Shown here in pieces: positions 1 to 64,000 of a DNA stretch of 64,000 bases. Source of the DNA: Chara braunii. Its lineage: Eukaryota; Plantae; Charophyceae. The position numbers and the translations under genes were made by a program. The number at the start of each line of letters is the position of its first letter. The stretch's first letter is position 1. Below the pieces are notes generated by a model. It saw only the letters and a list, made by a program, of their open reading frames with translations. It was not told where the DNA came from and did no database searches. The stretch is from contig BFEA01000008.1 in assembly GCA_003427395.1 (NCBI GenBank), positions 266,969 to 330,968 of the forward strand, given 5' to 3'.

Positions 1-133
1 TCCCCACCTCTCCCAGGTGCTTGTGGTGTCTGCTCTTATCAGCAGCACTAACACTGGCGGGGGNNNNNNNNNNNNNNNNNNNNNNNNNNNNNNNNNNNNN
101 NNNNNNNNNNNNNNNNNNNNNNNNNNNNNNNNN

Positions 134-1305
134 AAAAAAAAAAAAAAAAAAAGAGGTTGAAATGTTTGCAGTGGTTTAGGGTTAAACTCACGGGACTACC
201 AGTAGCAGTGCCTCGAGGAGCAGTGACAGTGCGACAAGAGGGATTGGGAACTTCACTGGTTTGGCGGTGAGAGAGACCCGGTAAAGAGCAAACTTGAGTT
301 GTATCCATTGGGTGCGTGGTGGGAATCCCGTCTAGGCAACTCAGGCTCCTTAGTGTTTTGGTCCTTTTGGACAGTGATGATGAGAGGGCAGCCTTGACAC
401 TGTTGATCTAGATTGGTGGCTACATTCACTATGGATATCTGTAGTAAACTTTGACCTCGTTTTCTAGTTGTTTTCTAGGCTAATATAATTTCTGTGCTGC
501 TATCTTTCAGCCATAGTTTAGGGCACCCTATCCCTCGGTATGTTGTTGTTTTCTGAATTTCATGGGAAGTGAAATTTGTATTGTTCTTTTGGGTTCTGTT
601 ACATGCATCACCTTTAGTGTTTCGTATTTAGAAACACGTAATGCAAACAGTTTGGACATAGTGTATTGTGGGTGGGTAGGCATTTGGTTTATATTGGTTT
701 TGATGTCTGTATGTTTGTAGTGGTTTAGGGCGAAATTCACGGGATTTGGACGATACGAGAGACCCGGTGAAGAGCAAACTAGAGTTGTCTCCATTGGGGG
801 CGTGGTGGGAAACCCGTCTAGGCAACAGAGGCTCTTTTCAGTGTTTTGGACAGTGATGATGAGAGGGTAACTCTAATGCTGCTTCTTCCTTCCCAGCTCC
901 TAGTCATTGAGCCTATAGGCTAGTTTTAGTTTCTAAGGTTCAGTCGGTTATCTGGATCCTGCCAGGAAGTAACACTGCTGATTTAGGCAACTGAGCACGG
1001 TTCAATAGTAAAGAATCGATGAGCGGCACTGCAATGATCTGCTAGGTGGCACAGACTGAACTCTAGCACCAAGTAGGACGGTGCCTTGTCTCTGCATGGA
1101 ATTACTTTGAGCTTTAAGGGATTTGGGAAGATGAGGGTAGACCAGTGAAAGGAAGGGACGCTGGACCCGTTTTCTAGCAACAGCCCAAGTAGGGCTATTG
1201 GTTTCATATCTTCCAGGTTGTTTGTGAGGAATTTCCGGCCTCCTTTCATTTGTGATAAAAGCTAATGATTCTTCCGAAAAAAACAAAAAAGACACAAAAA
1301 AAAAC
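134..1305 (+). mobile_element. Poly(A) retroposon fragment with duplicated GGTGGGAAACCCGTC module and LINE-type 3' tail
   Basis: Internal duplication (~165-400 vs ~715-870). Core GGGACGCTGGACCCGTTTTCTAGCA at ~1155, then an A-rich tail ~1277-1305. The 5' end is lost in a gap. Confidence 0.55.
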
Positions 1306-1779
1306 ACTTTTTTTTTTTTTTTTTTGCCTTTTGGACCGTTTCTCGATTTATGCGTGTCATCCTTTCGGACGGGCGATGCATTTTTCTGTTTAATTTTAAC
1401 AGATGTCCCGAGCGGCAGCTATACATGTTTTGAATCATGGGTCCCAAGTACTCCCGATGGAAATCCACACAACAGCACCAATCCCTGTGCCTCCCCTCAG
1501 GTCCCCTCCCCTGCGAACATCCAGACTCTGCTCAAAGCCGATCGGGGGATCCAGTGATCTATCAATAGGTGTTTGGCGCCAAGCATGCCCAGGAAGGTAC
1601 ATAAGGCCAAATCTACCGGCTGTCCCCTAGCCGGTACCGCCCACCTGCAGGTCAGGAGCAGCCCCCAGCATGTTCTCTTATGAACACGGTTCTGGCTGCT
1701 ACAGGGTTCCCCGTATGCCTACAATTAGGAGTAGTGGTAGGTAGGTCGTGTGAGGTGAAATTGAGAGAAGAACATAGCT

Positions 1780-2239
1780 TAAACCACCAGTACCTAGCCA
1801 TTGTTAAGGCCCGTGGCTCAGCCGACCACTAACCCAAACCTTGCTGAGCCTCGAGCTACCGGTAGGTACACAAAAAAAAAGAAAAAGAAAAAAAGAAAAA
1901 AAGAAAAACGAACAATTCTTCTGCCCAAAAAAACAACAAATTGAAAAACACAAAGCCGTTTTGCACTTCCCATCTTTGGGTCACAGGGGAGGGAGAGAGA
2001 GAGAGAGAAAGAGAGATAGCGCGGATCCTCAACGCGGACCCTCAAATTTGCAAAATGAGAATGAATCTCCCCATGGAAGTGGGGAGATTCGTTTGAGTTT
2101 TGTAACATTTGCTTATCCCGCTCCAAACTCTCTCTCTCTACTGTGCGGACCCTCAAATTTACAAAATGAGAATGAATATCCCCATGGAAGTGGGGAGACT
2201 CATTCGAGTTTTGTAACATTTGCTTGTACGTACGCGGAC

Positions 2240-2305
<66 letters not shown>

Positions 2306-2601
2306 GGCGAAATTGGCTGCGCCAGGCAAGTTTGGCAGCGCCTAACTTGCCGGCTGTCTCTCTCTCTCTTTCTCTCTAGAGCGCGGACCCTCAACGCGGA
2401 CCCTCAAATTTGCAAAATGAGAATAAATCTCCCCATGGAAGTGGGGAGATTCGTTCGAGTTTTGTAACATTTGCTTATCCCGCTGCGCCAAACTCTCTCT
2501 CTCTACTGTGCGGACCCTTAAATTTACAAAATGAGAATGAATATCCCCATGGAAGTGGGGAAACTTTGAGTTTTGTAACATTTGCTTGTATGTACGCGGA
2601 C

Positions 2602-2653
<52 letters not shown>

Positions 2654-2667
2654 ACGAAGTCGTCGTC

Positions 2668-2720
<53 letters not shown>

Positions 2721-2978
2721 CTCTTCCCCCCCCCCCGCCCCCCCCGGCCCCCGCAGGCGCGTTAAGTCGACGAGGGTCACAAAGAAATCCGTTCCAGTTT
2801 TCCTTTTGTTTTGTTCTTTTTTTTGGTAGAAGAAAATGGTTTCTTTTTTTTTTTAATTTTGCAATTGATTTTTTTTTTTGGGAAATTGCAGAGACCGGGC
2901 GTTTCCCTGACCCCCGAAAGTCACGGCGCGTTAATGGCTGCGACTTTTTTTTTTAGCTGGGTGAGGTACTGGTGGTTA
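1780..2978. mobile_element. Non-autonomous TIR element of the (TT)AAACCACCAGTAC family
   Basis: TTAAACCACCAGTACCT at 1779 and AGGTACTGGTGGTTAA at ~2963. The interior has four ~120-bp repeats (CGGACCCTCAAATTTRCAAAATGAGAAT...) and GA/CT microsatellites. Confidence 0.7.
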
Positions 2979-3299
2979 AAAAAAAAAAATCCACACAACG
3001 AGGCTTTCTTAGACTGCATCTGGATGCAATTACGCTTGAAAACATTACGGAAAGTGGAAAGTGCTTATTCGGAGCTAGTTGATGTCCATAGTACAATGGA
3101 CAAATCACTGTATTGTCAACCTACAGAGCTTATCGCTCCAGCAGGAAGGTTGCACATGCCTGCATTGCCCCGCTTTCCTAGATCTGGGGCCAAGTCCCAC
3201 AAACAGCGTTGAGTTTCCTTTACGTCCGAATCTGGACAAGTTTGTGGAGATGTGCGGATGAGTTTTTCCATTTTTTTTCCCTATAAACTGATCATTTCA

Positions 3300-4456
3300 T
3301 TTCATAATTAGTTTAGATATGGGTAGGTAGAGTAGCTACTTTAGGGATTAGGAATAGGCTGGGTTGTAGGAATAGGCTGGATTAAAACGCTAGCGCTTTC
3401 GCAAAACACATCCTTTGGAATCTATTCACGATGACCCAACAAGGTAGTATGGGTAGCGGCGTTTTCAGAGATTTTGAGTGGCTCAGGGATGAACTCTTCG
3501 TACTACAAGCAGCGGCGCCTCCTGGAGCAGTGTGAGTGCAACGAGGGGCGGTGGGAACGCTACTGGTCAGGTGGTAAGTGAGAACCGGTGAAGAACAAAC
3601 TTTGAGTTGTTCCCATTGAGATCAATATGCCATGAAGATCCAAGGGAGCGTGGTGGGAAACCCGTCATGGCAGCTCGGCTCTTTACAGGGTGTTTGGAAA
3701 ACCATAATGAGAGAGTAGCCCTGATGGAGAAGAGGGATTTTGTTGGGAGATGATCTAGCTGGCACATGATTTTGTCGTGGCTCCTAGATCTTTACCAGTA
3801 GATTTGGTCTTGTGGATCGGATAACGATATTGGTGTTTTGCTTTCTGAGTGCTGTTAACGCTTTCAGAAACACATCCTTTGGAATCTATTCACGATGACC
3901 CAATAAGGTAGTATGGGTAGCGGCACTACGGAGGCAGTGTGAGTGCTACCGGCAGTGGTGGGAACGCTGCTTGCTTGTAGTTAGCATAATTAGGGTAAGA
4001 AGCAAACTTGAACTGTATCCATAGTGAATTAGGGTAAGAAGCAAACTTGAACTGCATCCATAGTGATCTTGGTACGTTGATTGATATCGTCTCTGAAGAT
4101 CCAAGGGAGCATGGTGGGAAACCCGTCTTGGCAGTTCAGTCTTCCTTGAGTTTACAGATCTGTACTTGGTCTTTTTTCTGTAAGATCTTGAAGCGAAGCT
4201 GGGTAAGGCTCCCAGAGAGATCACCAGGAGACCCGGGCATGAATTCTTCAGTAGTTCTTGGCTGTTTTGCTCCCCTTACTCTAGATTCCTAAAAGTTTTG
4301 CCCCAGTTGCTCACTTTCTTTGTAGTTGCAGACCATGGGACGCAGGACCCGGTTTCCAGCACAAGCTTCACTGACGGGTTGAGATGTTGAGGGATTCCCG
4401 ACCTCATTCAATTACTTTAATAATATAAGCTGCGACTCTACGTTAAAAAAAAAAAA
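3300..4456 (+). mobile_element. Poly(A) retroposon fragment, same family as 134-1305
   Basis: GAAGATCCAAGGGAGCRTGGTGGGAAACCCGTC at ~3635 and ~4096. Core GGGACGCAGGACCCGGTTTCCAGCA at ~4337. Poly(A) at 4445-4456. Confidence 0.55.
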
Positions 4457-6092
4457 GAATACATCAGGTTAGTACTTAATTTTATGCAGTCAGGAGCTGC
4501 ATTCAAGAATGGCCTTCGAGTCACGTAGGGCTTTCCCTATAAGCTAAGGGCCTCCGTCGACTCTCCTCAGGGCGTGCTCGGCTCCGAGGATAAGTCCTCA
4601 GGGAAATTTTGAAATTTTGGCGGCGTTGTTCCACCTATTCTTGGGGAATGGCCCCGAGGACGAATCCTCGGGGATTTCCCGCGGCCAATTTTAAACGATG
4701 GTGTGTATGTGGTGCGGTCTGGGATGTCCGCTCAAGAGGCATGTTGGTCCACAGGCGACGGGTGTGAATACCTTGGGGGCCACAAAGATGGTCGTTCCTG
4801 TGATACCCATAGGACAGAGTGAAACCCGCGGACGAGGATACTTGCCCGCAGGTTGCCTCCTGTTTTCTTTTCTTTTTTTTTGGCGAAACTACATGGGAGT
4901 CACAAAATCCAGATTTAATTGTACTATGGGCCAAGATACAGCCCCGTCCAAAATTTTAAATTCGAGTTCCAGCGAGGGACAATGGCTAGGCGGCACACAG
5001 GCATTCCCATCGCGGTGGCTAGGCAGTGTATATGTTGTTTCCTTGCCATCCCTTTCAGGCCGTCTCCTTCTCGCCCCGTGAGTGAAGACGCCGCCGCGCA
5101 AAGTGTGGTGGAAGGTGTGTTTGGCGAAAAGGACCGTCGTCAAGTTGGCTCCTTGAGTGATAGGGCGTGGGCTTGGAGCATGTGACGAACCGCTTCCCGA
5201 CCCCGTGCCATCTTTCGTACCCTTTCTTTTGCTTGTATCATACCAACCCCAGGAAAACCCCGTTTTGAGTTTTTGCTTTCGGGTGCCGCATTTTCCTCTT
5301 TGAGAGCTTTTTCGACTGCTGAGTTCTGTTTTTCTTCTTGCGAAGTCGGGAAATACATGGGAATTTACGTGCGCCTTAGCAAGCGCACTTTTTGGGTGTG
5401 TGAATGTTGGGAATTGGGCTCGGTAGTTGGGAATTCCGGGATAAGCGAAACTTCGACGTGTCCTTTTTGGGTGTGTGAATGTTCTTGGGCGCGTCGGGGA
5501 AAGCTCTCGGAATTTTGCGTGAATACGAGTAGGCGTAGGATTTTCTTTTCCCGCGTCGCTTTTTCGCGCGAGGATATGGTGATTTCAATTTTGAATTAGG
5601 ATAGAAGCAAGTTGTAACTGTTTCGGTGCCTTTTTCTTTTTTTGTTGACAACACCATGCATGCAAAAGCTTCCTCCTAAAAAAAAAAAAAAAAAAAAAGC
5701 TTCCTCCTCTCTGTCCCCGGCATCGCTCTCTCCCACACCTCCCTTCCCTTCTCCCTCCTTTTTCTCTCTCCCCGTAACTGTTTTTCCTCCTCCCTCTCTC
5801 ATCTGAATCTTGGACCCGTCTTGCGCCACCTCTTGCGCCTTTTTTCTTCTCACCCTCTACGTCTGGCATACGACGCCCGGTCGATCCCCCGATAACTCCC
5901 GCTCACCAATTAGGTGCGTGGATCGATAGGACCTTCCTATTGCGCGACGAATCTGATTGGTTGAACCTTGAGTTCGGAGGGATCAGCATGGCGTTCCTAG
6001 AGCACTCTTCTCAAAGTCTTCTCCTCCTGCTTCTCCTCTTACACCTCAACTTTCCTGTCGCCTTCTCCCCCTTCTATCTCCCCTGTCGCAAC

Positions 6093-6099
6093 TATAAAA
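6093..6099 (+). promoter_or_regulatory. Candidate LTR TATA box
   Basis: TATAAAA in a pyrimidine-rich context, ~30 nt upstream of an Inr-like TTACATTCTC, inside the solo LTR. Confidence 0.4.
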
Positions 6100-7142
6100 C
6101 CCGCAAGTGCGTTCGCAAACCTCTCTTACATTCTCGACTCTCAAGCCAGCTTTCGGGAAGCAGTGGCTAGGCAGATTGTTTGAAGCAAGTCGGAAAGTCC
6201 TGTCGGGCTGACGATAGGCTAGCCGGTTGCGCACTGGATCGCCACGACGGACTGTGGGATCTGGGTGAACCGTGTCGAGTTTACGACAGCGGGGTGACAA
6301 TCGCAGTGGTGGGAGTTAGCACGCGATGGTCGGGATCGTCGGTGCGGGTATGAGGCTCGATGATTAGAGTTGAGTGAGTGATCGGCCCGGGGCCATAGTG
6401 GAATTAACGGCGAATGCGCCTTTGTTGTGGATTGTTATCCTTGGCATGAGTGTGAGGCGGCGACGCCGAACTTTTCTCTTTTCGGACCTTGTCATCTTCT
6501 ATTTTGACTCTCTTCCCTCAACTCTCTCTCTCCCTCTCTCTCTCTCCTCTTGAATGATGGTGCGTCTGAATGATTGTCCCGCTCTTGAATGGGAATGAGT
6601 CGGCACTCTGTGTGAAAGAACTTCTCCCGGAACTCTTCCATTAGTTTCCTGGGTAATCCTCCTACGCAAGGACCTTGTCTTCTTGTCTTGTGAACGGTGG
6701 ATGCGTGTGTACTGAGTAATGCGATCCATCTTTTCCTGTGCATGTCTCATTTTCGCACCTTCCACAGTGACTACATGTATGAAATGTGTAACTCTTTTGT
6801 TGATTAGACGATTGTCGTCGGGATTTTGTTCGAGAATGCAAGAGAGTTTAGATCTGTAGCTCTGTCTGTACTGCACATGCCATCTGCCTTATGNGTTTAG
6901 ATCTGTAGCTCTGTCTGTACTGCACATGCCATCTGCCTTATGCTGCACGACATCAGCAGCCGAGCCACGAGGCGGCCTCGAAAAACAAGGCGCCAAGGAC
7001 CAAAGTTGTGTTGAACTGATCGGTTCCTTAGTCATCTACATAATCAGGCGGATTTGTGTTTGCTCTCTCTCTCTCTTTTGTCAAAAAGATTGATTGGGGG
7101 ACGCGCGAATCGCTTTTGATGACGTCTCGAAATATTTTGTGA

Positions 7143-7691
7143 TTGATTGACATGCGGACTGACAAGTACCCTCCAATTGGGCGCCAGCCTCCCGTATCTC
7201 CCATCTCAACGCGACCTTTTCCCTACAGTGAGGAAATGACACGTGTATGTGAGTGGGACGTACGAGAAGCCGTCGCACAAATCGGCGAGCACTATTACCT
7301 CCCTTCAGCGATTCGTTGTTCAGGGTTTGTAGACGCTGGATTTGTCATTATCGATACGCACTTTCCACCCTACTCGATATTGTTGCCATTTAACGAGCTG
7401 ATCGTCATTTCGTGGACGGCAGTGGCGCCCCATTGGCCCCACACTCTGTGCACGGAGTGCCAACGTTTCGATCGCCGCGAAGCGAAGGGCTTCCACTACC
7501 GAATACGGAGTGAGGACGAGCGTAAGGAAAGAGCCACTCGGCTGAGACCATCCACGTCGGACTCGGAACTGACCAGCGAACGACGACGAGATCTGATACG
7601 AAAACGAGACACGCGAAGCATGCCAAAGCCTTTCCGTTCTAAACGACGGGCCGTAGCCCGGTGGGAAGCCCGACAATACTTTTTGGATTGA
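7143..7691 (+). CDS. LTR-internal ORF of unknown function (182 aa)
   Basis: Its C-terminal half aligns with ORF 46686-46952 (KERATRLRPSTSDSEL...EARQYFLD* vs KEKAVRLRPCNSDSEL...EVRRYFLN*). The stop lies a similar distance from the LTR end (231 vs 209 nt). Confidence 0.5.
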   Translation: MIDMRTDKYPPIGRQPPVSPISTRPFPYSEEMTRVCEWDVREAVAQIGEHYYLPSAIRCSGFVDAGFVIIDTHFPPYSILLPFNELIVISWTAVAPHWPHTLCTECQRFDRREAKGFHYRIRSEDERKERATRLRPSTSDSELTSERRRDLIRKRDTRSMPKPFRSKRRAVARWEARQYFLD

Positions 7692-9431
7692 ATTTGGATC
7701 TTTCTGTTTTCGCGCCATGACCGCGCGTGCATTCTGCGACGCGCGAAATTAATCGACTTGCTACATCGGACTTACATGGGGGATTTCAGTTCCATTTGTG
7801 TCCCCACACTCAATTTCCAAAAATCCTTGGCACACCCCATCTTGCTGTTTTTCTGGGCCCCTTTCTGCCTGCCTAACACTCCGAACGGAAGACAGCACAG
7901 GGCGTGAGGTTAGCGCGTCACAAGCACGAGCTTAGGTGGGCGAAGACTTGTATTGTGCCATCATCCGTTCCTGGCGTGGCGCGTGGACGTGGACGCTGAG
8001 GACGCATGTACACGGGGAATGAGGCAGGCTTGCGGGTGACCACGTCTTTTCAAAGTCCGTGGGCAATGGAGGGTACCCCTAAGCTCGTTAGAGATCGAAA
8101 AAGCACGAATAACAAAACTCAGGGCTTCGGAAGTTCGTTTAGGTACAGAAGCTGGTACGGCACGTCCCTGTACTCGGGGTGGATGCAAGCGCCCTTGAAA
8201 TCGTGTGCGCAATGGAGCCAGGGGATGTGCAAGGGTTCTTGGTGGCCAGTTGCGGGTTGCATCCCGGATCTCTTCTTGCACCTTTTATGCAGACCCTGGT
8301 GGAATTGGCTGGGTCTGGCGGTGGGGGGAGGTACGGTGGGCGAGGAGAGGAGGGGTTGTTTCCATGGGGTGGAGGGGAAGATGGGGAGACGTATTCTGTG
8401 GTTTTCTTCGTGGTGAAGAGAGTGTGGGAAGTAGTGATTGAATCTTGTCTTGCCTCCTCGCTTTCTGAGGGGAAGGGTCTCAATTAGCGATGTGCTTATA
8501 TCGCCGTTCTATCCTAGTTAGTGCTCGCCCTTTGGGTCGCCGTTCTATCCTTGTTAGTGCTCACCCTTTGGGTTGGTGGCTGACTTAATGTGTTGGAAGG
8601 GAGGCACATGTCATTCTTTCATAGCTAGGGTGTTCCAGTATGTGTTCTATGCCATGATGATTTGCAGGCATAGGTTCAAAGTTTCTTTCAATTTGTGTGC
8701 TGCCCTTGGGGCTGGGTTTGTGTCAAATAACAGTTGGGCAGGAGAAACATGATGTAAGTACTAGGCCCTCATTACCCTGGTGTCATCCTCTTTGCCCTAT
8801 TCTAATCTCCCCCACTCCTGACAACGCAGAATGGTTAAAGTAGGGGTAAATGAGGAGAGCAGGGCAGAGCTTGATTCTGCACACAACGGGGTTAATCCTT
8901 CCTTACAGGGGAAGCAATCAATGCCCCTTGCTCACGTTATATTCGTGTCATAAAGGGAAGCTGTCTCCAGGTGAGCAGTGGCTGAGGCTCTTCCAGCCCT
9001 AATGGGAAGAGGTGTGTGTGTACACGTTGTAATCAATTTTGTAATGGGAGCCTTAGGCACTGGGCCCTTTTCTTTTGTAAAGGAAAGGGACACTGGACCC
9101 AGTTTCCAGGAACCTTCAGATGGGCTATGGCCCGAGCATGCTTGTACTGGGTTGATTGTGGGGTGTATTCCCGTGGCCCAGTGTTTTCGCTGCGGAATAT
9201 AAATGGTGATTGTTCCTCTCCCCCCCCTCCCAGAGGACATTTTTATCCCTGGGCAGGGGCCCTGCCAATGTTCTTGTATGCATTGGCCCTAATTTATTTA
9301 TTTATTTTGGGTATATATGTATATATCAAGTCCATCACCCACCTTCCCCCATTTCCCTTTTTTTTCCTCTTTTGGAAAAAAGGGAGACGGCCTTGAGAAA
9401 CCATTGTTCAAAAAAACAAAAACAAAAAATC

Positions 9432-10226
9432 GGGAAAATTTTCGAAATGCCCCTGAAGTTTGTGTTTATTTGCAGCGTGCCCCTGTGAAGGCTGACTTAC
9501 CCTGTTATGCCCCTCGGGCCTCTGAAATTTTCCCCAGGCCCCTGTCAGCATGGGGCATAACTTTTTGATATGCCCTTACTGGACCGCTGGTGGCGTTTCG
9601 TCGGTCCGTTCTTGAAATGCCCTCACGAGGGGCACACATCTTTCTATGATGCCCTTGCAGCAGCGGCGGCATGAATTCGAACTCGGAAATGGTAGGTATT
9701 TCACGCCGTCACGGAAAAATGGTGCAGCAGTCAGTCTTCGAGTTCGCCGCACCATGGATCGCTGCTCCGTCCTCCTCCACCCATGCTCACGGCTCTCCTC
9801 CCTCGTCCTCCACCCATGCTCGTCGTTCTCCTCTCTTCTCCTCCAGCCTCCATCCTCTATCCTCGTCCATCGTCGTAGTCCTTGTCCTCCGTACTCCTCT
9901 TCCCTCCTCTTCTCTCGTTCTCCCTCCTCCAACTTTCTCGTTGTCACCCCTCCCTCTCCTCCTCCTCCTTGATTGTCGACCTCCTAACCATCAGCATGGC
10001 GTTCTTCTTGGCGTCATTGCCCGTGCACGCGCGCGCATCTGTATGTGTCTGTGTGTGTGTGTCCGTGTGTGTGTGTCCTCCCTACTCTTCCCTCCTCTTC
10101 CCTCGTTCTCCCTATTCCAACTTTCTCCACGTCACCCCTCCCTCTCCTCCTCCTCCTCGATTGTCGACCTCCTAACCATCACCATGGCCGTTCTGGCGCC
10201 ATCGCCCGTGCACGCACGTGCGTCTG

Positions 10227-10287
<61 letters not shown>

Positions 10288-11067
10288 ACTAGTTTGTTGG
10301 ACAGGTGGTATATGAAGACGAATCGAAGGTCCTCCCTACTCCTCTTCCCTCGTTCCTCCCTCGTCCAACATCGTCATAGTGCTTGTCCTCCGTAATCCTC
10401 TTCCCCCCTTTTCCCTCCTCTTCCCCCATACGGACTGTGAGTGTCAACAACGGCGACAGGGCTTGCTGGAAAGATGGACAGTACCGGTAAGGGCATATGG
10501 GAAACATTTCTGCTGGATCTAGGGGCATATGAAACATGGTGGAGGCCCAAACGACGCCAGGGGTTTTCTGGAAACATCATTCGTCGTCAGAGGGGCGCGA
10601 CAAGGTAAGTCGGCCGTCAGAGGGGCATGCTGCAAATCTGTGTAGCACACCGAACGTATTCGGCGCCCCACCGAGCATCCGAACGTGTTCGGGCGGTCGG
10701 CCGAGCGCGAACCGAACATGTTCGGCCGAGCGCAAATTAGAGGGCTGCTGAGCGCGTCCTCGTGTGTGTGTGGTGTGTGGGGTGTATGTGGGGTGTTTGT
10801 GGGATGTCTGGGGGTGCGTGTATATGGTGTGTGTGTGTGTGTGTGTATGTTTAGGAGTCATGAGCGATGACCCCCAGGGCCCCCCAACCCCTATATATAT
10901 AAAAAAATAAATTAATAAAATAAAAAAATAAAAATGTTCGGGCTCGGTCTATTTTGGGTCATGTTCGGGCTCGGTACCGAGCGTTCGGGTTCGGTCACCG
11001 AGCCCGAGCGCGATGCTACGCAGCTGCAAATAAACGCAAACTTCAGGGGCAATTCAAAAATTTTCCC
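9432..11067. mobile_element. Non-autonomous Mutator-like element (MULE)
   Basis: ~45-bp TIRs GGGAAAATTTTYGAAWTGCCCCTGAAGTTTGYGTTTATTTGCAGC and a 9-bp TSD cAAAAAATC / aAAAAAATC. An internal inverted segment lies at ~10480-10640, and there is a CT-rich internal duplication. Confidence 0.8.
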
Positions 11068-11219
11068 AAAAAAATCAGTGGAACTGACCGGGCCTAGGTA
11101 TCCCTGGTGCAGTGTGTCTGATTTCAAAAGGCCAAGGTAATTTAGAAATTCCTTCAACTAGTTCATTCAGCATTCGAGGTTAGATTCACATTTCAATGGT
11201 TCGCTGGTGTACGAACTGA

Positions 11220-11696
11220 GGGCACACTCACACTGCCGTACCAAATCCGTATAATCCCCAAAATCCCCCAAAAAGAGACTCCAGGGGCAGTCATGCCGAG
11301 TTCGTATTTTTTCACCCAATTCACATTTTCACAAATGACTTCTTCGGGAACTCTTTTGTCAGCGGCCTGAGGAGCCGCCGGGGTTGGGAAGCACAGCAAA
11401 TTCCTTATTCTTTTTTGAATTAGCTTTTGGAACGTGACATAAAATTCGTAAACGGAGATATTGGCGCGATAGCAATTGGGAAAACTTAAAAAATATATAT
11501 ATAGAAACATCTGGTGAGGGAGAAGGGTGTGTGGTGTGTGACTGGCTACCTCCGAAGCTCCACACTGGGTGAGCTGCTGCAACCAGGAAATGTTAAACTT
11601 GGGGACATGGTGCAACTGGCGCCACCATTATTTCCCCAAATCAGGCCTTACTATTTTAAGATTATGCGGATTTGCTACCGCAGTGTGAGCATGCCC
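11220..11696. mobile_element. PIF/Harbinger-type MITE
   Basis: TIR GGGCAYRCTCACACTGC with 3-bp TSD TGA on both sides. Confidence 0.8.
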
Positions 11697-12164
11697 TGAG
11701 CTATGCCCATTTGGGGACATGGGCTACCCCACCAGAGTTGGTTTTGTCATTTTTGTCTTTTGCATGTCATCCTCGTGCAGGGGTTATCTAATTAATCTTC
11801 TTCTCTGAATGAGACTGAATCTTTCCAATTTATCCCCAAAGCATGATGCCAATTCCATGTCCAGCAGGATTATGGTCCCTAGTATAACGAATGCCAGGAA
11901 GGACCGCAGGGCCGAGGTCCCACTTGCACGGATTGAGACCTTTTTTGTAAGGGGTTTGAGACATTTCTGTTTCCCATTGCCTGGATTAAAGCACCAGTTC
12001 ATGGGCACCTGGGCCGCAGGCCTGACACCTCAAACTCTGGAGGCGCGAAATAAAAATGCAACACCCGATCGAATCGGCGGGCCCAGTGTTTGACGTTTCG
12101 GCCTCGTTTTCTTATGGCAGCAAGTTTCGGACTGCAAGGCTGGGGCCGTGTACTTGTGGTTTAA

Positions 12165-12891
12165 GGGCATACTCACATAGCGACCCCAAATCTGCGGAGT
12201 ATGCGGATTTGGGAAGGGCTGAATTGAGGTATTGGGCATTGTTCAGGTCGCACTGTTGTACCTTTTCAGATGGGACAAGGCCCTGGCCGTCTGGAGCAAT
12301 GGCAATTTGGTACTTTGCTGGTGACACGGCGCCATCCACAAATTGTGCAAGAACTTTTGCGAACGAATTTTCACCAATTCTCGAAGACAATGATAAAAAA
12401 CAAATAGGGCATTTGCGGTCACCTCCAGAGGTGACCGCAAATTCCCTTGCCCCGCGGCTACACAGGCCGCTGACAAATGGGCACACCAATTGTATATTTA
12501 GGACTTTGGCAAAGCTGTGTGACCGGTCCTGGACCGGTCACACTGCTTCCCCATTTCGCGACAAACATGGTTGGGGCCACCTGGATTTGGGGTCCTCTTC
12601 GACGGCTCCAGTCACACTCCGAGATCGCATTTCCTGGCATTTCCTGGCAATATCTTTGTCTTTGAATTTCTTTCCATTTCCGCAGGTTGATTCCAAACAG
12701 GAAAGGGAATTTGCGGTAACCTCCCGAGGTTACCGCAAATTCCCAACCCCCCCCGGCCCCTCAGGCCACTGACAAATGGGGTCACAAAAAGTAGTTTGGC
12801 GAAATGAGATCCTGGTGTGACTATCCATAGACACTATTTTTTCAGGATTTCGGGGATTATGCGGATTTGGTACTGCAGTGTGAATGTGCCC
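12165..12891. mobile_element. PIF/Harbinger-type MITE, same TIR family as 11220
   Basis: GGGCATACTCACA...TGTGAATGTGCCC with flanks TAA / TCA. It abuts a GTACTTGTGGTTTAA end of the TTAA family. Confidence 0.65.
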
Positions 12892-14468
12892 TCACACGGG
12901 GAACTAAAGTCGCAAATATTTGAGGCATTACCGCCAATTTGCGACTTTGGGTACCCATGTGGTCAGGCGGGTGAACTCTGTCCACATAGGACAGTCGCGG
13001 CCTTGACATTTGCATGTCCCAGGAATTGCACGTAGTCACACTGCTTACAGCCAAAAATATACACAGTTTTTTTTTTTTTTCCAATGCTGAATTGACATGC
13101 ACGGCTGTTTAGCTCATGCACAATTTTTTTTTTTTTTTTTTTTTTAGGATGCACAAATTTCTTGAAATACCTCACGGCGAAAGGAAAAATAAAAAATCAA
13201 AAAGGTAATTTGAGACCACCTCTGGAGCATGGTCCCACTAGCAAAGGGATGTGATAGAAAAGAGTTTGTGTAGCAGTCGAGTGACCCAAACCGTGGCGTG
13301 CAGTACTCGTGATCCCACGGCCAGTATTTTACCCAGAAAAGTAAGGAGATCTTTGTTCTCCTCCTCCTCGCCTTAACATTGGGCATGGCGGTGCAAAGGA
13401 AGCTTCCCACCAAAATCTTTTTCAATTCCGTTGGGGGTATGGTCAACCCCAAAAGAGGGTGGGATGGGCCATAGGCCCAGTGGATAGAAGATTTCAGTAT
13501 CTTGCTTACTGTTGTGCAATTATCTCATTGGGTAGAGCTCTGCTTCAGTCACGGTGTATATGGAGGGCGGCATGATCACTGCTGACAGAAGTAGAGTTTA
13601 TTCCAGAAAAATGTGGCAGTTTGTTCACTGTTGTTGCAGCAACCACCACCATCAGATCATTTGTGATCTGATGGCTGGCAGACACTCTGCCCTGATTTCC
13701 GGTTGGAGGTCTCTGTTTCCTTTCTTTTTTTCTTTGCCTTTCTCATGTTTTCGCAGCCCAGAAATTCGTAATGAACCTGTCAGGCCGCTGCCAGTCGTTG
13801 TCACACTGGATCGGCCACACTCCTGTCCGACTGCTAATGGGACCATGCTCCTGGAGCTGGTCTCAAAAAGGGTCCTCCCGTGGCCCGGCAGGCTGCTGAC
13901 ATAAGGGTCACCAAGAAGTACATTTGGGTAGTGGGCCTCTCCAGTGTGACCCGAAAACTGCCTCAATTTTTGGGGATTTAAGGTCATCAGGTCCCCCTGT
14001 GAGTATACCCTCGGTCTCATTTTGCCCATTTGGAGAGTAGCGGAGGGAGGACCCCTGTTCTTAGGATTGAGCAACGGAAAACGAGGGTCCAGCAGCAGCA
14101 GACATCATCATGCCTTTTGAAAATTGGAATCCTAAAGAGTTTAGCATGGCCAACCCGGATACCATGTATACCTTGGAAAAGTAAGCAGTGTATAGTCGGG
14201 ACGAGACAGGAGGTATATAGCCCTTCTTGTCTTAGATCTTCTGGGTTTGCGCGTCTTATCTACCCTTGAACATGGCCTGCGGTAAATCTTGTTATCGTTC
14301 GTGCGTTTTTTCATCACCGAACTGACGCCCCAGGTAATTAAGCGTTAAGTTACCCATTCGGTTGCATCAATCAGATTGCGAAATGAGGTCTCTTTTTTTT
14401 CCCAACAGCTATTTGAGCACATAGGCTGGCTTGTGGTTCAAAGTTTTTGCGAATTGTTACTAGAATTA

Positions 14469-14644
14469 GGGCGAGATCCCACTGGCAAAGTGTCTGAATG
14501 TGGACGTGGTCGTGGACAGGTGCGAAAGTATGTGATGGCGCTACTCTTCTTTACCTCTGCATGGAACACGTCCAGATTCAGACACTTCTTCCAATCCTCT
14601 TTCAGATCTTTACTACAATCCTCTTTGCCTGTGGGATCTGGCCC
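14469..14644. mobile_element. ~170-bp fold-back Harbinger-type MITE
   Basis: TIR GGGCGAGATCCCAC...GTGGGATCTGGCCC with TSD TTA/TTA. Relatives at 26011, 27890 and 28420. Confidence 0.75.
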
Positions 14645-15624
14645 TTACTTTTTTGCATCTGTACTGCAAAGCCAGATCTCCAATTTTAGCGGATGTACTG
14701 CAGGGTGGTCCTGTTAGCACTGGAAATAGGTTAAGGGGGAAAAAAAAAAAAAGGAAAAAAAAGAAGAAGAAGAAATAGTGTAGGTATGACTGACCTGTGC
14801 GGGACAGGGGTGGGACTGTATTTCACACATGGAGAATAGAAGTAAGAATGTAGTCATGCTTTCCCTTCATAGGCCGATCAAGAGCTTGGTCATGCATGTG
14901 CTCATGCTCTCCCTCCATATGCTGATCTCCCATCAACCAGTGCCTGATGTTTAGAACATCTATTGGACCTTCTGAAGATTGCTGTCTGCAAAGAAAAGAC
15001 AAACAGAAGGAATGGCATCTGACCCAGCCCATGTGGCTGAGTGGTGCACACATGTGTACTTCATAATCAGAAACAGGTCATGAGCTAGAAAGAATCCTGC
15101 AGATATAAAATGGATGTGCAAGGTTAGAGGGGGGGGGGAAGAAGGAAAAGAAGGAGAAGAAGGAAAAGAATGGGCATCTGACAGAGTCTCTGCGTTCGCA
15201 GGGCGTAGGGCTCTGACATCCAACTACTTAGCCAATGACCGGATTTCTGATTGCTGTCTGAAATATGTAATGTAAAAAAAAAGCAGGAACAAAACAGGGT
15301 TGGAAAATGCAAGGTTGAAAAAAAAAAAAAAAAAAAAAAAAGCAAGGTTCCAAGTTTGTTTTTTTTTGAGGGCTCTGACATCCTACGACTTAGAGGGCGC
15401 TGACATCCTACGACTTAGGGGGCGCTGACATCCTACTACTTAAAGGGAGGGGGGGGGGGGGGGGGGGGGGGGTTTTTTTTTCTTTGGTTGTGGGAACGTA
15501 GTGTGAGTGAGGAGATGGTGTTTTTTTTTGTTTTTGTTTTTTTTTAATCTGGCGGGGGGGTGGGGGGGGAGTTTTGTTTTCGTATCCAGTTTGAGTGGTC
15601 TGGATTTGGTGGGAAGGTCTTTAT

Positions 15625-15766
15625 TTTCTTTTTTTTTTTTTAAATCTGGCGGACGGGCCTCTGCCAGGCAGTGATAAGAGCATCTGCCCCTGGGGAGCCC
15701 TCCTTTGATTACTCCATTCCATTGGTGGGGAGCTGCACCTGCTGGAAAACGGGTCCAGCGTCCCTT
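15625..15766 (-). mobile_element. 5'-truncated LINE/SINE 3' tail
   Basis: Poly(T), then ...ATTGGTGGGGAGCTGCACCTGCTGGAAAACGGGTCCAGCGTCCC, the same tail found downstream of a LINE ORF2 at 54068. Confidence 0.6.
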
Positions 15767-16867
15767 ACAATGATATCACGATGACAACAACCAATAAGTA
15801 ATCACAGTATTAGTGCAGTGGGATCCAGAGGAAGGGTGAGATCCTCTCTTTCATCCCACAAATGGCGTGAGAAGACTAGCTGTTTGTTCTGTGAGAAGTG
15901 AACGGAAGGTCATTTTGCACATCAGTGGCCAGTTCTAAGGAACAGGAGGGGTACTAAGGTTTCGTATTTCGAACCTTGGGGGGGGGGAAAGGGTTAGCTT
16001 TAGGGTCCGATGGGGATGTGTTGTATTCGAGGGATGCCTGAAGTGGATTTTAAAGTTTATGGCCAAAGTTAAACCTGACTGCGCCCTAGTTACTTTCACA
16101 TGAAAAAAAACTATGGCCAAAGTCCATCTGTTCGATCTTGAAATATCCACAGATTCATCCCGTCACACTGACATCTCACGTACTATCCTATGCGCTTGCT
16201 AACGGGGCTGGCTGCGTAACTACCCAAAGGTAGAAAATGAGACGGAATCCACCACTAGAACCTGGAACGTTGCCTTGCCATTCTTTTTAGTCTTTTGTGC
16301 ATGTCGAGAGTAGTGAAGCTAGGCCCTTTTTTTTTTTTAAATTTTAAACACACGCGCTCCATCTATTGGTGGGGAGCGGCACCTGCTGGTAACCGGGTCC
16401 AGCGTCCCATAGATACAACCATATCCTCTCAAATTGGCACGAGCTGGGAACAGGGCCCCGCTTCCCTTGAGTACGTTCAGAAAAACCATCAGAAAATTTC
16501 ATGACAATGAAACTAAGGGTATATGGAGGCTACTTCAGAGCTTTTTGTAAGGGACATTCAGAGATAAACAAAAACCAGTAGAAGACTCGGGAATCCACCA
16601 GCAGTCCTCCTCACCCCACTCCGGCAAGACTTACTGCAGCAAAGCCACCATCTCTACTGCTGCTATGCCCTATTTCAGTCCTACCAGCTAGCCCCTTCAC
16701 TAGCAGGACGCGTGATACCTTTCTCTATCGATCCCTTACCTTCCTGTTACTCAGAAAAGGAACGGGAATAGACTGCAAAGGTCCTAAAAAAGCCCCCAAT
16801 CCTGCAAAATCCCTAACAGATCCTTCCAAGGATCTCCAACGCTGTTGTATTCCCTGCCGAGCTTCCA

Positions 16868-18010
16868 GGCGTCACACCCCCCATCCTGCTGGGTTACAGG
16901 GCAACACAACTCACCCCAGCTCCGGCCAACGTCGTCTCCGCAGCAACCCTTGGTTGTCCCGTGGGATACCCCCCCAAAGCACCCCCAGATCTCTCTACCA
17001 GGCCTCATGCCCCTGCATCAACAGGTTACAGGGCAACACCCCAGCACCAGCCAGCGTCGTTCTGGCGTCGAACAGCCTTAGGTCACCGAGTATTACAGCC
17101 TTGAAACTACCTAGAAGAGATTGCCAGGAAACCCCAGGATCCAGAAGACTTTTGAAGAACAGAACAGACTACCCCCTTTTTCTGAGAATTGGATTTAACT
17201 ACGTAAAAATTCGTAATTGAAAACATAAAAAAGGCCTAGCGGGTCCTAGAAATGCTCAGAAACCCTTGGAAACCCTAACGCTCCTTCCGAGGCCTTTCAA
17301 CACTGTCCTACTCGCTGCCGAGCTCTTCCAGGTCTCACACCCCACATCCTGCTATGTTACAGGGTGACACAACTCACCCCAGCTCCGACCAGCATCGTCC
17401 CAGCAGCAACCCTTAGCTGTTCCCTAGGATGCCCACCCCTAACCATCCCCAGATCTCTCTACCAGGCCTCATGCTCCTGCATCACAGGTCACAGTGTAAC
17501 ACCCCAGCTCCGGCCAGCGTCGTTCTGGCATCGAGCAGCCACAGGTCTGTGAGTATAACAGCATCAAAAACCACCTGAGAAAAGTTGCTAGGGATCCCGG
17601 GAGCCCAAAAGCATTCTTAAGACCCCTGAACAGCCATCTGTAAAAAGAAAAAAGAAGGGGGGGGGAAGTCAAAACTAAATACCAACCATCCTAAAGACCC
17701 TCCCTCAACAAAGGAGCCGTCGGTCTCGACTTTCAGTCCTCGAACCAGAACACACTTGGTCTCATACCCCCTTCTGCATGGGTAACAGGGCACCGCAACC
17801 TTCCCCAGTACCGACCAACCTAGTTCTGTCGGATAGGAAGTGCCTTCCTCCCTCGACAATTCCCATAGCGACAAACCCCCACACAGGTTACTGGGTCAGA
17901 ACCCCGGTGCCGCTTGTGTTGGACGATCTGGTTATGCCTTCCACCCTCGGCATAATTCCATGGGCCTCAAGCTCCCCCCTTGGTCACAGAGCCAAGCTCC
18001 AGCACCGGCC
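16868..18010 (-). ncRNA. Array of 7 SRP-Alu-domain-like three-way-junction motifs
   Basis: Units at 16868, 17001, 17331, 17465, 17758, ~17867 and 17963 show compensatory changes and a UGURA-type junction. Confidence 0.6.
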
Positions 18011-18154
18011 CATGTCATCCCAGCCTCGTCCTCCCGACCTACTCACCTTCCCCGACATCCATCCTCTAATTGAAGGCCATCTTTCCTCCGCCCATCCTCC
18101 CCTTTTTAATTCCCCCCCTCCTTCCTTGATCAAAATCAAAATTATCTGAGTGTA

Positions 18155-18510
18155 TAGAGCTTCTATAGGAATTTATTAGAAGAATCTTTTCAGAAATTTC
18201 TTAGAAGCTTTTATAGGAAAATATTTCGTTTATGGAACTTCTATAGGAATTTATTTGAAGAATCGTTTCAAAAATTTCTTAGAAGTTTTTATAGGAAAAT
18301 ATTTCGAAAATATTTTTAGAAGCTTTTATAGGAAAATATTTCGAGAAGGAGAAGTTTTTTGAAGCTTTTATTCGGAAAATATTTTGAGTTGTAGAATCAG
18401 AAGTTTCTGAGAAGATTTGATAGGAAATTATTTCGAGAATATTTTTAAAAGCTTTTATAGGAAAAAAATTCGAGAATCAGAAGTTTTTTTTTGGAAGCTT
18501 TTATAGGAAT
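18155..18510. repeat. AT-rich minisatellite (AGAAGCTTTTATAGGAAAATATTTCG-like, ~30-bp period)
   Basis: About ten degenerate tandem units are directly visible. Confidence 0.8.
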
Positions 18511-19494
18511 TCCAGTACGAGGTTTGAAGTCTAAACCGAGCATGTCGATCATCAGGAAAATTCCAATTGATCAGTAGAGAGAAAACAAATCAGGAAATCA
18601 TAGATTGAGAAATTCAGAAGAGCACCCAATGAACAATAGAAAGAAATAGAATCAAGAAATCGTGAACTGAGATCTTCTGATTATCCACCCTTATAGAATC
18701 TATCATGAGTACATGTGAATTAGGAAATCATGGTTATGAGCAGGGGGAAGCTGCCCTCCTTCCTTTCTTGCAGCCGTGTGACTTAGTAAAAAATCCCGTA
18801 AGAAGAAAAACCCTCTGTCTCCCCTTCATCCACCCTCACTCAAACCCAACCCCTTCACCTTCGGGAGGGAAGAACAAAACTCCCTCCATCTACCTGCCCT
18901 ACCAGCCTCAAGGGCCTGCCATAACCCAACACAGGCAAACGAAGGTACCAATCGGCCATCCCCCTAAACTTCTCCAACATCGGGATGGTGGGGCAACATC
19001 TCGTTGAGCCTGCCAACGAGCTACCCCAGGGAGTTCAAGCTTACCGCAGAGACTTGAGTCCACCGCTTCGCAGGGCAGATGAAAGTAGACGGAGGAGACC
19101 ATGCATCCTATGCCGTCATCTCCAGCCGCTCTCCTTGTGGCGCCTTAATCAGCAAACACGTGCAGAAAGGGAAAGAAAGGATGTCGAAAGGAGAAGGGTC
19201 CACACGCTCGACTTCCATGGCGCGCCCTAAAACTTCGATATCTCGTGATTCGCTGGGCCGTTCGGTCTGAAATTTGGACCACCTCTTCTCCTCAGCGTAG
19301 ACCACCGGTGGTCCAAATTTCAGCTCAGGGCGCGCGCCCAATCGCGTGCAATCCTCGAGCGCGCACGGGCGATTTTCCTTGCTGCGCGCTGTTACCCGAC
19401 GCGCGCGGCTCCTCTCCGTGGTGACCTTGATTGATGCTGCCGGGGCGCAGCGCTCCCGGTAGCGCTGTGCCCCGCCCCCAACACTCATAACGCA

Positions 19495-22330
19495 TTTTTT
19501 CTTATTGTTATTGTTATTGTTCTTGTTATTTTTATTGTTATTAACTTAATTGTAATTAATTTATGCATCAGCAACACATATTCATGAAACAATGACCCAC
19601 GTCCACGGACACCTCAGCATTACTTGGCCCCATTACATTACCCAGCTTGGACTGAAAGAATGCAAAGACCAGGTCGAATGCTTAGAATCCCTTGACTCCC
19701 AAACAAAACTCTCTAAAACTGTCCAACACTGTCTTATTCCCGGTCGAGCTCTCCCAGGCCTCACACCCCCACCCGGCTAGGTGACAGAGCAACACGACTA
19801 GCCCCAGCTCCGGCCAGCGTCGTCCCATCAGCAACCCTGGTTATCCCTTGGAATGCCCCCCCAAAGCATCCCCAGATCTCTCTACCGGGCCTCACGCTCC
19901 TGCAAGCAGCAGGTTACAGGGCAACACCCCAGCACCGGCCAGCGTCGTTCTGGCATCGAACAACCGCAGATCCATGAATGTACCAATATTAAGCAGCCTA
20001 AAGTGAGTTGCTAGAAGTCCCCTGAATCCTAAAGCATTCACTAGTTTTGCTAAGAAACAAAAAACACATGCACAATTCAGAAAACAAACTCAGATACGCC
20101 CATCAATCCTCTTTCCTTCCTCCGGCAAGACTTACTGCAACAGAGCCACCATCTCCACTGCTGCTATACCCTATTTCCATCCTACTAGCTAGCCCCGTCA
20201 CTAATAGGGCGCTTGATATCCCACCATCTACTTATCCCACTCACATCTTTTTTTGAAAAAAATTAAGGAGAATTCCAAGAAATTTAGAAAAATTGGAGAA
20301 ACGAAAATCAGAGTTGGACCCACCACCAATCCAAATCAATCCCTCACTACAGGCGAGAAACCACCACTCAAGCTTTCAGTCCTCATACCAGAAGTCGTCA
20401 GTTCTCACACCCCCCTTGCTAGGGTTACAAGGCAACACAAAATGCCCCAGCACCGCACTAACTGTCTTCTGGCGGATAGGAAGTGTCTTCCTCCCTTGAC
20501 AACTTCCTAAGCTGCCAACCCCCCTACCGGGTTATAGGGTCACTGCCCCAGCATCAGCTACGTTGAAAGAAGTGGTTATGCCTTCCACCCTCGGCATAGC
20601 TCCAATGGCCTCAAGCTCCTCCCACGGTCACAGAGCCACTGATCCAGCACCGGCCACTGTTGGCCCACCCCGTCCCCTGAGCCACCCTTCCCCTACTGCG
20701 CAAGCCCACCCAAAATTTCTTCCAAACCATGCTTCCGATTTTCACCCTCCATTCAAAAACCAAAAGGAGGAAGGACAAGGACTAGAACCACTAACAATCC
20801 AACTCCTACCCTCGCCACCGATGAAGGACACGCCGACCAAGCTTCCAGTCCTCGTACCAGAAATCATTAGATCTCATACCCCCCTGCTAGGTTTACAAGG
20901 CAACACAAACTGCCCCAGTACCGATCTAACTATTTCTGACGGACAGAGAGTGCCTCCCCCCCTCGACAACTCTCTGAACTGTATGGCCCCTCAAAAGGTT
21001 ACAGGGTCGCCGCCCCGGCAACAGCTACGTCGGGCGAGATGGTTATGCCTTCCACCCTCGGCATAACTTCAATGGCCTTAGGCCCCCCCTGGTCACAGAG
21101 CAAATGCTCCAGCACCGGCCAATGTCGTCCCNCCCCNCCCTTCTAGTTAGACTTACCACTCTGAACCGCCGATCTCTCTTCTAAGTGAGCCCCCCACTTC
21201 CCACCTACCTCGAATTCGACCTTCCCCCTTCTGATTTGCAGCACTGAACTAAGACTAATTACTTGAGAAAAAACTATTTGAAAAATACCACACGAATATG
21301 AATTTCAAAAGCGTTGTATTCAGAACAGGAAAATCAATTGCTATATTGATAAGAGTTGGAAAGTAGAGAAAACACTAAGACTAATTTGCTAAGTAAAAAC
21401 TAATTAACATCAAAAAGATTGGGAAAAGGCAAATCTCTCAGACCGAAAATACGAGTTGATGACTTAGGAAATCCAAGTAGGTAAACACATTAGGTGCTAG
21501 CGATGTCTGTTCTTGCAGGACCGCTAAAGAAAACCGAATCTGGTGTCCACCCGGATTTTCGACTCTGGTTTTCGGAACCCAAGGTTCAGGAAATCGTTCA
21601 GACCGTAAATCATGAAAATGCTCAGACAGTAAATCAGAACCGTAAATCAGGAGTTACAAAGTAGAAGAAACAGATAGACAGTCAAACTTTACAGCAAACA
21701 TACAAATTCTCATTGGGATATACCATCAGCTACCCTGATTAGGACTTAAAACCAATACAATGAAAATTTCCAATTGATTCAACCTAGAGCAGTCATGGGT
21801 AATTTCAACTCTAAAAAATTCCACAGAATCACTGACGATTGACAGTGGTACATAAGACTCACGACTAGGATACAAAAACTAGATTAGCTAATCAAGAAAA
21901 TTTAATCAGTATTTCCATCAACCCAGACAACACGACCCTAAGTATGGCGTCCGGACTCAGGACGAAACGATAAGAGGAACAATCCACCAAATAATCCCTG
22001 TCCTGTTTTCTTCAACAGCCCCCATCTTATCACAACTCCCTCAAACCCTACCCCAGGATTTTCGGGGGAGGAGAACCACCTCCCATTACTAGCACCTAGG
22101 CTCTGAGCAACGCTAGCACTGAAAACATTGACGCACTTCTTCCGTTTCCCAAAAGAAAACCAGAAAAAAGTGTGGCTCCACCTCACCAAACCCGTTAGCG
22201 AGGCGCCACAGGAGGTTCAAGCATCCATCCATAACCACTTACCACCCTGTTGAAGAAGAGGAGAGAGACGACCTCATCACCCACACCAATCCGTTGCCCC
22301 TTTCGAAACTCCGCCCTATTCACATATCAT
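19495..22330 (-). mobile_element. Alu-like-motif array retroposon, copy B
   Basis: T/TTG-rich tail at 19495-19545 and eight motifs at 19757-21120. 19670-20040 is the reverse complement of ~38685-39047, and 21249-21295 matches 37209-37254. The 5' boundary is uncertain. Confidence 0.65.
19757..21120 (-). ncRNA. Array of 8 SRP-Alu-domain-like motifs
   Basis: Units at 19757, 19888, 20401, 20510, 20607, 20869, ~20979 and 21074. Confidence 0.6.
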
Positions 22331-22857
22331 CAAGAAGAGAGGCCTCACGAATGCCCAGCAGCTGATGACGACTCCAACAGCGAATCCTGCATGCACACCA
22401 ACCATAGCCACCACCCCCGGTCCAAAAATTGTTGTCTTGTTTTCTTTCTCCCTTCTGAACCGCAGTTGCCTTCCCTCTTTTTCTTTCTTTTTTTCTTTTT
22501 TCCCCCCTTCTTCTTCTTCTTCTTCTTCTTCTCTCTGAGTAGCCCATATTTCTGGATCCCCTCATGGCCAAATTGCAGAAATACCTCTTTGCCAACGTAT
22601 CGTAGCAACTTCAACTTTACCGGTCTGCGCAGGTTTGGTGACAAACAAACACGTTTGCGAGCACCCCAGCCTTTTTTGAGGTCTATCTGTGTAGAAATGC
22701 TGGTCCTTGGGAAAAGAAAAAAAAAGCCGATCCGTGACGACCGTGACGTTTCAGTTGCCAGTTGTGATGTTTCCGTTGACAGTTGCAAATATACAGGGCG
22801 GTACCTGGTTTTGCAACAGAGGACCTGTGGGCCTTGGACCTTGGAGCTCTTGCCTCA

Positions 22858-23549
22858 GGTATGTCAGCTATGGACAACCAGATGGTAGTAACGGTCACTC
22901 AGCACACCGAGCTCCAAACATCCATACACACCACACCAAACCAGTCGGAGACAGCCAAAATAAGGGTGTGTTGTGTTCGGGGGAAGACGGTAGTCGTCCT
23001 AGCTTGAACCGCCAACGATGGCTGCTCTGGTACTATTGGCGTACTCGCAGTAGCTTGCCCGCCAGGTTGCCCACCATTGAGCCTCCTATCCGGTAACGGA
23101 CAGCACCACGAAATATGTCCTGGTTGGCCGCAGTTGTAGCAAGTTCGAACCCTGGTACATTGGAGTTGCCGTTAGATGCCATCAATATCTTCACTGGAAG
23201 CTACTTCGACAATAGTATCACTTCTACGTCGGTTACTCCGCGAAAGAGAGGTATGTCAGCTATGGACAAGCAGATGGTAGTGACAGTCACTCAGCACACC
23301 GAGCTCCAGACATAGGTACACACAACACCAAGCCAGGTGGAGAGCCAAGAGACTTGCTGTTAATACCGCCTGCAGTATCTTCCAACGTGCTAACACGTAT
23401 CCCCAACCCACTACCACTACCACTTCCTCGGTTGTTGGAATACCCGTAGTAGTATATGGAACCGCCGTTCTCACATCAGTACTACGGTACTACTACCCGT
23501 CGTAGCTGCAACCGTCAACAATGGCTGCGCTGGTACCGCCAGGTTGCCC
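22858..23549. repeat. Local degenerate duplication
   Basis: GGTATGTCAGCTATGGACAA...CACACCGAGCTCCA at 22858 and 23250. CGTC(C/G)TAGCT...ATGGCTGC at 22995 and 23498. Confidence 0.7.
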
Positions 23550-23743
23550 NNNNNNNNNNNNNNNNNNNNNNNNNNNNNNNNNNNNNNNNAAAAAAAAAAA
23601 AAAAAAAAAACAAAGCAGGTACCGGCCGTCAAATCTGCACAGAAACCGTTTTTTTTTTTTCTCTTTTTTTTGAAAGGGCGACGGCCTTGAGATACTACCA
23701 TTGAGCTGACTGGCCCCAAGCAACTCGTTAGTAGTTGGTTTTA

Positions 23744-24172
23744 GGGCGTCGTTCGACACTCCTCGGGGACGCGATTCCGAGGATTCCGTCGTCTTTCCAC
23801 CTGTCCTCAGAGCCGATTTTCGGAACAGAAATGTGAAAACACTCCGAGGATAAATCCTTGGGCTCCGAGGATTTCCCAGCCAAATCGCCTCTTGGAGCCC
23901 GAGGATCCGTGTTTCACAGAGAGAAGAGGGCACACACATAGAGAGACGCTACAACCGAGAATTCTGATCGTGGCGGCACCCGATTGGCTGAAAGCCTGAA
24001 GCACAACTTTTTTTCTTTTTTTTTTTCCTTTATTTTTCTAACATTGCTCTGAGGATGAGTCCTAAAACCGATGCTCCGAGGATGAGTGGAACGAAGACGA
24101 CAAAACCCTTAACTTTTCCGAGGATTCATCCTCGGAGCCCGAGGATGCCCCGAGGAGTGTCGAACGACGCCC
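23744..24172. mobile_element. PIF/Harbinger (Tourist-like) MITE
   Basis: TIR GGGCGTCGTTCGACACTCCTCGGGG with TSD TTA/TTA and many internal CCGAGGA motifs. Confidence 0.9.
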
Positions 24173-24267
24173 TTACTCATCAAGTTCCATCATCATCTGG
24201 ATTCGAATCCGGTCTGTATTTCACTAGTTCAGAGGTGTATCCACTGAACTAGGCGCACGGTCGGTCC

Positions 24268-24291
24268 CTGTCTCTTATACACATCTAGATG
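24268..24291 (+). other. Nextera mate-pair junction adapter (Tn5 mosaic end), assembly contamination
   Basis: Exact CTGTCTCTTATACACATCT followed by AGATG, the first 24 nt of the junction adapter. Confidence 0.95.
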
Positions 24292-24326
24292 ATTTCAACA
24301 GTTCAATGGTGTACCCGCTGAGCTAA

Positions 24327-24765
24327 GGGCGTCGTTCGACACTCCTCGGGGACGCGATTCCGAGGATTCCGTCGTCGTTCCGCCTGTCCTCAGAGATGAA
24401 ATCGGAAATGAAAATGTGAAAACACTCCGAGAACAAATCCTTGGGCTCCGAGGATTTCCCACCCAAATCGTCCTCGGCTCCAAAGGACCTCGCGAGGTCC
24501 TTTGGGGCCCGAGGATCCATGTTTCACGGAGAGGAGAGGGAATGCATGTAGAGAGACGACACAACGGAGAATTCTGATCGTGGCGGCACCCTATTGCCTG
24601 AAGCCCAATTTTTTTTCTTTTTTTTCCCTCTTATTTTTCTGACATTGCTCCAAGGATGAGTCCTTAAACCGATGCTCCGAGGATGAGTGGAACGAAGACG
24701 ACAAAAAACCTAAATTTTTCCGAGGATTCATCCTCGGAGCCCCCGAGGAGTGTCGAACGACGCCC
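24327..24765. mobile_element. Second copy of the 23744 MITE
   Basis: Same TIRs, diverged interior, flanks TAA / TCA. Confidence 0.85.
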
Positions 24766-25594
24766 TCAGGCTCCTGGGTCACAGAAACCTTTTAAAAAAC
24801 GGCCGTTCTGCAACGTCAGCGGTATATGGTTTTTTTTTTTTTGTTTTTTTTTTTTTTTTTTTGGTATGTTTCAAAACACGTATTTCGGTAATTTGCCTTG
24901 TGTTGGGAGAGCTATAGGTCTGGCTCTAGCTGGTGCTGGACTCCATCTTTTTTTTGCCCTTCCCTGAGTGGCAATGCCTACGATTAGGAGTAGTGGTAGG
25001 TAGGTAGTGTGAGGTGAAATTGAGAGAAGAATATAGCTTTCTCGCTCGCTTTCGCTATAGGTCTGCCTCTGTATTGCTGGGAGGGGCTACACATGACGGC
25101 GATGTGAGCCAGAAGGACCTCTTCGTTTTCACGAGGGGACTAGAACCCCCCCGTCCCCCACCCTCTCAAGGCCATGCTCGCACTAATCCGTCTCTGCAGG
25201 CATCTGACCGCTTTAACGGGCAGGGTCAGCCCTGGATGGATCTGACGTCTGGAGATCAGTTGAATAAGTCCCAATTGTGTCAGTATGCCCTATTGCATCA
25301 CCACACCAATCTCGAAATGGGCAAAATGAGAATGAACTTCCTTTTAGAACACGGGCAGATGCACCCTCCACACTTTTGTCCTTTCCACATTTCGCGAGTG
25401 GTGTCACGAGGCCCTTAGACAGGAGACATACCTCTTCATCGCCTCGAGGGGGCAAACAATTGGAAAAAACTCCTGTCGATGAGGCTTTTTTTTTTGGGGC
25501 AGAGGTCATTCAGGTCATCTCAACTTGTTTCCTTTCAGGTAAGGTCCAGCTTTTTTTTTTTTTTTGAAGGTCCAGCTTTAGGATATGGTTGCAT

Positions 25595-25905
25595 GTGCCC
25601 TTCGGGATATCCATTAAAATTGGAACCATACAAAGGTCTTTTTTTTTTTCTTTTTTTTTTTATCACCTGGGTGGATGCTAGAGGTGCTGATAAGAGCAGG
25701 CATCCCTAGCATTCTCGGGAGGCCCCATCTATTGGTGGGGAGCAGCACCTGCTGGAATCCAGGTCAAGCGTCCCTGGAAATAATTCTTGGTATACAGAGG
25801 ATATAGTAGCTCTCCTGCGTATACAAAGAAGATTAGCATGGACCCTGCGCAAAGATGACACACATACATCAAGAAACTGTCCCAAAAAAAGAAAAAAGAA
25901 AAAAA
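25595..25905 (+). pseudogene. U6: U6 snRNA retropseudogene split by an insertion
   Basis: 5' part GTGCCCTTCGGGATATCCATTAAAATTGGAACCATACAAAG (25595-25635). 3' part AAGATTAGCATGGACCCTGCGCAAAGATGACAC... (25829-25884). A-rich tail, with TSD AGGATATGGTT(gc/cg)AT at 25580 and 25911. Confidence 0.92.
25636..25820 (-). mobile_element. LINE/SINE 3'-tail insertion inside U6
   Basis: Poly(T) at 25637-25661, the shared tail core at ~25726-25774, and an 8-bp TSD ATACAAAG (25628-25635 / 25821-25828). Confidence 0.85.
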
Positions 25906-26010
25906 GGAGGAGGATATGGTTCGATGCTTAGAGTACGTCTGATTGCATCTCTGTGTTTTTTTTTTGTTTTTTTTTTGCTGTCTTCTGATTGCATCTCTGA
26001 ACCTCTGCTG

Positions 26011-26177
26011 GGGGGTGGTCCCACTAGCAAAGAGGATCGGATAGAAATCCTGAATCTGGCCATGTTGTATGCAGAGATACAGAAAAGCAATTCTATCTTG
26101 ATTTCCTGCTCCTGTCCTCGAACACGTCCAGACTCAGGCATTCAATCCCATGCTCTCTTGCTAATGGGACCACCACC
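26011..26177. mobile_element. Fold-back Harbinger-type MITE (14469 family)
   Basis: GGTGGTCCCACTAGCAA...TTGCTAATGGGACCACC with CTG flanks. Confidence 0.7.
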
Positions 26178-27697
26178 CTGATGTACCCCACTGGTGAACA
26201 CGCAGAGGGAACTGGCAGTAGGGTTCGATAATTATTCTGTGTGATGACTTGGCGGCGGAAAGGAAAGGATGTGGACTGACATCCCCCTGAATAGAAGGGG
26301 CCCTCTGGCTTTTTTTTTTTTTTTTTTTGCCCGAAAGGTTCTTCTCTCAGACAGGGGACAGACCTCCACGAGGGGGCCAGAACGAACAGTACACACCCTG
26401 ATCAGAGAATGTACACAAGCTAGCGGTTCCGTCTGACATAGTCATGCACAGCGTGGGGGGTGGGGTGCAGTCGTGGGCAGAAAGTAGGCTGGCCCCCAGT
26501 CCTTATTTTCAGCAAATCGAAGACTAGATTGTGCTTCCAATCCCAACTTATGGCCTATGCACAGCTACCATCTTCAGGCAGGGAAAGGTCCTTTATCTTC
26601 AGTTGGGGAAAGGTCCTCTATCTTCAGTCAGGGAAAGGTTTACTCCTCCCGTTGGTAAGTCCTCTGCCAACGAGGCTAATGCAAAAACGTTTCCTCGATG
26701 ACTTATCTCTCTGACTGATAAAGCAGCCAGCTCTCTTTTTTTCTTTTTCTTTTTTAATATTTTTTATTATGAAGGGCGACGGCCTTGCGATATCATCGGG
26801 CCTCACTCTATCTCCAAAACAGCGATTTGGAGAGAAGTGGCATCGCCACACCAACTCCCGAAAATCGCAGTCAAAAAGAAATTGGCGAGCGGTCAGAATG
26901 CGGTTCTCGGGAGTGCTCTCGAACTTTGTGGATCGCCCCGCCTGCAAAGCACCGGATTTGAGGAGTGGTCCGAGGCTCCTCCGATTTCGGCCCCAAACTG
27001 GAGATCGCGCCTCGGCCGGCAACCATCTTTTGCCACCGTTTTGTCTGGGTTCGCCACACCACTCTCGAAATGTGAAAAAAGACAAAAATGTGGCGGGTGC
27101 ATTTGGCCATGTTCTAGCGGGAAGTTCATTCTCATTTTGCACATTTCGAGAGTGGTGTGGCGAGGCCCGTTGTCTGCGCTCTCCAAAAAATGTTGGGCCT
27201 CGTCTGACGAATTGGAAACTGCCGCTTGGAGAGCGCAGTGTGGCGACGAGCCGTCTCGAAAGGTTTTTTCACATCTCCCGCATTCGGGAGTGCTCCCGAA
27301 CTTTTTTGCGTTTTCGGGATAGGTGTGGCGAGGCCCATCATCATCGAAATTGCCAGCCCTAGGTATGGTGTCCTCTTTATATTAAAAAAAAAAAAAAAAA
27401 AGAACTGTAGTTTTTTTTTTTTTTTTTTTGTTGAAGAAGTATGAATCTTTAATTTCAAATATGAAACGATGAGGCCGGGAATACCTCACAAACAACCCGG
27501 ACATTGGCTGGGGCCAGTACCCAGAGCAGGCNNNNNNNNNNNNNNNNNNNNNNNNNNNNNNNNNNNNNNNNNNNNNNNNNNNNNNNNNNNNNNNNNNNNN
27601 NNNNNNNNNNNNNNNNNNNNNNNNNNNNNNNNNNNNNNNNNNNNNNNNNNNNNNNNNNNTTCGAACTCAGTCAGGTCTGTATTTACTGACTGAGCTA

Positions 27698-27803
27698 CCT
27701 TCTTCCCCCGAATACAACGTACGGTCATTATGGCTGTATCTAGACTGAAAGATCCCTCAAATACACAGCTATAAAGACCGTAGGTTGTATTGGGGGGAAG
27801 AAG
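27698..27803. mobile_element. ~105-bp pogo/Tc2-type MITE
   Basis: TA-flanked fold-back, near reverse-complement of 61124-61228. Confidence 0.7.
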
Positions 27804-27889
27804 TAGGCCAGTTGGTAAGCAGCCAGCTTTCATCGATCGAGAATGTCCTTGCGTGGGCGACTCAGATATGCAACAGGTAATTCCGACCC

Positions 27890-28055
27890 GGGCGAGGTCC
27901 CACTACCAAAGAGGATTGGATTGAATGCCTGAATCTGGCTGCGTTTGTGGACAAGTGCAGAAAATCGAGATTTAACTCCTTTTCTGCATCTCTGCCTTAA
28001 ACACGCCCAGATTCAGGATCTTGATCCAATCCCCGTTGCTAGTGGGACCATGCTC
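27890..28055. mobile_element. Fold-back Harbinger-type MITE (14469 family)
   Basis: GGTCCCACTA...TAGTGGGACC inverted termini; the interior matches 28420-28585. Confidence 0.7.
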
Positions 28056-28419
28056 CCGGAGAAGAACCCTTCGTTTTCCAAAATTGGTCCTCCTCTGTTT
28101 CTTTTTCTCTGTTTTTCGGCGAGGGCGACGGCCTTGAGACCTTGAGATGTCATTGAAGGACTGACCGGCCCCAGGTAATTCCTGAGTAAAGATGGAAGGC
28201 CGGCGTCTCCCTGATAATGGAGAACAGATCATACGGCTGAATGGTACACAGATTGAGGAAGAGACGAGGAGTTCGAATCCTGACACAATCTGTGGCAGAC
28301 CTCCTATGAATTCGTTCTAAACTTAGTCCGTGAAGATGGAAGGCGAGCATCCCCATGTTGATGGACAGACCATGTGTGGCTGAATGGTATGGACATGTAG
28401 CTGTTAATGAACAGATCAG

Positions 28420-28585
28420 GGGTGAGGTCGCATTAGCAAAGAGGATTGGATTGAACGCCTGAATCTGGTCGTGTTAGGGGAGAAGTGCAGAAAATTGAGG
28501 TTGAACTGCTTTTCTGCATCTCTGCTGAAAACATGCCCAGATTCAGGAGCTTAATCCAATCCCCTTTGCAAGTGGGACCTCGCCC
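28420..28585. mobile_element. Fold-back Harbinger-type MITE (14469 family)
   Basis: GGGTGAGGTC...GACCTCGCCC with TSD CAG/CAG. Confidence 0.75.
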
Positions 28586-29366
28586 CAGGACCTTCATCGA
28601 ATCCTGCCACAAAATCTAATCGAATACCATGCATACCAAAATCCCGGCAAGCGGATTCTCAAACCGGGAACACCCAGCATGGCCCATACACACACAAACT
28701 GTGAAACAACACTCAGCATGACACGTGCACGAAGCACTCGGAAATAATATGATCACGGAGTCGCCCTTTCATTCAATCAATTTCATTTCACACCTGAGAA
28801 AAAAAATCAGTGTCAACTTACTATCAAGGTCAATGGTGGAGCCTTTCGAAAAAAAAAAAAAGAAAAAAAGAGGCCTGAGGAACGATTTTGTTTATTCTCA
28901 CTTAAAAAAAAAAAAAAAAACCTAAGCTGTTTTTCCCCTCGCCCGGGCACCCCACTTGTGCCCGGATACACGCCCGGGCATGCCCCAGTGTGTAGAATTG
29001 CAATACGAACAACTTTTGGCTGGGGGTCACATCAGAATTCAGGAATCCTAGTTTGGTGGAGGAAGGAGAGCGTGATATGTGGGGGCCATCGACGGGTGGG
29101 ATCCGGACGCTGCACCGTACCTGACGAGACCGATTGGGGGTTCTGCCCCTGGATCTTTGATATGGAGGTTTTTGCGGGGGTCTCCTGCCCTAACACTGTT
29201 GTCAGGGTCAGCCCGCGAAGGTGACGAAGACAGGAGCTACGGGAGATTGCTGGACTTCTCATGTTTGCTGCACAGCCGAGGTACGTGGGGATTTCGTTTA
29301 CGATCTCCAGTAGGAGCGCACATCAACTTCCTGGATTGGGTGTGCTCACCTGTCTTGGCCTGTGTT

Positions 29367-29424
<58 letters not shown>

Positions 29425-29609
29425 TTGTACATAGTGGACTGTTTGTGTTGGATTGTTGTTGTTGGTTTGGTGTTAGTTATCTGAGTTCTTTTTCGCCGTT
29501 TGGGTAACAGTTGTCGTAATTAGTTGTGACTCTAGTGTAGCATTTTGCATGCGATGGAATGAAATAGAGAGTGACGGTCTGTAGAAACGCCACTATGGTG
29601 GGCAGTGGG

Positions 29610-30105
29610 GTTTCCTAAATCGCTAGGAGGCGGGTGGGTTTCCGAGGTCTTTGACCCCTGCCGCGTGGGAGGTAGGATATTACCGCTGAGACATTGAATT
29701 TGGGTCAGATATTCAGTACATCTTAATAGGCTTCTGTTTGTTGTCATCTGAATTCTTAAGGAGAACTGGTGAGCATTGCTCCACAGCGGCTTCGTCATGG
29801 AGGGAGGCAAATCACCCTTAGGGAGTGTATGTAGATTGAGGGAGAGGCTTTGCCCTAAATCACGAGGAGGTGGGTGTGTTTTGCGAGGCTTTTTGGCCCC
29901 TGCCGCGCGGGAGGTAGGGTAATCCCCTGGTTAGTGAAAACAGCATTGTGGTGGGAATTGGTGTTTTTGTAAAGAGGAGTGTGGGGAGGTGCTATCCGTT
30001 TTAAATCGCGAGGAGGTGGGTGGGTTTGCGGGGTCTCTGTCAGTAGTTTGGGGCCTGTGGGCACAGACCCCTGCCGCGCGGGTGGTAGCGCGGATTGGCA
30101 GGGGT
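29610..30105 (+). repeat. Three spaced copies of a bipartite hairpin motif
   Basis: TAAATCRCKAGGAGGYGGGTG plus CCCCTGCCGCGYGGGWGGTAG at ~29615/29655, ~29855/29897 and ~30002/30068. Confidence 0.7.
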
Positions 30106-31721
30106 TGGTAATAACTTCGGATGAATGGTGGACATGATCACGCAGCGCTGACCGCTCGTTTCGTTTTTGTGGTTTTGATTCGTTTTTCTTCGGTAGTTCC
30201 TTTTGCACATGATTTCTTAATGGTCAGTGGAATTTTGGGTCACTAAATTAGGGTTCACATGACTATTGTGATTATAATTTTCTGCGAACGTCTTTTCTTA
30301 GTACGTTTTCACGTTTTTGCGTTCGGTGCCCAGCTCTTGAGCATGGAGAAGACTGAGAGATTATAGGATGCAGATTCTATGCTTGTGTTCCCACTCACGG
30401 TTACTCTTAGGCCTTTGTTCCATAATGGCAATTCGACAGTAAGCCCGTGACTGAGCGTTAATGGCCTTTTCCTTGAATTGGACTCGAACGGAAATGGAAA
30501 AAAGTGATGACAACGTTTCTTTGTTATATGGTACAGTATGACGGTAACGAGAGATTACACAACCGATAGGATTCCGCTTGGGCATGCTCACGACAAGACT
30601 CAGATAATGAGAGCTCGATAACAGAGAGGATTCCATGTTGGCATACACTCTCGGTAGGTAGGAATTTCCTGCAGGTATCTGACCACAATTATGTCCACAT
30701 TCGGTAGATAATCTAAGCACAGAATTGGTGGAATTTCGAGGGATTGCACTTGAAGATCCAAGGGTGCGTGGTGGGAAACCCGTCAAGGTGGTTCTGGCTT
30801 GCTTTGGACTGCAGACGGTTTTTGAGTTGCCCGCCCTATACTGTGCAGTTGAATTTGTTTTAGGGCTTTGAGAACCCCCCAAGTACCGGGAGTGTTTATT
30901 GGACCGAGTTAGCGCCAGGGCGGTACAGCGGGTGATCTGGTGGTCTTCAGGGAAGGAGGCGCAGTGTGGGGTAATCAAGGTCTGATTGAGGGTGACGAGA
31001 TACGTACCTGGTGCATGAAGAGAGGTAGGCTATGGAGTTGACAGTCATGTACATTGGTCTTCGAGAGTTGAAGTGAGCCTGTTGCGTGAACCCAGGGCTG
31101 TAGGTAGGATAGTCGGGCAGAGTAGGTTGGGCGCTGGGCGCCAGACAGAGAGGAGTGACTTTGGATACTGTGTTGGTGTGGCCTACGGGCTTGAACATTG
31201 GCTCATTACTTCATTGCTCTATATGGATGTTTTCTCGGTGCATTTTGTACTCTCTGCTTGGATGCAACTACCTGGACATCTGTGTGATTTCGCAACATTG
31301 GTTTTCTGTATATCGTTCACAACTTCACACTCACATTCCTTGCATTTTCTTCTTTTTTTTTTTCAACACACAACACACTCACCCCTTCTATTCTGGGGGT
31401 TACCAGTTCGGGTACTTATGACCGACAAGCATAGAGAGTCAACCAAGAGAAAAACACATCAAGTGAGAAGGAGAAGGGAGGCCTACCTGCCCGGCCCGAG
31501 ACACCCTGGCAGGGGACTGTGACTAACTACCACACCGACGAGCATCAGGCTCGTGGCATCCCACCATCCCACCTTTGGCCTTTCTCCCGCCTTCCGCCAT
31601 CCACCATTGCTACTTCTCTCTCTCTCTCTCTCTCCCTCTCNNNNNNNNNNNNNNNNNNNNNNNNNNNNNNNNNNNNNNNNNNNNNNNNNNNNNNNNNNNN
31701 NNNNNNNNNNNNNNNNNNNNN

Positions 31722-31752
<31 letters not shown>

Positions 31753-32014
31753 CACACACACACACACACAAACAAAAAAAGAACTTCCCCCGCTTTTTTT
31801 TTCGGAGGCCCTGCGCGGCCTCAAATTTTTGTTAATATTTTTTTGTGGTTTATGACGCGACATCCCACTCGGGTCTAAAACACTCCTTCCCAACTTTTTT
31901 TTTTTTTTCCTCGACCCCTTATTTTCGGGGTGCGCAGCACCCCGTGCGCTGTGCGCAGTGTGGCGCGTGTGCGCGGTGCAGCGCACATTGATGCGCACAC
32001 ACACACACGCAGAC

Positions 32015-32066
<52 letters not shown>

Positions 32067-32305
32067 AACAAAAAAACGAACTTCCCCCCCTTTTTTTTTC
32101 GGAGGCCCTGCGCGGCCTCAAATTTTTGTTAATATTTTTTTGTGGTTTATGACGCGACATCCCACTTGGGTCTAAAACACCCCTTCCAAACTTTTTTTTT
32201 TTCTTCTGGACCCCTTATTTTCGAGGTGCGCAGCACCCCGTGCGCGCGTGTCGTGAGCTGTGCGCAGTGCGGCGCGTGTGCGCGGCGCAGCGCACGTCGA
32301 TGCGC
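31722..32305. repeat. ~300-bp tandem duplication joined by CA microsatellites
   Basis: 31770-31995 is nearly identical to 32065-32305 and lies next to an assembly gap. Confidence 0.75.
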
Positions 32306-32476
32306 CGCAAGTATGCATGGGCCATAATTATTTTGGTGAACCTGGTTGGTCTAATGGCTCGACGAAGGTGAAAATACTTCTTTACCTCTCTTTGACGTTT
32401 TTAATTTCGCTCAATTAAACTTGGAAAAGAAAAGAAAAAAAAGGAATACTCGTTGCGGGACTCAACCCAATAACTC

Positions 32477-32953
32477 TTTTTTTTTTTTTTTTTTTTCGAA
32501 AACATGCTCCAATCTATTTGTGAGGAGCAGCACTTGCTGGGAATCGGGCTCAGCATCCCATATGAAGACATGTACAAAACAATTTATGAACCAATTAAGG
32601 TACCGGGGCCATTTACCCGGTTTCAGCTTTGAGAGTATCCTCCAAGATCGTGAACAAGTTACTGGACTTCGGGATAGATGATGAGAAGACTAAGAATCCT
32701 TTTTTTTATGATCGCTAAACTCCTCCTGAAATCCACCGCAATTTTCTATCTCGAGTATCTAAGGGATTTCCAACAGATCATAACAAAGCTCACTAAAACT
32801 GACTTATTCTCTGACAAACTCATCCAGGCCTCACGCCCCCTATCTGGTAGGTTACAGAGCAACGCGACTTACTCCAGCTCCGGCCAGTGCCGTCCTGTGT
32901 CAGCAACCCCCAGCTGTCCCTTAGGATGTCCCTGCATAGCATCCCCAGATCTG
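32477..32953 (-). mobile_element. 5'-truncated Alu-like-motif retroposon, copy D
   Basis: Poly(T) at 32477-32496, LINE tail core at 32510-32560, one motif at 32827-32885, and AATAAC direct repeats at 32469 and 32954. Confidence 0.65.
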
Positions 32954-33570
32954 AATAACCTTTGGACTAACTCTGCATAACCTCCGCAGGGCTGTCAGTT
33001 CGATGATGATAACCCGAAGCCCTCGCCCTTTCAAAAAGAAAAAGAAAGAAGAAGAAAATAAAAGAAAGCGTTCTCGGTGTGGTAATTGCATTGGGCAGAG
33101 CTCAGGCTCGTGAGTCAGTCCACGAGCAAGAACGTGTTCAAAAAGTCACCCCCGAAAAATTGAAAAACTTCCCAAAATAGAAGGGGAAGGTAACGCCTGC
33201 TTAGCATGAAAACTGTTTTTTTTTTTTTTTTTTTTTTTTTTTTNGGGGGGGGGGGGGGGGGGGGGGGATACGAGCACCCACTCCTAGTAGACTAGCCGGT
33301 ACTCCAATCTATTGATGGGGAGCACGTACCCAGGGCTTACAGCATGAACACACCGCAACAGTCACCTTCCAAATTGTTGGTCAAGCTCTGGGATGGACAG
33401 AGCTGGTGCAAATTGGAATTTTGTTGGAAATTTGGCAGCGAGTTTGGCTGAAGAGGCAGTGGGGATGAGTTCAAACCAAGGTTTAACCTGCAACAATGAG
33501 TATGCCACCTCCGGTTCGTCCAAGTTAGTTAATGGCGCAGCTAATGCATTGAATTACCAATTGAACATAA

Positions 33571-33638
33571 CAAGGTAGCGCAGTCTGGTAGTGCATTTGT
33601 TCTGGATACAGAGGGTGATTAGGTTCTTGTCACATTGA
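33571..33638 (+). pseudogene. trnP: NUMT: decayed mitochondrial tRNA-Pro(UGG)
   Basis: TAGCGCAGTCTGGTAGTGCATTTGTTCTGGATACAGAGGG...TGTCACATTGA follows plant mitochondrial, not plastid, trnP. The T-loop is partly deleted. Confidence 0.8.
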
Positions 33639-33660
33639 ATCAAAATCAGAGTAAATTGAC

Positions 33661-33704
33661 ATGAAATCGTCCGACTTTACAAGCCACAATTAACTTCTAC
33701 TTTC
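33661..33704 (+). pseudogene. sdh3: NUMT: 5' fragment of mitochondrial sdh3
   Basis: ATG AA..AAT CGT CCG, then TAC AAG CCA CAA TTA ACT TCT ACT TTC (NRP...YKPQLTSTF), directly downstream of trnP. Confidence 0.75.
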
Positions 33705-33815
33705 CTAGGCTACCATAGTGGCCCGGGACCACTTGTCTGCCCGGGCCAAAATATTTAAAAAATAAATCAATTAAAAAATTAATAACTTTTTTACTTTTTT
33801 TGTTTGTTTCGGTAT

Positions 33816-33971
33816 TTTTTTTTTTTGGGGGGGAGGGGGGCGGGAGGAAGAATTGTGTCGTTGAATTATAAATGGAAGGAGAAGTCGGGAATCCTCAACG
33901 AACAACCTGGAAAGTATTTGGGGCCATTACCCAGCTTAGGCTTGTGCTGGAAACCAGGTCCAGTGTCCCAT
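33816..33971 (-). mobile_element. LINE/SINE 3' tail, type 2
   Basis: T-run followed by the reverse complement of the tail seen at 1155-1277, 4337-4444 and 27432-27531. Confidence 0.6.
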
Positions 33972-36013
33972 ACCTTCCTTAAAATGACAATGTTTCCAAA
34001 GTAAACTGGAAGCCCAAAAATTCAATCTACCAAATTGATCCTTATCCAACAGGGGTAGCCTCCGACTAGAAGCCCCAGATTCCCAATCCCAACTCAAATT
34101 TGAACCAACCTAGATTAAGACTAGTCGGAAACTACCTTGCCCACCTAGTCATTTGAAGTGGACCCTAGCTGAAGAATTACAGAAGCCTGCCTAATTGGGC
34201 AGAGCAGAAACAACTTGTGAAGAGTAGCGTATCTGTTGCTCCTAGTCATGGAGTAGCTTGCCTCTAGATTGAGGGAGTAGCCAAGGACAAATCATCAATT
34301 TCCCATCCTGCAAGAAGGTTGCCAACTGGCCGTTTGCGGCCCATGTACGTAAAAACCAGAGGAGGCGATGAGCTATGAGCTATATGCGAATGCTTGAAGA
34401 AATTAACGAGTCATAAATTGAACCTCAATTGTGACTAAATCATGGTAAATTCTTAGATATTGCCGAATTAGTGGAACAGAGCATGTTAATATTGACGACG
34501 GCGGATGAACGCAGCCAACAGAACGGCCACATGAGAGAGTTGGAGAGAGGAAGGTGGATAAATGTGCCCACATAGTATATGAGTGGTGAAGATATGAGCA
34601 GGGCTTCCAGGATGGCACAGAATCGAGCCTAGGACACTCCCCATGCCACTAAGGCATGAGTGACCCTATGTCACTGTTTCCTGCTTGTGAAGACCAAACC
34701 ATTCTGCGGTAAACTTCAATATGTCTTGGTACGCGGCTGTGGTTGGGACAGTGTTTTACGCCCTCCGCACCAGAAAAAATGTTCCCACCGCCGCTAGTGA
34801 GTCTTCCACTCTCAATGATGGCACCGCCGTCCATAGGGCTTCAGGTCTTCACATGCCCAGTCAAGGTCTCTTCCCTATTATGTGAGTGGTGAAAATATGA
34901 GCAGGGTCTCCAGGATGGGTCAATCGTACAACACTTCCTATGCCACTCAAGGCATGGGTGACCCTGTGTCACTGTTTCCTGCTCTTGACGAGCAACCACT
35001 TTTTAAAACTAAAAAAAATCAATGTATCCCTGTGAGCAGACTGCCAAGCCCTTCCTGATATTGACTAGATCCACTGCGTGGTTGACTGTCTGCAAACACT
35101 ACTCTCCCTTCGAATACGTCGAGTCTCGTGTCTAGGAACGACCTTGTATGTGACCATTCACAACGGCCGATGAAGGTCAAGATGAATGAAAACGGAGCAC
35201 AAGTTGCAAACAGGACAAGAGGTAAATGCACAAACGACATAAGGAAATCGATCTGGCTCGTAATTACAACCGAATCCATCAGCGGTATACATTTCCAACT
35301 TACGAGTAGAATCAGCCTTCCAAATTAATGAATCTAGCCTAAAACTGTGGCTAATGCATACAAATTGTGCCGAAAGACTCACATAATTAATGAATTTAGC
35401 ATTGTACGGCAGAAGGCTTCAAAAAGGGGCAAATCTGCCAAAAGGGGGGAAATCTAGACAAAGGGCGTGGCTAGATATATGTACTTCGTTAGTTACCGTC
35501 TCGGTAAGACAGACTTTGACTACACCTGGTGCCGCCTTGTCTGCTGAAGTAGTTGAGCCGCTGTTTGCTCTGGAATCTTGCCATCCCATCTCCACACCAG
35601 TGCAATTGGTAATTAGGCATCTTCACCCATTGAACTCAAAGTCTGCTCAATACAGAACACCATACAAAATGACAAGATCAAGACAACATCGAGAGAAGAT
35701 CTAGATAAGGAACGACTAGGACTTCTAGGACTGCTGGTCTGAAAGCCAGATTTATCTATATCTCACGTGCAATAAGAAGGATCCGCCATCCTTCTCCTGA
35801 AGACACCTTTGATGCTTTACTTCCACGTGAAGAAGCTCATTTGAGCCGGGACTACGCGTGTGCCCCGTATCATCGATCTCGCTCCCACTGCTGCCAGTGG
35901 TACTCCCACTCCTGCTGGCAGCGCCGTTATCGACAGCGCCTTCGACGCATGACGTTAGTCTGCAACCTCCATGCAATAACTCACAGTTCCAGACCCGATA
36001 TCTCCACGGGCAG

Positions 36014-39000
36014 GCGCAGCGTGGCCGGGAGCGCTGTGCCCCGTTCAGTGCAGGAATTGCGGGAGCACGACGCAGCACGGCGTGGTGAGGCGAGCGCGGA
36101 GCGCAGCATGAACGGAACGGCGCGAAGCAGCATGATGGGCATAAAATGGCGATGGCGGGTGATGGCGTGCGTTGGAGATTTCGTGGAGGCAAGATAGGAG
36201 GGGGACGGGCGATGACAGGTCGTCGGTTGCAGTGGAGTGGAACCGGGATTTGTCGAGGAGGAGGTGGGCGAGCGGGGGCTCGATGGTGGGGGATTTCCTA
36301 TACTTGTTGTTTGTACTCCATCTCTCCTTTTTCTTGATTTAGTGGCCTCCGGATCATTGGGCAGGGACTAAACTCTCTGTGAGGTTGCGTCAACAGGCTT
36401 GACGTGATTACTCAAAACGCAATCGCATATGGGCAGTAGGTGATTGTGTCCTACCAAATCTCTTCTGGTTAGTGCAGCTTGCCAAGGGGCCATATTGGCA
36501 CGGGCTATGGGGAGGCGAACGTGTTTCTCCCGCACGAAGAGGCAGGGGCTGAGTTTGGACTCTACAGCGGCCTGACAGTTGGATCAAGGGACTGCGAGAG
36601 TGGAGCGCTACGTGATGGTGTTTCAACGCGACTTTACGCACCGACGGAATCTTTAGTGATTCTTGAGGCATGACATATTTTTGTTGAGCTTGTTTCTTCA
36701 AGTCTTGTTTTCTTTTTTGAAAGTTTTTCCTGATATGGGAGTTTCTTAATAAATTTCTTGGATGGCAATTCTGATTTCTTAGTTGATCCCAATCGATAGT
36801 TCGTAATTTTTCTTGTTGATTTCGCGATCTGGTTTTAGAATCGTTATGGTTCTCTCACACACAATTAATTGTCGATTTCTTTTTCTGCTTAGTATTTCCT
36901 GATTTACTGTCTGAGCGATTCCTTGAACGTTGGGGTTCTGGAAATCAGAGTCATAAGTCCTTTCAGGCATCAAAATCGATTCCCTATTTTGTTTCCCTGT
37001 TTGGATTTTCAAATCCTATCAAATTCGATCTTCAATCTTATCTTCATCTCGATTGATTTCCATAATTCGATGCTAAATTCATGATTCAAACTTCGTTTAC
37101 ATGACTCATAAAAAATCTTAAACTCGGTTTCCCAAATTTTGAAATTTGTATTCTGATTTTGAAGATGTAAATCCGAGATTCTTCTTTAAACTTGAATTTC
37201 GTACTTGACGTGGGATTTTTCAAACAATTTTTACTCAAGTAATTAGTCTTAGTTGTTGTTTTTAGCAAGGGTGTCTCAACTTGTGCTGTTGAGAGATCGG
37301 GGTCAGAGGTGTTGGAATGGATATCTCCTTTAGGGTTGGAGTCCCTCCCTGCGAGGGTTACACAAGATGGGTGGTGTGATCTTTGAGAGGGTAGGGGCAG
37401 TATTGAGGGTTTGTCCTTTTTTGGGCCACGCTGATTTTTGGGACGGATCAGCTACGGCGGTTGGGGAGAAAGGACAAGGGGTGTTGATGTCAGCAGGGTG
37501 AGAGTTGAGAGGGCTGTTCCGCTTGGAGGGGGTGGGGCAGGAAGGAAGGGGGATCTCCTGCTCTGTGGGGGCATACTTTAGGGGGTATTGTATGCGATTG
37601 AGGAAGCAGGAGGGTTATCTGGGGGCTGTTTTGAACTGGGGCGGGGAGGCGAAAGGGCGCCTTCCCGCGGAGGCAGTAAACAAACAGGGGGTTTTCTTTG
37701 GGGGAGAGGAGTAATCCCTTTGGCTCTTGTGACCCCTTTACATGTAACTGAGACCTCAATAGGCGTTGGAGTTTTCATGGGGAGAGAGGGTTGTTTTTTC
37801 CTCTCTTCCCCTCTCCCTGTGGGAATAATGGGCACTGGAATGTTCATGTGGTTTTTCGGGATTTTTGGTGTCTGATTTTCCTACTTTTTCTTAATTGAAA
37901 AATTCTTCCATGGTTTGGTGCTGGAGGCATGGGGATGTGGTGGTTGTGACGCCGGGAGATGACGCGCTCTGCGGTGAAGGGGCTAGCGTGCAGGGTTGTA
38001 ATAGGGTACAACAATGGTGGAGATGGTGGCTTCATCGTGGTAAGACTTGTCGGAGTAGGGTTCTTGAGGTTTGTTGGGGGGATATTTGCAACCAGTGCAT
38101 GAAGGAGACGAATAATCAGATCTACAGCTATGGTGCTGATTGGTGGCTTGATTGCTTTTTGCCTAGTCCTGAGTCCCGGTGGTTTGCGGAAAGACGAGGC
38201 CAGAACGACGCTGGTCGGTGTTGGGGCTTGGTCGTGCTGCCGTGTAACTTGAGCTCTACGAGGGCATGAGACCTGGTAGAGAGATGTGGGGAGTTGTCGA
38301 GGGTGGAAGGCACTCTAGTGTCTTTTGGTGAGTTGGTGCCTAGTCGATGCTGGCTGGAGCCGGGGTGGGTCGCTTTGCCCTGTGGCCTAGCAGGTGGGGG
38401 GGGTTCTGGGGTGTGTCGTGCCACTTTGTAACCTAGCAGTTGGGGGCATGAGGCCTGGTAGAGATTGGGCATCAGGATATAGGGGTGAGGTAGGTAAGGG
38501 TTGGGCTGCTGAAAGGCCCTAAGGCAGGTGTTTTTTTTGTTCCGAATGCTTCTTTGATCCAAGCTTTGGGGGGGACAAATTTTGTGTTCTTGTTTAAAAA
38601 ACAAAAAGCCGAAGCTAGGTAATGGCCTCGATATCTCAAGGATATTTTCAAAAAAGGTTTGTTTACAGGTGGTTTTGAGAATGCTTTAGGATTCTGGGAC
38701 TTCTAGCAACTCGCTTTAGGCTGTTTGATACTGGTACATTCATGGATCTGCGGTTGTTCGATGCCAGAACGACGGTGGCCAGTGTCGGGGTGTCGCCCTA
38801 TAACCTGCTGTTTGCAGGAGCGTGAGGCCTGGTAGAGAGATTTGGGGTTGCTTTGGGGTGGGCATTCCAAGGGACAACCAAGGGTTGCTGTTGGGACGAC
38901 GCTGGCCGGAGCTGGGGCGAGTCGTGTCGCTCTGTAACCTAGTCGGGTGGGAGTGTTGAGGCTTGGGAGAGCTCGACAGGGAATAAGATAGTGTTGGATG

Positions 39001-39116
39001 GCCTTAGAGAGTTTTGTTTGGGAGTGTAGGGGTTCTGAGCATTCGAAAAGAGGTCAGTAGTCATTCATAGTTTTTCAACCTCTCTTTAATTCTCTTTAAA
39101 AAAAAAAAAAAAAAAA
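36014..39116 (+). mobile_element. Alu-like-motif array retroposon, copy C (full-length, 3.1 kb)
   Basis: Perfect 17-bp TSD GATATCTCCACGGGCAG (35997-36013 / 39117-39133), poly(A) at 39098-39116, 5' hairpin, five motifs, and no RT ORF. Confidence 0.88.
38213..38963 (+). ncRNA. Array of 5 SRP-Alu-domain-like motifs
   Basis: Units at 38213, ~38352, ~38400, 38777 and 38904. Confidence 0.6.
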
Positions 39117-39647
39117 GATATCTCCACGGGCAGACGTTGATGAGAATAATGGCTCCTCCGTTGGGACCAAGCGCCAATTAGGTGGTGAGTGCTAAGAAAT
39201 GGAATCCTTCTCCTGTAGTGACTATGCGAGTTTGATCAGGCACAAAGTGCAGGCCCATGGGTTGGAGCCATTGTGATAGGAACCCTTTAGCGTCCTTAAC
39301 AACTCTTCGAGCCTTGTGAAGAACAACGAGCCCCTTTTTGAGCTTAAGGTTTGAGGGAGGACAACTCCTTCAGTTTCGAGATCTTATCAGGGATAAAGGA
39401 TAGGACGGTCTATTAGGTTTGATATTGTGTCGAGGTCAGGTAGAAGGCTGCCAGGTGTCCCTGGCATAAGAGCGCAAAGGGACTCTCTAACCCATTGAAG
39501 GGCTAGGCTAGCCAAGACACTTTCCAGCATAGCTCTCACACAACTATGGTGCCGGGCAGAATAGCGCCTCGTGGTAAAGAATTTCGATGAGACCCTGAGG
39601 CAAGCGTTATTCAGTTTATTGTTCTGCAAAACATAGTGTTTTTCAGT

Positions 39648-39681
<34 letters not shown>

Positions 39682-40413
39682 TGGCTGGGACCCTTGCACG
39701 GCCGGCCTGGTCAGCCTAGCTGGTAGCCTAGCTACTTTCTCTATTTTTCATATAATTTGTGGTGCTTTTTTAGCTACTGCTGTTTTATTTAGTATTCTTG
39801 TTTTCAAAATTTGTGAACTTAGTCTGACTTTTTATCACTTTTATTTGTTTTGTTTTTTACTTCATTTCTAGGAAGATTCTCACGCCCGGCCGGGCACCCG
39901 GGCCTGTTAATTTTTTTATTTTTTGGTTTTCTGCACTCTTCGGGAGGACCCCAAATCGGGGGGCGCGGGGGTGGTATAAATTTGTTTTAAAGGGGCTAAA
40001 GGGGTTTAAAGGGGGGTGCCTTAGTGTGATTCTATTAGTTTCCTTTTATCTCCAATTCGGGGAGGAATTCTAATGTGACCCTCAACCAAAAGTCGTTTGT
40101 ATTGCAATTCTGCACAACATGTTTTGGGGGGGGTCATTTTTTTTTTTTTTGATTTGATTTGATTTGATTTTGGGGTGGGGCTGCTCGGAGGTCATGCTCG
40201 ACCGGGCACCTGGGCATGTACTCGGGCATAAGTTGGGTGCTGGGGTGCTCGGAAAAACAGCCTGTCTCCCAGGTATTCACCAACGACAATCAATACTACA
40301 ACACTTGTAGGCACTAAACCACCAGTACTTGGCCCAGCTATCGATGTTGAGCCTTGGAGCACCCTGCACGCCAAGTTTTGACGAACTGCCAGCGCGACTT
40401 TTTTATTCACTTC

Positions 40414-40733
40414 AAACCACCAGTACCTACCGCCAAGTTAAATCTGTAAACAAAACGACATTGTCATTTTATTCTCAACTTAACGATTGCTAGTGCGACC
40501 TGGTCATTTCTTTCAGACCAGGATCATGATTCGGTGCTATAGCTTTGCTAGAGAATCATGAATGTGATTAACTTATTAGCCAGGTTTGTAGCTTTTATGC
40601 ACCAGTGCATGCCAGCTATCAGCCACAGGCCCCGGCCGCCGATTCATTTTATCTACGGTGCCCGGCCTCCTTAATTTTCGGAGAGGCTTAAAACAGGTTC
40701 TCCAATTGCCTGGGGCCATGTACTGGTGGTTTT
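40414..40733. mobile_element. Nested MITE of the AAACCACCAGTAC family
   Basis: AAACCACCAGTAC ... GTACTGGTGGTTT. Confidence 0.6.
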
Positions 40734-41299
40734 ACAATCATAGGCTAGGCGGGGCCCCTAAATAAATGCCCTGCCTTTGCTGCCAAGTTCCTGAAGGGCT
40801 TAACGAAAGCCCCTAGCTTCAGCTTCTACTGGTCATCTGTTTGACCCCAGATGTGTTACGTTGCTGTCAAAGCACCACTACATGGCTATACATGGGACAT
40901 GGGCCCCTTACTACGACTTTCGGAGGCCGGAATAGCAACAAAGGACATTGATGAAACATGTCAACGGAGGCCTGACTCCAAAAGTTGCGGTGGTTGGGAC
41001 AAGTTCGTTTTTTGCAAGGCTGGGGCTGTGTACTAGTTTTAAGCATTTTGAAGCTGGTAGTTTTTTGGCAAGGTTCATAGCTTAGCGCAAAGATAGGTTT
41101 GCCCCTACATAAAGGCCTGGAGAATTTGCTATGATGTGGTGGGCCTGAAGAGGGCCTGGCTTAACTGCAAGGGCACAGGGTTTCTGCTTGTCGAGTGAGG
41201 ACAAAAGACCACGGTGAGAGACAAGGAGGCTTGGTGGCAAAGGATAGTCAAAAGAAAGGAGGCTGGAAATATGAGCATGCCAGAAATGGAAGAGGTATT

Positions 41300-42700
41300 G
41301 TGGCCCGTGGGGTGATGAAAGTCCATGATATAGGAGAACAGGGACCAAAACATGTTGATATGGAGAAAAGACATGAGGAGATGCCATTGCAGCAGGGAGG
41401 GGGGCTATTCCCCCACTCCCTCAAGCATCCAGTTCAATATATATTAGAGGTGGCAGGGTGGGCCATCTTCTATTGCATATTTCACGTGGGACCACCTATC
41501 TTGAGCATTGATAGGCACATACATGGTGGGTGGATAGCGGATTGAAACCTTCGGCTTGATTGGTGGTATCGGGCCTTGCATCAAAGCTTCTCCAAATTGT
41601 TGGTGATGGCTCCCTCTAACCTTTAAAGAGTGTTTGGGTGTTCTTCTACTGCACGAATGCTTCCAAATCATGCACTATGCTGCTGTTGCTGCTTGGTGTA
41701 GTATTGTTGTTATGGCCTAAATGCTTCTTTGGGGCATGTATATCTCTTGAGCAGGGGGAGCAACCACTGTCATTACAATATTGATAAGCATAGACAGTGT
41801 TCGGATATTTGGCTTGATTGTTGGCTGTGGTTTCCAATTTGGTCCTAGAGTTGAGAGCAAGGTCACACATAAATGAACCTCATCTGCGCAAGGGCTTCGT
41901 AACGACGGTGGGCGGGACTACAACATGGAGAGGCGAATAAATAGATACCACATGAAAGGTGTGAGATGAGCGGTATTGATGGGGGTCCGAATGGCCGACT
42001 CGAAAGTTTCTAAACAGGTGCTGCCCACTGGAAGGGTGGAGATCCTGCAAGAGCATGTGAGGGCCAAAGTGCAGTTTTTGCAAGCAAGGACACACACTGT
42101 AGTTGTAGATTTATGGGAGCTTCGGGCGAACTGGCCTGAGGAGTTAAACAACATGCCATTAAGGAGTGGGAAACACATTGGCTGGATTGTGGCCATGGGG
42201 CTATCAAGGGGAATGTACAGGGGGTGGGGAAAGCTACGGCAACATATTGGGCGCAAATGGTGGGGATGTGTACTTGGTTGGTATAATAGAAAAAGATGTA
42301 GTTGCTGCTAATGGGTGACGAGAAAACTGTGGTGGTGTTCACGAGATGGCTGGCTCCTGTAGAATATGAACTGCAAAGGGAGATGGATAGGAAATCCCGA
42401 ACGGGGTCAAAAATTTTCAACCACGGATTCTGGTATTAGTAAATGTGGATGACCTCATTATGCAAGTGTACTGTCCTATCCTCAAAAGAATGGAACTTCG
42501 AGACATAGATTGGGAGAGGGGGCATAGTCTTGGATATCTTGCCTCCAAAACATTCTACATCTAGAGCTAGCATATTGGGAGTTCAAGAGATCCGTTGTGT
42601 GTGCAGCAAGATGCCTTGGTGTGATCAATGTTGAAGGGATGGTCATTACGCCAAGGGAGGAAGGTGCATGACAAGGGTAGAGATGTTGGAGGAGCTTTCT
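41300..42700 (+). pseudogene. Decayed piggyBac-like DDD transposase
   Basis: Frameshifted motifs in the expected order: ILSID, HTVVVD, MGDEKTVVVFT, NVDDLIMQVY, VLDI, WCDQC. Weak, by-eye match. Confidence 0.4.
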
Positions 42701-43399
42701 ATAAGAGAGAGGCAATTTGCGATCGAGAAATGACACGTTGGGAAGGGGCACTTTTGAATTGGACAATCATAATGACATTTGGCGATAGATCACATCTAAA
42801 AGAGCCCGCATATAGGGCCATGCTGCCTCCTTGGAGACGGGCCGAAAAGATGACCCAGGCTCCTCATGGGGACAACACCGACCACAAGACCATCATGTGT
42901 CTTTTGATCTGGAACACTCCGACGTGGAGCCGCATCCACAATGCATAGATCAGAAAATATGCTAGCCCCAGGCAAGGAACCTCGACAACTAGATATGGTG
43001 GGAGGAACATAATTGCAACCAAGTTGCTTGGAAATGGACTAGCCTCTACAACCTTCGAGACATGGGAAGGATACCACGACCATGGCGCACAGAGCAGGGT
43101 TGCGGGAGGGTTAACTAGGAATCGGCGAGCCACAGCTATAGCAATCTCCGAGACGTGGGGGGGTGGCCACTATTGTGGGCCCGAAGTCAGAGCAGGAGAC
43201 TAGCAAGAGCAACCCATATCAATCAACGAGCATGAACATGCAAAGGAACCTGTTGGTTGTGATGACAACAAATATGGGATAGGAGGACAATTGACATGTT
43301 GCAATAGGGTTTACTACCAACGGCATTACCGCTAACTCGGGAGGGGGACCAAGAGGGTTGCAATGTGTGATGCACGAGCTTACGTGCATGAGCTGGTTC

Positions 43400-46051
43400 T
43401 TTAGCCCCTCTTTTTTTGGGATGCTTCTTCGATGATCGAGCTTCTTTTTTCGGGGTATGCATTTGCTGCTCCAAATCCAGTTCAGCTCCTCTACCCGGTC
43501 CAGATCACATTCCCACTAAGTGATCACGTCGGGGTTCAGGCTGTTTCGATCGACTTGGGGTTGTGTTCTTGAACTTCCAGGCCCGTCGCAATTCACAAGG
43601 CTTGTCCTTGACAGGTTCTAGAGGACGTGATATGTCGGTTAATCATGTCCTCTCATTTTTGCAATTTTTGGAATTGCCCGTGTAATTCGTTCAGTTTTCA
43701 TTTGGGATTTACGCACGCCTTAGCGAGCATGCTCAAAATTCCCTTTCCATTGTACTTTTCAAATTCTGGAGATCAAGGGCACTTGTCTGGATGCTTCGTG
43801 ACAAGTCCTTTTCTTGTGCATGTACTTTTCGAAGATGTCCTTATGAGCCCTGCAAAATTTTGTCGACGCATCTTAGAATAGGAATTGACGTAGGAATTGG
43901 CGTAGGAATTGGCATGCCTTAACACTTGCGTGCGGGATTTTTTTTTAACTCTTTCAAGTCGGCTTTAGGAATTAGGCGTATCTGCACTAGCATTTTGTGT
44001 AATTGTTTTGGTGCCTTTTTCGATCTGCGCGAATGCATCTTTTTGTGTTGCACTCTTGCATGCAATCATTCCTCGAGCTCCTAGTTCCTTTTCTGCGCGC
44101 CATCCTTGGCAAGCTGTTTGTATTCTTGTCGCTCTCTTTGCGCCCTTTCCTTCTTCTTGATCCAGTTGAATCTGGTCTTGCTTTGTAATGCTTCCCGTAA
44201 CCTCCTTTACCCCTTTTGTCTACACGAGTGAGGGCCCTATTGATCCCTCAGTCAACGTAGTAGTCAGATGAGAGCGTCCAAGGAGGCCTTGAACTCCTCA
44301 CTCTGCATTTTGGTTGGCTACGAAACACTTTGATCGGATCAACACGTCTTTCTCGCGTGTTTCCCCTTACCTCCTCTCTCCCCTTTTCTATCGCTCGTCA
44401 TTACACCTTTTTTGCTTCCTTCTCAGCCATAAATTTCATAAGTGCGTCGCTTTTGCTCTCTCACAATGCATCTGCCAACATTGTTGAAGTAGTGGCTAGA
44501 GGAGGTGGTGACCAGTGAGTCGTTAAGGCATGACAAGTCGTTTGCAACTTTGCAGGATTGTGTGTTGGATCGTTGCGACCAATTGTAGGAGCCGGGGGAA
44601 TCCGCGTAGTAGTTGGGTGGATGGGTTGACGACCATTGGGGTTTAGCGTTTAGTATGTGGCGATCGGTATCGTTAGTGCTCGAGCGAAGTGAGGTGTGTT
44701 GAAGGTTGGTTGGCCTGGGGCCATAGCTCGAGTGTGGAATGATCTGCTTCTTCTTTTTTCTCTTCTTGTTTTATGTTTTGAGTAATGTGGCATGGTGAGG
44801 CACCAATTTCCTTTTGTAATCGAATGAGCGTACATTCTTTCTTTCGGTTTGGATGTATGCAGGTGTGAATGGTGGTTGTGTATGACTCACGACGAATGTA
44901 TATGCGTGATCTTGTGGAAGTGTATTCTTGTCCCCTATTTCGCCCCGCCTTCTCGCGTGAAGGATCACATTGGGCGAGGAGCTGTAAAGCATGAATGCTG
45001 ATGAAGCTGTTCGGTTGGATGAATGCCTTTGTTCTTCGTCATCCGGTGATGATGTGGCTTCTTTCTATTGTTGTTCTTTCTTGAATGGATGTTTAGGCGT
45101 ATGAATTGTGATTGGATGAATGGATTTTCGTTTCTTTTCGATCTTTGTCAAGTCAAGATATTTTCTGGTGAACTTCCTCCTCGGTCTTCATCAGCGAGGC
45201 TGTTTACTCTTCCACTTGTAGGAGTGATCGTAACGAACAGATTAGTTGCGCCCCTACGGATTAAGGACATGAAGTGCTCCAGCCCCTTGCCCTGCCCCTG
45301 CACGAACCGGCACCGCCAATTTCCGCGCACCGCGGTTTTCCCAGGGCCTCCACAAACCGCCGCCACCACCTTCTTCCCTTTCCCAGGGCCTCCGACTCCG
45401 ACTGTAAATGTCTTACAGTTAGCGTTTCACCGTCGCCACCTTCTTATGCATCATGCGACGCCAGGCGATGACCTCAATAACCATCCTCATATTTTTACCT
45501 GTATTTTACACAGACCCGGGCATGATATGGCACTCATTCGTGCATCTGCCCAGTGGGAACTGTGGGATGGTGGGACGATGAGTCAGGTCATTTTCGACGT
45601 GAATGAATTTTTGCGAGCGTTGTCNNNNNNNNNNNNNNNNNNNNNNNNNNNNNNNNNNNNNNNNNNNNNNNNNNNNNNNNNNNNNNNNNNNNNNNNNNNN
45701 NNNNNNNNNNNNNNNNNNNNNNNNNNNNNNNNNNNNNNNNNNNNNNNNNNNNNNNNNNNNNNNNNNNNNNNNNNNNNNNNNNNNNNNNNNNNNNNNNNNN
45801 NNNNNNNNNNNNNNNNNNNNNNNNNNNNNNNNNNNNNNNNNNNNNNNNNNNNNNNNNNNNNNNNNNNNNNNNNNNNNNNNNNNNNNNNNNNNNNNNNNNN
45901 NNNNNNNNNNNNNNNNNNNNNNNNNNNNNNNNNNNNNNNNNNNNNNNNNNNNNNNNNNNNNNNNNNNNNNNNNNNNNNNNNNNNNNNNNNNNNNNNNNNN
46001 NNNNNNNNNNNNNNNNNNNNNNNNNNNNNNNNNNNNNNNNNNNNNNNNNNN

Positions 46052-46095
<44 letters not shown>

Positions 46096-47161
46096 CGAAC
46101 GATTCATTCCGATTTTGCTAAAAACGTGGCAGTGTATATTTCCACGTCTCAGGGGAAGATTCATTCCGTTTCTAGGTATCTTTTTGCCCTCCTTCCTTTT
46201 TCTCAGAATGAATGAATGCTCTATCGTATGATTAGAAGTATGACTTGTCAACAAGAGTGAGCGAAGGGTTTTGGAATGGGCACTCCCTTAAAGATGCTCA
46301 GCTTGTAAAGATCTTTGCTCTTCTTGTCCCTTTGAGAGGAGGTTGCCTTTCGGGATATTAACTGGCGGGATGCCTAAATGAGTTTTCTTTGTTTCGCATT
46401 ATTGATTGATTCTTTCTTTTACGAGGAAATGTTTAGTTTAGATTGTTGATGAATGATTGGATGAATTGATTATCTATTTTGTCGTCCCTAGAAGATCGGT
46501 TTGTCTTTTTGAAAGGCTAGTGATTGTCTCCTCAAATAACTTCTTTCTGAACTCGTTCGTTAGTTTCCTGGGTAATCCTCCCTCCTCAAAAGAACAACCA
46601 GCATGAAAGTTACGTCGTATTGCCTGATTTCCTTTCTGCAGACGATTCTAAGATAGTGGGGAGTGACATCTTTGTTTTGTGAACGGTGATGCGTGTATCG
46701 ACTACCATGTGGATTGTGTCCCTCCGACTGTGGTTTAACTATAGGACACGTGAGAAGAAGGAATACAAGGGGATACGTGAGGAGAAGGAATTCAAGGAGA
46801 AAGCAGTGAGATTGCGTCCCTGCAACTCGGATTCTGAACTCTGTGAGGAATGTCGTCGAGTTTTTGTGCAAAATCGAGTTCGTGGTCCGTTTCGGCTAGG
46901 AAAGAGACGATGCATTGCTTGCGATGAAGTTCGGAGATATTTTTTGAATTAGGTAGTCGTTGGTTCATGTTCTTTTCAACCTTTCCCGCTTTGCTCATTG
47001 CTCAATATTTGGGAACGCACGAGAGATTCCACTTCGGTCCGAGAACTCCTTACTCAAATTTTAATCCTTGGCACACCCTCATTGTCGCTTTCTAGGCCCT
47101 TTTCCCCATTTTTAGTCACCCCAACAGGAAAGCACTGTATGGTGTGAGGTAGAGCGTCACA
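43400..47161 (+). mobile_element. LTR retroelement remnant: internal sequence plus LTR related to 5181-7922
   Basis: Ends in GCGTCACA at 47161. 47050-47161 aligns with 7808-7922, and TTAGTTTCCTGGGTAATCCTCC is shared (6641 / 46560). The left boundary is approximate and there is an internal gap. Confidence 0.6.
46686..46952 (+). CDS. Homologue of the LTR-internal ORF (C-terminal part)
   Basis: RLRP..SDSEL and R.YFL(N/D)* are shared with 7143-7691. Confidence 0.4.
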   Translation: MMRVSTTMWIVSLRLWFNYRTREKKEYKGIREEKEFKEKAVRLRPCNSDSELCEECRRVFVQNRVRGPFRLGKRRCIACDEVRRYFLN

Positions 47162-48183
47162 AGCGCACCCTCCTCCCGACCCAAACTCTGGCCGATTGGC
47201 GCGACGCTCAAGGGGAGACAATAGCTGGGCGACATAATCTGAAGGACGAAATGAAGGATGGAAGATGGGTGAACCTAACGAGTGATGACGCCGACTTCAA
47301 GCATGTTGAAAGGAGGATTGACAACGATCTCAATCAGCAATGCTGATTCGTGTAAGGCTATCCATATCGGAACATAGAGAATGACCTGTGGCGTTAGCCA
47401 TAGACAGGCCATCCACCCCCACACTCCTTACTATGCAAGGATGAACCGCCGTTGTGACGGTGCAGCCAGCGACATTGATGCCTGCCCGATGTAAATTGCT
47501 GCCAAGGTAAATGTCGCAAACAAACTACGGTACATTTCGGAAGTATACGAACATATCTTGACAGGTGCAGGGCATGCCATGTATACAACATCGAAGACCT
47601 GCCCCAGACTCCATAAATGATACTGCTTCCCGTAGAAGTGGTGAATGACGAGTATGGTCAACTTCTACAAACTTAAGAATGATTGCAATTTTACACTCTC
47701 ATTCATAGTAGGAAGGACATGATGGGTTGCTGTTGGCCCCTCAGGGCGTATCAGCCCCGTGGCGTTTCTGTCAGAATCCAAAAGTGAAATAAGGGGGAAA
47801 AAAAAAAACAAAGAAATGAATCTCAAAGAAGAAGAAAAAAAATGAAACATGAATTTGGCCCTGAAATTAGTTAGATACATTTGTCTGTGTGCAAGTGTGA
47901 GTATGCCCTCAACGACGGCTGTTCAATATATCACGGGATATGCCCTGCCTCACGGGCAGGGGAATCTAAGAAAAATGAAAACAAAACAAAAGCAGGAAAA
48001 ATAGACATCCACAATCTACCTGAAATACCAGTTAGAAGCATTCCACCAAGAACAGACGTGAGCACAACCTCGCGCAACTTACAAAGTATTCTTTTTTTTT
48101 TTTTTGGTTCTTTCCTTTCTAAGTCCCAATTCTCAGCGACCGGCCGTTCATGTGAACGACCCCCCTCAAATATGGCGCGTTAA

Positions 48184-48612
<429 letters not shown>

Positions 48613-48899
48613 GTGTGTGTGTGCGGGCGGGGGTGGGTGGCCCGATGAACAAATTTCGCGCCGCGCAAAACGACGAAAGAGGCACGAAAACGACGAACGG
48701 AAAAGAAGAAAAAATAAAATAAAATGCGCGTTGCGGGTAACAACGAATGAAAAAGAGGAAAAAAAATCCGCGCTGCGAAAACGACGCTCAGCGATAGCGA
48801 GGGAGGCAGCGAGGGAGGCACTTTGAGGTCCAAATATTGGGGATGTGATGCTGCTTTGTCCATACTACCTTCATCAAGGACAGGAAGAGAGACAACAAT

Positions 48900-51800
48900 G
48901 ACTACATGAAGATGTGGCATGGATGGATAGACGAGACGTCATGCGTCAGGAACAGCACAGGCTCAGTCATGCGCAGGAAAAAAACTAGAAGTATCCTGTT
49001 GGACAATTCACACAACATAACAACAGAAGCAACACGAAGTCCAAAGTTACAAAATGTCGCTCACTCATAACTGATACATGCTAAGCGGGTGGAGCACACA
49101 AACTTTACCAGAGATGAAGAAGACATGGTGCAGCGGAGGAAAGCAAGGACCCACAGGAGACAGGGAGGGAGACACTGATGCACAATGACACCACGCCGAA
49201 CAAGATAGGAGCAAGTGGTGATGGTCGGAGGAAGCATGTGTCTGCTGCAGTCTTCAACAGCAGCATACATAGTCCACCGCACAACAACAACAAGGTGTTG
49301 GAATCACAACCAGCAGGGAGTCGCCCTGATGTGTTGTTAGAAACTCCTTGCAACAGGTCCAAGAGACGCATGAGCTCGGGAGAGGAAAAGCAACAGCCCA
49401 TCCAGGGTGACACTGGTATCAGTGAGAGATGGAGTGGCTTACCAATCCCCTCAAAGATGGGAACCAAAGCTCACGCCCCAAATCACGAAACCGAAGCTCA
49501 CACCCCAAATCACAACTATGTTGTCCCGGACCCCTCCCTTGCAAGGAGATTTTGACGAGAACCTCGTTAACCTTCTTAGATGTGCTGCCACGATGAGAAC
49601 AGCAGGATCCATAGAATCACCAAGGACAGTAACACGTTATTGCTGATAGGGAAGCGGCACAACACAAGGTGTCACTCTCAAGAGCTCACTTGCCAACAAT
49701 GCCGCATGGACGAATGAACCATCCTGTATCTCGCCTCCAGGCCAAGTACCAGACAGGCAGCAAGAGCACGGGCGGACCATGTCATAATGGAGGGTCTGCA
49801 GGGCAAAAGTATCCAGATGGATAGGTCCCAACTGACGCTGAAAAAGTTGCAGCAATGCTGGACAGCAAGGAAAGTTATGCATACCCACTGGTGCTATGCT
49901 GAGATGTCAAGAGCCTCGCGACTGCCATTGGGATGCAGGCAGATACTGACAATCAACATGGTGAGGTTACCAGGATAGTCGGGGATCATAAAGGAGGTGA
50001 CACATAGGTTGCACCCTTCTTTTAAAGCTGTTGTGCCCGTGCCGCTCTCTGCGGCAAGGATACCGTTTGTCACTTAGACAGGGTTAGAATTCTTGATGGT
50101 CCTTTTCTTTGTAGGGGTGCAACCAGAGGGAACCTCAGTTACTGGACGAGTGTCACCGGCTATGTTACTGCAAGTGGGAGAGGTACCCTCACAACTACCG
50201 CATTGTGCATGGTACTGCTGCAGAAGTTCTTGGCAAGGTGTAACTATTCCCGGTGAATGCTAGGTTCGACTCTCACAGCCTCAGGCTGAAAAAGGGCCCA
50301 TGGGCCAAAATGTAGACTAGAGATATGATGGCGGGTAGAATAGGATGGATGGTGGATAGCTTAGGATGTAAATACGCGTACATACATGTAGAATAGTACA
50401 CACATCGCCTATAGAATAGAGGTGGGGTTCCGAGACTGTTCCCTATTGGAACTTTACGTGCGAGGGCTCTCATGGAATGTTTTGAGGAGGGCACAACAGG
50501 TGAAAATAAGAATGGTTTGAGAGAATGGTTTGAGAGAAAAAAGGCGGACGTGTTGTGCCTGCAAGAGACAAAATTAGATGAGGCAAGGGTCTGTCAGTTG
50601 ACTATTTGGTGGAAGGGCTGGCACATTTGGGCTCCAGCAAATGGAACCAAGGGTGGTGCTGCTATACTGGTATCTCTGAAGTGGGAATTGCATGATTTGT
50701 TCACGGATACCAAAGGCAGATGGGCATGGGTCAGCCTGCAGAATGATGAACAGAGACTTCTATTGATGACAGGACCGGAATTTGACCAGACAATAGTCTC
50801 AGGGTATTGTAAACACAGTATGTTACATGCGGATTCAGTTGCATTGCAGAACTGCAACGGTCTCCGTACAGTTGGTCGATTTATTGTCATACATTTAGGG
50901 CTATTCCCGGCTCAGCCATTTTGTGCAACAAGAAGCAGACTTGACCAAATATGGTTAGATGAGCACTCGACCACATTAACGACTGAAGTGGGTTGTCTGC
51001 ACACAGCCAATGCCGGTCACAAGATGGCGTACCTATCCCTGGTGGTGGATGGGCAAGAAACGAAAACAGAACCGACGCTGTCCCTCTTGCTGTGGTGTTT
51101 GAAACATAAGCTATACAAGGCATTGATGGAGCAACACTGATGACATTGGTTGGAGGCTTGGAGCCTAAGCCAGAGCAGGATTCGTGTCTGCGGTGGCTGA
51201 CACAAGGCAACACAGTGCTGGTCAGAATAATGCAAACAAGGTTTTCTGCTCCAGACTGGCGAACAGGAACATGGGCAAGGAATATGCCACGTCAATGGTA
51301 GAAATGGGAGATGGACCATGCCCAGATGACGACCCAGCTGAATGGTGGGCACCCAAGTGCGAACTACAACAATCATTGGAGTGGCAACATCAGGAAACAA
51401 CGGTATGGCCGAGAAGATCAGGAAACAAAGGTATGTCAGGCATATTCTTTGCTGTGCTCATAAGAGAGAGAGACATTCAGGAAATGCACGAACTGCATGC
51501 TACCCAGAGCTATTGTCCAACATGCAGAAGTCTACTATGGGTAGCTTTTGCCGATGATGCAGGTTTGGAACAACGGCAGGCGATGTGCAGTATCCGGGAA
51601 CAGGTCTGGAATCGTGCCAAAAAGCTTCAGCGAGGCAAATTGACACAGGCCCTTGTTGCACCAACAATTCTTCAAGAAATTGATAGGGCCATGCAAGACC
51701 TTCCTATGGGGAAGGCTGTTGGAATCAATGAGATACCGAGATGAATCACAACATCAAGAACCTCATGGGCCCATTTCTGACAGAGGTGTTCAATGAGGTA

Positions 51801-54800
51801 TTGCAACACCGTACGTTGCCAAAGAACTTTGTCGCCGCCTTTACCGCCTTTTTTTATGAAAAAGGAGAGTGCAGACATCCGAAACTGGCAATTTCTTTCC
51901 GAGCTGCGTAAAATTTTTGCGAAGTTTTTGCAGAGCTGTTGCGGAGGTCCTACCAGAACTGGTCCATACAACACTAATTGGATTCATGCTAAGGCGATGG
52001 ACAATGACCAAAATCCGGTTGGCTAAGATGGTTTGGAGAAGCTGGGGTCGCCGGCCCTGCAGGATTCAACGAAACATACACGAGAGTTCAATCGTCTTTC
52101 TTGCCTGAAGGGATGGCTGCAGATCAATGGCGCCAGGTTGGAAGTGATCGCCATCACAAGATCGGTCAGGCAGGGATGCGCGCTCTCCCCGTGCTGCACA
52201 TTCTCTAGGCTGAGCATATGAACGAGCTGATGAGGTCGGATGAAGAGCTTCAAGCCATACAAATACCAGATTGACCAGATCTCAAATCCTCTGCTTTTGC
52301 AGATGACTTGGATCCATACTTCTGCATGCAACTTCCAACAGCTGAGACACATCGTAACGAAGTTTGAAGGAGTGTCAGGAGCCAGGGTCAGCCGCCAGAA
52401 CAGCTGAAGAATTTTGAAGGAGTGTCGGCTGGCAGAACAGTTAAAGAATTCCGGGCTCCAGAATACTGCTAATTGGAAGGAGTGCAACAGGGAACACAAA
52501 TGTGACTCCTGGGTGTGATGTCGGGGGATAACACAAATGTGACTCCTGGGTGTGATGTCGGTGGATGACCAAACAGTCATTGGACAGCATGATGATGTTT
52601 ACGTCAAAATTATTGCCAAAATGAAGAGCTCGGGGAAGGCAATCAAAACGGGAGTCCGGGGGAGACCCATCATTGCCAGTAATTCGGTCTTATCCTTGAT
52701 ATGGTACGTCTCCAAACTCGGACCTCCCACGAAGATGCTGAGGGTCGTGCGCACAGCGCCCTCACGATATCTATGGGTGAATACTCCTACTTCCACCACA
52801 ACAATTCCGCGGGTGGCCTGAATCAACCTTATACAGCTGCGGGCCGAAGGAGGACTTGTGGTTTTGGACCCGGCATGCCAAAACCAGGATACATTGTATG
52901 GCTTTTGATGGCAGATCTCAACGACACTTGGGTGGTCATGTCATTGGATAGTATCGCAGACGCAATTAGAGTGAAGAGACAGCATGTAATTACTTGCCTG
53001 CTCCCAGTAGATGCTGTCCAGTAGCAGGCAAGGACCAGTCTCAAGCTACACAGAAGATAGCCAATCACCAAACAACAGATCCTTAATCAAACCTGGTGAA
53101 ACACATTTTGAGACCAGCAGATAGAGAAGGAGCAGATCCTGCTCAGCTTCCATTCCAGCTCGCAGCATAAACTCAGGGCAATCAAGGATGTGATCTCACC
53201 ACCATTGCACAGAAGGGGAGATTGGTGGAAAGGAGGATGGGGCAGCACCACTGACGATCACTGGAGATTGGAGTAGATACTACCGAGTGGAGATCTCCTG
53301 GTTTCTTCCTGGAAACCGATGCTTCAGGGCAGCCCCGTCCCACTTGTCAGGCATGAAGCACTGCTGCTAAGAGTTCCAGCATGCAACTGCAGCCAGCAGT
53401 AGTCATGATGGAGGGGGCGCAGCAAGCCAATGAGGTCTATGTACCTTTTGCCACTGCATGTCCAGTGGTGGATGCCTGGTTGACCCCACTGAGTGGGAAT
53501 GGACAGCCAAGCTCTCACAGCGAAGACCGCTGGCGATCTACCAGGTCACCACAAAGGTGATTCACCGCTCACCAACTTCTGAGTACCACATCTCCAGCGA
53601 ACTGCAACTCCGGTAGTGGAAGAAAGGGTGGATCTCAGATGCACAGAAAACCAGATGGACAGAAGGGGCATTCAAGGAACTCCTTTTTTTTTCTTTTTTT
53701 TTTTTGAACTCAGGTTCCAATCTATTCGTGGGGAGCATCATGTGCTGAGAAACGGGCTCAGCGTCTCTTATGGGATTCATAGGTGGAAGTTCGAGAGAAA
53801 ACATGAGCATGAAGCCAGCAGAGAAAAAAACACTATGCTGGAAACCGGGTCCAGTGTCCCATGCCTTTGACTAATCTGCGACATATAACTGGGGGTCTGC
53901 CTCTGCATCCATCTCGCTGGATGCCAGATCCTGCGCAGAAAGCTGGAAGCCCCCCTAACCCATGCCCTGGCTCGGATACCGGCAGGAGCCATTGGGGGGC
54001 ACCAGTGGCTCCTCCTTCCGTCTCCTTGCCCCTCCCTAGATTCTCCTAGCTCTGTGCTATCTTCTTTTGGGGAGCGACACGTGCTGGGAAACCGGTCCAG
54101 CGTCCCTTATCAGATTGATACAGGAAACCCTTACAGGAAAACAGCAAGAAAGGCTGCCAGCATTGACTGAGCAGCCAGAGCACCATGGAACAATGTCTGA
54201 GAAATACTTCGAGATAAGGGGCCAAAAGCCAGGCCAGTACCCCCCCTCCCACCCTCCTGCTATACCCAAGGCACGTCCATGAGGCAATCGAGGTGCCGGG
54301 GGGCACCAGCAAACCCCTGCTCCCCATTGCCAGCCTATACCCTTCCTACAATCCGATTGGGAGAAGTCCATGAGCACCTCACAGTGGGGCTCTAGCTGGC
54401 GTGTCATTCAACCGATGTCCAATACTTCCGCTAGCGATAAAGGATGGGGCGGAAAAGGATCCAGGAAGTCCGACGCCGGCCGGATTGCCATGTCGGGGTC
54501 GAGCGTTGTCCAGTCCTTGAAGGTTAACTGGTAGTCCCTTATCAAAACAGTCCCAGTGGGTTCCTGTGCTTCTCCGGGCTGCTGTGCCGGCTGAGGGCTG
54601 TCCCCCGACCAGGTCACCTCGGACTCAACCCCCCCCCTTCCCGCCCAGCCACTTTTCACAGTTGATGATCCGGTTGATGTCCTTCTTGCCATGCACTGTT
54701 TCCATCTTCAGCCTAGCTGCCAGCCATTAGTTGGTGATCTCTGCCTGGAAGATATGCCGAACCATCTCTGATGTCTCCCCTTCTACTACACTTGCCTCCT

Positions 54801-56900
54801 CCATCTCCATGAGCACCTCCCCAGCTGTAGCATGTTTCTTCTAAAGGTGTCCTCTTGCCCCCCAAGGCCATGCCCAGTTAAGAGGGCTCACCAGTCCCAT
54901 GGCCAGCAGTTGCCCGGGACTATCTGCCTCCATACTCTATCCCACCGTCACCACATCACCACCGCTGCAGGACACTGCAAAAAGGTGTGCTCGATAGTTT
55001 CTGGGCTCTTCCTTGATGGGTAGCCCTGTAAGCATTTCTTGCACCATGGGATCGCCCGTCCTTGCTGTTAGAGGCTCGTGTGATCAATCAACCAATTATT
55101 GGTTGGCAGGCACCGGTGAACGATCTGCCACTGCAGCGAGGATTTTTTTGCCGGACGCCGCTTGGACTCTTGAAACCACATAATGGGCTGAAGGAGCTGT
55201 CGATCTACATGCAGGTGGTGTGGCCACCTACCAATGACCACCTCCCTCAACTCCCGCTTTGTCCTGAGCATACAGTAGACGGATTTCACTTTTAAGTTTG
55301 CCAGGGTTAGGGGTTTGGGCCCCCTCGGGCTTGTGTGTCTACCCCGGTTCCATTGGCACTCCTCAGGATCCAGGGGCAGGTCCACGCGGATTCGTTGGAG
55401 AGAAAACCTTCCTGTCATCCCCCTCCTTAGTACCCTGATACGATAGACGTTCTTCTTTCTCCTCCCAAGTAAAAGGCTGTGGAACTTACCTGCCTCATCA
55501 CTCAAATTCTGAACAAGAATCAGGTTGGCCTTCTTTGGCTGATGGTGCATGTGGCTGTCGCGACTGCACATTGGCAAGTGGCAAGATCCAAACACAAGGA
55601 CGAGACCTGCGCATTGTGTGACCAAAAATTAAAGACTCTGCCACACCTGTTTGCACATTGCCCACTTGTGACAGCATTTTGGGATTTGGCAGGAAGCACT
55701 GACAGTGAAGCACCCATTATCCTATCAAGAAGCAAACAGTGCAGACAAAATGCTGGGCTCCCTGCTAACCGCTCCTAGTTGCACAGATGGCCACTTGGTG
55801 AACAAGGAGCCATGGTACATGCGGGAGACTGTCAGAGGGGGCAATGCTGGGCCATTCGGGCACTGATATACGAGGCTCAGGCAACGGGAGAATGGTGATC
55901 ACCTGCCACTGATGACTGTTGTCCCGGAGAGCTTCAAAAGGCATCATCTTCGTTGATAGCAGGAGAGATAACGGCAGGTTTCCCTAATCCCGGATGTTAT
56001 TCCCTGATCTGCTCATCCAACAGCAAGCCCCGTCGATGNTCATCTTCGTTGATAGCAGGAGAGATAACGGCAGGTTTCCCTAATCCCGGATGTTATTCCC
56101 TGATCTGCTCATCCAACAGCAAGCCCCGTCGATGAGGCTCAGGCAACAGGAGAATGGTGATCACCTGCCACTGATCACTGTTGTCCTGGAGAGCTTCAAA
56201 AGGCGTCATCTTCGTTGATAGCAGGAGAGATAACGGCAGGTTTCCCTAATCCCGGATGTTATTCCCTGATCTGCTCATCCAACAGCAAGCCCCGTTGATG
56301 GCCTCGCAGAGATCGCCAGAACGTTTAATGTCAGAACAGCAGACCAGATCTTAGGAGGGACAGTCCGGGGCATCATCGGCGGTGGCCCACACCCACGTCC
56401 ACTCTGAGGCCACAACAGAAGTGCCAGAACAGCAGGCGCTATCTTAGGAGGACCCACCCGGAACCTCGTCGTCTGCAGGCCACAACCACATCTCCTCTCA
56501 AGTCAGGAGAGAGGCGAGGGCCTAGCTGGGCGCATTGCTTGGAAATCTAGACGTTCAGGAGAAAGGAACGCTGTGGCATGGCTGCTTAGTTATACAACAA
56601 AAATAACATATGCTGTGTTACTTTGTAGTTACGCTGTACCATAAGCCCCAATTAGATGGCAACAGGTTTTGTGTTTCTTTTCCTTTTTCCTGTTTCTCTC
56701 GTTCAGTACAGTGTAAGTAGAAATGGGCTTGTGGCCCACAACGAGGAAAACATTATAAACATGGAAAACGGGGTACATTGTGAATACTAGATATTAGATA
56801 TATATAGACATAGAGTACTTGGGATAATGGGCACGGTTGAACAGGATGATCGATAGAATAGGGTAAATGCTGGGAACATTGGAAAACAGATGATGAGCGG
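48900..56900 (+). mobile_element. Decayed L1/Tx1-type LINE
   Basis: APE (DVLCLQETK, GTKGGAAIL, SRLDQIW) at 50440-51030. RT (KAVGINEIP, RSVRQGCALSP, FADD at 52296-52307). zf-RVT CALC...HLFAHC at ~55607-55660, after a nested insertion. Outer limits are approximate. Confidence 0.88.
53684..55470 (-). mobile_element. 5'-truncated LINE nested in the opposite orientation
   Basis: Minus-strand WQIVHRCLPTNNWL and PWCKKC...ETIEHTFLQC, three tail-core copies (54068, 53836, 53720), and poly(T) at 53684-53705. Confidence 0.8.
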
Positions 56901-58463
56901 TGATGGGCTAATGTGGCCTTGGCTCTTTCTACGATGCACTCCACTCTGGGACAGGGGGGTGGATGAACAATAAAGGCCTGGTACCCGAGTGATTTCTTTC
57001 CTGTTGCTCACCGACCCCAGTGGCACCACCTNNNNNNNNNNNNNNNNNNNNNNNNNNNNNNNNNNNNNNNNNNNNNNNNNNNNNNNNNNNNNNNNNNNNN
57101 NNNNNNNNNNNNNNNNNNNNNNNNNNNNNNNNNNNNNNNNNNNNNNNNNNNNNNNNNNNNNNNNNNNNNNNNNNNNNNNNNNNNNNNNNNNNNNNNNNNN
57201 NNNNNNNNNNNNNNNNNNNNNNNNNNNNNNNNNNNNNNNNNNNNNNNNNNNNNNNNNNNNNNNNNNNNNNNNNNNNNNNNNNNNNNNNNNNNNNNNNNNN
57301 NNNNNNNNNNNNNNNNNNNNNNNNNNNNNNNNNNNNNNNNNNNNNNNNNNNNNNNNNNNNNNNNNNNNNNNNNNNNNNNNNNNNNNNNNNNNNNNNNNNN
57401 NNNNNNNNNNNNNNNNNNNNNNNNNNNNNNNNNNNNNNNNNNNNNNNNNNNNNNNNNNNNNNNNNNNNNNNNNNNNNNNNNNNNNNNNNNNNNNNNNNNN
57501 NNNNNNNNNNNNNNNNNNNNNNNNNNNNNNNNNNNNNNNNNNNNNNNNNNNNNNNNNNNNNNNNNNNNNNNNNNNNNNNNNNNNNNNNNNNTGTTGGCAA
57601 AGGATATCTCCGTTGTTCGGGCTGTTGATCAATCGTTGCAGCATAAGCCTGTAACATTGAATCCACCTCTGAAGTCCCCCTCAACATTGTGTGTTCTTTT
57701 TTTTCCATCCTTTTTAGCATCAGATGTCAGAACCACTCCTGTGGGCAAGATCAGAATGGATGTTGATTCTTTTGTACTGAATGTTCGAAGAGCCTGAATT
57801 TTGCTGGGCTATCTTTTCCAGTGTGCATCATCCTAAGTAAGGTAATAGGGTCATAGCAGGTTCCTCTTTCCTGCTTTTTAGTTGGTCAGCGAGGTAAAAT
57901 TCTGTCCAGTTATTTCCTTAATGTTGGGAAAACGAAAGGAAAGAGGTCATTTTTTAGGTGCTCCCAGAACTCCCTTGGGGAAGCATCAATGTTGAGGTGC
58001 TTCTCTGGGTCCATTTGGGTAAGGGCTACGAAAAGAGAATTTTCGCTGAATCAGGAATCTTGGTGTAGTAGGTCAGGAATCTTGGTGTAGTAGGTGGCCC
58101 CTCCATAACCAGGGATGTCAGTGCTATGTACAATTTAGGGTTGATTATCGCTTCTGTTCTGGGCCGAAGTTGTGGATGTGGACTGCGCCCCGGTTGTCTG
58201 GCCTGGTTCTGCATTCACTAAGCTAGCCAACCTAGTTGCAGGCTAGTGAAGCCATGTCCTTTTGCTGGCTCAACCTGGCTGGCTTGTTCCTCCTTGTTCA
58301 GGACTCCCATTGTAAATACGTCATTTGTCAGGTGCACTTTAATTTTTGGGGTGTTTACGACTGAGAGTTGTGGGCTTGAAACACCCATTTTATCAGGTAC
58401 ACTGAGCCCCAACAGATCGCCCGGCTGGTTGAGTTGTTATACTGCTATAGTTTGTTTAGCCTA

Positions 58464-58568
58464 CCGTCTTCACCCGAAGAGAACCACCGGTCATTATAGC
58501 TGTATTTGGCACAGCTTTCAGCCCAGATACGGCAATAATTACCGGGCGTTCTATTCGGGTGAAGACGG
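58464..58568. mobile_element. 105-bp pogo/Tc2-type MITE
   Basis: TA-CCGTCTTCACCCGAA...TTCGGGTGAAGACGG-TA. Confidence 0.85.
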
Positions 58569-58730
58569 TAGTTGACATCACACACAGGCGGGTGTCGAAT
58601 GCACACTGTACACACCACACTTTGGCTCTTCCGGTGCATCCACATTTGATGTCAGGCATCTCGAAAATGACTGACAAGCTCACAAACGAAGTGGGGTGAT
58701 GGATGGACTCGAGGTTGAGTGTGTACGATG

Positions 58731-58852
58731 ACAAGGGCCTGTCCGTACTGTGGCCTGCATAATCGGCGAGAGCAATGGCGTGTTCGTACTGTGGCCTACG
58801 TAATCGGCGAGAGCAAGGGCCTATCCGTACTGTGGCCTGGGTAATCGGCGAG
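58731..58852. repeat. Three ~41-bp tandem repeats
   Basis: CAAGGGCCTGTCCGTACTGTGGCCTGCATAATCGGCGAGAG x3. Confidence 0.85.
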
Positions 58853-58981
58853 TTGTCGTTGGGATGGGTGGAGAAGTTGATGATTGAGTGTTAATTTAAT
58901 TCATTGGTTCCTCTTTCCAGAATTTTTGCAGTCACTTGTGATCTGTGATGTACTGTTCTTTCGTTCATTCATGTTTGCAAG

Positions 58982-59013
<32 letters not shown>

Positions 59014-59288
59014 AACATTGTTCTGGGTCGAAGCTCGTTGATGAATGTCTTGTATGTGTTGAATGGGATGTGAGAGAAGCTGAACAGGCGAGGTGCCAGC
59101 CTCTTCCGTCCAGTAGGCCTGACCTGCAATTTTGCAGCCGGTTAACCTGCGCATACAAACGAAATAGCTGTGGACTGGACAGGTGGGTTAAGCATTGGGG
59201 GCCGTCACCTCTAGATCAGTGTGAGGTTTGTCCTTCACACTCTTTGGTTTGGGGTCCATTTATCTTTGGGCTGCATGGTGAAGGAGCC

Positions 59289-59291
<3 letters not shown>

Positions 59292-59366
<75 letters not shown>

Positions 59367-59369
59367 GAA

Positions 59370-59433
<64 letters not shown>
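59292..59433. repeat. GA microsatellite (others at 2242, 2605, 2669, 10229, 29370, 58980, 63788-64000)
   Basis: Direct inspection. Confidence 0.95.
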
Positions 59434-59438
<5 letters not shown>

Positions 59439-59599
59439 CTTCTCGTCTCCTCCTTATTTGAGACTTGGACAACGGGAGCTTTTTGTGGTTTGGCTATCGC
59501 TGTCTGCAACATTGTGCATGCTTGCCGGTGATGAGCACCGGACTGATGCCCCCCAGAAGAGATGAAAAGAAAAGAAAAGAAAAGAAACGATAAACTTAA

Positions 59600-59759
59600 A
59601 CCACCAGTACCTTTCCCATGTATCGACTGTGGGCTGAAAAAAAGGCCCGAAACGGAAGACAGGCCGCCAATTCAATTTATCAACGGTGGCCCAATCCTGC
59701 TTGGCTTCCGCGTTACCCGGTGCTGAAGTGATTTTCAAACGGGGAAAGGTACTGGTGGT
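59600..59759. mobile_element. 160-bp TTAA-flanked MITE
   Basis: TTAA-ACCACCAGTACCTTTCCC...GGGAAAGGTACTGGTGGT-TTAA. Confidence 0.88.
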
Positions 59760-60714
59760 TTAAATAAAGCAATGCTGAAACGGACAAACCAATGGTATGA
59801 AGAAAAGAAATGAGAAGAATGTAGAGTGCCCTAGGTCCAATGATCCCTAGCAGCAAAGGTGCAGCCTTGGCTGTTGAGAACAGTATGCAGGCCGTAGGTT
59901 AGGTGTGGCAATGTTCCTGACATGCCACAATGAGGAACCAAGTATCCAATGACTGTTTTGAACCATTTGATGCCCTTTCTTGTATATGGTGTAGAGAGCA
60001 ACAGCCTATAGGCTTTTGCTGATCAGAGCAATGGCTTGGTCGATTTCGTAATACCAATGACAAAAATCTCAAGGCCTTTTCTGGGATATGTAATGGCGAT
60101 GTGTACCAGAAATCTGTGATTCTGTACCAGTGTGCCATGATGTGAGTTGGTGGTCTTTGTTCTGCCTTTCCGGCCCTGTGTTTGATGGGCATCCTTGAGG
60201 AAATCAGCAAGCCGGGAACGTGTAGTCAGATCAGGCATCCGAGCGCTTTTGCATTGTGTCTGCATCGTGTCTGAACTCAGAGTTGGGTGGTTCTTCAGGC
60301 CTTGCAGGGAGCATCACAATTATCTGATAGGGAAATCCTCTGCAACACAAACAGGCAGATGAGATCTAGACTTACAGGTATGTCGTATACAAAGGCGGCC
60401 ATTGAGATGGGTAGCAGAGAGACAGGGTCATCTGTAGGCTCAAGTAATGACTTCTTTCTCTAAGTTTTCGAGCTTCCCAGACACCTGTCTCCTCTGACTC
60501 TTCTGTCAGTGATATGTATGTTGTCATGGCGGCAATGGCTCTCTTCTCTGTGTTTCACTGCTCCTTGGCGCTCTATCTCGGAGCAACACATCTGAGTCCT
60601 CCTTTTCGGTTTTAAAATGACTCAGCAGTCGCAAAGATTTCACGGGATACATAAGGCTTTGCTCAATCTGTTCGTTTTTCGTTTTTCCTTTTTCCGAGGG
60701 TTTTCCTTGCACTA

Positions 60715-60819
60715 CCGTCTTCACCCAAATAGAACACTCGGTCATTATAGCTGCATTTGGTCCAACTTTCAGTCCCGATACGGCAATAATTATTGGGCAT
60801 CCTATTGGGGTGAAGACGG
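60715..60819. mobile_element. 105-bp pogo/Tc2-type MITE
   Basis: Same TIRs and TA flanks as 58464. Confidence 0.85.
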
Positions 60820-61123
60820 TAGTTTATTCGCTTGCCTAACTATGAATGTGGGTAATTTTGAGTTTGATAGCGTTTTTTTTCTTTCTTCCATGCTACACAT
60901 TCGTTGTTTCCCCAAACAGAACTGCTCTTGCTCTGGGGAGATGGCACGTATGAAAGCACACCCAGACTTTTTGTTTCTCTTTTATGCGTCTGCCACGGGC
61001 AAACCACAGGCGTGCCCCTGACAGCTGAATATTTTGCTTCCTCCCTTCCTCAGATTTGGATGAACCTTCTGATGTGTCATGTGCAGGTGCTGATGAGGTC
61101 TCACCCATGTGTTGAGGATGCTA

Positions 61124-61228
61124 CCTTCTTCCCCCGAATACAACGGACGGTCATTATAGCTGTATTTGGCGCATCTCTCAGTCTAAATACAGCCATAATG
61201 ACCGTACGTTGTATTCTGGTGAAGAAAA
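61124..61228. mobile_element. 105-bp pogo/Tc2-type MITE (diverged subfamily)
   Basis: TA-flanked fold-back related to 27698. Confidence 0.7.
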
Positions 61229-62249
61229 TAGGGCTCAGACACTGTTCCTGCAACCGGACAAAAAAATGCCTCCTTGGCTAATCAGCTCACAAAGTAGGGC
61301 ATGCACAGGTGTCAGTCTCTTTTTTCCACTTTTTCATTTCTTTCCTGCACATCCCATCCCCCCAGTCTCCCTCTGCTCTCCGTTTGTCCTGCCTTTTCAT
61401 TGGAGGCTTGAGCAAATGAAGACTGCGAGCTCTACGGATTATAACACATAACGGCTATGTTTTGCTGCTGAGGAAGTGACAGATTACTGCTTGCTTAGAT
61501 AACGAATGGATGAGAAAAAAGTTCAAAAGTTGAAAAAACTAGAATCAGTCTCCCACAACATACAGTACACAAACAGGAAATAATATCAAAGTTTAAGGCA
61601 TCTCTTTTCTAAGTTTTCTTTGTTGAACAAAACCGACTCTGTGACATAACTTTCAAAACGAGGCCGGGGACCCACAACTCTATCACTCTGAAACATACAA
61701 CAGGAATCTATGGACCATTGCTGTCTGCTGTCAGGGGCAAGAGACTGTCTCCATTGGTCCTAGGCAGGGATGATAGGCTGGTCAACGCCATGTCATGAGA
61801 CATGGGGCAGAAATTCTCCAGTAATGCTCTGACATTCGGAACCAGGCTGTGGAAACTCGTCTCCAATTCCCACTGCGAATTGAAAAGGTAAAGAGAAGGA
61901 ACGGAAACCATCTCGAAAGAGGCGGGGAACTAAGGGAGTAGCCACTAAGGTCATTGAACCCGCGATCTGTTGATCAAGAGCTACATACATGTATCGTTCA
62001 GCCGCAAATCAGGTACAGAACCAGGCTGCGGTGGGGTCCTTCGGTAGGGAGGTCATTTTAGTAACACTTCGCCGTGGCTGCTATGGTAGGCCGTCTTTTT
62101 GCGAAAGCTTTGACACAGTAGTATTGGAACCGAAGAGGGTATACTATTTCTGCATTGCGAGCTTGAATCTCTACAGTAGGCTTTCATGAATGTTGATTGG
62201 TCACAAGTTCTCACATCCCTCCTGGATTTGTTTATCTTCAGAAAGAAGA

Positions 62250-63620
62250 CTTTGTGAAGAAAAAACTGAGACATATTCTTTCTGGCACACGCTCACAGCA
62301 TTGGTGTGGGCCATGGCTATTGATGGTTGTTGGATTTGTTCTTAAACGACAAGTACACCGCCAAAATTGTCTGTGTCACCACGCCAGTTAACAACAGGCT
62401 GCGGTCAAGTTGGGCCTACCCGAGGTGGCTGGTCCCAGGGGAGCTTGTAGCCTTGGGCTCAATATTCTGAGTGCACGAGTGTGGCCCGAATGACTGCCAC
62501 CAGCAGGCCTGACCTCCACAACCATTTGCTATTCCAGGGGTGGGACGAATCAAGTGCTGGGAAATGAGGCTCAGGTGGTTGACCGGAAGATATATCTGTG
62601 TGGTCCATCGGGATCATAATTCGTATTGGCTCCTTTTTTGATAGTCCAAAATGTCTAATTTTAATACGCCACTATTGTCTCCTTTTTTGGTAGTCCAAAA
62701 TGTCTAATTTTAATACGCCACATGTGTGGGCGTTTTCTTCCCCACCATGCTTGCAATTTCCAGCACAGTGTTCCGGAGTCAGTGGAGTCACTGGAGTGGA
62801 GTGTCCTGACACTCTGTGCCGGCAGCAGTGGCACGTGCAGGAATTGCAAGTCCGTCAGACGAAGATAAACAAATTATTATGACACTAAGCCACCATCACT
62901 TCCAAAAGTTGCGGCCAGCCATTGCTACAGTGCCGTCACGTTTCCACTTGAACGAATATATGTCAGCGCCCCAGGCCCGTTCATCCCCAGCATGTTGCCT
63001 CACGCATGCGGCTGCAACTTTCGGAAGTACTGGCCTTTTAAGCGACGAGTGTAGCCAGGGGCCATTGTCGCTGTGGACTTACCATCAACATGTGCCTTAC
63101 CATATCGGCGAGGGAGAGGGTCTGACGGAGAGTGCATGGAAATCCCCAATCCTCAGCACCTTCTCTTTCCAGTAGCCCCCGTGGACTGCTAGAGATGGGA
63201 TTGTCCAGCTGGCTTGTCTGGTCTGGATGCCCGGTGGATTCCAGGATGTCGCTGAAACTGTCTGGATCATTGGCATGATTGCATTTCAAACTCGACGAAA
63301 GGTGTTTGTCCAGTGTATAGGTTGTCAGTGCTAAAGCCGCTGCTGCAGTGGCGAAGGCATTGGTAAAATGTCAGCGAATAAGAGGGGCTTACGACGTTGT
63401 TACAACATGTTTAGCCCCGGCAGATGATTTTCAAGCATTTTATTGACTTTGGGGGTTTTGATGGGAAATGGTTGGGGATGGGGAGGGCAATCTAGTGCAA
63501 ATTTGGCATTGACAGCCTTCTTACCAGCAACTTTGCATTCTTTGTTGTGGTCAAATCGAAGTGACATAAGTATGCACTGGAATGGATTCCCATGTGAGCA
63601 GCTCGCCACGGTTTGTCATG
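62250..63620 (-). pseudogene. Possible second piggyBac-like transposase remnant
   Basis: FQCILMSLRFDHN, and ~120 codons later LDNPISS...CTLRQ, resemble the piggyBac RF..I...LRF and DNxxTS...GTxR motifs. Confidence 0.25.
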
Positions 63621-63785
63621 CATTGGACATTCATCATCTAAGCTATCGGGCTTTTCCAGCCAGCAGGTGAATTGATCAGACTGTAATAGCACTCGTATGA
63701 TGATGTCATCATGAAAACGCTTGTTGGACGGTTGCCCGTTCACCTGTCCAGTGTACTAAAGGGCCCACCAAACCCTGAAAGAGAC

Positions 63786-63870
<85 letters not shown>

Positions 63871-63904
63871 CATTTCCATTTTGCACAAGACGAACGTGCA
63901 GGCA

Positions 63905-64000
<96 letters not shown>

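Follow-up and report, generated by a model that had tools for sequence, protein, structure and literature searches.

A short unit recurs many times in the 64 kb of Chara braunii DNA analysed here (the window), and the locus raises the question of what these units are as RNA, what carries them and why they have been kept. A previous sequence-only reading considered them as a motif similar to the Alu domain of SRP RNA. The explanation proposed here is that they are paralogous copies of one RNA module, carried by C. braunii retroposons of a family that is non-coding and polyadenylated, with descent from 7SL RNA and SRP9/14-mediated capture of the enzyme of a LINE, and we hold it to be about evenly balanced between right and wrong.

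Carrier elements, units and transcripts

Element D is a complete non-coding retroposon of 3,103 bp (36014-39116, plus strand). It is bounded by a perfect target-site duplication of 17 bp (identical 17-mers at 35997-36013 and 39117-39133), starts with a GC-rich hairpin (36014-36043) and ends in an A19 tail (39098-39116). In detail, a GC-rich 5′ part is followed by an AT-rich middle and by a 3′ part with units d1 to d5, which begin 2.2 kb from the 5′ end. Its longest ORF (158 aa) lies on the opposite strand and has a TTG start. The sense strand contains 33 runs of T4 or more, the first of them 315 nt from the start. Transcription by Pol III is therefore unlikely, and RNA polymerase II is the probable enzyme.

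The terminal hairpin is common to element A (19441-19478, minus strand), where it is located 17 nt after the tail of element B. Its 19-nt core is found in the window only at 36014-36043 and 19441-19474, with 0 matches expected by chance. Element B ends in an A-rich tail of the (TAACAA)n type (19495-19543, minus strand). Copy C (32700-32990, minus strand) is 5′-truncated and ends in A8 (32700-32707); its resemblance to element D does not begin before the last ~280 nt. The duplication, the A-rich tail, the 5′-truncated copy and the lack of a long ORF are hallmarks of non-autonomous retroposons that depend on LINEs, and the earlier suggestion of a poly(A)-tailed, non-coding retroposon is confirmed. 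The 3′ tails beyond the last unit differ between copies, and the units are kept. The sole LINE remnant of the window, a decayed L1-type sequence at about 50.4-55.8 kb, and the element have no 3′ tail in common.

All 21 units described by the sequence-only reading were recovered, that is, seven at 16868-18010, eight at 19757-21120 and one at 32827-32885 on the minus strand, and five at 38213-38963 on the plus strand. They are 47-61 nt long and, as had been claimed, follow the sense of the A-rich tail in every element with an identifiable tail (three of the four). Full-length elements contain 5-8 units (A seven, B eight and D five). The description as arrays needs correction, as the units are not placed head-to-tail, neighbors are ~90-460 nt apart and TRF gives no array. 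Instead, five paralogous types form two modules, a triplet (X+Y+Z) and a pair (P+Q).

In the proposed fold, an outer helix made by the flanks of the unit would enclose helix 2, and helix 2 would enclose hairpins 3 and 4 with a UGUNR linker between them. A covariance model (CM) was built from 20 of the 21 units and run on both strands of the 64 kb; its scores are given below in bits. Element A (minus strand) carries a1 (17963-18010, X type, hairpin 3 GGAGC/GCUCU, 54.0), a2 (17867-17915, Y type, linker AGUAA, 41.0), a3 (17758-17816, Z type, linker UGUUA, 55.4), a4 (17465-17515, P type, 58.8), a5 (17331-17390, Q type, hairpin 3 GGGGUGA/UCACCCU, 54.6), a6 (17001-17052, P type, 65.2) and a7 (16868-16927, Q type, 57.3). 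Unit a6 had served as the example of the sequence-only reading, and its minimum-energy structure is the proposed fold. In element B (minus strand), the units are b1 (21074-21120, X type, 52.4), b2 (20977-21026, Y type, 39.7), b3 (20870-20926, Z type, helix 2 UACU/GGUA, 54.8), b4 (20607-20655, X type, 54.2), b5 (20510-20559, Y type, linker UAUAA, 39.5), b6 (20401-20458, Z type, 55.0), b7 (19888-19940, P type, 62.4) and b8 (19757-19815, Q type, linker UGUCA, 58.7). The truncated copy C has the single unit c1 (32827-32885, minus strand, Q type, hairpin 3 GGAGUAA/UUGCUCU, 61.9).

Element D (plus strand) includes d1 (38213-38273, 51.6), d2 (38352-38411, linker UGUGG), d3 (38398-38455, 50.6), d4 (38777-38829, P type, linker UAUAA, 50.6) and d5 (38904-38963, Q type, 51.2), the A tail following d5 at a distance of 134 nt. 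Both d1 and d2 were placed in the unit alignment; d2 is partial, fused to d3 and missed by the CM as a full unit. Units of the Y type are devoid of the GG and UGA linkers and have AGCUG/CAGCU as outer helix, and hairpin 4 of the X type is reduced to 2-3 bp.

CM matches to the units are found on the sense strand only, and the search revealed no further convincing units on either strand of the 64 kb. A single additional match (24762-24804, 12.3 bits, E 0.78) was rejected as a chance occurrence. Three assembly gaps (23550-23589, 27532-27659 and 31641-31721) fall between the arrays and touch no unit, no array and no part of the duplication-bounded element D. The only ambiguities near a unit are single Ns at 21132 and 21137, 12-17 nt upstream of b1.

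A second conserved type of hairpin, with an invariant 10-nt loop, lies between the units. It is found once in element D (38283-38328, plus strand, invariant loop GAGGGUGGAA), twice in element A (17825-17965, minus strand, loop GAGGGNGGAA, loop cores 17841-17855 and 17935-17949) and four times in element B, with the same loop as in element A (20468-21076, minus strand, loop cores 20484-20498, 20579-20593, 20951-20965 and 21046-21060). The invariance of these loops indicates that the element carries other motifs resembling protein sites.

The family has polyadenylated transcripts of the sense strand. Three oligo-dT RNA-seq runs gave 156-905 reads each, mostly 90-95% alike and thus derived from other copies of the family. 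They pile up on 38725-38958, with the depth maximum at d5. First mates map mainly to the minus strand in two runs (58.3 vs 1.3 and 22 vs 5), which under the convention of stranded libraries corresponds to RNA in the sense of the element. The reads are compatible with own transcription and with read-through alike.

The fold and its covariation

The fold is real, strand-specific and covarying. In a MAFFT alignment based on sequence only and not fitted to the structure, 86.6% of the 374 cells are paired, compared with 36-56% when the 3′ partner is slid. Changes on both sides of a pair occur in 34 cells, compared with 3-12 in the slid controls, and none of 500 shuffles matched the observed value. 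The 17 proposed pairs have a mean covariation score of 0.36, against 0.12 ± 0.034 for random sets of 17 pairs (maximum 0.28 in 20,000 draws), and nine of them are within the top 5% of all column pairs. The null, which keeps the relatedness of the units, is formed by the full set of 2,157 column pairs that this alignment contains. At one and the same pair, C-G was replaced by U-A in at least three separate lineages.

G-U pairs occupy 73 of the 374 cells (one fifth). The opposite strand would therefore pair in only about 67%, which is an indication that the fold belongs to the sense RNA. In this respect the earlier proposal, that is, a covarying fold in which G-U wobbles work on one strand, is borne out by the pairing and by the slid, shuffled and column-pair controls.

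RNAalifold, applied de novo to six Q-type units with their flanks, recovered all four helices plus a distal helix of 8 bp. The folding energies of single units are ordinary (Z-scores from -1.9 to +0.7), and the proposed fold is the minimum-energy structure in only about half of the units.

The outer helix shows paired changes, that is, GGUC/GACC in a3, a5 and d1 and GAUC/GAUC in b3. These changes indicate that the closing helix is formed by the two flanks of each unit, and the circularly permuted connectivity inferred earlier is thereby upheld. Closure through the flank of a neighboring unit was considered and rejected, since it would produce A-C mismatches.

Resemblance to the Alu 5′ domain of SRP RNA

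Hairpins 3 and 4 lie side by side within helix 2. Helix 2 passes directly into helix 3, and helix 4 into helix 2′, so that no base is left unpaired at either junction. Hairpin 3 is closed by a G-U pair in 20 of the 21 units (G in 21, the U partner in 20), and this pair is followed by a G in 19. In the SRP RNA, the corresponding triad, the G4-U23 pair and G24, is critical for SRP9/14 binding (PMC12265939), and a UGU(NR) U-turn linker is a feature of its Alu 5′ domain (PMC12265939, PMC8137916). In the linker of the units, the U of the U-turn is invariant (21/21), the N position is A, G, C or U, and the last position is a purine in all 21. The complete UGU is present in 18 units and broken in d4, b5 and a2.

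The SRP (7SL) RNA Alu domain of plants and metazoans (RF01855, RF00017) shares with the units the helix 2 placed around hairpins 3 and 4, the closing G-U pair followed by GUNR and, next in order, a UGAGGC-like beginning of helix 5. The Plant_SRP consensus uGUaACCCa..uGGGGgCAu recurs in the units, and the plant SRP RNA stretch GUAACCCA...UGGGGGCAU is present in them as well. On the other hand, the units consist of the 5′ domain only with a helix 5 stub of 4 bp, to which the distal helix (8 bp) is added in Q units. The strand that completes helix 5 is located 5′ of the unit and not at the 3′ end of the RNA, the loops are not complementary, and the Rfam scores fall far short of the family threshold.

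SRP was the best of 4,227 Rfam families in four independent searches. It is the top family for Q-type units, Z-type units and d3, with alignments that start at model position 1 and cover positions 1-47 (helix 2, helix 3, GUAA and helix 4). The best E value in the window belongs to a7 (Metazoa_SRP, 19.6 bits, E 0.0063), and a unit on a related public contig (L009) reached E 0.00083. Further matches were obtained for b8 (Metazoa_SRP, 12.5 bits), b6 (Plant_SRP, 11.7 bits, E 0.74) and, weakly, d3 (Plant_SRP, 8.6 bits). The best scores (19.6-21.3 bits) remain far under the gathering score of 70 bits, in models that span the whole RNA of ~300 nt, about 50 nt of which are represented in a unit. Rfam listed no SRP match for units of the P, X and Y types. 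The 7SL gene of the host was searched for and is absent from the 64-kb window.

A loop-loop pseudoknot is unsupported, as the mean longest complementary run between the loops is 1.50, compared with 1.49 for shuffled loops, and the loop of hairpin 3 has only 2-4 nt in 10 of 20 units. The sequence-only reading had already cautioned that the canonical pairing of loops 3 and 4 was not evident, and it proves to be absent. Its designation of the motif as SRP-Alu-domain-like thus stands for the architecture, the key nucleotides and the top Rfam family, but does not extend to the pseudoknot or to the gathering score. A similar case is the open, Y-shaped SRP Alu domain of Plasmodium falciparum, which also represents an Alu 5′ domain free of the pseudoknot and binds SRP9/14 through its UGU motif (PMC8137916). 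The pseudoknot is therefore not indispensable for this binding. Unlike the units, the P. falciparum domain exists as a single copy within a genuine SRP RNA and not in a mobile element.

Possible origin and role of the units

According to the proposed explanation, the short helix made by the flanks of this sense-RNA module would be a stub of SRP helix 5 in a permuted connectivity. The module would most likely have derived from the plant-type 7SL RNA of the host and have been multiplied inside the element afterward. Each copy may have been kept because it binds the host SRP9/14 heterodimer, and this binding would bring the element RNA to ribosomes, where newly made LINE reverse transcriptase could take hold of the poly(A) tail close by and insert a copy of the element into the genome. 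Ribosome docking and capture of the LINE enzyme have been proposed for primate Alu. For the Chara element, SRP9/14 binding, its multivalency and the hijacking of a LINE are our inference.

A different partner may be bound by the modules, either the proteins of a partner LINE with stringent recognition of 3′ structures or another RNA-binding protein of the host, and the SRP likeness would then be convergent or coincidental. We consider this unlikely, yet by no means negligible. The units have no loop-loop pseudoknot, their Rfam scores are sub-threshold, the spacer hairpins with the invariant loop are further candidate protein sites, and non-mammalian LINEs often recognise 3′ structures (PMC7245038). 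Against this, the match spans the architecture, the G-U/G triad, a UGUNR that varies exactly at N and the plant SRP consensus stretch, SRP came out best in each of the four Rfam searches, and it is the units, not the 3′ tails past them, that the copies have kept. It is improbable, although the fold and the SRP likeness would hold equally, that the modules are 7SL-derived with another role (stability, export, translational arrest, packaging or escape from silencing) or are passengers in which the structure persists temporarily. Alu-domain RNAs do have roles outside retrotransposition, and the lack of a tail shared with the LINE remnant also suits such a role. However, the compensatory changes lie between old paralog types and recur at the same pair, which argues for long selection in an active lineage, and the short distance from the units to the poly(A) tail, 134 nt in element D, is what the capture model calls for.

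The remaining two alternatives concern the RNA itself. A GC-rich DNA repeat with inherited or chance complementarity and no functional structure is disfavoured and very improbable. The energies of single units are no better than those of shuffles, and all units are homologous, so that shared pairs could be inherited, but the paired changes far exceed all three kinds of control, the 73 G-U cells make the structure strand-specific, and the C-G to U-A replacement has recurred across lineages. That the units belong to another RNA class is hardly credible. Such a better fit had been named as grounds for giving up the SRP interpretation, and no evidence in favor of a self-cleaving ribozyme or a tRNA-like head was found, as Rfam searches of the arrays, with E values up to 10 admitted, listed neither a ribozyme nor a tRNA family and ARAGORN counted 0 tRNAs in the window.

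In the literature consulted (PMC7245038, PMC13023118), 7SL-derived elements (SINE1) are confined to Euarchontoglires and hagfish, with a marsupial family as a putative addition. Like them (primate Alu, rodent B1 and hagfish SINE1-1_EBu), the Chara element is a non-autonomous retroposon of the LINE type with an A-rich tail, in which the 7SL Alu-domain fold is kept by compensatory changes. Alu itself is a dimer of Alu domains. The Chara element differs in its size (3.1 kb, not 100-300 bp), in its host, a streptophyte alga, in the position of the folds (in the 3′ half, not as a 5′ head) and in their number (5-8 per full-length element). Moreover, the flanks of each fold provide its closing helix in a permuted order, the loop-loop pseudoknot is missing, and the many T runs make Pol III unlikely. 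An assignment to SINE1 is ruled out by the units not being 5′, the length of 3,103 bp and the 33 runs of T4 or more.

The SVA (SINE-VNTR-Alu) elements of hominids are similar to the Chara element in being kilobase-sized, non-coding, composite, polyadenylated and dependent on a LINE, with internal repeats of which the number varies between copies. Their Alu-like part consists of antisense Alu fragments, whereas the covarying folds of the Chara element belong to its sense strand. The antisense fragments of SVA are not known to adopt the fold of an Alu domain. As a precedent, a 5′ Alu domain of 46 nt binds SRP9/14, is needed for retrotransposition and remains functional within transcripts of Pol II (PMC11760393).

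Tentatively, and somewhat short of an even balance, we suggest that the SRP9/14-ribosome hijack by a parasite of LINEs arose independently in the plant lineage, in the form of multiplied, pseudoknot-less, flank-closed Alu 5′ domains within a long non-coding transcript of the Pol II type. To our knowledge, plant 7SL genes rely on external and not on internal promoters. They therefore cannot seed a Pol III SINE, and a new form of element may have been forced.

The idea that an Alu fold gives access to LINE reverse transcriptase through SRP9/14 rests on vertebrate systems, because the literature consulted records 7SL-derived elements in a single mammalian group and in hagfish only. If the proposed explanation is true, a streptophyte retroposon with up to eight compensatorily kept folds per copy would add an independent case from a very distant lineage. 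Its build would differ from that of the vertebrate cases, as the folds are internal, multiplied, permuted and free of the pseudoknot. Two questions become testable in this way, that is, which parts of the Alu fold are indispensable and whether docking on ribosomes by way of SRP9/14 is a general route for parasitising LINEs. The family is also of relevance for the annotation of the very repeat-rich Chara genome. An independent hijack in the plant lineage, if true, would make Alu-domain capture of LINE enzymes a general eukaryotic strategy and not a vertebrate oddity.

Units and the retroposon that carries them

Units were anchored on their GUAA-like linker and aligned with MAFFT, which showed 21 clearly homologous units of 47-61 nt in the window, all at exactly the places noted in the sequence-only reading. 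On the minus strand, there are a block of seven units (a1-a7, 16868-18010), a block of eight (b1-b8, 19757-21120), and a single unit (c1, 32827-32885); the plus strand carries a block of five (d1-d5, 38213-38963). A covariance model trained on 20 of the 21 units recovered these 20 at 39-65 bits when both strands of the 64 kb were scanned, on the sense strand only, and nothing else convincing on either strand. One further match, at 24762-24804 (12.3 bits, E 0.78), is probably due to chance. A stretch at 18895-18957 (minus strand), in the 5′ portion of the retroposon, ends in UUGAGGCUGGUAGGG and resembles the 3′ side of a unit; it is undetected by the covariance model and may be a very diverged unit.

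The units fall into five paralogous types (X, Y, Z, P, and Q). The 16.8-18.0 kb block holds one copy of the triplet module X-Y-Z and the 19.7-21.1 kb block two; of the P-Q pair, the three full-length elements have two, one, and one copies, which indicates that the number of modules varies between copies of the element. In element D, which carries the block of five, the fifth unit type is mixed, and a partial unit, d2, is fused to d3. Tandem Repeats Finder (TRF) reported no tandem array of units, and they are therefore interspersed rather than head-to-tail. Seven spacer hairpins with the invariant 10-nt loop GAGGGNGGAA are located at 17825-17965 and 20468-21076 (minus strand) and at 38283-38328 (plus strand); each interval between X/Y/Z units has one, and another follows d1. 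Their loop is closed by C-G and their stems covary; neither a match in Rfam nor a known counterpart was found for them. The hairpin of the P-Q spacer looks like a diverged version.

Element D (36014-39116, plus strand) is bounded by a perfect 17-bp duplication (35997-36013 and 39117-39133) and ends in A19, with its last unit ending 134 nt before this tail. It contains no ORF above 158 aa and no tRNA-like head. Its sense strand has 33 runs of at least four T, the first 315 nt from the start, which suggests that Pol II, and not Pol III, transcribes it. The 5′-terminal GC hairpin of this element occurs a second time at 19441-19478 (minus strand), 17 nt beyond the point where an upstream element ends in an A-rich (TAACAA)n tail. 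In the 16.8-21.1 kb region, two elements thus follow one another on the minus strand, and the downstream element carries a small SINE-like repeat that interrupts it near 16430. A 5′-truncated copy at about 32700-32990 (minus strand) ends in A8. Past the last unit, about 100 nt are common to the copies, followed by divergent sequence. The AT-rich middle of the retroposon at 18153-18509 (minus strand) has 37-nt and 78-nt tandem repeats according to TRF and is VNTR-like; its counterpart in element D, also AT-rich (36650-37250), shows only patchy similarity to it.

The assembly gaps (23550-23589, 27532-27659, and 31641-31721) lie between the unit blocks and are spanned by no unit, no array, nor the duplication-bounded element D; near b1, there are only two single N (21132 and 21137), 12-17 nt upstream. 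The finding is independent of continuity across the gaps.

The small SINE-like repeat was located by its core GGGACGCTGGACCCGGTTTCCAGCA at 1155, 4337, and 9087 on the plus strand and at 15740, 16384, 25750, 32535, 33945, 53743, 53836, and 54082 on the minus strand, that is, 11 copies in the window against 0.01 expected by chance, several of them followed by poly(A). One copy adjoins a U6 snRNA match (25783-25890, plus strand; 49.5 bits, above the Rfam gathering score). Weaker U6 matches are found at 1325-1419 (minus, 30.3 bits), 11736-11848 (minus, 23.0 bits), and 14098-14193 (plus, 18.6 bits), and all of these are probably U6 retrocopies. At 2236-2727, (GA)n faces (TC)n in a long perfect hairpin, which drew spurious, sub-threshold miRNA matches from many models on both strands.

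Of 23 loci that a pattern scan picked out on metagenome contigs, only one (contig L009, BFBZ01010938.1; 1,646 nt) has real units. Its four units score 32-62 bits and show 75-82% identity to the copies of the window, and the small SINE-like repeat is present there too. Judged by its sequence, this contig probably comes from the same or a very close organism and is thus no evidence for a wider distribution.

Pairing and covariation of the fold

The four helices proposed earlier (19 pairs) were scored on the MAFFT alignment, which had been made without reference to any structure. Pairing was found in 86.6% of 374 cells, against 36-56% when the 3′ partners were slid by 1-3 columns, and changes on both sides in 34 cells, against 3-12 in the slid controls. 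These values were reached in none of 500 shuffles, and a trimmed alignment left the picture unchanged. In a control that preserves how the units are related to one another, every possible pair of columns in this alignment (2,157) was scored: the proposed pairs had a mean of 0.36, compared with 0.12 ± 0.034 for random sets of 17 pairs (maximum 0.28 in 20,000 draws), and 9 of the 17 proposed pairs were within the top 5%. The claim of paired, covarying helices therefore holds against slid, shuffled, and all-column-pair controls alike.

Several paired changes recur independently among the units. For instance, pair 3 of the outer helix changes from C-G to U-A in the Z type, in d1, and, among the Q units, only in a5, and pair 3 of hairpin 3 is A-U in the X units and in c1. 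In the Y units, the whole outer helix is swapped to AGCUG/CAGCU, and helix 2 of the Z units is UACU/GGUA. The outer helix is formed by the two flanks of the same unit, since pairing with the flank of a neighbor gives A-C mismatches in a3, a5, b3, and d1, in accordance with the permuted connectivity of the sequence-only reading. G-U pairs occupy 73 of the 374 cells, and the pair closing hairpin 3 is G-U in 20 of the 21 units, so that only RNA of the sense strand can form the structure, which was also the earlier view.

Given six Q-type units, each extended by 35-nt flanks and one taken from the public contig, RNAalifold recovered all four helices de novo and added a distal helix of 8 bp on the far side of a conserved internal loop. 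When four whole P-Q modules were used, the Q unit was recovered and the P unit was placed in a different long-range fold, showing that the prediction is not robust for P. The folding energies of single units gave no extra stability over shuffles, and the proposed fold is the minimum-energy structure in only about half of the units.

Relation to the SRP Alu domain

Rfam aligns the units from position 1 of the SRP model, through helix 2, helix 3, the GUAA linker, and helix 4, to helix 2′. Unit a7 matched Metazoa_SRP with 18.2 bits in a 5-kb search and with 19.6 bits (E 0.0063) in a 681-nt search, and a Q-type unit of the metagenome contig did so with 21.3 bits (E 0.00083). Scores were 12.5 bits for b8 against SRP (5-kb search), and 11.7 bits (E 0.74) and 8.6 bits for b6 and d3, respectively, against Plant_SRP; the E-values refer to the full set of 4,227 families. 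In the searches matching b6, a7 (681 nt), and the contig unit, SRP ranked first among the families, and P, X, and Y units gave no SRP match. All scores are far below the gathering score, as expected for units holding 50 nt of a 300-nt model. At gathering thresholds, the window gave U6 only, and the whole-window search with E up to 10 gave no SRP match; the matches appear only in narrower searches, where filters are laxer. The likeness proposed in the sequence-only reading is thus borne out with SRP as the best family for several units, below the gathering score. A better fit to a self-cleaving ribozyme had been named as a refuting outcome, and a tRNA is a further alternative; no model of either kind matched in the Rfam searches.

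In the literature, the binding site of SRP9/14 consists of the G-U pair that closes helix 3, a stacked G, and a UGU U-turn (PMC12265939, PMC8137916). All 21 units have the G of the closing pair, and 20 have its U partner; the following G is found in 19 of 21, and the next U is invariant. The base after it is A, G, C, or U, and the last base is always a purine. The linker is UGUNR, with its variation exactly at N. Moreover, the units again show the plant consensus printed by cmscan, uGUaACCCa..uGGGGgCAu followed by the beginning of helix 5. The folds have the architecture and the key bases of the SRP Alu 5′ domain.

The loop-loop pseudoknot, one of the features that define the canonical Alu domain, fails in the Chara units, which are therefore not canonical Alu domains. 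The complementarity of the hairpin 3 and 4 loops is 1.50, against 1.49 for shuffled loops, and in half of the units the hairpin-3 loop is too short to kiss, in agreement with a reservation already made on this pairing. The Alu domain of Plasmodium lacks the pseudoknot and still binds SRP9/14 (PMC8137916), a precedent by which the failed pseudoknot lowers the case for SRP9/14 binding in Chara and does not remove it. The unit probably derives from the Alu 5′ domain.

Transcription and proposed retroposition

Three oligo-dT RNA-seq runs, which share their species label with the runs that contain the window, had 156, 905, and 290 reads of the retroposon (at least 90% identity). Most are 90-95% alike and thus stem from other copies of the family, and loose read ends hold variant units of the same design. 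Depth is highest over the P-Q units (38725-38958). The first mate is mainly on the minus strand in two of the three runs, which by the convention for stranded libraries corresponds to RNA in the sense of the element; the third run has both directions. This shows that a polyadenylated sense RNA of the family exists, as family reads that do not imply its start or its autonomy.

A partner LINE was not found in the window. A decayed L1-type LINE is located at about 50400-55800 (plus strand), with Exo_endo_phos at 50472-51140 and zf-RVT at 55479-55778, but it has no tail and only A/T runs in common with the retroposon, and was rejected as the partner; 13 other long ORFs of the window had no Pfam match. 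Past this LINE, a block of about 125 nt is duplicated at 55870-56300.

SINEs derived from 7SL are known from Euarchontoglires and exceptionally from hagfish, with a putative marsupial family (PMC7245038, PMC13023118), and no report of such elements in Chara or any plant was found in the literature. The Chara element is not a SINE1: in the latter the folds form the head, whereas here they do not, the length is 3.1 kb, and Pol III is unlikely. Plant 7SL genes have upstream promoters, which would account for a fold that lies within a long transcript and not at the head of a Pol III SINE.

In the nearest experimental parallel, binding of SRP9/14 was shown for a 5′ Alu domain of 46 nt that is required for Alu retrotransposition, and Alu sequences were functional when embedded in Pol II transcripts (PMC11760393). 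The Chara elements are a retroposed, non-coding, polyadenylated family, the sense RNA of which has five to eight covarying folds per full-length copy. By analogy, each unit would work like an Alu 5′ domain: the folds, probably derived from the plant-type 7SL of the host, would each bind SRP9/14, the resulting particle would dock at ribosomes, and a nascent LINE reverse transcriptase would then seize the nearby A tail.
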